A program made the position numbers and the translations under genes. A DNA stretch of 64,000 nucleotides, from the NCBI RefSeq assembly GCF_030684315.1, contig NC_081369.1:2904689-2968688 (forward strand). The letters run 5' to 3'. The notes below the pieces were generated by a model that saw nothing but the letters and a program-made list of their open reading frames with translations, did not search any database and was not told where the DNA came from. Position 1 is the stretch's first letter, and the number at the start of each line of letters is the position of its first letter. This DNA is from Stegostoma tigrinum. Taxonomy: Eukaryota. This document shows positions 1-64,000 of this stretch, piece after piece.

Positions 1-85
1 TTATTTATGATATCTGGTCGGCATGGGAGGGTTGGACAGAAGGGTCTGTTTCTGTGCTGTATATCTTTTAGACTCTTTGACTCTA
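1..85 (+). mobile_element. CR1 LINE 3' UTR/tail fragment
   Basis: gaagggtctgtttctgtgctgta...gactct repeats; same 3' end seen at 13100-13150 and 22290-22320. Confidence 0.7.
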
Positions 86-467
86 TAACACAGACATTAA
101 CTCTCTTTTTATTTCCATAAAAAAGTCTGACCTGCTTTGTTTCAGTAATAAAAATAATAGTCCTGCCTGCTAATGTCTGAACATCTTTTGAGTGTTGGCT
201 GTTGCTGCTCTGTACCAGCAATTTAACTCCATGTGTTAGTTCAGAGCTTTAACAGAAAAAATGTACCTTCTGAATTAAGCAAACTCAGAACTTGAATGTC
301 CACTAAGCTGGGAGTGGACATGCGCCAATCCATATCCCATTTGGTCAGGATGTGAAAAGGAACTATGAATTCGAATTAGCATTCAAATAGATGACACCAG
401 CTCAAAGTTAGTGGTCTCCATTGTCCTCAGCAGAAACTTACTAATCAGCCAACGTCATTTAAGGTGG

Positions 468-695
468 AAAAACAGAAATTGCTGGAAAAATTCAGCAGGT
501 CTGGCAACATCTGACAGGAAATGGAGTTAGTGTTTCGGGCCAAGTGACCCTTCTTTAGAACTTTACAGAACTTCAGAAGGGTCACTGGACCTGAAACTTT
601 AACTCTGTTTTCTTACCACAGATACTGCCAGCCCTGCTGATGTTTTCTTGCAATTTCTTGTTTTGTTTCTGATTTGCAGCATCAGCAGTTCTTTC
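468..695. repeat. Inverted-repeat (MITE-like) element built from Penelope-type short repeat ends
   Basis: Left arm gaaattgctggaaaaattcagcaggtctggca...gggccaagtgacccttct mirrors right arm agaagggtcactggacctgaaac...tgccagccctgctgatgttttcttgcaatttc. Confidence 0.75.
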
Positions 696-859
696 ATTTT
701 CATTTAATTTAATGACATTCAAGGCCGTGATGTGTTGTGTTTGTTCACCCCAAATATGCTTTGTGCTGTTATTTTCCTTAAACAGTTTTGGTTTGGTGTC
801 AATTTGGTAAGTAACTAATATTCCTCACAAATTCTTCTCAGATCATTCATGCTTATTTG

Positions 860-1690
860 CCAGTATTTGGCCTGTACCTCTCTAAACTCTTCCTATCCGT
901 TTACCTGTCTAAATGTCTTTAAAATGTTGAAATTGTGCCCACCTGTATACTTCCTCTGGCAGCTCATTCCATGTAATCACCACACTGTGTATAAAAAAAG
1001 ATGCTCCTCAGTTCCTTTGTAAATCTTTCCTCATTCACTTTAAACATATGTCCTCTAGTTTTGGGCTCCCCTACACTGGGGATAAGACCTTGGCTGTTCA
1101 TATTATCCAAGCCCCTCATTATCGTATAAATCTCTATAATGTCACCCCTCAGCCTCCTACGCTGCAGGAGAAAAAACGTCCCTGCCTATCCCACCTCTCC
1201 TTAGAACTTCCGTTCTTAGTAATATCCTTGTAATTTTTTTTACACTCTTTCCAGTTTAATAACATCCTTAGGGCAACCAGGATTGTACACAGTGCTCCAG
1301 ATGTGGTCTTACGAATGTCTTGTACAGCTGTAATATGACGTCCCAACTCCTGTACTCATTACTCTGACTGATGAAGGCAAGCATGCTAAATGCTTTCTCC
1401 ACGATGTTGTCTATCTGTGCCGCCACTTTCAAGGAACTATGTACCTGCACCCCTAGGTCTCTCTGTTTGACAGAACCCCTCAGGGCCCTAACAGTGTAAG
1501 CCCTGCCCTGCCTTGTCTTACCAAAATGCAACAATTCGCATTTATCTACATTAAATTCCATCCGCCATTCCTCGGCCAACTGGCCCAGCTGATCAAGATT
1601 CCATCGTATTCAAATATACCTTCTACACTGTCCACTAAACCACATACTTTGGTGTCATCCGCAAACTTCCTAAACATGCCTTCTATATTC
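860..1690 (-). mobile_element. CR1 LINE ORF2 (RT C-terminal half) fragment
   Basis: Minus ORFs AEEWRMEFNVDKCELLHFG...RDLGVQVHSSLKV...LYKTFVRPHLEHCVQSW, typical CR1 ORF2. Confidence 0.9.
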
Positions 1691-2999
1691 CTTGCAACTT
1701 ATAGTGAAAATTTATTTCAGTCTAAATCGGGAATTAAGAAGCTGTCAACTGAAACGACTGCCACAGTATATTAATTAGGTAGCTTGCTTGAAATGTGTTT
1801 TTTCTAAACAACAATCTTATCTGCTTAGGTTTCTACTTTGCATAAATGCAGATGGTCTTCTATGTATGGGAATATGTGAGCTGGGGACAGCAGTTCCTCA
1901 TTGGGTGCATATCAATGCAGTGTTTGCTTAGGAGTGCGGTGAGTGAGAGAATTTGGTGTGGTGATGGAGGACATGCTTTGCCTGAACTTTTGGTTTTAAA
2001 TAAGAGCATTTTGTGTTCTGGATCAACTTTAGAATTACAGAACATAGTTCAAGGATTATCTGCGTGCTGAGGAAATGATTATATGCTGTTGAAGAGCATC
2101 AGGTGTATATTTGAGGTGAGTATTTTGCTTGACTGTCTTTGGAAAAATCATGTAATTTGTGTTTCTGTATAAGTTTTTTATAGCATTCATAAGGTTTACC
2201 AGCAAGACCAATTCCTATTTGACTAGTTATATTTATTCAAAATACCTGTAACCTCATTAAGAAAAATGATGCATTGATTAACAATTAATAAATAATGTTT
2301 TAGGACTGCTGACTGGCAGTTACCAAGAAAATCAATTGTGATTCAGTGAAAACATATCTTCGTTAACTGTATGTAGTATGAGAAGCTTCAGCTCAGTTTT
2401 GTTCAGCTGGAGGGTGAACTGCAGGTACAGTGACACTCAGTGAGGAAGTAGCTTGGCTGGAAAATTTGTTCTGGGAATAGTTACATTCCTTCAGCTGAGA
2501 ATAACTTTAGAGGGTGTCAGTTGTTACTTATAGGATGTAGACTGCAGTCAGAGAGCGACAAGGAAGCAACATGCAATGGTAGAAAGACTTGGCCCTTGAA
2601 ACTTGAGAAGAAAGTCATTGAGGAGAAGGACTGCAAGGTGGATGAGTGGACTGGCAATGTGGGAAAAAAGGTTCTGCTTTGTGGGAGTGGACTTCATAAC
2701 TTATGGAAAAGGTGGGATCTTGTTTGATAGGCTCAACCTAAGCCAGACAGCAATGAATATCCTGACCAGTCATACATGCAGCACTGTGAACAGCTCTACA
2801 AAGTAATAGAGGAGATCAGGTGAAGAGAAGTCTCATAAGTGCAAAAGCGAATTTGAATCATTGGAATAGAATAGTAATTTTTGTAAAGCTAAGCAGCCAG
2901 GAAGAGGCAGACAAAGCAACAAAATTGTGCATCATCAAATAAGGCCTTTGTAAGGAATATACATTTTAAAAAGGTACCTCTATCAGCATGCAAGAAGCA

Positions 3000-5512
3000 T
3001 TGGAATGAAAATGGCTGACTGACAGTTATAAAAATGGACAAGTGATTTGATTACAATCACAGGGAAATGTTTACAAAGTGGTGGATTTTGGGAAATAAAT
3101 GCCTCAAGCTATGTAATATTTTGGAATGAGAGAAAGAATAGCAAACAAGAAGGCAGTTCCATGACAAAGCAGGACATAAGGACAGAATTGATACCAGATC
3201 TGGTCTCAGTGTTGGTGGGAATTTTGAAAGAAAAGAGTCAGGAAACATTGTTATACATGTTGATCATGGCCAAGCAGTATATATGACATTGAAGAGAAAA
3301 TTAAAGATAAATTATTGGGCTCTACTGGGAAGATATGAACTGGAGGGATATTTAAATCTCAAATGGATTGGGAAATCACATTAGCAAAGATGGTCTCGAA
3401 GATGAGTTTTTTGAATATTTACACAAGAGTATCTTTTGCACCTACACATTGCAGAACAGATTTGTATCTTGTCCTGAATTAAGGTTAATTGTGACCCAAT
3501 GCCAAAAACAAAGCCTGTAAATTAGTGATCAGAGATAATGGGAACTGCAGATGCTGGAGAATCCAAGATAACAAAGTGTGGAGCTGGATGAACACAGCAG
3601 GCCAAGCAGCATCTTAGGAGCCCAAAAGCTGATGTTTCAGGCCTAGACCCTTCATAAAATATCCTGTAAATTATGTTATAATCCTGTTATGTTGTGTTAT
3701 GTTAAATCCTGTTATCCTGTAAATTAACGAGTATGACTTCATTGGATTCCATTCCAAATTTGAAAGTGACATACAATAATGCCATGCATGATTCTTAATC
3801 TTAAGAACAATGAATTACCTTGATATTAGATGCGAACTGCTCATGGTTAAGTGTAAATAGGCTAAGTGCCATGCAGGTAAATGAACAGTCAGAAACATTT
3901 AAATAAACAGTTCAAACATTGAATAAAAACAAGCTCTATTGAAGAACAGGATCTCAGAAAAAGATCTTATCTATAACTCGCTAAGGAAATTCAATGTGGT
4001 GTTTGTTTAAAAGAAGAAGCTTGAAATATAGCAAAAACAGTCAAAAGGTTAATAATTGTGAATGTTTTAGAATAGAAAAAAAAACATTGATTTGAACTAA
4101 AAGAATTAAATACAAGATTGAAAGATAAAGATAAAATCAGATTGCAAATGCATTAATAAACATATAAAATGCAGTTAGGGACTGAAATATGTGACAGACC
4201 CTGAGGAACACAGTCAGAAGAAATTAGCATGAGGAAATTGCAGAAGCGCCATTTAAAAGTTTTATGTGTTTTCACAGTACAAGATGCAAATTTCACACCA
4301 GAAGTATACAGTAACATCCTACCTGAAAGAAATTGATATAACAGTCAAAAAATATTGAAGAAAGATATGGTACTAAAACTTGACAAACCCCAAGAATGAG
4401 ATGACCTTCCCCAGGTAGTTCTAAAACAGAAACCTGCAGAGAAAGTAGTTGCACTAACTATGGCATTCCAGTATCTCTGGGTTTTGTGAATGCCTATTCA
4501 AATTTTGCATTAGTAAGTCTTACATTATGGTTTAGGAAGCATAACAGACAGAACACATACCAATAAGTCTAACAAAATGCCACCGTAATCAGCACCGGGA
4601 CTTCAACTATTTAGAATCTATGTCAATGGCCTAGATTAATAGACAAATAAAAATGTATTTGGCTTTGTTGATTGTGCTAAGCTAGTCATAACTGTGTGCA
4701 GTGAGGAGGTCATAGAAAAGCTAAAGAGTGACATTGGCAAGTTATGTGTGTAGACAACAAGTTGCCTCATGGTTTTTCAATGGAAAAGTTGTTCGCCTTG
4801 ATAATGAGAATAGAAAAATAATGCATGTATAACAAATTTAAATTCATACAATTTTGAAGAATTGATATTTGGTGTGGTGGAGAATTTTGCTTGCTAAATG
4901 ATGTAAAAAGTCAGCCTGTGATGCAACAAGCATTTGGAAGGCACATGGTTTGTCAGATTTTATTAGATGGCGATTGCAGTATGAGTAGGAAGAGGTCTTG
5001 CTGCACTTGTGGATACTTTTAGGTAAGAACACATTGTAAGCTACACATTTGTGTGTAGCTTTCAACCTGATGTCCACAAAGTAATTTTCTTACTGAAGAT
5101 TCACTGAACTGCTCCCCAGCTGAAGTGGTTGTACTGTGTTGAGAGATTGAAAAAATTGGAGTTGACTTTTGAGGAATGGCAGGTAATTCCATTCAGACAA
5201 ATATGACTCTGAAAGCGGAGTATCTGGAGAGTGGGTCAGTTTATTTCGAGTTGAATTGGGGATGACTGATTTCATTCATTTATTTCTGAATCTGTGGAAT
5301 TATTTACCCTGTAAGGTTGTGAATGAGCTATTATTGAATGCACTAAAGGCATATACATAAATTATTCTGCTCTCTGAGCAAGCACATAAAGGGATATTGG
5401 CAGAGGGTGAAAATGTCAGCTGAAGTGAGATTAGCTGTGGTCACATTGGACAGTATAAGGGTCACCAAGCGCCGATTGATTCACTCATGCTCCCGTATCT
5501 TCTGTTCATGTT
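3000..5512 (+). mobile_element. Old, heavily decayed CR1 LINE (endonuclease to RT to 3' UTR)
   Basis: Degenerate CR1-like motifs throughout (e.g. caatggaaaagttgt; gaatctgtggaattatttacc; gctcccgtatcttctgttc tail); many stops. Confidence 0.6.
3532..3655 (-). repeat. Penelope-derived short repeat
   Basis: gagataatgggaactgcagatgctggagaatccaagata...gctgatgtttcaggcctagacccttcat; homologous to 10683, 25445, 27785, 38460, 48062, 51862. Confidence 0.75.
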
Positions 5513-7504
5513 TTCCTGAGATAATCATCATTGCTTCCATAGATCAAGCAAGGAACAGATGAGAAAAACATCTTCTGCATTTTCAGATCTCACTGCTTCT
5601 GAGAAAATGTCAAGAAGGAAAAAGAAGAATAGTGGAGCATGCCAAGATCACAGAAAACTAGTGAAACAAAGACAGAGAAACCTGGATCTTCATGAACAGT
5701 TACAGTTATATGTTGGATGGGAGAATTGTGAGGGATTGTGTCCTTTCTATTGTTTGAATATTAACAGTGCATCTTGGGTTGATTGTAAAGTTACAGTAAC
5801 TAAGTAGAATATGAGGGAAGAACAGGAAACAGAGAAGCTCTTCCATGTAGATCTTTGCACATTCTTGAAACCTTTGGTCATTGTAAGAACACTGCATTAT
5901 GTATCATGCAATTCAAATGAGAAAGAAATTGTGGCCTCTGTTCCAGATCGGTTGAAGACAATAAGCTGGGTCACCTACTTCAAATGTTATGATATCACAA
6001 TTCTGTGGAATATTTGCATTACTGGCTGTTAGTCTCAAGATGTCACTGCTGTGTTTATGCAATTTACACCACCCTCACCTCAACCTTGTTTATCAAACCC
6101 AATTGAAATAACTTTCAATTCACTTTCACAGCATGTGTTTCTCTAACCTGTCCTCCAATTCATCAATGTTCCTGGTGACCACATCTGTTGGTGGTAGCAA
6201 TTTGCACATTCTAAGTGGTCCTCATTAAGGAGTTTTCTGGGAGCATATTCCATCCTGTGTTAGTGTTTTCTCATGTTTATGACTTCTATTTCTAGAACCA
6301 TGTAGAGGTGCAATTGTTTACTTGATGCTTACTGTGTTAATCCTGTTTATAAATTTAAATACCTCTATTATATCAGCCTTCAACCTTCAAAGCATAAGAG
6401 GTAGAATTAGGAGTGCATTAATTTCCATGAACTTTGATAATGTTACTTTAGCTCCACCTATCGATATGATCCAAATACAGCAGTGTTTTCTTGGTATCCA
6501 GATATGTCCTAATTTGCCTCTAGAATATATTAAAAAAAACTAAAAAGTAAATTTCACAAAGCTTTTCATGGCCACCATCAGCCTTAAAAGCCATTACACA
6601 AACAAAATATTTCTGGAACTTTGCTCTGTATTGTAATATATGAATACACTGAGTAGTCAGCTTTGCCAGCTACATCTTCGGTCAAAAATTACAAAAAAGT
6701 ACAACAGCTGGTGAGAAATAAGTCATTCTTCTCTTAATCCTGAGTGAACACGCCTGTTTGGCCATCTAGTTTGAGTTGTGCTAGCTATTGCTGGAAAATA
6801 GCCCATTAATTTCAGATTAGCAAGTTGGAGTGAAGGGTCTGTTTCCGTGCTGTACAACTCTATGTCTCTATGGCCCTAAAACAGCTGTGGGACTTGTGCC
6901 AGGCAGCAGAAGATCAGCAACCAGTAAGGGACTTAGAATCAAAAGGCCCTGCAAACATTTACAAACCAAAATCTGAGGCTAGGGGCAGAATCCTCATTCA
7001 GGTCACTCCAAACCAGGCAGGTTCAAAATAAGTGGGACCACACGACATCATCATGTGCATGTATATACTTAAAGGTAATAGCTGATGGAAACATTGGCCA
7101 CAACTAAAATTATATAAAAGTGGTAAATGGCAGATTCAATAAATGTGTAGTGGCAGATCAGGAGTGAAAAAAGTAAATTGGAGAATGGACTATTCGGGGC
7201 TTGAGAATAATGATAGCATTAATAGGGGTATGGAATATTATTTAAATAGCTCACCAGCAGGGCATGAGATATTGAGAATAAAGACCACTCTGTCAAAGGG
7301 GAATAAACACCAACTGACAGAAATTAATGTCAGGTGGCCACCAAATCCCCTTTCTACTTGAATAACAGACAGCCCCAAGGAGAACAACAAGAATGAAGGG
7401 CTATAGTGGCTGCAGAATGTGCCTTTAGTATGTGGCACCAGTTAATGCGTAAATACAGCTGAGTGTTGAAAAGGGCACAAGAGGCTTGATGGATTGTGGG
7501 GCAC

Positions 7505-7568
7505 AATATATTGGGTCAGAACCAAAATGCATATCAGGGAACAAAGACTGGAATAAATACAGGGCGCA
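7505..7568 (+). repeat. 64-bp exact direct repeat, copy 1 (copy 2 at 8827-8890)
   Basis: aatatattgggtcagaaccaaaatgcatatcagggaacaaagactggaataaatacagggcgca is identical in both places. Confidence 0.95.
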
Positions 7569-8826
7569 TGTTAATACTTCGCCCATGGTGTATCTAGGTG
7601 AATACATTGCGTGTGTACAGAGCACTACAAACATGTCTACTAAATCTGTATTGCAAAAGGATACTGAAAAGACAGATAGATACACTTTTGGACTGCTTTG
7701 TGCTCCTCCCTCTGGACACTGGGTTTTAGAACATGCAAAAGGTAAGGTAGCTATGCGTGGGTTTAATAAGCATATGGGAGGCCCTAGTATTATCATTGAA
7801 TCTGTGTTATTTTCCCCTGCCATAATAAGACCACATCCTGTCCCCTACAACCTCGAAAGAACTGAAATATCCAGAACCAACAGAGGAATGGATTAATGGA
7901 ATACTTCTGCTGAATGACGTACAAAAATGTAAAGCATGTAATTGTACCTAGGCTGATCAATTTCTTGGACATTCAAATGCCAGTGTGTTGCTCAGCGCAG
8001 TCAAGTAGTGTGTGTGTGTTATGTTAGCTAATATTGTAGCACACTAAGTTACAGATGTCATCGGGCCACTGGATTTAAGGGACACAATACCCTCTGTAGA
8101 CATGAGAGGGAGCTATCAAGCAACATTGTTACAAAAGTCAAGACCAGAACTTCCATAATCAATTCCCTTGACACACAGGGTGTAAATAATAATGTGGAGC
8201 AACTCAGAAAAATCATGAAAGAACCAACAGTGCATTCTAAAGACGTCCAGATAGATCAGGTGGGTCTGGAGCAAAAGGCAATGAAGGTACAATTAAATAG
8301 GGCAGCTGTGATGGAGGTTTCTGTTTGCTTGGGGATAGAATGATAACCAGAAAAGTTTGACCAGGACAATTATGTTACACCTGCATGCTATGGATGGTCG
8401 GCCAGATAAGACACAGCCACAACCACGTCCAAAGTGGGGTGGTACCTGACTGGATTAATAGTACACACCTGGCACAACTAACCAAGACTAAGCAGACACT
8501 GGCTAACAATATCTTGAAGGTCAAACAAGAGTCCACTGGAAAGCCAGCAACATGCTGGCACAGGGATGGTTTTGATGATCCCCAAAGTAAATCTAGAAGC
8601 AGAGCCCTACCCCCACTATCAGATGGAAAATATTAGTGTTATAAATATAACTCTCTTCAATGCTAAATCACAGACATAAATGTAATATGTAGGAATAATA
8701 CCACATAAGGGGCCTCCCTTGTAGGGTGTTAGTGAAAAGGCATTATCAGTATGTGCCTGCACCCAGTGGTGCAGGGAGGCTGTGACAAATGCAGATTCAA
8801 CTGCACTGAAGCATGTGTCCTTGAAT

Positions 8827-8890
8827 AATATATTGGGTCAGAACCAAAATGCATATCAGGGAACAAAGACTGGAATAAATACAGGGCGCA
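8827..8890 (+). repeat. 64-bp exact direct repeat, copy 2
   Basis: Identical to 7505-7568. Confidence 0.95.
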
Positions 8891-9364
8891 ACTTTTGTCC
8901 CCAACACTTCACTCAATCAGGAATGGGAGGAAGGACTGTACTGTGCATTGACTAGAGGCACATCATGCAAATACAAAAACTTACACTCCACCAACACACA
9001 CCCAAAATCTGCCTTATGACCACCACCCACCCACCCCACCTCACCTGCCAGTTAGTGTAGGTCAGGTCAAATGACACACAACGAACAACAAGAGCTGGAA
9101 GTATTCAAGGTACCTGAAAATTTCATGGATAATGAGGAAGTAGAATCAATCCCTGTCCCACACTTCAGTTAACAATTCAGTGAAATTAGACAAAGGCTAG
9201 GTCAAAGAGTCAAGTTCTACCAGCAGGTACAGTAAAAGCTAAACATTTTTGAAAAGGATACAGAGCAGGAGCTTCAGAAACAGAAATGTTGCAAAAATAT
9301 ATAGAATTAAGGGATGAACATTATTACACACTCCTAGATCAGGATAATATCTCATTAGCATTGA

Positions 9365-9717
9365 CTTTTTTCATTTATTAATGGGATGAGGGAGTTGCAG
9401 GGTAGGCAATATTTATTGTCCATCCCTAATTGAACACAGGGCAGTTCAGAGTCAACCAAATTGCTGTGGGTGTGGAGTTGCATATGGGCCAGTCCCAGGT
9501 AAGGATGGCAGTTTCCTTCCCTTCAAGGACAACAGTAAATCAGATAGGCATTTCCAACAATTGACAAAAGACTAATGGTCATCACTGGATTCCTATTTCC
9601 AGATACTTTTATCATATTCAAATTCTACCATGGCAAGATTCAAACCTAGGTCCCCAGGGCGTTATCTGGGTCTGTGGATTAACAGTCCAATGATAATGCT
9701 ACTAGGCCGTCACCTCC
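9365..9717 (-). mobile_element. tRNA-derived SINE inserted in the env-like region
   Basis: Minus strand begins ggaggtgacggcctagtagc (A-box-like)...ggtttgaatc (B-box-like); second partial copy at 14084-14320. Confidence 0.8.
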
Positions 9718-10682
9718 GCATGATGAGATCTAATGGCCTGTACGTCTTCTAGGCAACATGGGTTAAAGGAAAAAGCACAGGCACTTAAGGGAACAACAGA
9801 AAGTGCTGACAATAGCAGAACACATTGACCTGATTTAACCACTGGATTCCCTCAAAATTTGTGACTGCCATCACACAAAGGGTAAGAAATACCTGGCAAA
9901 ACAAATTGGAGTAATAAGGGCCTTTTCTAGCTGGCGTGACTGAAAGGGCAAGATTGTTAAGGCTGACTGTGGCTGAAGCAGTATAAAATGGTTCTCAGTT
10001 GACACAAATGGCTGAGGAAGATTTTTAGCTGAACTACTGCTTCCATAGTCTGTCATTTAAACAAACTATAAACTAGAGGAATTAACAGTCTTCATGGAAG
10101 CAATTTCTCCAAGGTTTAAGACTAGATTAAGATAACACGCAAAGGGTCTTGAGGAATGTATACAATGGGTCTTGTGAAACATAAGCAGGCATAACTGCTT
10201 GCGTGGACACAGTTTAATAGTGTACAACTTGAGGAATGCTGATAGAAAACTTGATATCAGCCTAGTCCAAAGTATGACGTGCATCATGACATAGAAGAGG
10301 AGGGTCTACCCTAGCACTAACCACATATTCACATGATGTCAAGACTCCAGGTAAAAGACTAAATATTCAGGGTCAAGTTTATGTATAGCTATAATGCTGC
10401 TATTAAACATACTTAGCAAGATGTACTCTAATAATCAGAATGGAAGTTCCAATTCCATAGATATACTATAGGAAGCAATTCAGAAGGGGTGATCTGGGGA
10501 TACATGCAATCAGTGCACATGACTTCTAGAATTCTGTCTGATGTTGTGGATGCTTGGATCCATAGGTCAAAGGCTGCTGCTCATTTTGGTAGAAAAGTAA
10601 AGACAAATGCTAACAATTCCAGTGCTAACAGAAGACTGAAACTGAGAGTGAACTCATCACAAACACAAATTCAGCTGTTGCT

Positions 10683-10778
10683 GAGATAACAAGGTGTAGA
10701 GCTGGATGGAGACAGCAGGCCAAGCAGCATCAGAGGAGCAGAAAGGCTGATGTTTCGGGCCTAGACCCTTCCTCATAA
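10683..10778 (-). repeat. Penelope-derived short repeat
   Basis: gagataacaaggtgtagagctggatg...gctgatgtttcgggcctagacccttcctca. Confidence 0.75.
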
Positions 10779-12229
10779 AAAGCTGTTGCTGTCAGGTATT
10801 CTAAACATTTGGTTCAAAAATGTTGTTAAGTGCCGAAAAAATAAGTTAATGGTGACTTAGCCTTCTAAGTCAATTGTCTCACTTTGAACAACATCAATCT
10901 TTAAACCTGTTTCTTTCATAGAGAGTCCAGTGTCCCTGAGGATTCAGGCACAGAGAAGCAATCACTATAGCGTCAGTTGCTCCCACACAATGCTTGAATC
11001 AGTCATGAGCCCAGTTACAGAAGCTACTCGTCGATCATTTAGAGCTAAGAATAAGCCCAGAGTGAGTTACAAAAATCCATCAATTCTTGAAAGTCATGAA
11101 TATACTAATGATTTGTCCTGGATAAAAGGAGCGATTCGGTCAGGGGTCACATTTGTCAAGAATGCAGGTTGGAGAATTGGGCTCTAATGATTCAGCTTTG
11201 TTCCAACCTGCAATTCTGTCACGTCCAACTGTCTGCACTGAAATTGTTCAATTAAACTATTGATCAAGGTGAGCTTACATTCAGTTAGTGAATGTAAAAT
11301 GATTAGGATCATGCTAAACAAGTGCTGAGTTCCCATTAGATGAACACTTGTCTGCACTAGAATTGAACATAGAGCACCTGCTGTCATATTGGCCATAAGC
11401 ATAGTAGTAGTATTCCTCAAGAATGTTCACAATGTTGTTTTAGAACAAAAATCCAATGGAAGCCTATGGATGCAAGTTCTTACCCGTGCATACTTTTATA
11501 GAGTCATTGACGCGTTCACACCCACACTTACTTTAGGGGTGTGTAGCTTCTCAATGATGACTGCAAGCTCCACTATATCGTAATAAACATACAGAATGCT
11601 GGAGAAACTCAGCAGACCTTGCAAAGGAAAACAGTTAATGCTTTGTCTTTGGTATGACTTCTTCAGAAAGGAATTGTGTCATCCTTATCTGTTATGACTG
11701 ATGTGTGCCTTCAAGCCCACAATAGTTTAGCCGACTTATAACTGTCTTCTGAAATGGCTGAGCAAGTCAGCCAGCTTTATCAAACTATGACAGAAAATCT
11801 GAAATCTGAAAAAGGAGAAAGCAAGGCACATGACTCAGTATTGTTTCAGGCACTGGAAATGATGACGATAGAAACTATGCAGTTGACCCTGTAAAGTCCT
11901 CCTCAGTGTTATCTGAGGGTATCTATGCTAAAATTGGGTGACCAATCTCAGCTTTAGAGTTTGAACTGTAAGAGTTCTTTAGACCTACCTAACCATCTTC
12001 AGCTGCTTCATCAGTGGCCTTCCTCCATCCTGAGGTCAGAACTGGAGATGTTCACTGTTGTGCAAGGTTCAGAAATTCAAAACCCCACAAACTTTGCATC
12101 ATGTGCCGGGACCTGGATAGTATTCACACTTGGGATGATAAGAGACAAATGGCATGTAGTGGTGAAGTCGCTGGACAAGTAATCTAAGTTAAATTTCTGG
12201 GGAAATTAGATAAGAAGATGGAAGGCATG

Positions 12230-13150
12230 GCTAGAAATTTGTATATGAGAAAAGAATAGATGGTATAGTGGTCAGTGAAGAAGGTTACCTAAGAATACAA
12301 AGATATCTTGATCAATTGGGTAAAAGGGCTGAGAACTGGCAGATGGAGTTTAATGCAGATAGATGGAAGGTATTGCATTTTGATGAAACAAACAAAGGAC
12401 AGGACTATAAAATTAATGGTAGGGTCCTGGTAGCATTGTAGAACAGAGAAACCTACGGGTTCTATTGCATAATTCTTTGGAATTTGCATCACAGGTTGTC
12501 AGGGTGGTTCAGAAGGCATTAAGCATGCTTGCCTTCATTGCTCAGACCTTTTTGTATAGGAGTTACGGCATTATGTTGAAGTTGTACAGGACGCTGGTGA
12601 GGCTTCTTCTGGAATATTGTGTCCAGTTCCGGTTGCCCTGTTATAGGAAAAATATGATTAAGTTGGAGATGGTTCAGAAAATATTTACCAGAATATTATG
12701 GGGAATGGAGGGTTTGAGTTGCAAGGAAAGCCCAGATAGGTTAGGTTTTTTTATCGTCAGAGTGTAGAGGGTAAGGGGGTGGCCTTATAGAGGTTTATAA
12801 ATTGATGAGAGGTACAGATGAAGTGAATAGCAGGTGCCTTTTGCCTAGGATAGGGTATTTAAAGACATGGGTGTATATTTTTAAGGTGAGAGGAGAAAGA
12901 TTGAAGAAAGCGATGTGGGCTTTTTAATCACACAGTGAGTAGTTCATGTATGGAATGAACATCTAGAAATGGTGGATACAGGTACAATTACAATGTTTAG
13001 AAGATATTTGCGTATATGAGGAAAAAATGTTTGGAGGGATATGGGCCAAGTGCAAGCAGGTGGGACTAATTTAGTTTGGGATTGTGGTCGGCATGGACTG
13101 GTTGGGCCGAAGGATTGGTTTCTGCGCTATGTGTTTCTAAGACTCTATCT
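12230..13150 (+). mobile_element. CR1 LINE 3' fragment
   Basis: ORF 12465-12767 LYRTLVRLLLEYCVQFRLPCYRK; CR1 3' UTR ending gactcta. Confidence 0.9.
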
Positions 13151-14083
13151 GTTGCAATTGGTTGAAAGATGCAGAATAGACATGTGCCACTATAATCACA
13201 GATGTAGGGCATTAATCACACACATAAACAAAATTTCAATGTGTTGAGTATCTATCTTTCATCACTAAATACAGGAAAACATTTTCAGAATCAAATATTT
13301 TTGCAATTCCACTGTCATCAGCTGTCTGCTTGCATATTGTGGGTCCATGTCCGTCAATTATCATGTGACATGTAGGAGCCTGTGGAATGTCAATTAGCAA
13401 GTCCACTCTGGTTTCCAATGTGATTTCTCCTTTTCTCCTCTTTATTTCATCTCTTTTATTGTCTATTGATTCTGTGTGCTCTTCACACTTCAGCTGCACT
13501 CTTGCCCTTATTTCCTTGAACAAAATTTGCATGCTATACTGATTCTATTGGTCATATATTAATGGTTGTTCCTCATCCTTTTCACAAAGAATCACAGTTG
13601 TAGGTGGTTTCCATTTTAGATTTATTAGTGTGATGTTATTTTTCTGAGTTTATTTTCTGTTGTTCTTTTTTCCAGACGACAATGCAACACTTTTATTTCT
13701 GAGTATTATTTGATCTTTGCTTCACTTGTATTCTCCAACATTAATGAGAAAAAAAGTGCTATGATCCACGTGACCTAGAAATAAACCTATGATTATCTAA
13801 GTCTATTTAAATTGTTAAATTCACCCTTTGAACTCATGGATGTTTATACACCAAGCGAAATAATAAGTCATCCAAAGTTATAAAAGTGCCATCAATTTTA
13901 TCACCGATGTTTATGCTACACGCTAGTTTCTTTTAGTTTTGTTTGTCACTTCACAGGTGAATTGTTTCCAACCTCCTTAGTTACTCCAGTACCCCTAGGC
14001 CATTTACCATTTACCGTTTGCACAGCCCACAGGTTCCTCACTGTTTTTCGGGTTGTTCTGCTGCTTGTAATATTTTGTTACCG

Positions 14084-14320
14084 ATTCATGGGATGGTGGG
14101 TGCCACTGGTGATGCCAGCACATATTGCCCATTCACTAATTACCCCAGAGGGCAGTAAAGAGTTGAACAACATTGCTGTGAGTTTGGATTCACATTTAGG
14201 TCCAGACCAGGATAAAGTCTGCAATTCCCTTCCCTAAAGGACATCAGTAAATCATTTCGGTTTTTTCAACAACCGACAATATTTCATCATCTTGGCATAC
14301 TCCTAATTCCAGATCTTTAC
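14084..14320 (-). mobile_element. Partial tRNA-derived SINE (same family as 9365-9717)
   Basis: gagggcagtaaagagttgaacaacattgctgtgagtttgga...ccttccctaaaggacatcagtaaatc matches 9440-9540. Confidence 0.7.
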
Positions 14321-14854
14321 GGCCCTTCTGTCGGGGGATATCCATGTTTCAGTAGTTCCAAATATGCTTGATTTCTCATGCAGATTATTCCTTTAGACCC
14401 TTTGATTTCCTTCAAGTATTGTGTACCTGGGTGGTAGAACGGTTTCTTATTACTTTTTCATGTAATTTTAGTTTAGCCAGCAACTAATGCTTTGTTATAT
14501 TCGTTACTTCATTAATAAACATGTTTTAGCTTTCTGGTAGTTCATGTTAATTTGAAAATCCTGATCTTTTGCATGTATATATGACATTTCTCACGAAGAC
14601 ACCCGAAGTAAGAGACTTCAAACTGCGATATGTATAAAGAGTAAATTATTTTTGTCAAGTGCCTAAAGGGCCATCACGATAATTCCGGGTGACTGGACAT
14701 AATGGAACATGACCATTTCACCTTAGCAGTAGCTAATTTATTCTCATTCATTTCAAGTCAAACTTTGGAAGTTCACATTCCTTTCTCTTCGTGATTCGTT
14801 CATTCTGCATCTATTGGTGTCAGAAATATGATCTAGCAACTTCTTCGAAAAGTC

Positions 14855-15055
14855 AGAATGAACTAGAAATGCTGGAGAAAGCCAGCAGGGTCAGCTGCTT
14901 CTGTGGAGACAGAAACAAAGTAAAAGTTTTGATTTCTGTATGAATCCCCTTCGGAACTGTTTGTCTCTGTGCAGAAACAATTGGAACTTCTACGTTTCTG
15001 CAGTATTTCCTGTTTTATCTCAATTCACCAGCATTCTGCAGTATTTTCCTTTTAT
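14855..15055. repeat. Inverted-repeat MITE-like element (family of 468-695)
   Basis: gaaatgctggagaaagccagcagg...; right arm cagcattctgcagtattttcctttt. Confidence 0.55.
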
Positions 15056-15224
15056 TTGATTATTTGCTTGGGGCAGACTTAGTCTTTTCGCATCACCGTG
15101 CAATGAACAAGTAAATGAATTCAGCTTGTGGACAGTAATTGCATAGAAATTGTATTTGGTGGAAAATTCATCACTCCTACTGTTGTGTAGTTACGTAGGT
15201 TAAGACGGAAGTGACGGATAATTG

Positions 15225-15680
15225 TGTTTGGGTTGTTGAAGGTCAGTCATTTCAGCTCCAGTTCATCTTTACAGGAGGGTAATTACCAAGGCCCAATTAT
15301 TCTCAGTTTTTTCATCAATGACCTTCCCTCCAATAGAAGGGCTGAAGTGGGGATGTTTGCTGATGATTGCATAATATTCGCCGCCAGTCCTTCACTAATG
15401 AAGGAGCCCTTATTCAAATTCAACAAGATCTTGCCAATACTCAGGTTTGGGCTGACAAGTAGCAAGTATACCATTTCAGTATCTGAGTTGTCAGCAAAGT
15501 TGCTGAACATTGGAACAGTCATCAATGAACTTTCTTACTTCTAACCCTATGATGAAGAGAAGGTCATTGATGAAGCAGCTGAAGATGGTTCGGACTGGGA
15601 CATTAACCTGAGGAACTATATGGGAGGCTATTTCATGAACATTCTGGGACCATACACTGTTTTTGTGATCATTTTGCACA
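15225..15680. mobile_element. Two convergent LINE RT fragments covering the same RT segment
   Basis: Plus: GPIILSFFINDLPSNRRAEVGMFADDC; minus: PQVNVPVRTIFSCFINDLLFIIGLEVRKFIDDC. Confidence 0.75.
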
Positions 15681-15834
15681 ATATTTCACATCATGCTGCC
15701 AGGGTCATTTCAGTTTATTTTTGATGTCTTTTCTCTTCTATGCCCTTTGTTCATGGTCTCCTAAGTGCTCCGATAGATTGCATAATAAGGCCAACTCTTC
15801 ACTTCCCAGGCACTTTTGTGCCCTTTGAAATCCC

Positions 15835-16038
15835 CTGGTGAAGGAGCAGTGCACCAAAATCTTGTGATTTTAATTAAACCTGTTGGAGTATGACCTTGTG
15901 CCATGTGACATCTGGCTTTGTCTACCCCGGTGCAACACCGGCACCTCCACAGACTTCATCTGATGAAGGATTAGTGCTCAGAAAGCTAGTGATTGCAACT
16001 AAACTGGTCGGACTGGAACCTGTTGTCATGTGACACTT
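15835..16038 (+). repeat. Tandem pair of Penelope-type ~125-bp units, each starting with a hammerhead-like CTG(A/G)TGAAGGA
   Basis: ctggtgaaggagcagtgcaccaaaatcttgtgatt...aaacctgttgga and ctgatgaaggattagtgctcagaaagctagtgatt...aaactggtcgga; same family at 33170-33360. Confidence 0.7.
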
Positions 16039-16394
16039 AAAATCCTGATTGAGTTCTGCAAAATAAATCACATTTTGTTTCCTTTTGACAGTTGCTGTTG
16101 ATTATGCAACATATAAAGCAGAACAATTCCAATCCAGCTGATTGCTAACCATCAGTCCACACTGGAGCATAAGCAAAAAAAATGGAGTAGTGGCCAACAG
16201 AAGTATCAAGCAACACTTACGTAACAACTAACTGCACACTCACGGTCAGTTTGTATTTCCAGACCATTCGGCTCCCCTGATTAAAACTTTCATCAAAGCT
16301 TCTAGAAATGAGCTAAGCACTTGATGAGGTATGATACAGCAAGCAATTTCTTAGTAGCTAAAATAGAACCGGGGTCCACTCTAAGAAGTGTAAA

Positions 16395-16570
16395 AGTCTG
16401 CATTTATGCAGCACCTCTTCTGACCTTAACATTTCCGAAAGCACTTTATAGTTAATGAAGTGCTTTTGAAGTAGTCACTGTTGTAAGCTAGGAAACACAA
16501 GTCAATTTGCATACAATAAATCCCACAAACAAAAATTCAATAATGATGGCAACTGTCTGTTTTGGTTCAA
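16395..16570 (-). mobile_element. Deu-domain SINE 3' fragment
   Basis: aaagcactttatagttaatgaagtgcttttgaagtagtcactgttgtaa...caatttgcatacaataaatcccacaaac resembles the reverse complement of the DeuSINE 3' part. Confidence 0.65.
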
Positions 16571-16624
16571 CCATAAAACAAAGAACTGTGGATGCTGAAG
16601 ATGGAATCAAAGGGGTCTTGAAAT

Positions 16625-16885
16625 TAATAGACATTTCTTCACCCAAAGAGTGGCGACCCTGTGGAATTAATTAGCACCAGTAAGTCGTGGATGCCAATAG
16701 ATTAAATGTATTCAACAGGCAGCTCGATGTAGCACTTGGAGTGAATGGGATCAAAGGATTTGGGGAGAAAGCAGTATTTGGCAATTGAGTTGGATGATCA
16801 GGCATGATGGCGACAAATGGTGAAACATGCTTGAAGGACTGAATCTCCTCCTCCTGCTCTCTCTTCAATGTTTCTGTGTTCAATG
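16625..16885 (+). mobile_element. CR1 LINE 3' fragment
   Basis: catttcttcacccaaagagtggcgaccctgtggaatt...ttgaaggactgaatctcctcctcctgctc. Confidence 0.75.
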
Positions 16886-18149
16886 TAGTACATACTTGAG
16901 CAATTGCCCATCATTTTGAAGAGTGTTGCTGTCATACAAGATCAGCTTTACTCTCTAGGCTAGACTGCATGTTGTCAACACTAAAAGTATGATGCATTCA
17001 GGACTTTCTACACCATACACAGCCATTTCATTGGTTTCCGAGTATCACTTGGAATGAAATGAATATGTCGCAAATTGGCATTTCTGATTGTGGAAACTCA
17101 ATTGAAGGACAAGATGTGTTGTCAAATTTTAATGTGGAACTGAAAATGCTTGCAAATGCTTCATCCATTGTAATTTATGGAAAAGTATTGTGCTCCCTCA
17201 CCTCTCTGCCACCAAATTCCTAAACCATGCCATTGATTCCTGATATAATCTGGAGCCTCCATCTCTGGTTAGTTGTTTAGAAGGCCACAAACATCATTAA
17301 ATACAAGTATTTAGACATGAGAGATCTAATCTGAGCTGTTAGTTGCATGATCATGTAGATCTGTCCATTGCCTGTTGATACCATTGTTTGCACACAGGCT
17401 TGTTCTGCAGTTTCATTGGAATGGGGGTTCATGTTAGTCATGGTTGGCGCTGCTTCAGACATTCACTCCTGCAATCTGCAATGACCTAGAGCTGATCGCC
17501 AAGACTGATGCTAATATTCGCATGAAAGGTATGACAAAATGTGAATTACAGATTGTGGCTGAGTATAATTCTGTTGTCGTTTAGGATTCACATCATGCCA
17601 CGGACATCAGCTCAAATTGTGTTCTGAATATTTAGTAGGTTGCATTGCTGTTTAACATACCAGTGAGAAATTCTCAGTGTGATAATTAGATATTATTTCA
17701 TAATTTTTTTAAATAATTGAATTTAAAAATATGTTTGCCATCATTAATGAATTTTGGTTTCTGAGATTTATTGTATTTATTGTGTGATGACTAATCTAAT
17801 AAATATTGACTTGGGCTGGTAGAACCGTGACACTTAAGTTGGTGTAGTGAGGTTTTTTTTTCCTGTTTGATGTTTAACTGGCACTAACCACATGCAGAGG
17901 TATCCTTTAGGGCCAGGTCTGATCGTTAACATTTCTGTGCTACCACATCACTCTGGAAGCTGTCGCGAATGATTGATGACCCAAATTGGTTTCTTTGCGA
18001 TTGATATCCCCAGTGTTACTTCCAGGTGGTGATCAAGACAGCAGAACATTGCTTCATCCATTGATGGAATGGGCTTGACGAAAATCAACAGGAAATATTC
18101 TGTTGACTGAGCACCTTTACAGCGCATGAGCCCCAGAGGCAATGTAAAA

Positions 18150-21100
18150 CATACAAACATAAACGTCGGAGAAGTAGGTGATTCACCATCGAGTCTACTC
18201 TGCCATCAATGAAATCATGTCTGACCTGATAACCCTCAGCTCCATTTCTTGCTTTTCCCCATATTCCATATTTCCTTAATGTACACAATTCTGTATGTCT
18301 CAGTCTTGAAACATTTAAGAACCTATCCTGGTCAGTTGCCTGAGCTAAAGAACCCCACAGGTTCACGACCATCCAAGACAGAAAAAAGTCCTCCACACTG
18401 CTGTTTTAAATGGGTGATTGTTTACTCAGATGTACCTGATCTTAGACTCTTCTTCAAGAACAAACAAATTCTCAGCATCCACCCCACAAAGCCCCATAAG
18501 AATCTTTCACATTTTGAAAATATAGCCTTTCATTCTTCAAAATTTCAGTGAGGAAAAGGCCAACTTGGTCAAACTCCCCTCATAACAAAATCCATCCATA
18601 CCAGGAATCAACCCTTTGAAATTTCTCAAGGCTGCTGGTATGTTTTCCTCAGATGAGGAACCAAAGCTGTCTATACTTTTCTAGGCAAGGTCTGGCTGGT
18701 GCCTTTCATATGTAGGCTGGACCTCCCTATTTATACTCCATTTCCTTTGCAGTACAATTAAAGTGGTATGACTGTTCTATTACCTACTGAAATTTGATAC
18801 CAGTATTTTATGAATCATGTACAAGAGCAACAAAATTATTCTGTGTTGCAGATTTCTGCATTATTCTCCCATTTTTATAATATTCAACTCTTCTTTACTT
18901 CCTGCCAAAGTGCGTAGCCTCACATTTTCCCATGTTATACTCACCTGGCAAGTTATTGCCCAGTCACTTAACCTGTGCTAATCCCATGTAGGCTCATTGT
19001 GTCATCCTCACTCTTTGCCTTTCCATATATTTTGGTGTCATGTACAAACTTTGTGAGAGTGCGATCACTTCCTGCAACCAAGTCATCAATATATTTGTTG
19101 TAAGTAAATGGGGGCCCATTTGACATTTTGACATTCCAATAGTTGTAGGTTGCCACTATGCAAATCCCCCATTACCCCAACTCTCTGTCTTATATTAGTT
19201 AGCCAATGCTCTACAAATGCAAGTACACTACCTTCAACACCATGGGCTCTTGCCTTATTAATAGCCTTATGTGTGATATTGCTTCATCAAAGACTTTGTG
19301 GAAATCAAATTATATTGCATCCACTATTTTCCCTTCATTTATCCTGTTGGTCACCTCCTCAAATAACGATCTAACATCTTCCCAATGACAGATTTCCAGC
19401 TAACTAGAGTTAACTTTCCGTGTATTTGTTATTTGTTTGGTGGAAACATAGAACATAGGAGCAGGAGTATGCCATTTAGCCCTTTGAGCCTGCTCCACCA
19501 TTCATTATTATCATGGATATCATCCAACTCAGTAACCTGTTCCCACTTTCTTCCCACACAATATGATCCCAACATCTAACACCTGCTTGAAAACATTAGA
19601 CATGTTTGTCTCAACCACTTGCATTGGCAGAGAATTCCAAGGATCCACGACTCTCTAATCGAGGAAATTTCTCCGCATCTCAGTCGTGCATATCTTTGAA
19701 CACTAGTTCTGGAATCCCTGGTTGTTAGGAAAATCTTTCCTGCATTTAAACTATATAGTCTTATAATTTTATAGGTCTGTATGAGTCCTGCTCATTCCTT
19801 TAAACTCCAGTGCAAACAGACCTAACCAATCCAGTCTTTCTTCATACAGAAGTCTTACAGTACCATGAATCTTTGTTGCATTCTCTCCATTGTAGACCAA
19901 AACTGCACATAATTCTCTAGGTAAGGTCTCAACAAGACCCTATACATTGCAGCAAGACATCCTTTCTCCTGTACCTGAATCCTTTCACCATGAAGCCCCA
20001 GACGACCATGTGTTGTCTTCACTGCCTACTACATCTGCTTAATTTCACTGACCGATGTATAAGGATACGCAGGTCTCATTGCACCTCCCCTTTTCAATCT
20101 GTTGCCATGCAGATAATAACCTGTCATCCTTTTCCTTTATTTTCCTACCAAAGCAGATAACATCACATGTATTCACATTGTACTGCATCTGCTATGTACT
20201 TTCTGATTCAATTAGTTGTCCAAATCACACTGAATCATCACTCTATTCTCCTCACAGTTCAGCCACCCGCTCTGCTACACAAACTTGGTGATATCACTTT
20301 TAGTTCCTTCATCGAAATCATTAATATATTTTGTAAATATCTGGAGACCAAACATTGATCCCTTTGGCACATCACTGGTCACCATCTGCTACTCAGAAAT
20401 GAACCCGTTTATTCATTTTTAAAATTTTGTTTCTTGCCTGCCTACCAAATCTGTAAATGTCAGTTCATGGCTCCCAATCCCTTGTGTTTAATTTTAGATG
20501 ATAATTATGCATGTCCCCTCTATCCTTTTTCGTTTTGAAATATTAGAATTACATGAGCTATTCCCAATCCATTGGAGCTATTCCAGAGACTATATAATTT
20601 GAAGGATGACTACCAATCCATCCACATTGTCTTCTTCAAGGTCCACTTCTTTAAATTTGACTATTCAGACCTGCGTATTAATCAGCCTTTAAATACAACA
20701 ATTTCCCTAACATTATTTATTTATTAATACTAGGTTCATTTGGTTTCTCCCTCTCACTAGACCATTTGTCCTGGAGAAACTTGGGATGCACATTTGACTT
20801 CATGAATCATTTTCTCTTTACATATGTAAGAAGCTTTTGCAGTCATCTTGTATGGTTCCCACCATGATACTCTGGCACATTCCCACCTCCCAATCAATTT
20901 CTTTGTCCTCCTTCATTGAAATCTACAGAATGATCAAGTGTTGCTGCTCATCAATGCATTTTTTATGATTGTCATTGTCAATTCATTGTCATCCCTTTGA
21001 GTAGCATTCCCTAATTATTGTCAGCTCATGCCCCAAACAATCATAGCTTCTTCCATTTAGATTCAGTACCCTCATCTCAGAATCAACTTCCTCGCTCTCC

Positions 21101-21300
21101 ATCTTATGAAAAATACTAACATATTACGATCACTCTTCCAAAAAAGCCTCGTTCAGTTGCAAAATAATTTCTCATATGCCTGCAGTTTGAATAATGTTCC
21201 TACATTGAAAGTTTTCTAATGATCTAGAATTTTTCCAGAATCTCACAAATTTTGGAAGATTACTACAGATGCTTCCATTGTCTCTGCATCTATTTGTCAA
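18150..21300 (-). mobile_element. Stacked decayed CR1 LINE fragments (3' ends near 18150 and 19445)
   Basis: Minus ORFs FFLSWMVVNLWGSL and KYIDDL...TKFVHDTKIYG; acatagaacatag tail at 19447. Confidence 0.75.
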
Positions 21301-21599
21301 TGTAATGGTAGCACCCTGTCTCCAGCAGCCATATTACTCAGTCACCAGCAATGGCAATACCCAGATGCAGTGCCCGATTCCCCACAAAGACATGTGGAAT
21401 AATACTGCCCAAGCATCACGAGTGGCATGACTGAATCATTAATCCATAATGAACCAGCCCTCATGATTACATGTTTCACTCAACCAGGTTTGGCACCAAT
21501 CAGTTACCTGCAGTGGAACATTTATGCATCAGAAAATATATCAATTACCAGAAGTACAATTATCTAACATCATCATGCAATCTCCGGAGAATTACCAAG

Positions 21600-22320
21600 T
21601 AAATGGCAGAAACAGGATTGTTGCCAAAAAAAAAGAGATCTTGGAGTGGAGGCTCATAATTCCTTGAAAGTGGAATCTGCAGGTGCATAGGGTAATGAAG
21701 AAGGCATTTAGTGTGCTTGCCTTTCTTGTTCACTTTACTGAGCATAGGAGTTGAGAAGTCATGTTGCAGCTATACAGAACATGGTTAGGCCATTTTTGGA
21801 ATACTGCATTCAATTCTGGTCTCCCTGCTATAGGAAAGATTGAAACTTGGAAGGTTTCAGAAAAGATTTACAAAGGTTGAAGGGTTTGAACCAAAGGGAG
21901 AGGTTGAATAGACTGCTGCTATTTTCACCAATATGTCAGTGGCTGAGACATAGCCTTATGGAAGTTTATAAAATCATGAGAGGCATGGATAGGGTCAAAA
22001 TACAAAGCCTGTTCCCTTGGATAGGGAAGCCCAAAACAGAAGTGTATAGTTTTAAAGTGATGTAGGACTGATTTAAAAAGGACCTAAGGGACAACGTTTA
22101 CACACAGAGAGTGATGTGTGAATAGATTGAACTGCCACAGGAAGTGGTGAAGGCTGGTATAATTAGAACATTTGAAACACATCTGGGTGGGTGTATGAAT
22201 AGGAAAAGTTTAGAGGGATATGGGTCAAATGCTGGCCAATGGGACTAGATTAATTTTGTATATGGTCATCATGGACAAGTTGTATCAAAGGGTCTGCTTC
22301 TGTACATCTCAATGACTATA
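21600..22320 (+). mobile_element. CR1 LINE 3' fragment
   Basis: ORF LMEVYKIMRGMDRVKIQSLFP; ends in CR1 3' UTR. Confidence 0.9.
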
Positions 22321-23029
22321 CCGGTCACCAGCACAATTCAGTTATCCCAAGACTTTGGCAGCAATCCATACATTCATTTGAATTAGCATCAATCAGTCAC
22401 CATAATTAACATTCTGCGATCATGAGTGAACACACCAGCATTTACGCTCATTACAGAATTCCCAGTAATTTCAGAAGATGGTCGAGGAGTATCGGCAGCA
22501 ACGCAGGGAAGTATTATTGAGTGATCACCAGCGGTATGCAGTCTCAAGAGCAAACACTCGGTCACCAACAAACTGAGCAGCCATCACGAACACCATAACC
22601 CAGATGCATATCGCCACCAAAAGTAAGCAGTCAACAGCATAACAAACACAACTGACTGTTCACCACAGCATCGTTTCATTAACGCCCAAAGCTCAATGCT
22701 CGCCAGAAAATATTGAATTAGCAGCATAACAATCCCCTAGAGATAGAAACAGAAGCATCCAGATGTCAGATATCTCCACGTAACAACATCACAGGGTCAC
22801 CAGCAGCACCATCAATCAACCCTCCGAAACACTGCCCAGCAGAATTAGGGCACCAGCTGAACCAACCTGTCATCAATAGGCATGAATGACAGATATTTCC
22901 GCGCAGGAATTAACCGTTTGAGAACCACATATTTTAATAAGTGTTGATGTTCCTATGTAGGATTTTTGCTGGCTTGAGTGATAGGTCGAAGGCCGAACAA
23001 ATTCAAAGCTCCATGTCCGGAAATTTTAT

Positions 23030-23472
23030 CATCGGTTGGTGCTTCGTGGTCTCGATGGAAAAAAAAATGTTAAGAGTTCAACGTGTTTCGTCGCGCAGCT
23101 GAGTTCACGTTGAATGGCTAGAATAGTCTCGATCAAGCAACGCGGAGACTGAAACGGCAGTGTCTTCACTGCGCCTGCACGGAAGTATCCGTGAACTGCA
23201 GGTCTAAAATACAATTTTTTAAGGGCTGCATTCATACCGAAACATTCAGCAACGATGGAGAAATGTTCTTGACCAACCCGGAACGGGTTTCATCTTCCTA
23301 TCAATATTCTCAGCTCAATGGCAACGTTGAAATCATGACCAAGTTGGCACTTCCACTGTTATGAGTGGCGTGATACTGAGCTGCACCCAATTCCTGAAGA
23401 CTTTCAAATATTTGCGTTTCCGGAAGCGTCAGTATCTTGCGGCAGCAAGTGTGACTTTGTACTTTGCGCAGA
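23030..23472 (+). promoter_or_regulatory. Putative promoter/5' region of gene copy A, homologous to 55935-56385
   Basis: Shared blocks gaatggct.gaa, ctgcacgga, ccgaaa, aacgttgaaat, cttcc (Ets-like), tgagt; relatively CpG-rich. Confidence 0.55.
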
Positions 23473-23527
23473 ATGTCTGCATTTGTTGTACTGTGGTACA
23501 TATCAGCGTCAGGCATTATTTACACAA
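23473..23527 (+). pseudogene. Leader (signal peptide) exon, VJ-C1 IgSF gene copy A
   Basis: ATG at 23473, MSAFVVLWYISASGIIYT, phase-1 donor A|gtacgt; same 55-nt length and GII.T end as copy B leader. Confidence 0.8.
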
Positions 23528-23734
23528 GTACGTATGTATTTATGTAGATACATTTATATACCTGCCTGGTAAATAGAAACAGGAACCGGAACGATGTCGA
23601 GGTAACCTCAGTTCATTGCTTATTGTCGCCTTCCATGATTTTATGTTCCGTACGTATTATTTGCTCCTTCTTTAAAAAAATCTTGCCAGTTGTTATTTCT
23701 GCCAATAATCTCCATTTCGCTTCATTTCTGACAG

Positions 23735-24055
23735 CTACTGATGTGAACGCCCTGTCAGTGCATCAGGCCCCCGACCGTATGACTGCGCTGAAAGGGGCTA
23801 ATGCATCCGTGAATTGCTCAGCGATACTTTTCCTTCCAGCGTAAAGGTAGATCTCTCTTGGTGGAGAAATGGGCCAGGGCACAGCTTTGACTCCGTCTAA
23901 AGACAAAAGGAAAGTAATAATGTGGCACAATCATGGCACTTCCGACCCCTATCACATGAATGTGACAATGCAAGATTCAGGCATCTATTACTGCAGCGTT
24001 GAGGAAAGGACAGGAAAGATTTCCAATGGCAGTGGGACTGAGCTTACTGTTCACG
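23735..24055 (+). pseudogene. Single-exon germline-joined VJ-type Ig V domain, copy A (two compensating frameshifts)
   Basis: Acceptor ttcatttctgacag|; SVHQAP...NCS; VKVDLSWWRN in a shifted frame (TAA 23842 in the main frame); QDSGIYYCSVEERTGKISNGSGTELTVH; donor G|gtgagt; 321 nt like copy B. Confidence 0.9.
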
Positions 24056-24124
24056 GTGAGTGACACTACGGAAAGAATGGGCTCACTTAAATTAGGTATG
24101 CAAATTTCAGCTACTAAAACCTTA

Positions 24125-24915
24125 GAGTCATAGACTTGCACAGCATAGAAACAGGCCCTTCGGTCCAACTTGTCTGTACCAACCAGATATCCTAAGTTAA
24201 CCTAGTCACTTTTGACAGCATTTGGTCCATATCCCTCTAAACTCTTCTTCTTCATAAACCCATCCAGATGCTTTTTAAACGTTGTGATGTACCAGCCTCC
24301 ATTTCTTCCTCTGGCAGTTCATTCCATATACGCGCCACCTTCTGTTTGAAAAAGTTGCCCCTTAGGTCTCTTTTAAATCATTCTCCTCTCACATTAAACC
24401 GACGCCCTCTAGTTTTGGACTTCCCTAGCCTGCGAAAAAAAAATGCCCTGGCTATTTACTGTATCCGTGCCCCACATGATTTTGTACAATCTCTATAATG
24501 TTGCCCCTGCGCCTCCGGCGCTCCAGGGAACATAGCCCAAGCCTATTCAGCCTCTTCCAATCGCTCAAACCCTGCAACCAGGAAACATCCTTGTGAATCT
24601 TTTCTGCACCCTTTCAAATTTCACAACATTCTTCCTATAGCAGGGAGACCAGAACTGCACGCAGTATTCCCCAAGTGCCCTAACCAGTGTCCTGTGCAGC
24701 GGCAACATGACCTCCCAACTCCTATGCCCAATGCACTCACCAATAAAGGCAAGCATACCAAATGTCTTCTTCACTGTCCTATCTACCTGGGACTCCACCT
24801 TCAAGGAGCTATGAACCTGCGCACCAAGATGTCTTTGTTCAGCAACACACCCAAGGACTTTACCATTAAGCACATAAGTCCTGCACTGATTTGCCTTTCC
24901 AACATGCAGCACCTC
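24125..24915 (-). mobile_element. CR1 LINE 3' fragment in the V-C1 intron
   Basis: Minus ORF HLGAQVHSSLKVESQVDR...EYCVQFWSPCYRK. Confidence 0.9.
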
Positions 24916-25444
24916 ATATTCGGCTGAGATTTACTGATAAAATGTTTTCTTCCGGCTCTGCTTTGTGTGCTTACTTTCACAAAACTGACAGCGTCTCTCG
25001 TCGACGCAGAGCCGATCTGTTTACCGCACCATATCCAAACGCTAGACATTAATTAAATGTTAACAGCGAAAATAGACGTTTCTGGCAAAGCTCAGACCTG
25101 CTGAGCTTTTCTAGCAACTTCGGTTTTTGTTCCTGATTTAAAGCATCTGCAGTTCTTTCGGTTTTAATTAATTCATCTTTATTTTTCTCTATGAGCTATC
25201 GCAATGTTATATATGCCTACTTTTTATCATGAATTATCTGTCATCCGCGTCATTGACGCTGTCGGCATTATGTGCTTATCCCTTTTTTTGCTGAAGAAGA
25301 CATTTGCTCCGTCTCCCGCGCCCCCTCCCCATCCCATCCGCCTTTCCTTGGATTGAGGGTATAGAACGTGCGAACACCAAGCGTTCACGTTTGAATTTCT
25401 AGAGTTCTGATCTTGTGGGAATGACTGGGCGCTGGGACATATCC

Positions 25445-25641
25445 GAGATAGTAGTAGAAACTGGCAATGCTGGAGATTCTAAGAAAACAAGGTGTAGAGC
25501 TGGACGAACACAGCAGACCAGGTAGCATCAGCGGAGCAGGAAAGCTGACGTTTCGGGTCTGGACCCTTCTTCAGAAACAAAAAGCTTTCCTGCTTCTCTG
25601 ATGCTGCCTGTTCTGCTGCGTTCATCCAGCTCTACACCTTT
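25445..25641. repeat. Inverted pair of Penelope-derived short repeats
   Basis: aaggtgtagagctggacgaacacagcag...gcaggaaagct mirrors agctttcctgc...ctgctgcgttcatccagctctacacctt. Confidence 0.8.
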
Positions 25642-27784
25642 TCATATGAGATATTCCCGAGTCAGGATAATGCCCGGTTTTAAACGATGAGGCTGCTGCA
25701 TTTCAATGCTGCCGGATTTCACTTCTGATGCATGAAACATATTGTCTACTGGGTGTAGGTTTTGTAAACTATATTGCCTGAAACTGCGTGCAAATAAAGT
25801 GAAGGGAGTGGCTGTACAAGGTAGTGTTGGGCGATAGTATTTTTCTTCTCTTTGCAAACATATTAGGAGTTGCGCCAGCGTTTCTTATCTAGAAAACTGG
25901 AGAGTCTTCTCTCAGATTCCTGGCTTGTCGGTGACCGGGAGAGTCCTACTACAAAACAGCTTGATCACTCGCTGTGGAATATCCAGCATCTGGTGCGCTG
26001 GACTGAACCTCGGCACTTGTATAGTCATTGATGTCCCAGAGTTGCAAATAGACAGTTTGCCGTAGCTGCCTTGGCAGTATTTTTTAAACATTTGGATAAT
26101 TGGGATAAAAGAAAATACACATTTATTTCCTGAATAGAAGTCATTTGGCCGCCGCTTCATTCGAGCGATGAACTTGAGCTGCTCACTCAGAAAATGAATA
26201 CCATGTTTCCCAATATCTCGCCGAATCAAACCAATGACATTGTTACTAACTTACAGAAAATGAAAATAAAAAGAGAAATTGATAACTCCGGAGATAAGGA
26301 AGTGATGATTGGAATGAACACTAGACAATACATTGCAGCATTATTAATATCACGAAAGGATCCGTGTATTTACTGATAACGGATGTTATTGATGCTTACA
26401 GAAGTTAATGATAATCCATTTGCTTCCATAATCTGTGGTGCTTGTACAATGTGATTTTGCACTTGTAATCATAAATTTGGGATTTGCAGATACTAATGTT
26501 AACGGGAGCATTGGTTTTACAATTGATGGATTTATATACGGCGGTGGGTGTGTTTCCCGTTTTCACATTTATTTAGACATACTGCAAAGGTCGATCTTAT
26601 ATCGGGAAGATTTGTTTTTCAAACACAAGCTGCTGAGACCTTTCAATCTGACAGACCCGGTCTCAGACTGTGGAAACGATGGGCTGGTTATCCAGTGTTT
26701 CAATTCAGCCTGAGACTTTCGCGGTTGTCGAGATGCAGCCTTTATCCAACCGATAAAAGCCGGAGCCAGGGATAAAACGGATGGTATGCAAGATGGTGGA
26801 GCAGGGCCATGAGGAGAAGGCAAGAGAACGTAGTCAGCCCAGGGACCGTGAGGATAACATGTTCATTGGGACGTGGTGAATCTAATACTTTAATGAGTCA
26901 ATGGCTAACTGACAGACGGAGGGACCGCCGGAGCAAGGGCGGACCCATTGGAATGATCTTGGGAAATAAATTACATATTGAAATCATAAATAATATATTC
27001 TTGATATAACAGCCAGTAGTGATCTTGTAGTTTTGGCAAAAGAGTATTAGAGGTGAACAGCTCTTATTTGAATTGATAGTGAGGATACGAAAATTCGGAA
27101 GTGGAGTAGTCACGGATCAGGGAAGTAAAATAAAATTTATATTCACTCGCCTGTAGGATGAGTCTTGTCATTCCGTGAATGTGTTGGAGAAGCCTGAGAA
27201 ACATAGTTGCGAGCATCTTTAAAGAATATAAATTGCAGAGTTCATTGGTGAATTAGTTTCAAAGTTTGTGGAAAAATTATCAAAACAAAAATTAATTGAG
27301 ATTTAAATTTGTTTCAATACAGAAATGATCTCCCGGACGTCAAAGTTAGTTCAAGGCAATAGCGAATGGATCATTGCATTTTCTGTTTCAAATTAATCAA
27401 GGTGATTATGACAATGCCATATTGTACACATACTATTATTCTTCGTTTATTTAAAAAGATTCTTTCATTTTCATTTAGTAGGGAGTGCAGATATTAATGC
27501 TAATTGGAGATTCGATAACGAATATATCTCAATATATAGTTAAGCGATTTATTCAAGGAGGAGAGTGGTTTCCGTTTTAAGATGTACAGATGAACTGCAG
27601 AGATCTAAAGCGCTGTGAGTTTTTTTAACATTAGATGCGGACTCACTTCAGTCTAAAACTATTGTGTTGCACATTGTGAAAACTGTGCAGAATGTTCTAT
27701 TTAATATTTCTCGTTAGAGACCCCTGTAATTAATCAAGTTGGATTCTATCTGTTCCTTCTGTAACACGAATAATGTTTGGCTCT

Positions 27785-27907
27785 GAGGTAGTAGGAACTG
27801 TAGATGCTGGAGAATCCGAGATAACAAGGTGGAGAGCTGGATGAACACAGCAAACCAAGCAGCATCTTAGGAGCAGGAAATCTGACGCTGTGGGCCTAGA
27901 CTCTTCA
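27785..27907 (-). repeat. Penelope-derived short repeat
   Basis: ggaactgtagatgctggagaatccgagataacaagg...gggcctagactcttca. Confidence 0.75.
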
Positions 27908-28054
27908 ATTAGAATATTTGACTCTAGCTGTTATTGGATAAAAATACAACATAATGAATATGGAGCCTATTAAAATATTTAACTCCTCAGATAGCCATTC
28001 TTCTTTTTCTCTAACAGAATGAATAATGACTTATTTCCATTATCTAATTCACAG

Positions 28055-28336
28055 TGCCACCCACTCCGGTGCCGATTACTCCGCAATTCTCTCCAACCCT
28101 CGCATTTCTCTGAAAAACAATTGGCTTCTTCCCTGAATACTTTATCCTCACTTGGTATAAAAATGGCAGTGATATTACATCTGGAATAAACACTACGACA
28201 AAACTAAATTGATAGCGACTATTTGAAGTTTCCAGCACCCTGAACCCTTTGGAAAGTTGGTTAACTTACACCTGCCAGGTTTCTCATGTGTCATTTGAAG
28301 CCCCAGCCAGAGATAATTGCACAGTTCTGCATCAAG
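28055..28336 (+). pseudogene. Ig C1-set domain exon, copy A, inactivated
   Basis: Phase-1 acceptor ttcacag|tg; VPPTPVPITPQFSPTLAFL*KTIGFFPEYFILTWYKNGSDITSGINTTTKLN**RLFEVSSTLNPLESWLTYTCQVSHVSFEAPARDNCTVLHQ. First Cys codon is TGA (28111); stops at 28210 and 28213. Donor is either mutated at 28337 or G|gtatga at 28390. Confidence 0.88.
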
Positions 28337-28964
28337 GATGCCAAGAATCCCAAATTTTCAACAAGCCATTGAACTGTACCATGCACAATGGTATGACATG
28401 TCTTATTTTTCATCTTCTGTAACATGCAAGTGAAATGCCTTAGCACATGTATATGAAATACGTAACAGTGCTCATTGCTTTGCCAAAAATTCTTTGACGA
28501 ACTCTGCACAAAAGTTTTGAATATTCCGAGAAATGGTAATCATAATCAGATTGACACGTCACTCCTTTTTTTCTTCTTTAAGAAAACGATCCGCATTTCT
28601 GGCAGGAAGTTTCGATCATGTTTCTTGCAGAAATGTGGAGTCTACGTTCAATCTGACCACATAATTGAGGATAGTTGTGCGAAGACAAATCATACACCCT
28701 TTACATGGCAGTTGTTGTTCAATTCTGTTATTTAAATACATAAGCCTCCTCTTGAAATAGGCAGCTTCAACTGGCAATTCGTATCATTGTAAGAAACATG
28801 AGTTCTTGGCAATTGACACAGCATGTTACTTACTAGTTGCATTATTGCTCAACCGCTCTCAATGATTCTCTCTGAATTCCTTGGTCCTGTTAGGAGAAAA
28901 ATTATTGCATAGCATGAGTTAACTGGTAATCCCTCATACATCTCAAAATGGAATTGAAATAGGA

Positions 28965-29160
28965 TATAGAACAGTACGTCACAGTACATGCTTTTCGACC
29001 CACGATGCTGTGTCGACCTATTATCCTACTAAGATCAAACTACCATACATGCCCTACATTTTACTATCCTCCATGTGCTTATCCAAGAGTGCCTTAAAAG
29101 TCTGTAAAGTTCCTGACTCCACTATCGCTGCCGGTAGCACAAGCCCACCACTCTCTGTGT
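28965..29160 (-). mobile_element. CR1 LINE 3' tip
   Basis: atatagaacagtacgtcacagtaca...cccacgatgctgtgtcga matches the 3' end at 42190-42250. Confidence 0.7.
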
Positions 29161-29360
29161 AAATGAGGTAGAGAGTTTCAGTTAATTGAGTAAGCAAAAA
29201 CTGTTAAATAATCTAAAATTCGTTTTAAATTTATCCTTATTCTATCAGGCTATGAAGAAATTAAACTGCAATAACATGCTCAGGCTGATACACTGACAGA
29301 AATTTTGTGAAATGCGACTTTGCTGAGCAAATACTGACTCTGACGACTTGTCTGGAATAG

Positions 29361-29534
29361 TTCCACACTGAGGAAAACACTCAAAGCCAGAACAATACGG
29401 TTTACACAGGAATGGAAATGATGCAGAGGCTTCACCGAGGAGGAAAGGTTGCACCTGAGATGACAGGGAGTGAGATCGGGGTAGCAGGCAACCTGCCATT
29501 TTCGGAAAGTGCGAAAAACGACGTGTTTGCCTGA
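29361..29534 (+). pseudogene. Candidate terminal cytoplasmic exon of copy A with Tyr motif
   Basis: After aatag|: FHTEENTQSQNNTVYTGMEMMQRLHRGGKVAPEMTGSEIGVAGNLPFSESAKNDVFA*; AATAAA at 29641. Acceptor is weak and no TM exon was confidently found. Confidence 0.4.
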
Positions 29535-29825
29535 ACCAGATAACGCCCGACTCACGTTGTACAAATATTTGATGAATCCTCGTTAATGTAGAGAACTACC
29601 CCGGAATTTTCCCTGGATTAAGAACTCCCAACATTCGCTCAATAAACAACCATTCACTTGCGCCTCACGTCTCTTGAAAATTTTTCAGAAAATAAGCTGC
29701 GTCAACAGTCCTCATTTCAGTCCTATGATATTTGGCCGTCCCTGCATCCACTCAGGATTGAGCGCACCCGTAAAAGCTAAGTTTCAGTGCAGCAATTGAT
29801 GTATATGTTACTTGCGGATCGGCCG

Positions 29826-30020
29826 CACTGAGAGGTTGAATTGAGGCCCTGGCTGCCCTCTCAGATAGACGCAACGTATCTTGTGGCACGAGTTTGAAGA
29901 AGAACAGGAAATTACGTTGGTGACCTGGTCAATATTAATTCCTCATTCAAGGTCACCGAAACATATACCTGATCACTATCGAATTACAGTTTGCGGCAGT
30001 TTACACTGTGCAAATTGGCA
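29826..30020 (+). mobile_element. Deu-domain SINE (SacSINE1/AmnSINE1-like core), interrupted by CR1
   Basis: gaggccctggctgccctctcagatagacg...gaagaagaacagg...cctggtcaatatt...tgtgcaaattggc; 3' tail resumes at ~30405-30485. Confidence 0.75.
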
Positions 30021-30039
30021 AGCAATTACCAAGATTACT

Positions 30040-30398
30040 GTTACCTGATCGAGGTGTACAAGGGAATGAGAGGCATGGATAGAGTCGATAGCCAGAGACT
30101 TTTCCACAGGGCAGGATTGACTGCCACGAGGGGTCATAGTTTTAAGGTTTTAGGGGGAAGGTATAGAGGAGACATCAGAAGGAGGTTCTTCACCCAGAGA
30201 GTTGTGAGCGCATGGAATACTTTGCCAGTGGTAGTCGTGGAAGCAGAGTCATTAGTGACATTTAAGCGACATGGACATGGGCAGCAGTGAATTGAGGAGA
30301 ATGTAGGTTAGGTTATTTTATTCTGGATTAGGATTATTCCACGGCACAACATCGTGGGCCGAAGGGCCTGTACTGTGCTGTACTTTTCTATGTTCTAT
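30040..30398 (+). mobile_element. CR1 LINE 3' fragment
   Basis: LIEVYKGMRGMDRVDSQRLF...FFTQRVVSAWN; tail ctgtacttttctatgttcta. Confidence 0.9.
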
Positions 30399-30489
30399 TA
30401 CGGAATGAACTGGCTGTAAAGGCCTTTGTTTGAGAAATTTTGTGGACCGGATAAAGCGCTGTATGAATAAAAGTACATTTTTCTTTCTG

Positions 30490-31010
30490 TTTTTTTCTTA
30501 TATGGGGCCACTTCGCATTTGACGTTCACAGGTGAGAGATTAATGGGATTCCTGTGAAGGCTTGATAGATATGTGATAAAGACGCGATCAGTAGGGATTA
30601 TATTCAGTGGAATTCGGGATAATAAAGGGGAATGTTCTCGAAACCCGTAAAATTCTAACAGGAGTAGACAGGAAGAAAGTTCCTGATGAACAAGGAGTCT
30701 GCAACCAGAAGTCACAGTTCAAGGCTGTAGTATTATACTTTTAGAATTTAGAGGAGGAGAAATCCCATCACTCAGCACATGATAAACCAATGGAATTTTT
30801 TTTCCAGATGAAGTACTTCAGACTAAAACATTAAATGTTTTCAAAAAGAAGTTAGACATAGTTCTCAGGGCTCGATTAATCAAACAGGATAAGTAGGGGA
30901 TGTGGGAACATTACACTGAATTGGATGATCTGCCGTGATCACTTGGAATTGCAGAGTAGTCTTGAAGGACCGAATAGCCTACTCTTACTCCTAGTTTCTA
31001 CTTTTCCATA
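30490..31010 (+). mobile_element. Decayed CR1 LINE 3' fragment
   Basis: gttcacaggtgagagattaatggga...ttgaaggaccgaatagcctactcttactcctagtttct. Confidence 0.7.
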
Positions 31011-32584
31011 ACTGTTATGTATAATATCATTCCCTCTATGCCGTACCACACATTGGATTAGTGATCATGGCGTAGGTCACTTTCTTTCCGTCTCTTGGAT
31101 ATTTTATACTGAAACAAATGGAACACGCACAAGATAACTGAAGAGACATTCTGCGTCATTTTAATTATCTGAGAAAGAATCAAAATAGTTTGACGTGTTA
31201 TACCCGGTTTAACGGGAAATATATAAGCAATACCAGTCTTTACTAGGTGCACTTCCTTCCATAACACAATATACAATGGAGAATGCCTGCTGTATTAAAC
31301 ATTACTTAACGAACATGTGAGTTATTTTAACACCACGGTTCAACATCTACTTTCAAAAAAACAATCTGCAAAAGAAGGCAAAATCCAGCAGTGAAAATGA
31401 AACATTAGAACTTGGTCTTAAGATTATTAGCCTCGGTTACAAAGAGTGGAAAACCACATGCGCAAGAATAGATTGGTTGAAATGACTGGATATAATAAGC
31501 ACGTTGTTAGGACAAAGGATTATTAAAATATGCAAGATTGCCACTGCGCTAGGCTTCTCCATAATGCATTAGGAGACAATGCTTGACTGATGTTAAAATA
31601 TATGTAAATGCACAAATAACATTCACAACTCTTGCAAAAAGCAATACGATAATTATTTTGGCCAATTTTTCAACGAATTAACGATCTTCCCTTCTGAGCT
31701 AAGAAATTAATACTGTGTGCCATACTGCCTGATTGCTTCAGTTGTATGAACGGTAAGAATTTAGAGCTCATGAAAAATTGTATCGATACTCGCTCCAAAA
31801 ATTTAATACCAAATGCAACTAGTCTAAAACTGATCAGACCTGTGTTCAGGGGGCCAATCTGTAGCTGCTGTCCGTACAGCAAAGTGACTGCAAAGCGTTA
31901 TGGAGCGCGATTCCAGATAATAGACGCGCAGAGCAGCTGATGTGCTGTTGACATCGAAACAGTGTCTGCGCACCCTTTCTTTTCCTGTCCAGCACCAATC
32001 AATTTGATTTTGACGCTTATGAATGAACCCGAACTGATGTGAACCAAAATTGCTGATGAAAATCTGAAATAAAAACAAAATTAAAGTGCGCTAGCTCTAA
32101 CAAACTGATGAAATTTCGTATGCCCCTCGATCTGAATCTGCCTCTCTTTGTCTGAGTCTTCCTCTTCAGGCGTTGACCACTCTTAAAATTCATTTTTTGT
32201 CAATCGCTTCCGAACTACTTTTGTGTCTTTATTTCTTTCTCTCAGCCTGTCTGTTCTCCTTGGTCTGTCTTTCTGTTGCCTTCTCCCCCTGCCTCCCTCT
32301 CTCTCTTTCACAGTTGACAATGCACGATCACATAATTACCACATGACATGTCAGTTGCACGTCATTGCTGATATTTGGAATAATTCCATAAGAAGATCAC
32401 AAGCTTTTTCGATATGTTTGTTCATCTTCCCCTGCATTGTCATAATGATTTGTGACCTGCTGGGATTATCAATTTCTTCACATTTTCATAAACAACGGCA
32501 GCTTCAGGTGTAAACTATGAATTTGTTATTCATAAATTCATTTCCAACTTGAGTTGGAATGTACATTCATAGACAATTGAGGCC

Positions 32585-34400
32585 ACAGAGTCATAGTGAT
32601 TAAAACATAGATTAAGGCCCTTCCGCTCATTGTGCCAGTGCTGGTCATCAATCAACTATCGATTACAATCCTATTTTCCAGTGTGTACCTCATGCCCTTG
32701 CATTCTACAGCAATTTAAGCGCCTGCCTAAGTACGTTTTGAATGTATTGAGGGCTCCTGACTCTTGTCTACATTTAGGCGGTGGATTCCAGCTATTCACC
32801 ACACTCTTGTCGAAAATAAGTGCTTAAAATTAATACCAAAACTCTTGCTCTTTAATTTAAAATTATTCACCCCAAACTTGTTCGCCCCTTCACAAAGGGG
32901 AAATAGTACTGCCTATCCACCCTAACTATGTACCATATAATTTTCTACAACTTACTCAGGTATCACTTCAGCCCACTTTACTCTAAGGATAACACCAGTC
33001 AATCTAGTCACTCTTCATATCTGAATCATTCAGGCCAAGCTATATTCTATCTCCAACTGCACTCCAACTTACACTATACTTCTCCAATGAATGGGTCAGG
33101 ATCCCTTAACAAATTAACCAGTATCCCCCGCGATACCTTGACAAAAATTTTAAAGATGTTCGTATCGATTGCATGTGGAGGTGCAAGTGTTGGACTGGGG
33201 TGGACAGGTCAGAAATCACGCGGCACTTTTTTTTGCAATCACAAGCTTTCCCAGCGCTGATCCTTCGTCACTTTCATCTGACGAAGGAGCAATGCTTAGA
33301 ATGCTTGTGATTCTAAATAAACCTATTGGACTAAAACTTGGTGCCATGTGACTTCTGACCATGCAGGTTGCGTCAATGGTGCTACCCTTATTAATCTGAT
33401 CGTTACCTCGTCAAAAAAACTCAATCAAATCAGTTCAATAATATCTCCTCTGATATTCGCGTGGTGACTGTCCTCGATTCATCCGTTTGGATTAACTCTG
33501 TCTCTTAGAGCTCTTTTTTTCAATATTTTACCTCCCACTGATGACTGCCCCATTTGGCCTGTCGTTTTCTGGTTAGCCCTAACACCCTGCTTGAATAATA
33601 TCTGACATTAGTTCCGCTTCACTTCAAGGACGCCTGCTATGGACAGAGAAGATTCTAAATTTAATGTTAAAACCTCTGCAATCTCTTTCATTGCTTCTCA
33701 CCGCATGTTGGAAAACAATTCACCTGGGTTCGGGGTTCAGCAATATTCAAGCCTGCTAAAATCTCCTCACTTTTGTAACTTGTTAACTTGCTCGAGGATA
33801 ACACACGTCACCTCTCTGATTTCTGTATTTACATTGTCCTTCCCTGGAGTGACTTCAGATGCAAATAATTGATTCAGAACATCAACTGTTTCTTCAGGCT
33901 CCTCAAACAGCTTGCTATGTTGATTCATGTGCGCCCTACTCTATCTCACGACATACTCTTGTCCCCAGTATACTGATCCAAAGTTTTTGTATTTCCTTTA
34001 ATGTTATCCACCAGTGCTTTTTCATCAAACTCCGCTTTCTCTCCCCATTAATTTGCTTAAGCAGCCCCCGATGCTTTACATACCTCTTTTGGATATCTGC
34101 TTTTTGAAGCCATCAGCATATGTCATAGACTTCGATTTTTTTTTCTCTCTTTTATCTGATTCTGTGCATTCCTAGATATGCAAGTTACTCTGGATTTGTT
34201 GGTCATACCCTTCTCTCTTGTGTGATAATGTTGGCCTTGGACCCTGACTTTTGCCATTCTGAATGAATGACGGCTCTGGTGTGAGATATTTTCGAGAATA
34301 CCACTCGGTATATTTATTCCAATTCATAAAAATGAATTCAGACGTTTAAGTAGCCCAGCTGTGATGTTGTTTTTCTAACATATTTTGGATATTCCTCGCA
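32585..34400 (-). mobile_element. Decayed CR1 fragments with an embedded Penelope-type inverted short repeat (33170-33360)
   Basis: CR1 3' end at 32585-32820; gttacctcgtcaaaaaaactcaatcaaat (TNLIEFF, reversed) at 33400; ctgacgaaggagcaatgct unit at 33278. Confidence 0.65.
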
Positions 34401-37400
34401 TTAAAGTTTGAGGTGTAGTTGCTCTTTCTGTACAATAAAGGATGCGCTTGCTAAATGGTCTTACTGTCTTTACATAGGACAAAACTCAGGTCTACATTGC
34501 AACACATTTTACGTATTTAAATTTCGGTTAACCAAACTTCGTATTTAGCACTTTTTAACCAAAATAAAGATTTATATCGTTCCTGGGTTAATTTTATGAT
34601 TTCAAATTGAGCATCAAATCTGAGAACCAGGACTGATCGAGCTATTCAATGCTTTCTACCACGAGCATGCTTCTGAGATGCACAAAGAAAATCACCTCGA
34701 TTCCATTCATTGTTTCTATACAAAAAGTGGTAATCTTAGAACTCAGATTTTAAAAAAAAACGTCTTGAGAGCTTGTAGCTAATCTCATCGTATCATTTCC
34801 ATTGTTAACATCAACTTATGTTTAGGTTTATCTTTAAAGAAAAAGCAAAAGTACTTGTAAATCAAAAATTTCTTTTGGTCACATTTTGCAAATGGCACGG
34901 ACGACGCCTTAATTTATGAAACCTCTGTCTTGTGTTCATGATTGCTTGTTCGTTGCAAGTAGAAGAAATCTCTGCTTAAGAAGCATATGGGTGATTTCTC
35001 AATTCGCCATCCCTTTCCATAACCGTGGTAAAATCTCCAGTTAAATTGTTTAACTTCCCAGTGCTGTTTACTTATGAACACTCTTTCATCAAATTACGCT
35101 TCACTTTATATTCAAGATAATAAGAATTGAAAGAGTAATTTTAATTTATTTGGAAACCAGGCGACAACGAATCGACCTTCAGTTCATAATTTGCGTGTTG
35201 GCTTGCTCAGAATTGTCATGGTCTGTTTCGTGGTTAGGTATAGTCACTTAGCCTGTCCGTCAAATACCTACTTTGACAATTCCTGAGAACACATATCCTA
35301 CTCTAACAATTTCCCTTATCATGGACAAAATTGGGCAATACAGCGGCAGGTTGCGGACATCTCATCGTGTTTGCACCGTCCATGTGCTGAGGGTGACAAT
35401 ATCAATGAATACAACGATTCTTTAAAGATGCATATATACGCTACTTATGATCAAGATAACATTGATAATCTGTGAGACTATTTGCATTTTCCTGCGTCTA
35501 AATCTATGTGCCATACATGCCTCATCAGTTTCATGGAGCATGCGCCCATCGGTGGATACAGGTCTGAATTGATTTGCGTCCCTTGCTATTCAAAGAATCT
35601 CAAAGTTAATTGCATCTCCCTTGGCTGTTCTTAATGAAGTGAGCTGGATCGACAGCCAGATTGCACCCCCAAAACATCGTGGATCAATTTCAACAATCTT
35701 CCCATGAGCAACAGACGGATTGTTCTGCCTCTTGACGCTTGTACCATTTTCTTTAGCCTCAGATTCAGTATGTCATTTGTTATTGCATTTGTAGTTTTTT
35801 TTTCTGCAGATTCGGTCACATTTAAAATAATGCAATTTGTAGGAGAGTACCGGTTTCTGTGAGAAACGAAGGCAAACATCAACAAGTCCGCTTTATTTTC
35901 ATGATGCTCGTACTTCAATTTGCAAAGTTGCCGTAAAAGTGGAACCTGATATTGTCTTTCAGTAAACAGGAAGTTTTGTTTTACTTTCTCCTAAAATGTC
36001 ATTTCTTTGTCACAGACTTGTACCTGAAGATAAAAGTAAAACCTGCAGCTGACTCCAGAAAAAGAAAGCTAAAACGGGAGTGATTCAGCGCAAGACCTCC
36101 GTTGAATAGAATCCGAAAATCTCCTTGAAGAACTACAATTTGCTTCGGATTCAAATTGTTTCCATTTCTCTATATCTATTTCATTTTGACAAATATCTTA
36201 TCAACAATTTGTAATGGTCTAACGAAGGTTTTTGGCACTCATTCTGCTATTTCAATATTTAATACGACGGAAGTGATGTGCTCCCTGCGACTGAGCCTCC
36301 TGGGATTTTGGATCCAAATGATTTCTTCTGCTTTCCAGTCTGAGAACGATATCATGTTTTGCACAGCCCCTGCTGATGAATCACATTGACCATAAAGATT
36401 AACTGTATTTGTCTGCCCGCAGATGTTGCTTAGCATGATCAGAACTTACCACTTTTTTTCTAAAGGAAAAGACAGCTCATCTGCCGCTGAATGACTTTTT
36501 AGGTACGCATGCATAATTTCAATACTGCAGCAGGTTCAATTATTTGTCTTCATCTGGAAGCTTTAGTGACAAGGTATCTATTACAACAAGAGCAGAAATT
36601 GCTGGAAAGCTCAGCAGATACGGAAGTATCTGTGGAGAGAAACCAGTGTGAATATTTCGGGTCCAGTGACCGTTCCTCAGAACAGATAATAGGTAGAAAT
36701 CGAGTATCTTTCGGTTTTTACTCAGTATCCATTCCCATTGCTGCAATCTACATAAATTCATTCGAGAAATATTAAAAACACATGTTCATATCAGAGATTT
36801 GAGGTTTTAGGAGAGGTCTGGCATATAGAAACTGACCATTGGAAGCGTTTGCAAGGGACAGTGTCTCTGGGGTTCAATATCAAACCCTTCACGATGTATT
36901 GCTGCTTGCGCAGGTGAGCCAGTGCTGAAGCGCCATTGAACATGGTAACTCCTGAGCCCTTGCTGTGCTCAGTACAAAGGTTAAATAAACGCAGTGTCCT
37001 TCCCTTAATCTATCAAAGTAACTCATCACTTAAACAACTCTCTCGTAGGAAGAACCGCATAATTAGTAATGCCCATTCACTATTAAGAATTCGGGAGAGA
37101 CGAATTAGAGTGATTTAGACGGGCCGCGTGGTCTCTTTCTGTGCCAATTTCGAGATCCCCGTTATATTATTACTTCCAGAAACAAAATAAACTAAACTAC
37201 ACGACTTTTGAATATGAAGCCTTCCAAGAAAAAGTAGAAAGAAACAGAACAAAACGTAGCGGCATGCGGCGAATAAAGAAAGTCGAGCGGGGACTGCTGG
37301 TTTTTTACCAACACTGACAATGTCCAGTGATGAAGCACTTACAAAGTGCGGGATGCTCGTGGGGGAAAGGGAAGTGGGAGGAAACTATCCCTGTCTTGTT

Positions 37401-38134
37401 GACTGAATAGTACACCTAACAATACATACAGGATGATCAAAGACTGGATTATAGTTGATTGAACACGGGGAAAGCACCAAGAAGTCGAAATATAACAACA
37501 TTGCCACCGGCAGCTTTGCTCATCTTTGAAATCTTCTATTCCTGTTCAAAAAAATCTGAAAATTTGTTAGATTTCAAATGAAATTAAGCATATTGGCGCC
37601 CTTTGTTTGGTCCGGTGGGATTGGGAAACTATTCAGTCGTGATCGAGCTTTATCACTTAAAAGACTTATGCTGTATTTGTAGGACAGAAACAAGCAACTT
37701 GTCTCAATGGGCTGTTTCCGATTTTTCTAATACACACCAACCTTCCCTTCCTTTTCTTTGAAAGAAAACCAGAGAAACATGTTTCCCTTCATTTCTACAT
37801 GTGCTTCTTCAACCTCCCCTCACACTTATGGATCATAGTGAATGCATAAATCCATATGGTGGTAAATTACATATTCTAAGCATCCCTCGGTAAAAACAAT
37901 GTTTTATTTTTAATTTCGGATTGAAATACTTAATAATTCTGACCTCTGATACCCATTATGCCTGCACTGCTAGTCGGTCTCTGCAACTTCAACAGGTCCT
38001 CACTCTTGTGTAAATTATATAGACTAGTAACACGACATAGAGCATTCAATCGGAGATAGTAAGAACAGCAGATGCTGGTGTCAGAGGCAACACATTGTAT
38101 CAGAGGAATAGGAAAATTGACGTCTTCCACACAT

Positions 38135-39130
38135 TCTAGCCTCATTTGCAGCTCGACGACACAGGTTGTGGTGACTGTGGTTTCGGCTTGAAACCAGTGC
38201 AGGTTGAATAATTTTTCCCTTGTTCTGTGAGTCAGCTTCACACCTGCGCGGAGATTTCTAGCAATGAACTACGCTGAGATTACAGCAAGGTAGATCAAGA
38301 GCAGTATTAGGGCGATGATGCAGCCATGGTTGACACTGGTCCAAAAAAGGAATGGGTCAGTGGAGGAGCCATTTTTCACGACCACGATTTCCACTTCTTT
38401 GTGGAGCAGGCAAATGATTGTGGCGAACTTCATGTTGCAACCAAACTGAGGAAGCACCCTCTGATGAAGGGTCTAGGCCCGAAACGTCAGCTTTTGTGCT
38501 CCTGAGATGCTGTGTTCATGCTGGATGTTCATGTTCATGATGGATGTGTTCATCCAGCTCCACACTGTTATCTATGAAAAAGCACACTCCGCGATACACC
38601 CCCAGTGACGATGTAAAAAAAGCCTTTGTAAGGTCAAAGAAGACTACATCCAAGGGTATCATTCCTGCAATTGTCATGCAGTGAAACCATGTCCGTTGTG
38701 CCCTTCTGCCACCAAAAGTCACAATTCCCGGACGAGATGTTCAGCCATGGAGGGGAGACAGTTGAGGACAACTTTGGTGATGACGTTCTAAATGTTGACG
38801 GCAGGGAGATTCCCCTTTTGTTACAATGGTCAGGCTTATTCCCTTTTTTTGAAATTCCCGTAACTTCAGCATCTTAGAGCACTCCCGAGAACACCGTCCC
38901 CCTCCCACTTCCAGATAAAGCAGACAAGGGTGTGGAGCTGCACCAGGTCTGAAATGCCTTCCATTTCAATTCCGCAGCGGGAATGCTATTTGCTCCAGCA
39001 GCCTTGTTGTTCCTCGACTGATGGACTGGCGTCTCTACTTTGTTGTAGGACTCAGGTACTACTGTAGCACGCTGAGGGATGCGTTCAAGAATGTTGGGAT
39101 AGTCGGCAGACCCCTGGGTGAGGTATGGTG
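38135..39130 (-). mobile_element. RTE-clade LINE, inverted 5' segment (linker and RT up to the YADD region)
   Basis: Minus: NNKAAGANSIPAAELK; FFDLTKAF; QFGCNMKFATIICLLH...NGSSTDP...VNHGCIIALILLLIYLA; KLFNLHWFQAETTVTTTCVVELQ. Confidence 0.85.
38460..38572 (+). repeat. Penelope-derived short repeat with hammerhead-like core, inserted in the RTE
   Basis: ctgatgaagggtctaggcccgaaacgtcagcttttgtgctcctgagatgctg. Confidence 0.8.
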
Positions 39131-39134
39131 GAGT

Positions 39135-39932
39135 TATCCCCCGCTCTTCAAAGTTCACAAGAACGCCTTGGAAAACGTTGACGACGTCTAATACCTCGGG
39201 AGTATTCTGTTGACTAAAGCAGTTATTGATGAATAGATTCAGTACTGCTTCCATCATGCAAGCGCAGTCTTCAATTCTCTGAGGTAAAGAATGCTCAAGG
39301 GCAACATCAGATCCTACAATAGCGTAATAGCTTACAGAGCTGTGGTTACTTCTGCCCTCCTATATGGCTCTAAGTCACAAAATGTCTACAGCAGAAAGCT
39401 TACTACGCTGAATCAGTGCCACCAACACTACCTGTGAAAGGTTCTGTGAATCCATTGGGAAGAAAGACGCATTAACACCAGCGTCTTCAACCAGGACACA
39501 TTGCCTGAATCGAGGCATCAATCACCCTTGATTGGCTACAATAGGCTGGGCATGCCATCCGTATGACTCACCAAGCTGGTGCTCTACTCCCAATTTTGAA
39601 ATGGCAGGCATGCTCCAGGTGGACAGCAGAAGCACCTCAGGGATACATTCAAGCCCTCACTGGTGAAGTAAAGCATTCCCAAAAGGCCGTCAAAAGGGGA
39701 GGGGATCACCTGCAAAGGCACTAAACACCTCGAGATCTGTCGTTGGGAAAAACACTAATGCCAAGTGAAAACAAAGGAACGTGATGCCATATCAATGCTC
39801 CATTACACATTTCCATGACCAAGTGTAATGGAACCTGTGCAAGGCACATTGATCTGTCCAGCCAATCTACGGGCTTACAGAGAATGGAAGAGTATCATCA
39901 TCATTTGGGATGGACCACCAATGATGATGATG
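39135..39932 (+). mobile_element. RTE-clade LINE, forward 3' segment
   Basis: LENVDDV*YLGS...AVIDE...YRAVVTSALLYGS...IHWEERRINTSV...WAGH-like...PGGQQKHLRD; ends in an (ATG)n tail at 39921-39932. Confidence 0.85.
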
Positions 39933-41339
39933 AAAAGTGGAGAAGAAGCTGGGAGGATATCCATTCTGCTTTATTCAAGTTTGATGTTCACAAGGTTTCA
40001 TAATGTGGAAATTGGAATGAGCTAATTGGAAACACATTAGCCTTTTGGCCGTGACTCTGAAACATTGATGCATTATCTTCACTCCATTCACAATGCGATG
40101 ATACATTCCTTTGTCAAACTGCAGTAAAAATGATCACTAAAACCAACACTAATGAATCTAATTAAAAGTACATTCGGTTAATCAGCGGTCATGAATTAAG
40201 TTTCTGATTATGAATAAACTAAATTAATAACCTGATATTAATTTTCCTACAAATTTTGAACGCCTCTCTCCCGCCACATTTCCACCTTTTGAGATAGAAG
40301 ATGCCTATTATTTGATCGCTCACATAGTAATGAACATTTCAGCCTCACAGCAATAGTTATAATTTTAAATTTCCACAATTTTATCTCCAATTTTGTTCAC
40401 CGGTTTGTCCTATTTGCATAATGTAAGTTAATTCAAAAAAGAGGCTGAGTTTCTTAACGAGTTGACCATCTTGTCTGCGCTTAACCGGCTTGCTCTGACT
40501 TTTCAAACAATCGGTGCCACCTGAAGGTAAAGGGTGCTATTAATTTACTGCTACCTCGCATCAGTATATGTAGATTTAACAATCTCCAGTTCACCTTTTT
40601 TTTATGTTTTAATCTTTAGGACACTTTGCACTCCCGAATTTTTGCTTGTTAACATTAACATTTCCTCATTTTTATTTTAATTTTGCCCACTTTAGCAGCT
40701 GTCGATGTGTTCAATTCCAGCCTGATGGTCTCTCAATCAGTTTCTCCATGGAGTACGTAGCAATGTCTTGGATATCTTAAAGATGTTCTTCTTTTTGATG
40801 CAATATGAAATGCTTCATAACATTCTGTTTATCAAGTAGGTGTGTATGACTGAAACCCATTTACCAAATCAATAGTATTTATCCTTTGAACTCGTTGATT
40901 TTGAATGCATTTCCAGATTATACTTGCATGCGTACATGGTGTGGTAGTTCTTGACGGATGTGATCTTATGGAAAGAACTTGGAATTGTTTACTGGTCTGT
41001 TTATATATAGCTGTGATGTTTCTTGTGTTTGACTAACTTTCAAATTTAGTTCTGTGAGAAGGAAGTAGACAAGGACACGATTATGACCAGGAGAAATATA
41101 CAAAATTATTGCCCACACCTAAAATAAACTTGCAACAAAATATGCATTAAACCCTAATGCACATTCTGCTGTATTATTTCAAGACAAATTGTTCATAACA
41201 CCATTCTCTATGTGTTTATTATTACCTGACCTCATCTTCTGGCCCCAATAAATTACTCATTTAATTGTATATATCCTATGAGTTCCAATGCTACCTCTTC
41301 AATGACTCTGAGAGAATTGTTATAGTCCAACAACATAAA

Positions 41340-41930
41340 GTCACAGGCATCGAGTCACACAGTATGAAAACAAACCCTTGAGCCCAATTAGTCCAGGCTG
41401 ACGAAATGTCTCAATCTGACATAGTCCCATTTGCCAGCATTTGGCCTATATCCCTCTAAATCCTGTACAAACTGCAAGAACTGTGGAGGCTGTAAAGCAG
41501 AAAAATCTAAACCCTTCCTGTTTATATACCCAACCAGATGCCTTTTAAATGGTGTAATTGCACACACCTTCATAACTTCCTCTGACAGCTCATTCCATAC
41601 ACGCACTACCCTTTGAGTGAGAAAGTAATCCCTCGGGTCCTTTTTAAATCTTTCTTCTATCATTTTAAAGCTGTGCCCTGTAGTTTTGGACACCCCATCC
41701 TTGCTTTTATAAACCTCTATAGGGTCACCCCTCAGCCTTCAATCACCAGGGGGGGAAAAGCCCCAATCTGGGCAACATGCTACTAAATCTTTTCTGCACC
41801 CACTCAAGTTTAACGAGATGACCCTATTAAAGGGCAAACAGAATTAAATGCAATATTCTAAAAGTGGCCTTACCAATGTCCTGTACTGCCGCAACATGAC
41901 ATTCCATATCTGACACACAATGTTCTGACC
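41340..41930 (-). mobile_element. CR1 LINE 3' fragment
   Basis: Minus ORF GHSFKMIEERFKKDPRDYFLTQRVVRVWNEL. Confidence 0.85.
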
Positions 41931-42187
41931 AATCCTTTTCACCCCATGTTCTTCTATATTCTTGAAACCAGAAATCAAACATTAATTGTTTGTTTCCAGG
42001 TGAAAACATTTTAGATTCTTTTAACTTTGACGTACATGACATGAACTTTCTCCCCTGTAAACTGACCCACTACATCTGCAGTTCTTACCATCTGTCGACA
42101 AATCATTTTCTTTCACATCACAAAGTTTTCCAAAGTTCCAATGGCAAACAGTTGGCCAGCAAGCTTCTTTTAGTACTTTTTCTATTT

Positions 42188-43547
42188 ATAGAACATAGAA
42201 CATAGAACAGTACAGCACAGAACAGGCCCTTCAGCCCACGATGTTGTGCCGACCATTGATCCTCATGCATGCACCCTCAAATTTCTGTGACCATATGCAT
42301 GTCCAGCAGTCTCTTAAATGACCCCAGTGACCTTGCTTCCACAACTGCTGCTGGCAACGCATTCCATGCTCTCACAACTCTCTGTGTAAAGAACCCGCCT
42401 GTGACATCCCCTCTATACTTTCCTCCAACCAGCTCAAAACTATGACCCCTCGTGTTAGCCATTTCTGCCCTGGGAAATAGTCTCTGGCTATCAACTCTAT
42501 CTATGCCTCTCATTATCTTGTATACCTCAATTAGGTCCCCTGTCCTCCTCCTTTTCTCCAATGAAAAAAGTCCGAGCTCAGTCAACCTCTCTTCATAAGA
42601 TAAGCCCTCCAGCCCAGGCAGCATCCTGGTAAACCTCCTCTGAACCCTCTCCAAAGCATCCACATCTTTCCTTTAATAGGGTGACCAAAACTGGACGCAG
42701 TATTCCAAGTGCGGTCTAACCAAAGTTTTCTAGAGCTGCAACAAGATCTCATGACTCTTAAACTCAATCTCCCTGTTAATGAAAGCCAAAACACCATATG
42801 CTTTCTTAACAACCCTGTCCACTTGGGTGGCCCATTTTAAAGGATCTATGTATCTGCACACCAAGATCCCTCTGTTCCTCCACACTGCCAAGAATCCTAT
42901 ACTTAATCCTGTACTCAGCTTTCAAATTCGACCTTCCAAAATGCATCACCTCGCATTTATCCAGGTTGAACTCCATCTGCCACCTCTCAACCCATCTCTG
43001 CATCCTGTCAATGTCCCACTGCAGCCTACAACAGCCCTCTATACTGTCAACGACACCTCCAGACTTTGTGTCGTCTGCAAACTTGCTGACCCATCCTTCA
43101 ATCCTCTCATCCAAGTCACTAATAAAAATTACAAACAGTAGAGGCCCAAGGACAGAGCCCTGTGGAACACCACTCACCACTGACTTCCAGGCAGAATATT
43201 TTCCTTCTACTACCACTCGCTGCCTTCTGTTAGCCAGCCAATTCTGTATCCAGGCAGCTAAGTTCCCCTGTATCCCATTCCTCCTGACCTTCTGAATGAA
43301 CCTACCATGGGGAACCTTATCAAATGCCTTACTGAAGTCCATATACACCACATCCACAGCTCGGCCCTCATCAACTTTTCTAGTCACATCCTCAAAGAAC
43401 TCGATAAGGTTTGTGAGGCATGACCTGCCCCTCACAAAGCCGTGTTGACTGCATTTGATCAAGCCATGCTCTTCCAGATGGTCATAAATCCTTCAGAATC
43501 CTTTCTAACACCTTGCAGACGACAGATGTGAGACTTACTGGTCTGTA
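42188..43547 (-). mobile_element. Relatively young 5'-truncated CR1 LINE (RT domain plus 3' UTR)
   Basis: Overlapping minus ORFs: SQHGFVRGRSCLTNLIEFF...YMDFSKAFDKVPH...GVPQGSVLGPLLF...FADDTK; ERVQRRFTRMLPG; (ctatgtt)n tail. Confidence 0.95.
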
Positions 43548-44104
43548 AAAATTTATATTCAAATAAAGCAATTATATCTCATTCTCCGTTATATTGAAGT
43601 AACTGGACAGTGTATATGTATTTTATTATCTTCCAAAACTTTTGATTTTCAAGCAATTGCTCAAATTAGATATTTTAGAATTCTAACTCGTGTAAATCTC
43701 GAAATATTCAATTCATTTTTGTCACCAGGTTTAATTGTTTTGAAACATCTGGTGATCAACATTTAGTTTGTTTTCACAAAATTTTTCATCTTTGCGAGCA
43801 GCTAGACTAGAATAGTCTAAGATAGTTGACTTTGTTTTCGAAAACGGCAACAAATTTCAGCCCTATGGTTGTACTGTGATATTGAAAGTTTGCAGACAGT
43901 CCTGTACGTTCTTGACGGTAACTGAAAACGTTCTGTAATTCTAGCTATTTAAAACAAAAAGAACTCTGACAGTTCGAGAATTTAAATTTAATATTGCTTA
44001 ATATATGACTCAACACTGCAGAACTAGAAAACAGATAGATTATAAACCAGTGCAGATGCAGAACAAGTGTGTGCGGAGAGACTAAAACAGAGAAGCTCTA
44101 TTCT

Positions 44105-44540
44105 ATTCATTATCATGCTGGTGTCAAAGAAAATCAAGCAACATATCTTAATGGCTACTGCCCAGTGGGTCTGATATCCATCATTATGAAGTGCTTCAAA
44201 ATATAAGCAATGGCATACATCAATTTCAGCCCCCCAGATTGCCTTGATCCATACAATTCGCCTAGTGTTGCAATAGCTCCACGTCAAATGCCCCACACTC
44301 ATACCTGGAATATTTGAATAACCTACGTCAGACTCCCATTTATTGAGTTAACTTTCAACACCATACTTTTAACCAAACTGGTCTGCAACCTCCGAGACAT
44401 AGGCTACTGCTCCATTATGTGCAACTGGACGTCCTAACCCGCAAACCGCAATCAGGAAGAGTAGGCGATAATACTTCCTCCGCAATAATCCTCAAAATCG
44501 GTTTCCTGCAAAGCTGTGTTATCAGCTCCATGCTACAAGC
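44105..44540 (+). mobile_element. Rex1/Babar-type LINE RT fragment
   Basis: Degenerate IIPVPKK...NDYRPVALTSIIMKCF and LTRKPQSGRVGDNTSSAIILKIGFLQSCVIS (Rex1-like TSSTIILNTGAPQGCVLSP). Confidence 0.7.
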
Positions 44541-44759
44541 CCCAGGCACTCACTTTCTTCTGGTGATTTATCAAGCACCTTCCTCAGTTTGTGTCCATCC
44601 GTGCTCGAATGCAATCAACATGTTTTTACGTGTACTTGTTATATTTGCCCACGAACAATTGCCTACATGTAACTAACAGATTATCGTGGGCAGCATTAGC
44701 AGTGATAAATCATGTAAATCTTGAAAAGACAGAAAATAGATGATTGACAACCAGACAGA

Positions 44760-45330
44760 CTAGAGGAAGGCAAGCAGTGCAAGATTATCTCTTGTGACTG
44801 TTTCCCTCTCTCAGAGATATACAGAATAGGGGACAGAAAGGGAAGTTAGATCTTCATTGATTCTCGCAAAATGGGTTTGAAAAAGGTGAGGGCTTTTAAA
44901 GCTCAGCGTAAGGAGTTCTGGGGTAAATTGAGAAGTCGGACCTCACATGTAGTAATCCTTTGATTAATTCCGCCACATCTCGTGGGTGCAAAAATATGGA
45001 ATCTGCCAGATGAATGAGGAAATGGTCTACTGGAAATTCAGATTACATGGACGTTGGGACCTGTCAAGGGGAAGACGTGGCCATTAGAAACACAACGGGA
45101 TCAACCTGGGCCGGACTATAACCAGTTTCCTGGTGCTGGTGTGTGCGTGGGTTAGTGGGAGGTGTTTGCTTGTATTATTTGGAGAGGTCTAAATAAGAAT
45201 GCTTAAGTGATACGACCCTGTGCAGGTAGAAACAGGAGAGAAACGAAGATGGAATTTTGAAACAAAATTGATGACTGAAGAAAGGGCAAAACTCAAATGG
45301 GCAGGTTGGTGAAGGCCGATTGGGGGGTGC
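44760..45330 (+). mobile_element. Decayed CR1 ORF1 (esterase-like) fragment
   Basis: Degenerate GKLRSRTSHVVI...FRLHGRWD...GINLGRT, resembling CR1 ORF1 SGNH region. Confidence 0.55.
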
Positions 45331-45639
45331 AGATTAGGGAGGTGGTGAAACCTTTTGAGTTATGAAATCCCCTCAAAATATGTCAAGGACATAGCCTAGA
45401 CCTAAATATTTTATGTCATTTAAAGACAAGTGACAGGTGTTGTATTTCAGATGTGATTAGATATGTCCACGAGTAAAGCGTATCAGACTTTAGTTTTAAC
45501 AACACAATCAAAATACAAACAAACAAAAAAAGGTTTGGCCTAACTTTAGTTCTACTGGAAAAACTTCATGAAATAATGTATTATTTAATTGCTAATCATC
45601 AACTGTTCCAATGTACCAGCATCCCATAAGCACAATAAA

Positions 45640-45895
45640 AACCCACAGCACTGTGGATGCTGTAAATCAGAAATAAAATAAAACAAATTGCTGGAACAAC
45701 TCTGCAGATCTAGCAGCATCTGTAGAGAGAAATCAGAGTTAGCATTCTCGAAACAAAAACAGAGAGAGAACTATAGACGCTGTAGCGGATGCAGTCCCAA
45801 GGAAGAATCGCTTGACCCAAAATATTAATTCTGATTTCTCTCTATAGATGCTGCCAGAACGGATGACCTTTCCAAACAATTTCTGTTTTTGGTCC
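45640..45895. repeat. Inverted-repeat MITE-like element
   Basis: aattgctggaacaactctgcagatctagcagcatctgtagagagaaatcagagttag mirrors ttaattctgatttctctctatagatgctgccaga...caatttctgttttt. Confidence 0.7.
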
Positions 45896-48061
45896 TGAAG
45901 GAGAAAGAGTATATAAGTGTAGATTTCTTACAGAAGTATAGTTTTCTCACAGATCTGTAGTAAGGGACAAACATATATGTAAAGATTACAAGTAAGGTTT
46001 GAAAGTGCACTTGCTGACTGCTGCAGAAACAGGCAGCTCGTTGGAAGATAGTTCCCAAAGGAACAGGCCATGGGATGCTCCAGACTGGAAACAAGCTAGT
46101 CTGCAGATCTTAGTGGCAAGGGGCCAGGGCTAGACACGATGAGTAACTGCATGTTTATTTTTGATAAAGGTTTCAATGGACCACAGCCCCCAGTGTGAGA
46201 GCGTAGGAGCCGCATACAATGATGGTAAACTATGTGGTGTTGATAGATATACTGTTCATGCTAGATGTGAATAATAATTAATACTAGTTTCAGAGATGCT
46301 TCAGCCTCTTTGTAACGACGGCTTGCTTCCCCTACCATTTATGTGCCTGTCGAATAAACTCCTGTTAATTTTCTGAATGCCTTCGAAATTTAATATGGAG
46401 CAGTTTATTTCATTTTCGGTTTTGTCCGTAAACATTTCACAAGTCGCCATTCCATCATTTCCCTTCTGGTATTTATACTTAGCAGTTTTGTGTTTGCAAC
46501 TTTGCAGTCGTGCTCATTATTAAGTAGCAATTTTATGTGTAACGTGCCTGTTTGTGCTTGCTTTATATCGGGAGGTATTTACCTGAAATCAAGATATCAC
46601 CTTTGCAAATGCTTCCCGCTTCTGTTTTGTTTATTAGTGGTTATTTTTCTAGCTTGTTTTCTCCATAGATCTATTGCCAAAATCAGCGGTTTGTTTTTTT
46701 TAATTCATTACATTGGCTTTGTCGAGCATGTGCTCGCCTTATGTCAAAAGGTAATATATTGAGACCGCTGTTTCCCGGACGTCACCTTATGTTTACTTCT
46801 CTTACGTTCTCCAGTGAATACCCATTACTACGTTGAGCAGTGCCTCCTCCACGCATGAATGAGAAACAAGGCTTCCTCACCGACCAAATTCACCATTACC
46901 TATATCACTATGCTAGCTTTGGAGGTTTCCTCAATAGAGAACAGTAAAAATCCTGCTATGTTTATTCTCCTTTTATCATCTACTAGTTCCATATTTCCTT
47001 TTCTGTGCCCATTTCCCGACAAGGTCTTGAGCATGCCGCATCCTAGAAATCTGCTCCTTCTTCCCTTGGTTCGTCTGATTCTCCATATGAATTCTTTACG
47101 TTTGACTTAGCCCTTTTCTTCCAGTACCATTCACTTGGCCTTCATTGCTACAGCTCAAAAAATTAATATTCTGTGGTTTTCTGGTTATACTGTAAATTGA
47201 AATATTACGTCACTATTCTCTTTCTTAATATTTTAATATTTGTGACTGCCTTGCTAACCATGACAGGCTCTTCAATAATTCTCAACGTTTTCTTTCTTAT
47301 GTTGCATCATTGCTGCACAGGTAACTAAATGCTTCTTCAACAATTCCGCAACATCTATTTTAGAAGGAAATTAGTATATTATTATTCAACCTACTAATTA
47401 ATTCATTCTCCAATTTGCTTGTGTTCTTTTCATGGTTGATTGTACATCTGGAGGATTTTAGCTGTAGAATTTACGTTTGGCGGTTGCTGTGAATAAACCT
47501 GAGTGCGAATAAGATTCAGAATCTGTTTAACGTACACAGTCAATAATTTTCGAGCTCCGAACTTTCCCTCATCTGAACTGTTATTCCTTCAGTTTAAATC
47601 AGTGTCTTGCAAACTTTGAAGTTTCAAACCTGTGAAATTCAATTTTAAACCCTTCTGTCGTTTTTGTTTCAAAGAAAATATTCGAAAATATATAACTGCA
47701 TGAACGCCACCCCACCTATCTCTGTGGAGTAAAATGATATTTCAAGGGTCGGACTTTAAAACTATTGGGTTCAAGGGAAGTGCCCTCATCAGTAATACCC
47801 TCACAATGAATTTCTGTATTGTTTCATGTGGAAATTATGAGCTAGTGTCTATCGCCAGTGTTCCAAAATTGAGTCGATGACTATGTTTCTGTGTAGTACA
47901 TGGCCACACCATGGACTTCAATTACCATTCCACAGTTCTCCTGCTCTTCCAGAGTAATAATCCTCTACTTCTCAATGAAACCTCAGTCAGTTTGTTATAG
48001 TGACACTGACGCAGTGGTTTGCTGTCTGTGCCTCGTTTGCAAAGTCCAATTTCCAGCATAT

Positions 48062-48150
48062 TTCTGATGAAGGGCCTAGGCCCGAAACGTCAGCTTCTGT
48101 GCTCCTAAGATGCTGCTTGGCCTGCTGTATTCATCCAGCTCCACACTTTA
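48062..48150 (+). repeat. Penelope-derived short repeat with hammerhead-like core
   Basis: ctgatgaagggcctaggcccgaaacgtcagcttctgtgctcctaagatgctgcttggcctgctg. Confidence 0.8.
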
Positions 48151-49579
48151 TTACCAGCATATTTAAATCTAAAGCCAGTGAAGGATGAATATAATGGTGC
48201 TCTAGTGAATCCAATCCCACTCGCTCTATTAACCAATATGTCTGACGCTGAAGTACTGAGTTCTGGCTTATGTATTAACTCAAATATCGATATGAATTTG
48301 TTAATTTCAGACGTTAAACAATATGGCAACAGAAGGCGTCTGGCGGAGTAACTCAGGAAAATTTACTCGATGAATAAATTAAAATAAGTAAAACATGAAA
48401 GCGACTATTTGGCTTATACTTCGTGTTTCAGCTGCGAGCGATATTAACACTTGATCTCCGGCCTCGCTATAGAACACGTCGAGGGTCTTCTGGTTCTGAA
48501 AGGACAGAAGGACAATTTTAATATTAAACTCCATCGTGTCTCATCTTTGAAAGGTGCCGCTTCCTGACGCAATTTCTAAGCTCCGACACATTCAAACATT
48601 GCATTCTGATTGGTCGAGGTGAGACATGGTGTATTTCTAGACTAACAGGAGGCGTGTTCATCCTGTAACTGGCTCGTAAGAGCGATGGGCATTGACTGAT
48701 GTTACTGTATCTTAACTAGTTCCTCACGTTATCAGTTCTGCATGGGCTCATCAACTTCCGTTGTTATGACTTTTCCTCACTTTTCCTCAGACAACAATGT
48801 CGTTTATCATTTAAAATGACATCAGTGCGGAAAATAGCTATGACCAGAATTGGTTAATAAACGGCTAAGAATCTGGGAGGATACCCACATTGCCTTATTC
48901 AACTTCCATGTTCACATGGTCTCATAATCATGAAATTGGAATGAACTAATCAGAGACACCATTTCGCCTCGTCGCCGCGACTATAAAACATTGATGGGTT
49001 GTCTTCATTCTGTTCACAGCTCCATTTTATTTATTTGAGTGAAAGAGTCGGGTCACACTAAAGTATTAATGCCAAGACTGATTAAGCAAATTTACAATGC
49101 ATTATATTAACCAGTGATCATGGCTTCATTACCTGATTGTGAATAAACAACATTAATTGTTGAATATTAATTTCACTACCAATTTTATAAGCCCGTCCCC
49201 ACCGCTCTCCCATCCCTCGAGAGGTAAACTTCGATTGCTCATAGAATAATGAACTGTTCTATCTTGCAGCGGTTCTAACAATTTTAAAATTTCATTTTTT
49301 TCACTCTTAATTTGCTCACTGGATTGTCCCATTTGAATAATCAAGTTTCGTTCAAAACAGAGGCTGGCCTCCTTAATGAGTTCTCAATCCTGACTGCGCT
49401 CAAATGACTTGCGTGCCTTCTCGAAAAGTCAGTACCACCTGTAGGTAAAGGTAACCCATTGACGCATTTCTATGCTGTTACCTTATAGTAACAGATTTAT
49501 GTCATTGCCCAATCAATCGGGCAATAGCACATGTTACCATGCTAGCTCCTGTATGAGTCATAGAAAAGGTTTAAAGTTG

Positions 49580-50630
49580 AATAGACGAATTAGTAAAGTT
49601 AGATCGCATGGGATTCAGCGTGAACTTGCCAATTGGATGCAAAATTGGCTTAAAGGCAGGAGACAGAGAGTGACGGTGGAGAACGGGTTTTCGGACTGGA
49701 GGCCTGTGGCAAGGCGTTCCATAGGGTTTGGTGCTGGGTCCACTTTCGTATGTCATTTATATAAGTGATTTAGACAATAATATAGAAAGTATAGCAGTTA
49801 TGTTAGTGGATGATACCAAGGCTGGTACTATCATGGATCATGACAAAGGATAGCTAAGATTACAAAGAGATCTTGATCAATTGGATCAATGAGCTGAAGA
49901 GAGACGGGTGGAGTTTAATTTGGATAAAAGCAACGTATTGCATTTTGGTACAACAAACAGATCTAAGACTTGTACAACTAAAAGTTGGGCCATGATTAGT
50001 ATAGTAAATCAGAGAGACCGAGGGATTCATGCAGATAATTCTTTGAAGTTTACACCACCATATAGATAGGATGGTTGAGAGCATTTTGCATGCTTGCATT
50101 CATTGTTCATACATTTGAGTACAGGAGTTGGGACGTTGTGCTGACGTTGCACAGAACGTTGGCGAAGCCAGTACTATGCCCAGATGTCCTTGTCAAGGGA
50201 AAGATATTATTAAGCTGGAAAGTGCTCAGAAAAAAATCACCAGGATTTTTCTGGGAGTGCATAGTTTGAGCTATAAGGAGAGGATGGATAGCCTGGTGCC
50301 TTTTTCACTGGAGCGGAAGAGTTTGTGAGTTTACCGTATAGGGTCTATAAAGTAATGAGGGATATAGATAACGTGAATTGGAGGAGTCTTTTCCCAAGGC
50401 TGGGAGCTTTCATTACTAGAAGCCATATTTTTGAGTGAGATGAGAAGGATTTAGAAAGACCATAAGGGTTTGTTCTTTTTTTAACATAGAGAGTCGTTCG
50501 TGAGTATAATGAACTTCCAGAGGAAGCGGTGGATGCAAATACAGGTACAGCATTTAGAAGGTAGTTTGGCATGCATTGGTTGGGCTGAAGGATCCGGTTG
50601 CATGGTGTATGGTGTTGTGATTCAATGACA
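49580..50630 (+). mobile_element. CR1 LINE RT/3' fragment
   Basis: KVRSHGIQRELANWMQNWLKGRRQRVTVENGFSDWRPV; MLAFIVHTFEYRSWDVVL. Confidence 0.9.
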
Positions 50631-50644
50631 CTGTTACAAAAAAT

Positions 50645-51282
50645 CATAGAGCCATGGAGTCTTAGGGCAGAGGAGCAGATCCTTTGGTCCAACTTATCCA
50701 TGACAAGCAGAAAAACCAGTCTGACTTTGTCCCGTTTGATTCATGTCTCTCTCAACCATTCTTAGCCATTTACTCATCCAGATGTCTTTCGAATTTTGCA
50801 AACGTACCCGTCAGCAACACTTTCTCTGGCAGCTCATTCCATGCACACGTCACTGTCTTTATGGAAAAAGGTACCACTGAGGTCCTATTCAACTTTTTCC
50901 TTTCACCCTATACCAATGTCTGCTAACGTTGGGCTCCCACTCGCTTGGAAAACTACTTTGGCCATTCACCCTGTCCATCTACATTTGATTTCTTAAAACT
51001 CTGTGAGGTCACCTCTCCAACTCCAATGCTCCACAGAAAAGCAAAACCCTGCCTATTCAGCCTTTCCCGATACCTCAAACCTTCCAGACACAGGAACATC
51101 CTTGTAAATCTTTTCTGCACCCTCTCCCATGTAACAACATCCTTCCTTTAGGAGGGCAACCAGTGTTGTATGCTGTATTCTAAAAGTAGCCTCGCCAATA
51201 TCCTGTACAGCAGCAACATGACCTCCCAACTCCTATACTTAATGTTCTGAACAATATGTGTAAGCGTGTCAAAAGCTTCTTC
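50645..51282 (-). mobile_element. CR1 LINE 3' fragment, tail-to-tail with the previous one
   Basis: Minus ORF YRSWEVMLLLYRILARLLLEYSIQHWLP. Confidence 0.85.
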
Positions 51283-51861
51283 AAAGCCACAGTCTCGTAA
51301 TATCATTAACACAGAAATCAAACCTATTCGTTCGTTTTCAGGCAATAACATCTAGTTTCTTTTCACTTTGACATAGGTGACATGATCTATCTCTTCTTGC
51401 ACATTAATTATTTTGATTTTGATTTTTGATTTTTGATTTTATTGTCGCCTGCATTTTCCAGTAATATTATAACAAAATATCGTGAAAAGCTTTCATTGGT
51501 CACCATGTGATGACGTAATTGAAATGATTTAAGAATAAGAGGGAAAAGAACAAAGATATCGCTCGGCCAGAGGTTATCAGTCCCGAGTCATCCCATCGCC
51601 ATCAGCGACACCTGAGCTGCCATCGCTCTTTTAGCGCTTGGCTAGCATCGACCATTTTTTGCTGCTGGGCCGTTATTCGTCTGCCACCAACTCGCCACTG
51701 CCTGCCAACCCACCAAAGTCAGAGTCGCCTCTCTCACTGCGAGGCTCATCTCATCGATGCTGCCTCATTTGCTATGCGTTATTTCTCTTGCAGAGAGCTG
51801 TTGCCAGATTGTCTGTTTCAGAAGCCGTGGCTAAACATCTTTAAGCTCCGTAAGTGATGGC

Positions 51862-52050
51862 AAGAACTGCAGATGCTGGGATCAGAGACAACACAGTATG
51901 GAGCTGGAGGAACACAACAGACCAGACAGCTATATGGGAGCAGGAAAGTTGACATTTTGGTTCGGGACCCTTCTTCAGGAAAGATCCCGACCAGAAAATT
52001 CAACTTTCCTGCTCCTCTGATACTGCCTTGCCTGCTGTGTTCCTCCAGAT
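51862..52050. repeat. Inverted pair of Penelope-derived short repeats
   Basis: ctggaggaacacaacagacc...gagcaggaaagttga mirrors tcaactttcctgctc...gctgtgttcctccag. Confidence 0.8.
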
Positions 52051-53649
52051 CTGTACGGGATTGTCCTAACTTCCTTGAGTGTAGCTTTTTATTGCTAATT
52101 AGATGAAAGAATCAGGCTCACACAGAATACAAAATGTTCTGTTTTCAGCTGGGGTTTGGAGATAGCGGTTGGAATAGATAGATACAACTCTCTTTGCCCT
52201 GCAGCCAAAGCTTGAGTTCTCTCTCGGCTGCGAGATCGTTTCTTCCGGTTTTCTTTTTTCCCTTGTCCAGAAGGGAAATTGCACACGAAGGGGGTTGTTT
52301 TACTATATGGCAGCAGTTTATAACTAGTTGTTAAATACGACGTTATTTCATGCAACATTTCAATGGACTTAAGGTGATGGTATGCCCTTTTCTTTTGCTT
52401 TTGAACTGCGTTGGAAAAATCAAATGTGTTTTGCTTAAAGTGTACTGTTGGACAAATCGAATAACACTCGGAATTTCAGCGCCTTACACTTGCCTTTAAA
52501 TAACATGCAGTATAATGATCTCCACTACCGTCTTAGTATATTTTGACGGGGATTCGCCTAGTCCATTACACTTACGATTTTAGCACATCCCCACTCACAC
52601 CACCCATTAGCCCCTCACCACTACTCCCCCACATCTTCAATGCCATTTTGTTTCCTTTGTGTCAATCGTTCCAAATACGTACTTCTGTGCCACCAAGCCT
52701 ATTGCTGTGGACTTCTTCTTTCTTAATTACCCCACTGAAACACACTAAACTTGACCACATACAGTGAATAATTCTTTTCATTAACTCTGGACCCGCAGAG
52801 TGGCCTTTGATCCATTTACTCGCATTGTAAAAATTCAACGGTAGAGGCAAATGCTGGCAAGTGCAAAATTCCGCTGCTGTTGAGAACCGGGCACTCTTCA
52901 GCGTGCTCAATTGTAAACTCTTAGTTCTAAATATGGACTTGTTAAATTTGGCGCGGTTCTAGAGCCACATCACACAACTTAGGGTTTTCTTAAAATGTGA
53001 AGGTTGACCTTGGCTCTATAAGATTTTTTTGTGCCCGTCACTCATAAATATACTATTTTGGGTAGGCGCACCCACACCTGAATGATTCGTTCGAGCGAGG
53101 CAAATTACATTTTCGGCACTCCCTGGTCCTATTGCCTCTTTACACGGGAACAGTAAGGAATATAAGTTATATACTCTAGGGTTTCAGTCTCTCAGGTCAG
53201 TTTAGGTACTACCAACATTGTTTTGATGCTGGACATCGTGGTTTCTGGGCCATTTCTGCTTCCATTGCTTCCTTTACGTTGTTATCAATGGAAGAGTACA
53301 GGTTAACGGATTGAGGGTGCGTGTTTGATTGTAGTCAGACAGAATATCATTTTGCTCAATGTTTAACCAGCATTAATACATTTGCTAAGCTCTAAAATCA
53401 ATGCTAAAGGTTTCCACGTCAACTATATCTTAAATGTGTATCGTTGTGGCACCAATTCCAGTTGACCTGTTGAAGCGGTTGAACGGGAGAGAGTGAAGGA
53501 TGTTCGTGTGAATTGGCTTCCAAATGACAGTTCGCTAAATATGGTCATGCCACGCTATTGTTGCATTAATTTGCGTTACTAAATGGTGCACATATAAAAC
53601 CAAATTGTTTCCATGCGTTCACACGACGATTTTAAACATGATGCAGAGC

Positions 53650-55700
53650 TGTGATTGGATCTAAAACGGAGACTGCAATGAAATTTGCTGTTAAGATTCT
53701 GACAGATTGGTTTTTCAATTGTCTCTTCCTCATTACAACATTCGACTAACTTTACCCTTTATGTTTGCTGTCAAGGTGACCTTATTATTTCCCTCGTGAC
53801 ACTCCTCATACAATATTTTGATGATTTATTACCTCTATCTTCATGAATTTTACCGAATCTTCATGACCTTTAAAAGGCTTTTTTTGTTCCCCTCACATTT
53901 TTCAATGATCTATGCATCTAAGAACAAAACACTTTTCAAAGATTCCTGTTCTTACATTCTCACTGTTTAGTAAAATTTGAAGCTAGGAGTAAGGATAGGA
54001 CATTCGGCAGTTTGAGCTTGTTTGGCCATTCCGGGTGCTTTCAATGCCACGGTCCTCAGGCTGCTTTCAATGCCACGGTCCTTTGATACCTTAATTTCTT
54101 TCTTGAATTCAATCAGTGACTGGCCTCCTCATCTTCTAAGAAAATCCAGATCAGTTAAGCATGATTCCTTTTCATAAACCCACGATGACTTTGTCGAATA
54201 CCCTTAATAATATATAAGAATTCTGTTAACATATCTTTTGTCATAGACTATCGCATTTTTCCCACAACTGACGTCGGTTAAATTGTTTTTAATTCTCTGT
54301 GTTTTTCTTTATCTCACTCTTTTTTGTTTAAATAGAGGGGTTGCATTTGCCACAGTGTAATCTGTAGGAACAGATACAGAGTCTGCAGAATTTTGTGAGG
54401 TGGATACCAATACATCTAATATTTCCAGGCTACTGTTTTTAATATTCACGGCTGCAGGTTACTAGAATCCAGAGATTTGATACCCTTTAAGCCCATCACT
54501 TTCTCCAACTAGTTTTTAGAGGTGATGCTGGCCTCTTCTAAAACAAATCCCCTCTCTGACTCTTGTTTCCTTTAATTTCTGGAAAATTATTGATATCCTC
54601 ACCTGAAGAATGAGCAAAACATCTTTTCATTTCTTACGTCCGGCCTCCTTTCTCTGCTGTAATTTCCCTGGCATCTGATTGTAAGCAGTGGACATTTGCC
54701 ATCACTGCCTATTTCTCTTCATATTCTGAGAGAATATTTTGTAAGCAGTTTTTGTATTTGTTGCATATTTAGTCTCATACTCTAACTTCCTCCTCTTGTT
54801 AGATATCTTCTGTCCTCTTTTGTTGAGTTCTAAACTGTTTCCATTTCTCAGGCTTGCTGCTTTATCTAAAAAAAAAGTCTCCTGTTTGGATCGAATAACA
54901 TCCGTCATATTCTTAGTAAACCATAGTTGAGAAACATATCCTGTTTTATTTTCGTGCCAGAAAGAAATTAATTTCTTCAATCATGCATGTTGTTCATCTT
55001 ATACTTTGCCTATCCGCTGCTGACTTTCAGTACAGCATCCAAACCATCATTGCCAACTCGTGCTGAATATGTTTATTTCGATTCAGGACCTTAGTTTGAG
55101 GTTTAACGTCTTCACTCTAGGTTAGTAAACAAATCCATCACTTTTATGGTCGCTCTTCCCCCATGGACCGAACACAACCATGTTGCTAATTAATCCTTTC
55201 TCAAAACAAAACACCAATTCTAGGACATCCTACTGTCTTGCTGCTTCCACAAAATTTTGGTTTAAAAATCCATCATGGATGCAATCTAAGAAATCCTCCT
55301 GCATATTACAATTGATACTTTGGCTTGTCCAACCTATATAAAGATTAAAACACCCATGATTACAGTTGTACCTTTCTTAAAAACATCTCGAATTTCTGTC
55401 TGTTCCCTTATATCTCTACAGCAGATTGGGTATCGAATGAGAACGCTCACCAAAGTTTCCTGGTCTTGATAGTTTTATCTCCACTTATACAGATTTCACA
55501 TTATCTTTTTTTCTAAGCCAGTTTCCTTCCTCTTTATTGCATTGGTTTTGTCTACCATTCCCTAATAATGTTGCTCACTTTGTTTCAGTTTTTGCCAGTC
55601 CCTTTTAAGTGTTGAATACACCTGCATGTTCAGTTCCGATCTGCAGCCTGCAGCCACGTCATTGCAACTATAGTAAAACGATATATACCTATCTTTAATA
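53650..55700 (-). mobile_element. Old decayed CR1 LINE
   Basis: gttaagcatgattccttttcataaacccacgatgact (SQHGF, reversed) at 54153; endonuclease-like remnants to ~55680. Confidence 0.6.
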
Positions 55701-55934
55701 GTAATTTTAATCTCTTATTTCAACTATTGCACTATTGTGGCACAATGCCTTCGGCTTGTTATTTTTGTTACTTTCATTGTAAATACACGTAAAAGCATGT
55801 TGCATGTATTTGAACATGGACGCACCCTAACTGGAAAACATGCTTTACAAACCACCAGAAGAAAGCAGCCACACAAAAGTACAGAGGACGAATGTAATCA
55901 ATACATAGATCAATCACATAAACGCGCTCGCCCT

Positions 55935-56385
55935 GAGTTGGTGTGGTTCGATCTCGACAACAAAAGATGTGCTAACAAATAGCACAATAATTGCACAATC
56001 CTTTAGCAGAATGGCTCGAACGGTTTGACACCGGAAAGAGACGAGACCGACTGCACTACAACTGCACGGATGAATTTGTAACCAACTGTTCAAAAGTAAT
56101 TATTAAAGGTTAGACATAAGCCGAAATAGTCATGCATTGCAGGAATGTTTCACCTTGTCTTGAAAAGTTAACAGACGTACCTGCTCTCAAATTTCCATTG
56201 AGTGTCTTCAACTCGAAAGTAACGTTGAAATTAGGACAATGAAGGTGCGCCTTCCGCTATTGCTTGGTGAGTCGTAATTCAGCACGCCCACTTCCCGGCT
56301 ACTGTGAAATCTTGCCATCATCTCACCCTTAATTGTCTCTAGTTAACTTGCAGCATCAGTGACGGGCTCCAGTGGCTTAGCGAGA
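55935..56385 (+). promoter_or_regulatory. Putative promoter/5' region of gene copy B, homologous to 23030-23472
   Basis: Shared blocks ttggtg...tctcga, gaatggctcgaa, ctgcacgga, ccgaaa, aacgttgaaat, cttcc. Confidence 0.55.
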
Positions 56386-56440
56386 ATGCCTGAAATCGCT
56401 TTTCTCGGGTACCTGTCAACTCTCGGTATTATTTGTACAG
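56386..56440 (+). CDS. Leader (signal peptide) exon, VJ-type IgSF gene copy B
   Basis: MPEIAFLGYLSTLGIICT, phase-1 donor G|gtatgt; homologous to 23473-23527. Confidence 0.82.
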
Positions 56441-56589
56441 GTATGTATTCACTTGTCTACTGGGTAGAAAAGAATGAATAAGAAATGGTCAACATTGTTT
56501 TTGATTATTTCCTATTGTCCTTAATGCGTGATATTAAAAAAGAAACCATATTATCCAAACAGTCACCATCTTTTTTTTTATCTCGACAG

Positions 56590-56910
56590 CTGCGAATGGG
56601 ACGGTTGTCTCGGTGAGTCAGGACCCCGCTCGTACGACCCAGCTGAAAGGCTCAAATGTAACCATTAACTGCTCTGTGTCGTTTTTCGTTCCCAACGTAT
56701 TGGTGGATGTTTATTGGTGGCGCAATCGCAAACTTTTAACCCCGGATCCAACATCAAACAAAAAGAATTTAACGAAGCTTTTCAAACAGAGAACTTCCCA
56801 GTTGCATCTGTTCAATGTGAGTTTCCAAGATTCTGGATTCTATTACTGTGGTTTTAAACAAGGGATCGGAAGGTTTTCTAATGGCAGCGGAACTGAGCTC
56901 GTTGTATATG
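56590..56910 (+). CDS. Intact single-exon germline-joined VJ-type Ig V domain, copy B (NKp30/SIRP/VJC1-like non-rearranging receptor)
   Basis: Acceptor ttttttatctcgacag|; AANGTVVSVSQDPARTTQLKGSNVTINCSVSFFVPNVLVDVYWWRNRKLLTPDPTSNKKNLTKLFKQRTSQLHLFNVSFQDSGFYYCGFKQGIGRFSNGSGTELVVY; donor G|gtgagt; B-strand Cys, C-strand Trp, DSGxYYC, GxGT. Confidence 0.92.
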
Positions 56911-57127
56911 GTGAGTGACACTGAGGTGGGATTGGGCTCCCTGAAATTAATTAGGTTCACATCAGAGAATTCGTGCTGCTTTCAACATTTGATTGATAAT
57001 CCTGTCTGTTCATACATAGTACTAACTGCAGCATTAAATCTATACTGCCTTATGCCAGGATATCTTTTCTTAAAAAGAGTCAAATTGGAGTGGAATCATT
57101 AACTCCACCTCTTCTGTTTTACTTCAG

Positions 57128-57207
57128 GTTTTGGGCCTACGTGGAATTTTGCTTTCTTACCCGAGTCAGTGATTGTTCTGCTTTTCCTACTGAACTGCTT
57201 TAAATAA
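57128..57207 (+). CDS. Candidate short hydrophobic terminal exon for copy B (TM or GPI-signal-like)
   Basis: Acceptor ctcttctgttttacttcag|; in phase with V gives GFGPTWNFAFLPESVIVLLFLLNCFK*. Confidence 0.3.
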
Positions 57208-57859
57208 TTATTTTTGCTGACTAATATCTTTCGCGAAGCTCACATTGATAGCTTCTCCCTATTTTCCATGAGAGACTGATTTTTTTTCATACGTTAGTTA
57301 GATCGTTCCGGTCGGTGTATTCAGTGCATTAGTATTGTATTTCCATTACTGAGCGTTTAGACGCAAATGTGACCAATGATAGAGAATACCACGCGATTCC
57401 GCAATCACCCAAGCTGGCGTAAGTTCTGCAGTCCTGCCCCATTTAGTTGTCCATGCTGGTAGAAAATTAACTAGCTCACAGGAGGAGAAAATAATCCCAT
57501 CGTAAATGACGGTAGTGGTCACCACATCAGCGAAAACATTAGGTTTAATCATTGGGAGCAATCTTCACCGAGAACTCCAAAGTGGGTGATCCACCTCAGC
57601 TTCGTCCAACAACCCTCTTACATAAGCCTGGTGAAGCGATTTTATTCATTATATTTGATATGCAGAAATAGCTTATGACATTGATATTGCAAGGCCTCTG
57701 GGTTGACATAGCAGAGTTTCTGTGCTCTAGAGCTCACCGCACTCTTTGCCAATCTGTTACAGTAAGGATACAACACCGGGATCTATCCAACAATCAAGGA
57801 AATTGCTCATGTTTTCACGTGAACAGGAAAATCAGGGCAAATAAAATGCTGCCAGCTAC

Positions 57860-59275
57860 TGACCCTTAATTCCACTCCCTACCATAAGTAGTAATTAGCA
57901 CAATCAGGAAACTATACACCAGTGAGCCTCACAATGGTGATTGGGAAGCTATTGGACAGAATTCTTAGGAATAGGATCCACTTGCATTTCAAACAGAGTG
58001 GCCTAATAGGGGCAATCAGGGTGGCTCTGTGTGGAGCTGCTCATGTCCTACTATCTTGATTGAATTTTTCGATGTGGTGACAAAGGTGATTGATGAGTGT
58101 AGAGTAGTGGAGGTTGTCTACATGGATCTTCGTAAGGCTTTCAACAAGGTCCCTAATGGTAGGCTTATCCAGAAGCTTAAGATGTATGGGATCAATTCCA
58201 GGTGACTTGGTGGCTTAGAATGAGAATTGGCTTAACCATAGAAGGCAAAGAATAATGGTGGAAGTGTGCTTTTCTGGCTGGAGGTCCATAAATAGTGGTG
58301 CTCCACAGGAATCCTTGCTGGGACATCTGCTGTTGATGTTAAATGTATATAAATGGCATGGATGAACAAGTGGATGGGTGGGTGGATCAGTAAGCTGCAG
58401 ATGACACAAAGATTGGTAGAGTTGTAGATAGTGTAGAAGGTTACAGATAAGGGTGGGTAAATGGCAGAGGGGGTTTATTCAGGTAAATGTGAGGTATTGC
58501 ACTTTGGGAAATCAAGTGTTAAGGAAAAGCGTACGTTTAATGGCAGGATCACCTGAACAACATTGGTGCATAGAGGGAGCTCGAAGTTCAAGTCCATAGC
58601 CCCATGAAATCAGCCACACACGTAAATATGATGGTAAATAAGGCATATAGCAAGTCTTCTTTATCGGTCGGGGAATTGAACACAGGATCAGGATTATAAG
58701 ACTTTATAACACTTTCATTAGGCCACAATTAGTGTATTGCATTCAATTCCGATCGCCACATTGCAGGAATGAGGTGGAGGCTTTAAAAGTGTCATAAGAG
58801 GTTTACCAAGATTCTGCCTGTATTAGACTGTATGATTTATAAGGGGAGGCTAGAAATAAAAACTTGGGTTGCTTTCTCTGCAGCGGTGGAGATTGAGAGG
58901 AGATTTTGTAGAAGTTTATAAAATTGTGAAATATGTAGATAGGGTTGACAGTCAGAGCCTTTGTCCCGGAGTTAAAACATCTAATACTAAGGGGCATGCA
59001 TTTGAGGTTGGCGGAAAACTCAAAGGAGATGTGAGGGACATTTTGTTTTTACACAGAGAATGTTAGGAGTCTGGAACATGCTTCAGCGGTATTGGTGGAG
59101 AGAGATACCAGAGGGGCGTTTAAGAACTTTTATACAAGCGCATGATTATGCAAGGAATGCAGGTATGTGGACCAAGGGCATGAAGAAGGGGTTAAATTAA
59201 TTTTACATTACGTTCAGCACAAAATCTTGGGTGGCAGGGCCCGTTCCTGTACTGTACTGTTCTGAGCTCTGTGTT
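57860..59275 (+). mobile_element. CR1 LINE RT/3' fragment
   Basis: Degenerate NYxPVSLT, LIEFFD, SLQRWRLRGDFVEVYKIVKYVDRVDSQSLCP; tail tgtactgtactgttct. Confidence 0.85.
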
Positions 59276-59489
59276 CAAATCAAATGGATGTGTCATTGAA
59301 ACATAGAAGTCAGGTGCAGGAGGAGGTCATTTGACCATTCAAGCCTATTCCACCATTCATCACGCTCATGGCTGATTGTCGAACTCAGTAACCTAAACTT
59401 GTTTTCTCCCCATAACCTTTGATCTAATTCAGCCCAAGTGCTGTACATAGCTTTCTCAACAGCCAATAACCAGCACTTGATCGCTAATA

Positions 59490-60445
59490 ACCTGGAAGAG
59501 ATTGCTGGGTCCTTTGCAGAGATGCTTGTATCATTGACAGCGATGGGCGAGGTATCAGAGGCCTAGAGGCTCCCTAGTGTGGTGCTATTATTTAAGAAAA
59601 GCTCTAAGTAAAAGCTAGGTACAAGAGAGCGATGAACCTTAAGTCAGTGGTGACAACATGGTTGGAGGGGATTGTGAGGGACAGGATTTATATACATTTG
59701 GAAAGGCCTGGATATGCATAGTCAACATGGTTTTGTGCGTGGCAAATCGTGTGTCACGAACTTGATGGAGTTTTTAAGAGATAACAAAGATGACTAATGA
59801 CGGCAGAACAGGATATGTTGTCGATATGGACTCAGTAAAGTTTTCCACTAGATTCTGCACAGAAGGTTGGTTAGCAAGGTTAGATCGCACAGGATCCAGG
59901 GGAAGCTAGTCAGATGGATATAAAATTGACATGAAAGTAGGAAACTGTGGGCGCTGGTAGAGTGTTTTTTTTTCAAACTGGAGGTCTTTGACCAGTGGTA
60001 TGCCACAAAAATAAGTGCTGGCTCCACCGCAATTCATCATGTATATAAATGATTTGGATGTGAACACAAGTGGTATGCTTGGTAAGTTTCACATGTAGCC
60101 AAAACAGGAGATGTAGTGGACAGTGAAAAGATTACCTGAGAGTACAACCGGATGTGATCAGCTGGGCGAATGTATTGAGGAATGGCAGATCGAGTTTATG
60201 TTAGATAAATGTGAGGCTTTGCATTTTGGTAAGGCAAGCCAGGGCAGGATATATACAATTCATGGTAGAGTCCTGTGGAGTGTTGCTTAATAAAGAGACC
60301 TAGAGATACAGGCTTATAGTTCCTTTAAAGTGCAGTCACAGGTAGACAAGGTGGTGAAGGTGATATTTAGCATGCTTATCATTATTAGTGACAGCATTGA
60401 ATATAGACGTTGTGATGCCATATTGCTGCTGTCCAGAACATTGGC
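59490..60445 (+). mobile_element. CR1 LINE RT fragment
   Basis: agtcaacatggttttgtgcgtggcaaatcgtgtgtcacgaacttgatggag (SQHGFVRGKSCVTNLME). Confidence 0.85.
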
Positions 60446-60469
60446 ACATACAGCAGGGTAAGGGTTATA

Positions 60470-62630
60470 ATTGGGGGTCGGGTTGTTTTATTCATTTTAG
60501 GCAAGATCTGGGTAACATAAAATAGGAACAGACACTGTCAGGGAAGAGCACTACAGAAGTGTGGAGCTTCTTTAAGGAATGCATACTGTGTTGCACGATA
60601 TATTTGCCCCTAGCAAGCAGGGAAGATGCAGTTGAGTGAAGGAGCTTTGATTCTAAGAGAGATTGAACAACTACTTTACAGGAAGAAGGATGCTTATAGA
60701 CAGTTTAGGGAACAAGGATCAGAAAAGGCTCTACAGGGATGCAAGTTAGCCGGAAAGGAGCTGAAGAAAGGTTTTAGGATAGCTATAAGGTGCCATGGAG
60801 AAAATCTTGGCACATAGGATCTAGGAAAACTCCAAGGCTTTTAGACGTATGTGAGGAATAAGGGAATGACCAGAGAAAGGGTAGGGCCAATCAAGGATTG
60901 TAGAGGGAATTTGTGCACGGACCCTGAAGAGATAGGAGAAGTCCTGAATGAATATTTTTCTTCCATATTCACAATGGAGAGGGACCTAGTTGGATAGGAT
61001 AACAATGTGAAACAGGCTGGCAGGCTAGAGAAGGTCGATGTTAATAAGGAAGATGTGCTAGAAATTTTGAGGAAATTGAAGATAGGTAAGTCCCCCGGGC
61101 CTGGTGGGGTTTATCTAAGGATTTTATGGGAAATGAGGTAAGAGATCGCAGGGCCTTTGGCGATGATCATTTCACCCTCACTGTCCATGGGTATAGTGCC
61201 TGAAGATTGGATAGTGGCAAACGTCATTCCTTTGTTCGAAAAAGGGAATAGGGATAAGCCAGAAATTACAGACCAGTTAGTCTTACATTCGTGGTGAGCA
61301 AATTATTAGAATGGGCGCTGAGAGATAAGGTTTATGATCAGTTGGATAGCCAGAGTTTGATTCGTGATAGTCAGCATGGATTTTTGAGGGGTAAATCATG
61401 CCTCACAAACTTATTGAATTTTTTGAAGAGGTGACCAAACATGTGGATGAAGGTAGAGGAGTGGCTATGGTACACGTGGATTTAGGTAAGGTGTTTGATA
61501 AGGTTCTCCACAGTAGGCTCATGCAGAAAGTAAGGAGGATTAGACAGGGGGAAATGTGGCAGCTTAGATTCAGAATTGGTTGACCCTTAGAAGACAATGG
61601 GTAGTAATGGATGAAAAATATTCAACATGGTGCATAGTTATGAGTGTTGTACCAAAAGGATCTGATCTGGGTCCTGTTCTATTTGTGATTTTTGTAAATC
61701 ATTTGCATGTAGGAGCAGAAAAGTGGATTAGTAAGTATGCAGATGATACAAATGGTGACTCGGGTTGTGGACCGTGCAGACGTCTGTTCTGGGTTACAAA
61801 GGGACATTGAGAGGATGCAGAGCTGGGCTGAGAAGTGGCAAATGGAGTTTGACCCTGAAAAGTGTCAGGTGAATCATTTTGGAAGGACAAATTTGAAAAC
61901 AGAATACAAGGTTAACAGAAAGATTCTGGGCAGTGTGGAGGAGCAGAGGGATCTTGGAGTTCATGTCTACAGTCCTCTGAAAGCTGCCACCCAGGTGGAT
62001 AGAGTTGTTAAGAAGGTGTATGATGTGTTAGCTTTCATTAATAGAGGAACTGAGTTCAAGAGCCATGGAGTTATGCTCCAGCTATACAAAAGCCTGGTTC
62101 AACCACATCTGGAGTATTGTGTCCAGTTCTGGTCGCCTCATTACAGGAAAGATGTGGAAGCGTTGGGAAGGATGCAGAGGAGATTTGCCAGGATGCTGCC
62201 TGGAGTGGAGAATAGGTTTTACGAGGAAAGGTTGAGAGAGTTAGGGCTTTTCTCTTGAGAACTACGGCGAATGAGAGGAGACCTGATAGAGTTATACAAA
62301 ATGATCAGAGGTATTTATAGAGTAGACAGCCAGAGACGTTTTCCTGGGGTGAAGGTAGCTATTATGAGGGGACATAGATTTAAAGTGAGTGGAAGTAGAT
62401 ATAGGGAAGACATCAGAGGTAAGTTCTTTACTCAGAGAGTGGTAGGGGAGTGGAATGTATTGCTGGAGAGGGTAGTCGAGTCGGCCTCATTAGGGGCATT
62501 TAAGCAGCTATTAGATAGGATGATAGTGTAAGGTAGGAGTTGAGGTTAGATAGAACTTAGGTTTAGGGTAAACGTTTGGCACAACATTGTGGGCTGAAGG
62601 GCCTGTACTGTGCTGCACTGTTCTTTGTTT
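60470..62630 (+). mobile_element. CR1 LINE ORF2 fragment to 3' end
   Basis: ORFs 61398-62531 with LIEFFEEVTK, SKYADDT, WAEKWQMEF, PHLEYCVQFWSPHYRKD, FFTQRVVGEWN. Confidence 0.93.
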
Positions 62631-62634
62631 TATT

Positions 62635-63192
62635 GATGAGGCCACTTTTAGATGACTGCATAAAATTGTGGTAGCCCTTCTGTTGAAAGGATTTTATTAG
62701 ACGCGAGAAGGTGAATAAAAGATTTACTAGGATGTTGCCCAGACTGGATTATTTGTGCTTTCCGGGGAGGCTGGGGCTTTATAGCCTGGGGTATCAGAGG
62801 CTGAGAATGACCTCATAGTGGATCGTAAAATCATGAGGGGCATGGACAGGGTGAATAGCTGAGGTTTTCTTCCTGGAGTGGGGGCGTTAGAAACTAGAGG
62901 CCATAGGTTTATGGGGAGTGTAGAGTGATTTTAAAATGACCTGAGGATTAGCTTTTTTCATGCAGAGGGCAATGCGTGTATGAAAAGAGCTGTCAAAGAA
63001 AGTGTTGGAAGCGGGCACAATTACAACATTCAAAAAGGCATCTGGATGGGATGATATGAAGAGGAAAGTTTTAGACGGATATAGGCCAAATGCCAGCCAA
63101 TGGGACTCGGTGTTTTGGGACGCTTTGTTGGCAGTGAAGCCCAAAGCGTCTTTTTTCCATACTGAATGAATCTATGATCCTATAACTCTATA
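62635..63192 (+). mobile_element. CR1 LINE 3' fragment
   Basis: gatgaggccacttttagatgactgcataaaattgtggtagcc...ctatgatcctataactcta. Confidence 0.8.
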
Positions 63193-63875
63193 AATTGATT
63201 TCTGTTTGTGTACTGCCCAGTGCCACCCCGTTCCTGACCTCAATGAAACTTTCGTCTATGTATGGCAAAAAGACCTCATCCCCAAAATAAAATTCTGGTA
63301 GCGATAGCCATCAACATTCAGGTGTCATTTTACCGACTGTTGCATCAAGGAACTTGAGCAAATCTAGGGAGAAGAGTAAGGGGGTTTCGGAGACCATCCA
63401 CGGACTTGATACAATAACAAGACACTGACCTGTTTAGAAAAACACAAATCCTTTATTACCAAGCAAGCAGCAAAAGCTGTGGTGAATCGCTGTGCTTAAC
63501 CCGGCACAGAGTGCAGAGTCTCGTAAGTAATTCTCCCCGACAACAGACGAAGACAGGATACAAAACAATTATTACATCAAGAATATAAAAGACCGCGATA
63601 TAGTATCGATCGTTCGTGAAGTGACTGATAATGGCAGGAGGCGACTTCAAGTTGTTAACGTGACAGATTGTAAATTCAAGTTGCCGATGTGTCTGGCTGG
63701 AACAAAGTCGGCGCCCTGGGCCCTTTGTCAGAGACAGAAGTCACATACTTCAGAAGTCTCATACCTTTACAAATGCTCCTCACTTCACCTTATTTGAGAC
63801 AGTTTCCACATACCCCCGTGCAGGAAGATAAAGATTTGCACAATTTAACTCTAATTCTATTCAAGCAGGAAGCTT

Positions 63876-64000
63876 AAGGCAGTGTCAGCATACCTATGTG
63901 TAGGAAGATAAGGAGTTACAAAGTTTTACACCTAATTTCTAGTTGGGCATGAAGTTTGAAGGCAGTGCCTGCATACCCATATGTAGGCAGATAAAGGGCA
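63876..64000. repeat. Imperfect direct repeat with ~83-bp period running off the window end
   Basis: aaggcagtgtcagcatacctatgtgtaggaagataagg (63876) vs aaggcagtgcctgcatacccatatgtaggcagataaagg (63959). Confidence 0.7.

Follow-up and report, generated by a model that had tools for sequence, protein, structure and literature searches.

Two paralogues of a probable cartilaginous-fish family of non-rearranging VJ-C1 membrane receptors in Stegostoma tigrinum, one of them a pseudogene

Genes that join a VJ-type domain to a C1 domain and never rearrange are the favoured models of the target that a RAG transposon struck on the way to antibodies and T-cell receptors. Germline-joined Ig genes exist in sharks, and UrIg, the subject of a 2023 paper in J Immunol, is reportedly a secreted multi-C-domain protein. 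Flajnik and colleagues have described it and UrIg2 as VJ-C genes of sharks that do not rearrange; the C domains of UrIg2 number 9-11, and both genes have been automatically mis-annotated as IgL (PMC12227049). The signal-regulatory proteins (SIRPs), comprising SIRP-alpha (also called SHPS-1 or PTPNS1), SIRP-beta and SIRP-gamma, place a non-rearranging VJ-type V domain before one or more C1-set domains, a membrane anchor and a tail. They also occur as D1-only splice forms (PMC12975943), and the tail of SIRP-alpha carries the motifs ITYADLNL-(24)-TEYASI and LTYADL (PMC5589908, PMC5413580). One recent survey traces the SIRPs back to tetrapods (PMC13262535), and their origin is described as unknown in a review (PMC9652883).

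Layout of the two copies

The stretch of DNA analysed here, 64,000 nucleotides long and referred to as the window, contains two related copies of a VJ-type gene, A and B, and no other gene. Their recognisable exons are:

Copy A, leader exon: 23473..23527, + strand; 55 nt, MSAFVVLWYISASGIIYT plus 1 nt, phase-1 donor GTACGT
Copy A, VJ exon, disrupted: 23735..24055, + strand; 321 nt, Pfam V-set on the 3' piece
Copy A, C1-set exon, disrupted: 28055..28337, + strand; 3' end uncertain
Copy B, leader exon: 56386..56440, + strand; 55 nt, MPEIAFLGYLSTLGIICT plus 1 nt, donor GTATGT
Copy B, VJ exon, fully open: 56590..56910, + strand; 321 nt, donor GTGAGT

The initial annotation had a pair of paralogues on one strand, their ATGs 32,913 bp apart, with a 55-nt leader and a 321-nt VJ exon in each and no recombination signal sequence (RSS). 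The coordinates are confirmed (ATGs at 23473 and 56386, + strand), and the sequence and an RSS search bear out the exon structure. In each copy, the framework C...W...DSGxYYC is contiguous with NGSGTEL(T/V)V inside one exon, which is preceded by a pyrimidine tract and an AG acceptor and followed by a GTGAGT donor. No CACAGTG/CACTGTG heptamer or nonamer was found in or near either V exon, and no heptamer-spacer-nonamer arrangement was found across the whole window.

Homology between A and B is limited to the V exon and ~39 bp of intron, with 66% nucleotide and 37% amino acid identity. When searched with a profile of the wider family (hmmsearch), the V exon of B scored E = 1.8e-38 and that of A 8e-18, and the pieces of the copy A C1 exon scored 3.5e-15 and 7e-11. 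These V and C1 matches are far beyond chance; the copy A leader matches profile positions 1-20 weakly. Database searches were run exon by exon and spliced models never served as database queries; leader and V were joined locally for a frame check and compared with the window itself, and for local BLAST and the tree the breaks of copy A were bridged with X.

A disrupted copy and an open V exon

Copy A is an unprocessed pseudogene: it retains its introns, and five stops or frame breaks interrupt its V and C1 exons. In the V exon, a TAA at 23842-23844 and a TAG at 23848-23850 lie in frame, and the family-like reading (…SVKVDLSWWRNGPG…) requires the frame to lose 1 nt near 23838 and to gain 1 nt near 23880. 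Because the loss and the gain compensate, the exon still measures 321 nt. The C1 exon, 4 kb downstream of the V exon, reads VPPTPVPI…GFFP…LTWYKNG…YTCQVSH and is 56% identical to the C1 of the relative P0003. It contains three stops in all, a TGA at 28111-28113 that takes the place of the first Ig cysteine and a TGA TAG at 28210-28215, and GT is absent at the position where the exon ends in relatives, the next one lying at ~28392. Contigs from two samples that cover 23400-24169 and 27858-28400 show 0 differences and 0 gaps, so the breaks are not assembly slips. Neither tblastn nor a profile search found a membrane or tail exon for copy A in the window; it is either lost or unrecognisable. The C1-set exon that had been proposed for copy A is present from 28055, but with its broken C1 and the two stops or two frame slips in its V exon, copy A, the only one shown with V and C1, does not stand as a working gene.

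Copy B differs in that its V exon has 106 open codons. All the family-invariant residues (Q10, P12, C27, W42, C86 and G100) are present, followed by the J-like motif SNGSGTELVVY, and the ATG, leader donor, V acceptor and V donor are all intact. Pfam recognises a V-set domain (positions 1-108/109), and phmmer matches the exon to the relative P0002 with E = 1.9e-24.

Downstream of this exon, tblastn and the profile search found no C1, membrane or tail exon in the remaining 7.1 kb of the window. The remaining exons may lie past the window end, behind an intron of more than 7.1 kb enlarged by LINE insertions, or the leader and V may be an orphan exon pair. The second option would make both copies dead and the window the decayed edge of a cluster, which is possible though on balance doubtful. 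Such decay would fit the LINE/RT fragments that fill the interval, the distance already covered with no family exon (the C1 of copy A comes 4 kb past its V), the certain death of the neighbouring copy and a search for RNA runs containing the locus that found none; yet an open V exon with intact invariant residues and splice signals is unexpected after long neutral decay at 66% A/B DNA identity, shark introns often exceed 7 kb, and the relatives P0004 and P0010 have isoforms that do without C1. With copy A a pseudogene and copy B seen only as leader and V, the window shows no intact gene and hence no working tandem cluster. What stands of the tandem multigene cluster first proposed is a multigene family of cartilaginous fish, of which the window holds two members, neither shown to be intact. 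By itself the window adds little beyond a picture of birth-and-death turnover, with one pseudogene and one member whose first two exons are visible.

Relatives in cartilaginous fish

When 1.84 billion proteins were searched with V_B (phmmer), the best full-length V matches were shark and ray proteins of 260-450 amino acids. Profile and single-sequence searches gave 40 and 47 matches, chondrichthyan save for one mussel noise hit (47/47 of the profile hits were from cartilaginous fish). In a maximum-likelihood tree of 64 V domains, built without bona fide IgL, TCR or SIRP outgroups, V_A and V_B fall within a 22-row elasmobranch clade (support 97/98), V_A beside Chiloscyllium P0166 (98/84) and V_B beside S. 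canicula P0002 (90/60). The copies share at most 50% V identity with their relatives, and family V domains share at most 50% between shark orders.

Judged by sequence, the two V exons and the C1 exon are members of a real multigene family that has already been auto-annotated in other sharks. RefSeq has automatically named models from at least 15 species, most commonly 'tyrosine-protein phosphatase non-receptor type substrate 1-like', that is SIRP-alpha, and also tapasin-related-like and 'immunoglobulin lambda-1 light chain-like'. Our literature search found no published description of the family; the initial annotation's suggestion of an uncharacterised family therefore holds for the literature and has to be qualified by these existing models. 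The relatives share chromosome-sized contigs and have RefSeq accession numbers that lie close together, which suggests that they are clustered in their genomes.

Intact relatives, which are protein models, combine a split leader, a one-exon VJ, a VPPTP linker, one C1-set domain, a membrane anchor and a cytoplasmic tail. Pfam recognises V-set and C1-set in them, and the linker, the anchor and four nearly invariant tyrosines stand out in their alignment. P0004 and P0010 include C1-skipping isoforms, and two C1 domains, near-identical to each other, occur only in the skate model P0093. The long-tailed relatives carry the motifs xSYAxLNF, TVYAQT or TEYAQI, LTYAxLDL and xEYAxI with a spacing of 23-13/14-23. 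In the short-tailed ones the membrane anchor opens with an arginine or lysine, and this basic residue suggests activating partners. Used by itself as a protein query, the tail of a ray member matched batoid relatives alone, and an Atlas search with the tail returned unnamed clusters only (scores 0.81 and 0.75).

We consider it quite likely that the two copies in the window are ancient paralogues from a multigene family of type I membrane receptors that do not rearrange and occur in cartilaginous fish. As the window shows membrane and tail exons for neither copy, the signalling part of this proposal is drawn from relatives whose V domains are at most 50% identical. By analogy to SIRP-alpha, the VJ domain would bind a cell-surface or pathogen ligand, Src-type kinases would phosphorylate the tail tyrosines, and the phosphorylated tail would recruit SHP-1/SHP-2-type phosphatases that damp the cell. 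Short-tailed members are probably the activating counterparts, paired with a DAP12-like adaptor, and long- and short-tailed members together would form a paired-receptor family like SIRP-alpha/SIRP-beta.

Comparison with UrIg, light chains and SIRPs

The best PDB sequence hit of P0003 alone is SIRP-alpha (2wng, 5.2e-14). Scored as V-C1 pairs with the family profile, the lambda light chain (62.1 bits), SIRP-alpha (61.7), the kappa light chain (60.3) and UrIg2 (59.0) tie. By this measure ectodomain similarity does not single out the SIRPs; the family is equally light-chain-like and SIRP-like, and the light-chain-like V-C1 architecture claimed at the outset is upheld.

It is very improbable that the copies are paralogues of UrIg and UrIg2, for all that these genes share with the family: elasmobranch occurrence, a split leader, a one-exon VJ and C1-type domains (PMC12227049), together with the habit of being mis-annotated as IgL. 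UrIg2 V-C1-C2-C3 (9dmx) also ranks second among the whole-chain PDB hits of the family profile (1.1e-33), but this score is inflated because of the extra C domains, and its V-C1 pair scores no better than lambda or SIRP-alpha. UrIg and UrIg2 are built with many C domains and lack an ITIM-type tail, whereas the family has one C1 and a SIRP-like tail with tyrosine motifs, and SIRP-like or ITIM-bearing relatives go unmentioned in PMC12227049. Copy number separates them as well, with many members of the family per genome versus one for UrIg/UrIg2. The family described here would give sharks, besides those two, a third lineage of VJ-C1 genes that do not rearrange.

That the family consists of germline-joined light-chain or TCR genes, in RAG-joined clusters as known from sharks, is highly improbable: the V-C1 order is shared, lambda is the best-scoring pair in its near-tie with SIRP-alpha and RefSeq names several members after it, yet light chains, whether they rearrange or come RAG-joined in the germline, lack both anchor and tail, whereas the lambda-named P0025, P0170 and P0175 carry membrane anchors and tyrosine-motif tails, full-length relatives are all V-C1-TM, no RSS remnant is present, and V_A and V_B nest in the family (97/98).

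Among described systems the SIRPs share with our membrane-receptor family the whole layout from VJ-type V to tail. The four tyrosines in the relatives' tails appear to form two two-tyrosine modules with the same motif types as in SIRP-alpha and a spacing that seems similar. C1-skipping forms in the family parallel the D1-only forms of SIRPs, and the short-tailed members with their basic anchor residue resemble SIRP-beta. Tetrapod SIRPs differ in having two C1 domains where the family usually has one. This single C1, with its VPPTP linker, finds its best match in D3 of SIRP-alpha (42.8 bits), and V identity between SIRP-alpha and the family is low. Because the tyrosine motifs are short, the likeness of the tails could be convergent, and we entertain only tentatively, as somewhat less than an even chance, that the family is a true co-orthologue of the tetrapod SIRPs.

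A SIRP-alpha-like tail and a single C1 in cartilaginous fish would put SIRP-type paired receptors as far back as the base of the jawed vertebrates. If the co-orthology is true, the jawed-vertebrate common ancestor had a SIRP-alpha-type inhibitory receptor with a doubled two-tyrosine tail as well as activating short-tailed partners. The original form would have been a VJ with one C1, which is the layout proposed for the pre-RAG antigen-receptor ancestor, and the fast-evolving V domains would suggest an arms race against a ligand that is polymorphic or belongs to a pathogen.

The AF2 model of the copy B V domain (pLDDT 80.5) is most like, by Foldseek rank, TCR V-beta, VNAR, CD79b and NKp30. Both this search and a PDB search with V_B alone are undiscriminating, and the predicted structure is a generic antigen-receptor-like V fold. 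NKp30 (NCR3) and CD79b also have a one-exon VJ-type V, but neither has a C1 or four ITIM-type tyrosines; signalling depends on a charged anchor residue in NKp30 and on an ITAM in CD79b. We rejected NKp30 as an identity on account of the C1 exon that follows V in copy A and in the relatives. The likeness is at the level of the fold only, and the 'NK-type' label originally attached to the copies is unsupported. The RefSeq names tapasin-related, B7H6/NCR3LG1, CD276 and MHC class I were set aside as labels that had been assigned automatically on the strength of the C1 domain. Three squamate ITIM proteins with several V domains (P0067, P0029 and P0089) were considered as leads and dropped, being V-V-V rather than VJ-C1.

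Structure and coding state of the two copies

Copies A and B lie on the plus strand with their start codons 32,913 bp apart.

Receptor-gene features in the window
23473, plus strand: start ATG of copy A, opening a 55-nt leader exon with a GT donor at its end
28055 (start), plus strand: C1-type exon of copy A, 4.0 kb downstream of its V exon
56386, plus strand: start ATG of copy B, opening a 55-nt leader exon with a GT donor at its end

An intron of 207 nt in copy A and 149 nt in copy B separates the leader from a V exon that is 321 nt long in both and is bounded by an AG acceptor and a GTGAGT donor. The exon phases are 1/1 in each copy, the usual pattern for exons of Ig domains. Encoded in the 321-nt exon are the end of the signal peptide, the V framework (C…W…DSGxYYC) and an uninterrupted J-like NGSGTEL(T/V)V strand. 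Recombination heptamers and nonamers are absent from both V exons and their flanks, and no heptamer-spacer-nonamer signal (RSS) occurs across the entire window. On re-reading, the leader and V-exon coordinates and lengths and the copy spacing of the initial annotation proved exact. Exon translation and the RSS scan likewise bear out its contiguous V framework and J-like strand with no RSS, and the C1-type exon that it placed downstream of the copy A V exon is present.

That annotation described copy A as a V-C1 gene; the exons exist, but stops that it missed make the gene unreadable. In the exon frame, the V exon is interrupted by two stop codons, TAA (23842-23844) and TAG (23848-23850). A different frame encodes the family-like residues SVKVDLSWWRNGPG, and reading them requires that one nucleotide be lost near 23838 and one gained near 23880, two slips that cancel, so that the exon length is still 321. 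In the C1 exon, a TGA (28111-28113) falls exactly at the first Ig cysteine position (…TLAFL*KTIGFFP…), and TGA TAG follow at 28210-28215. Contigs from two conspecific samples, one possibly the assembly's own source, span 23400-24169 and 27858-28400 without a single difference or gap, and their depth over the V and C1 regions is ordinary genomic. The breaks are therefore real in the DNA and not assembly faults. Copy A is a pseudogene, of the unprocessed type because its introns are retained.

In copy B, the leader and V exon read through without interruption, and the V domain (V_B) has every family-invariant residue. A tblastn search with twelve relatives and a six-frame profile search found no C1, anchor or tail exon over the 7.1 kb that follow this V exon, and no other such exon elsewhere in the window. 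None of the RNA runs searched contained the locus. The window's own contribution is one pseudogene and one two-exon fragment. The AlphaFold model of V_B (pLDDT 80.5) predicts a generic antigen-receptor-type V domain, with TCR V-beta, VNAR, CD79b and NKp30 as its best Foldseek matches.

A receptor family of cartilaginous fish

Database searches were run exon by exon, and joined or X-bridged readings were confined to local comparisons and the tree. HMMER with V_B against 1.84 billion representative proteins returned 272 matches at E <= 0.001, of which the best, carrying a whole V at the N-terminus of proteins of 260-450 amino acids, come from sharks and rays. Their automatic RefSeq names include 'tyrosine-protein phosphatase non-receptor type substrate 1-like' (SIRP-alpha), 'tapasin-related protein-like', 'NCR3 ligand 1-like', 'immunoglobulin lambda-1 light chain-like' and 'uncharacterized'. 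A single-member query found 40 proteins and a 20-sequence profile 47, all from cartilaginous fish bar one mussel noise match. The hosts are sharks of six orders, rays, skates and the chimaera Callorhinchus, with several members per species on one chromosome-sized contig; no family protein from bony vertebrates was found within reach of word-seeded searches.

In a maximum-likelihood tree of 64 V domains, assembled without true SIRP, IgL or TCR sequences, V_A (the V domain of copy A) and V_B fall inside one 22-row elasmobranch clade (97/98). These matches and this tree uphold the initial reading of the copies as part of a multigene family. The partner of V_A in the tree is a Chiloscyllium gene (98/84) and that of V_B a Scyliorhinus gene (90/60), which suggests that the A/B duplication is older than the split of the two orders, the V_B node being weakly supported. 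Among the retrieved relatives, V identity to the window copies reaches about 50% at most; the family V domains therefore evolve fast.

Intact members consist of a signal peptide, a V-set domain, a VPPTP linker, a C1-set domain (Pfam 50-54 bits), a membrane anchor and a cytoplasmic tail; the family proteins P0004 and P0010 are C1-less isoforms. In long tails, four tyrosines are nearly invariant; they lie in xSYAxLNF, TVYAQT or TEYAQI, LTYAxLDL and xEYAxI, are spaced 23, 13/14 and 23, and form a doubled two-tyrosine module. Short-tailed members (P0164, P0183, P0133, P0032, P0024 and P0009) have tails 9-41 residues long, and their anchor has a basic residue (arginine or lysine) at its start.

Some RefSeq models, namely P0174 (Callorhinchus), P0158 (Hemiscyllium), P0002 (S. 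canicula) and P0093 (Amblyraja), resemble read-through fusions or recent internal duplications. Their odd forms comprise V-C1-V-part C1, a doubled anchor and tail, and two near-identical C1 domains, as fits tight tandem arrays of neighbouring family genes.

Likeness to SIRP

In their tail pattern, the intact relatives match SIRP-alpha. In the human protein the fourth motif is SEYASV and the spacings are 24, 17 and 26. The SIRP-alpha tail contains DITYADLNL and, 24 residues later, HTEYASIQT (PMC5589908); ITYADL, LTYADL and TEYASI are kept across mammals (PMC5413580). Once phosphorylated, the SIRP-alpha tyrosines recruit SHP-1/SHP-2, and SIRP-beta binds DAP12 via a basic anchor residue (PMC12975943).

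The ectodomain was compared as well. The best solved-structure sequence match of P0003, a further family protein, is the SIRP-alpha ectodomain (2wng, 5.2e-14). For the V-C1 pair, family-profile scores tie between lambda chain (62.1 bits), SIRP-alpha (61.7), kappa (60.3) and UrIg2 (59.0). Together with its VPPTP linker, the single C1 scores 42.8 bits against the third domain of SIRP-alpha and 21.6-28.9 bits against other extra C domains. We class the family as SIRP-like and keep it apart from SIRP proper, because it has one C1 domain where SIRPs have two.

Other identities were rejected: NKp30 is without a C1 domain, UrIg and UrIg2 contain many C domains and lack such a tail (PMC12227049), and the lack of RSS, together with relatives that bear anchors and tails, speaks against IgL or TCR.

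From the SIRP-alpha-like tails and the phosphatase and DAP12 precedent of SIRPs, we infer that the family would comprise paired inhibitory/activating receptors working like SIRPs, a mechanism drawn from the relatives' tails and not from the tail-less window copies. The origins of SIRPs have been called unknown (PMC9652883), and the SIRP family has been dated to tetrapods (PMC13262535). Our literature search found no description of SIRP-like or ITIM-bearing VJ-C1 genes in cartilaginous fish. The family is not new to databases, where RefSeq gene models already exist for many species.

Surrounding DNA

Similarity between copies A and B is limited to the V exon plus about 39 intron bp (66% nucleotide and 37% amino acid identity); the DNA that otherwise separates and surrounds them consists of LINE/reverse-transcriptase debris and other repeats.

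LINE reverse-transcriptase fragments in the window
42195-43548, minus strand: one of the two longest copies
61266-62633, plus strand: one of the two longest copies
1271-1609, 12423-12764 and 24568-24930: further fragments

Pfam RVT_1 matches 42809-43492 (E 9e-24), and identity between the two longest copies is 70%. LINE fragments occupy much of the space between and downstream of the receptor copies. Within the V-C1 intron of copy A, summed depth in contigs of three shark species is 10^4 to 10^5 times the unique level over 25070-25236, 25404-25737 and 27742-27908; these stretches are therefore very high-copy interspersed repeats.

About 150-170 bp 5' of both ATGs (23300-23350 and 56200-56250), the otherwise diverged flanks share the block CTC.A..G.AACGTTGAAAT.A.GAC.A; CTTCC.CT.TT and CCCA.TTCC come next and represent ETS-like TTCC cores. 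This shared sequence is possibly a promoter element conserved in the family. The longest open stretch outside the reverse-transcriptase fragments (38877-39359, minus strand; 161 amino acids, no Pfam match) falls in the 2-kb bin with the highest GC content of the window (0.467) and is probably another repeat-derived ORF.
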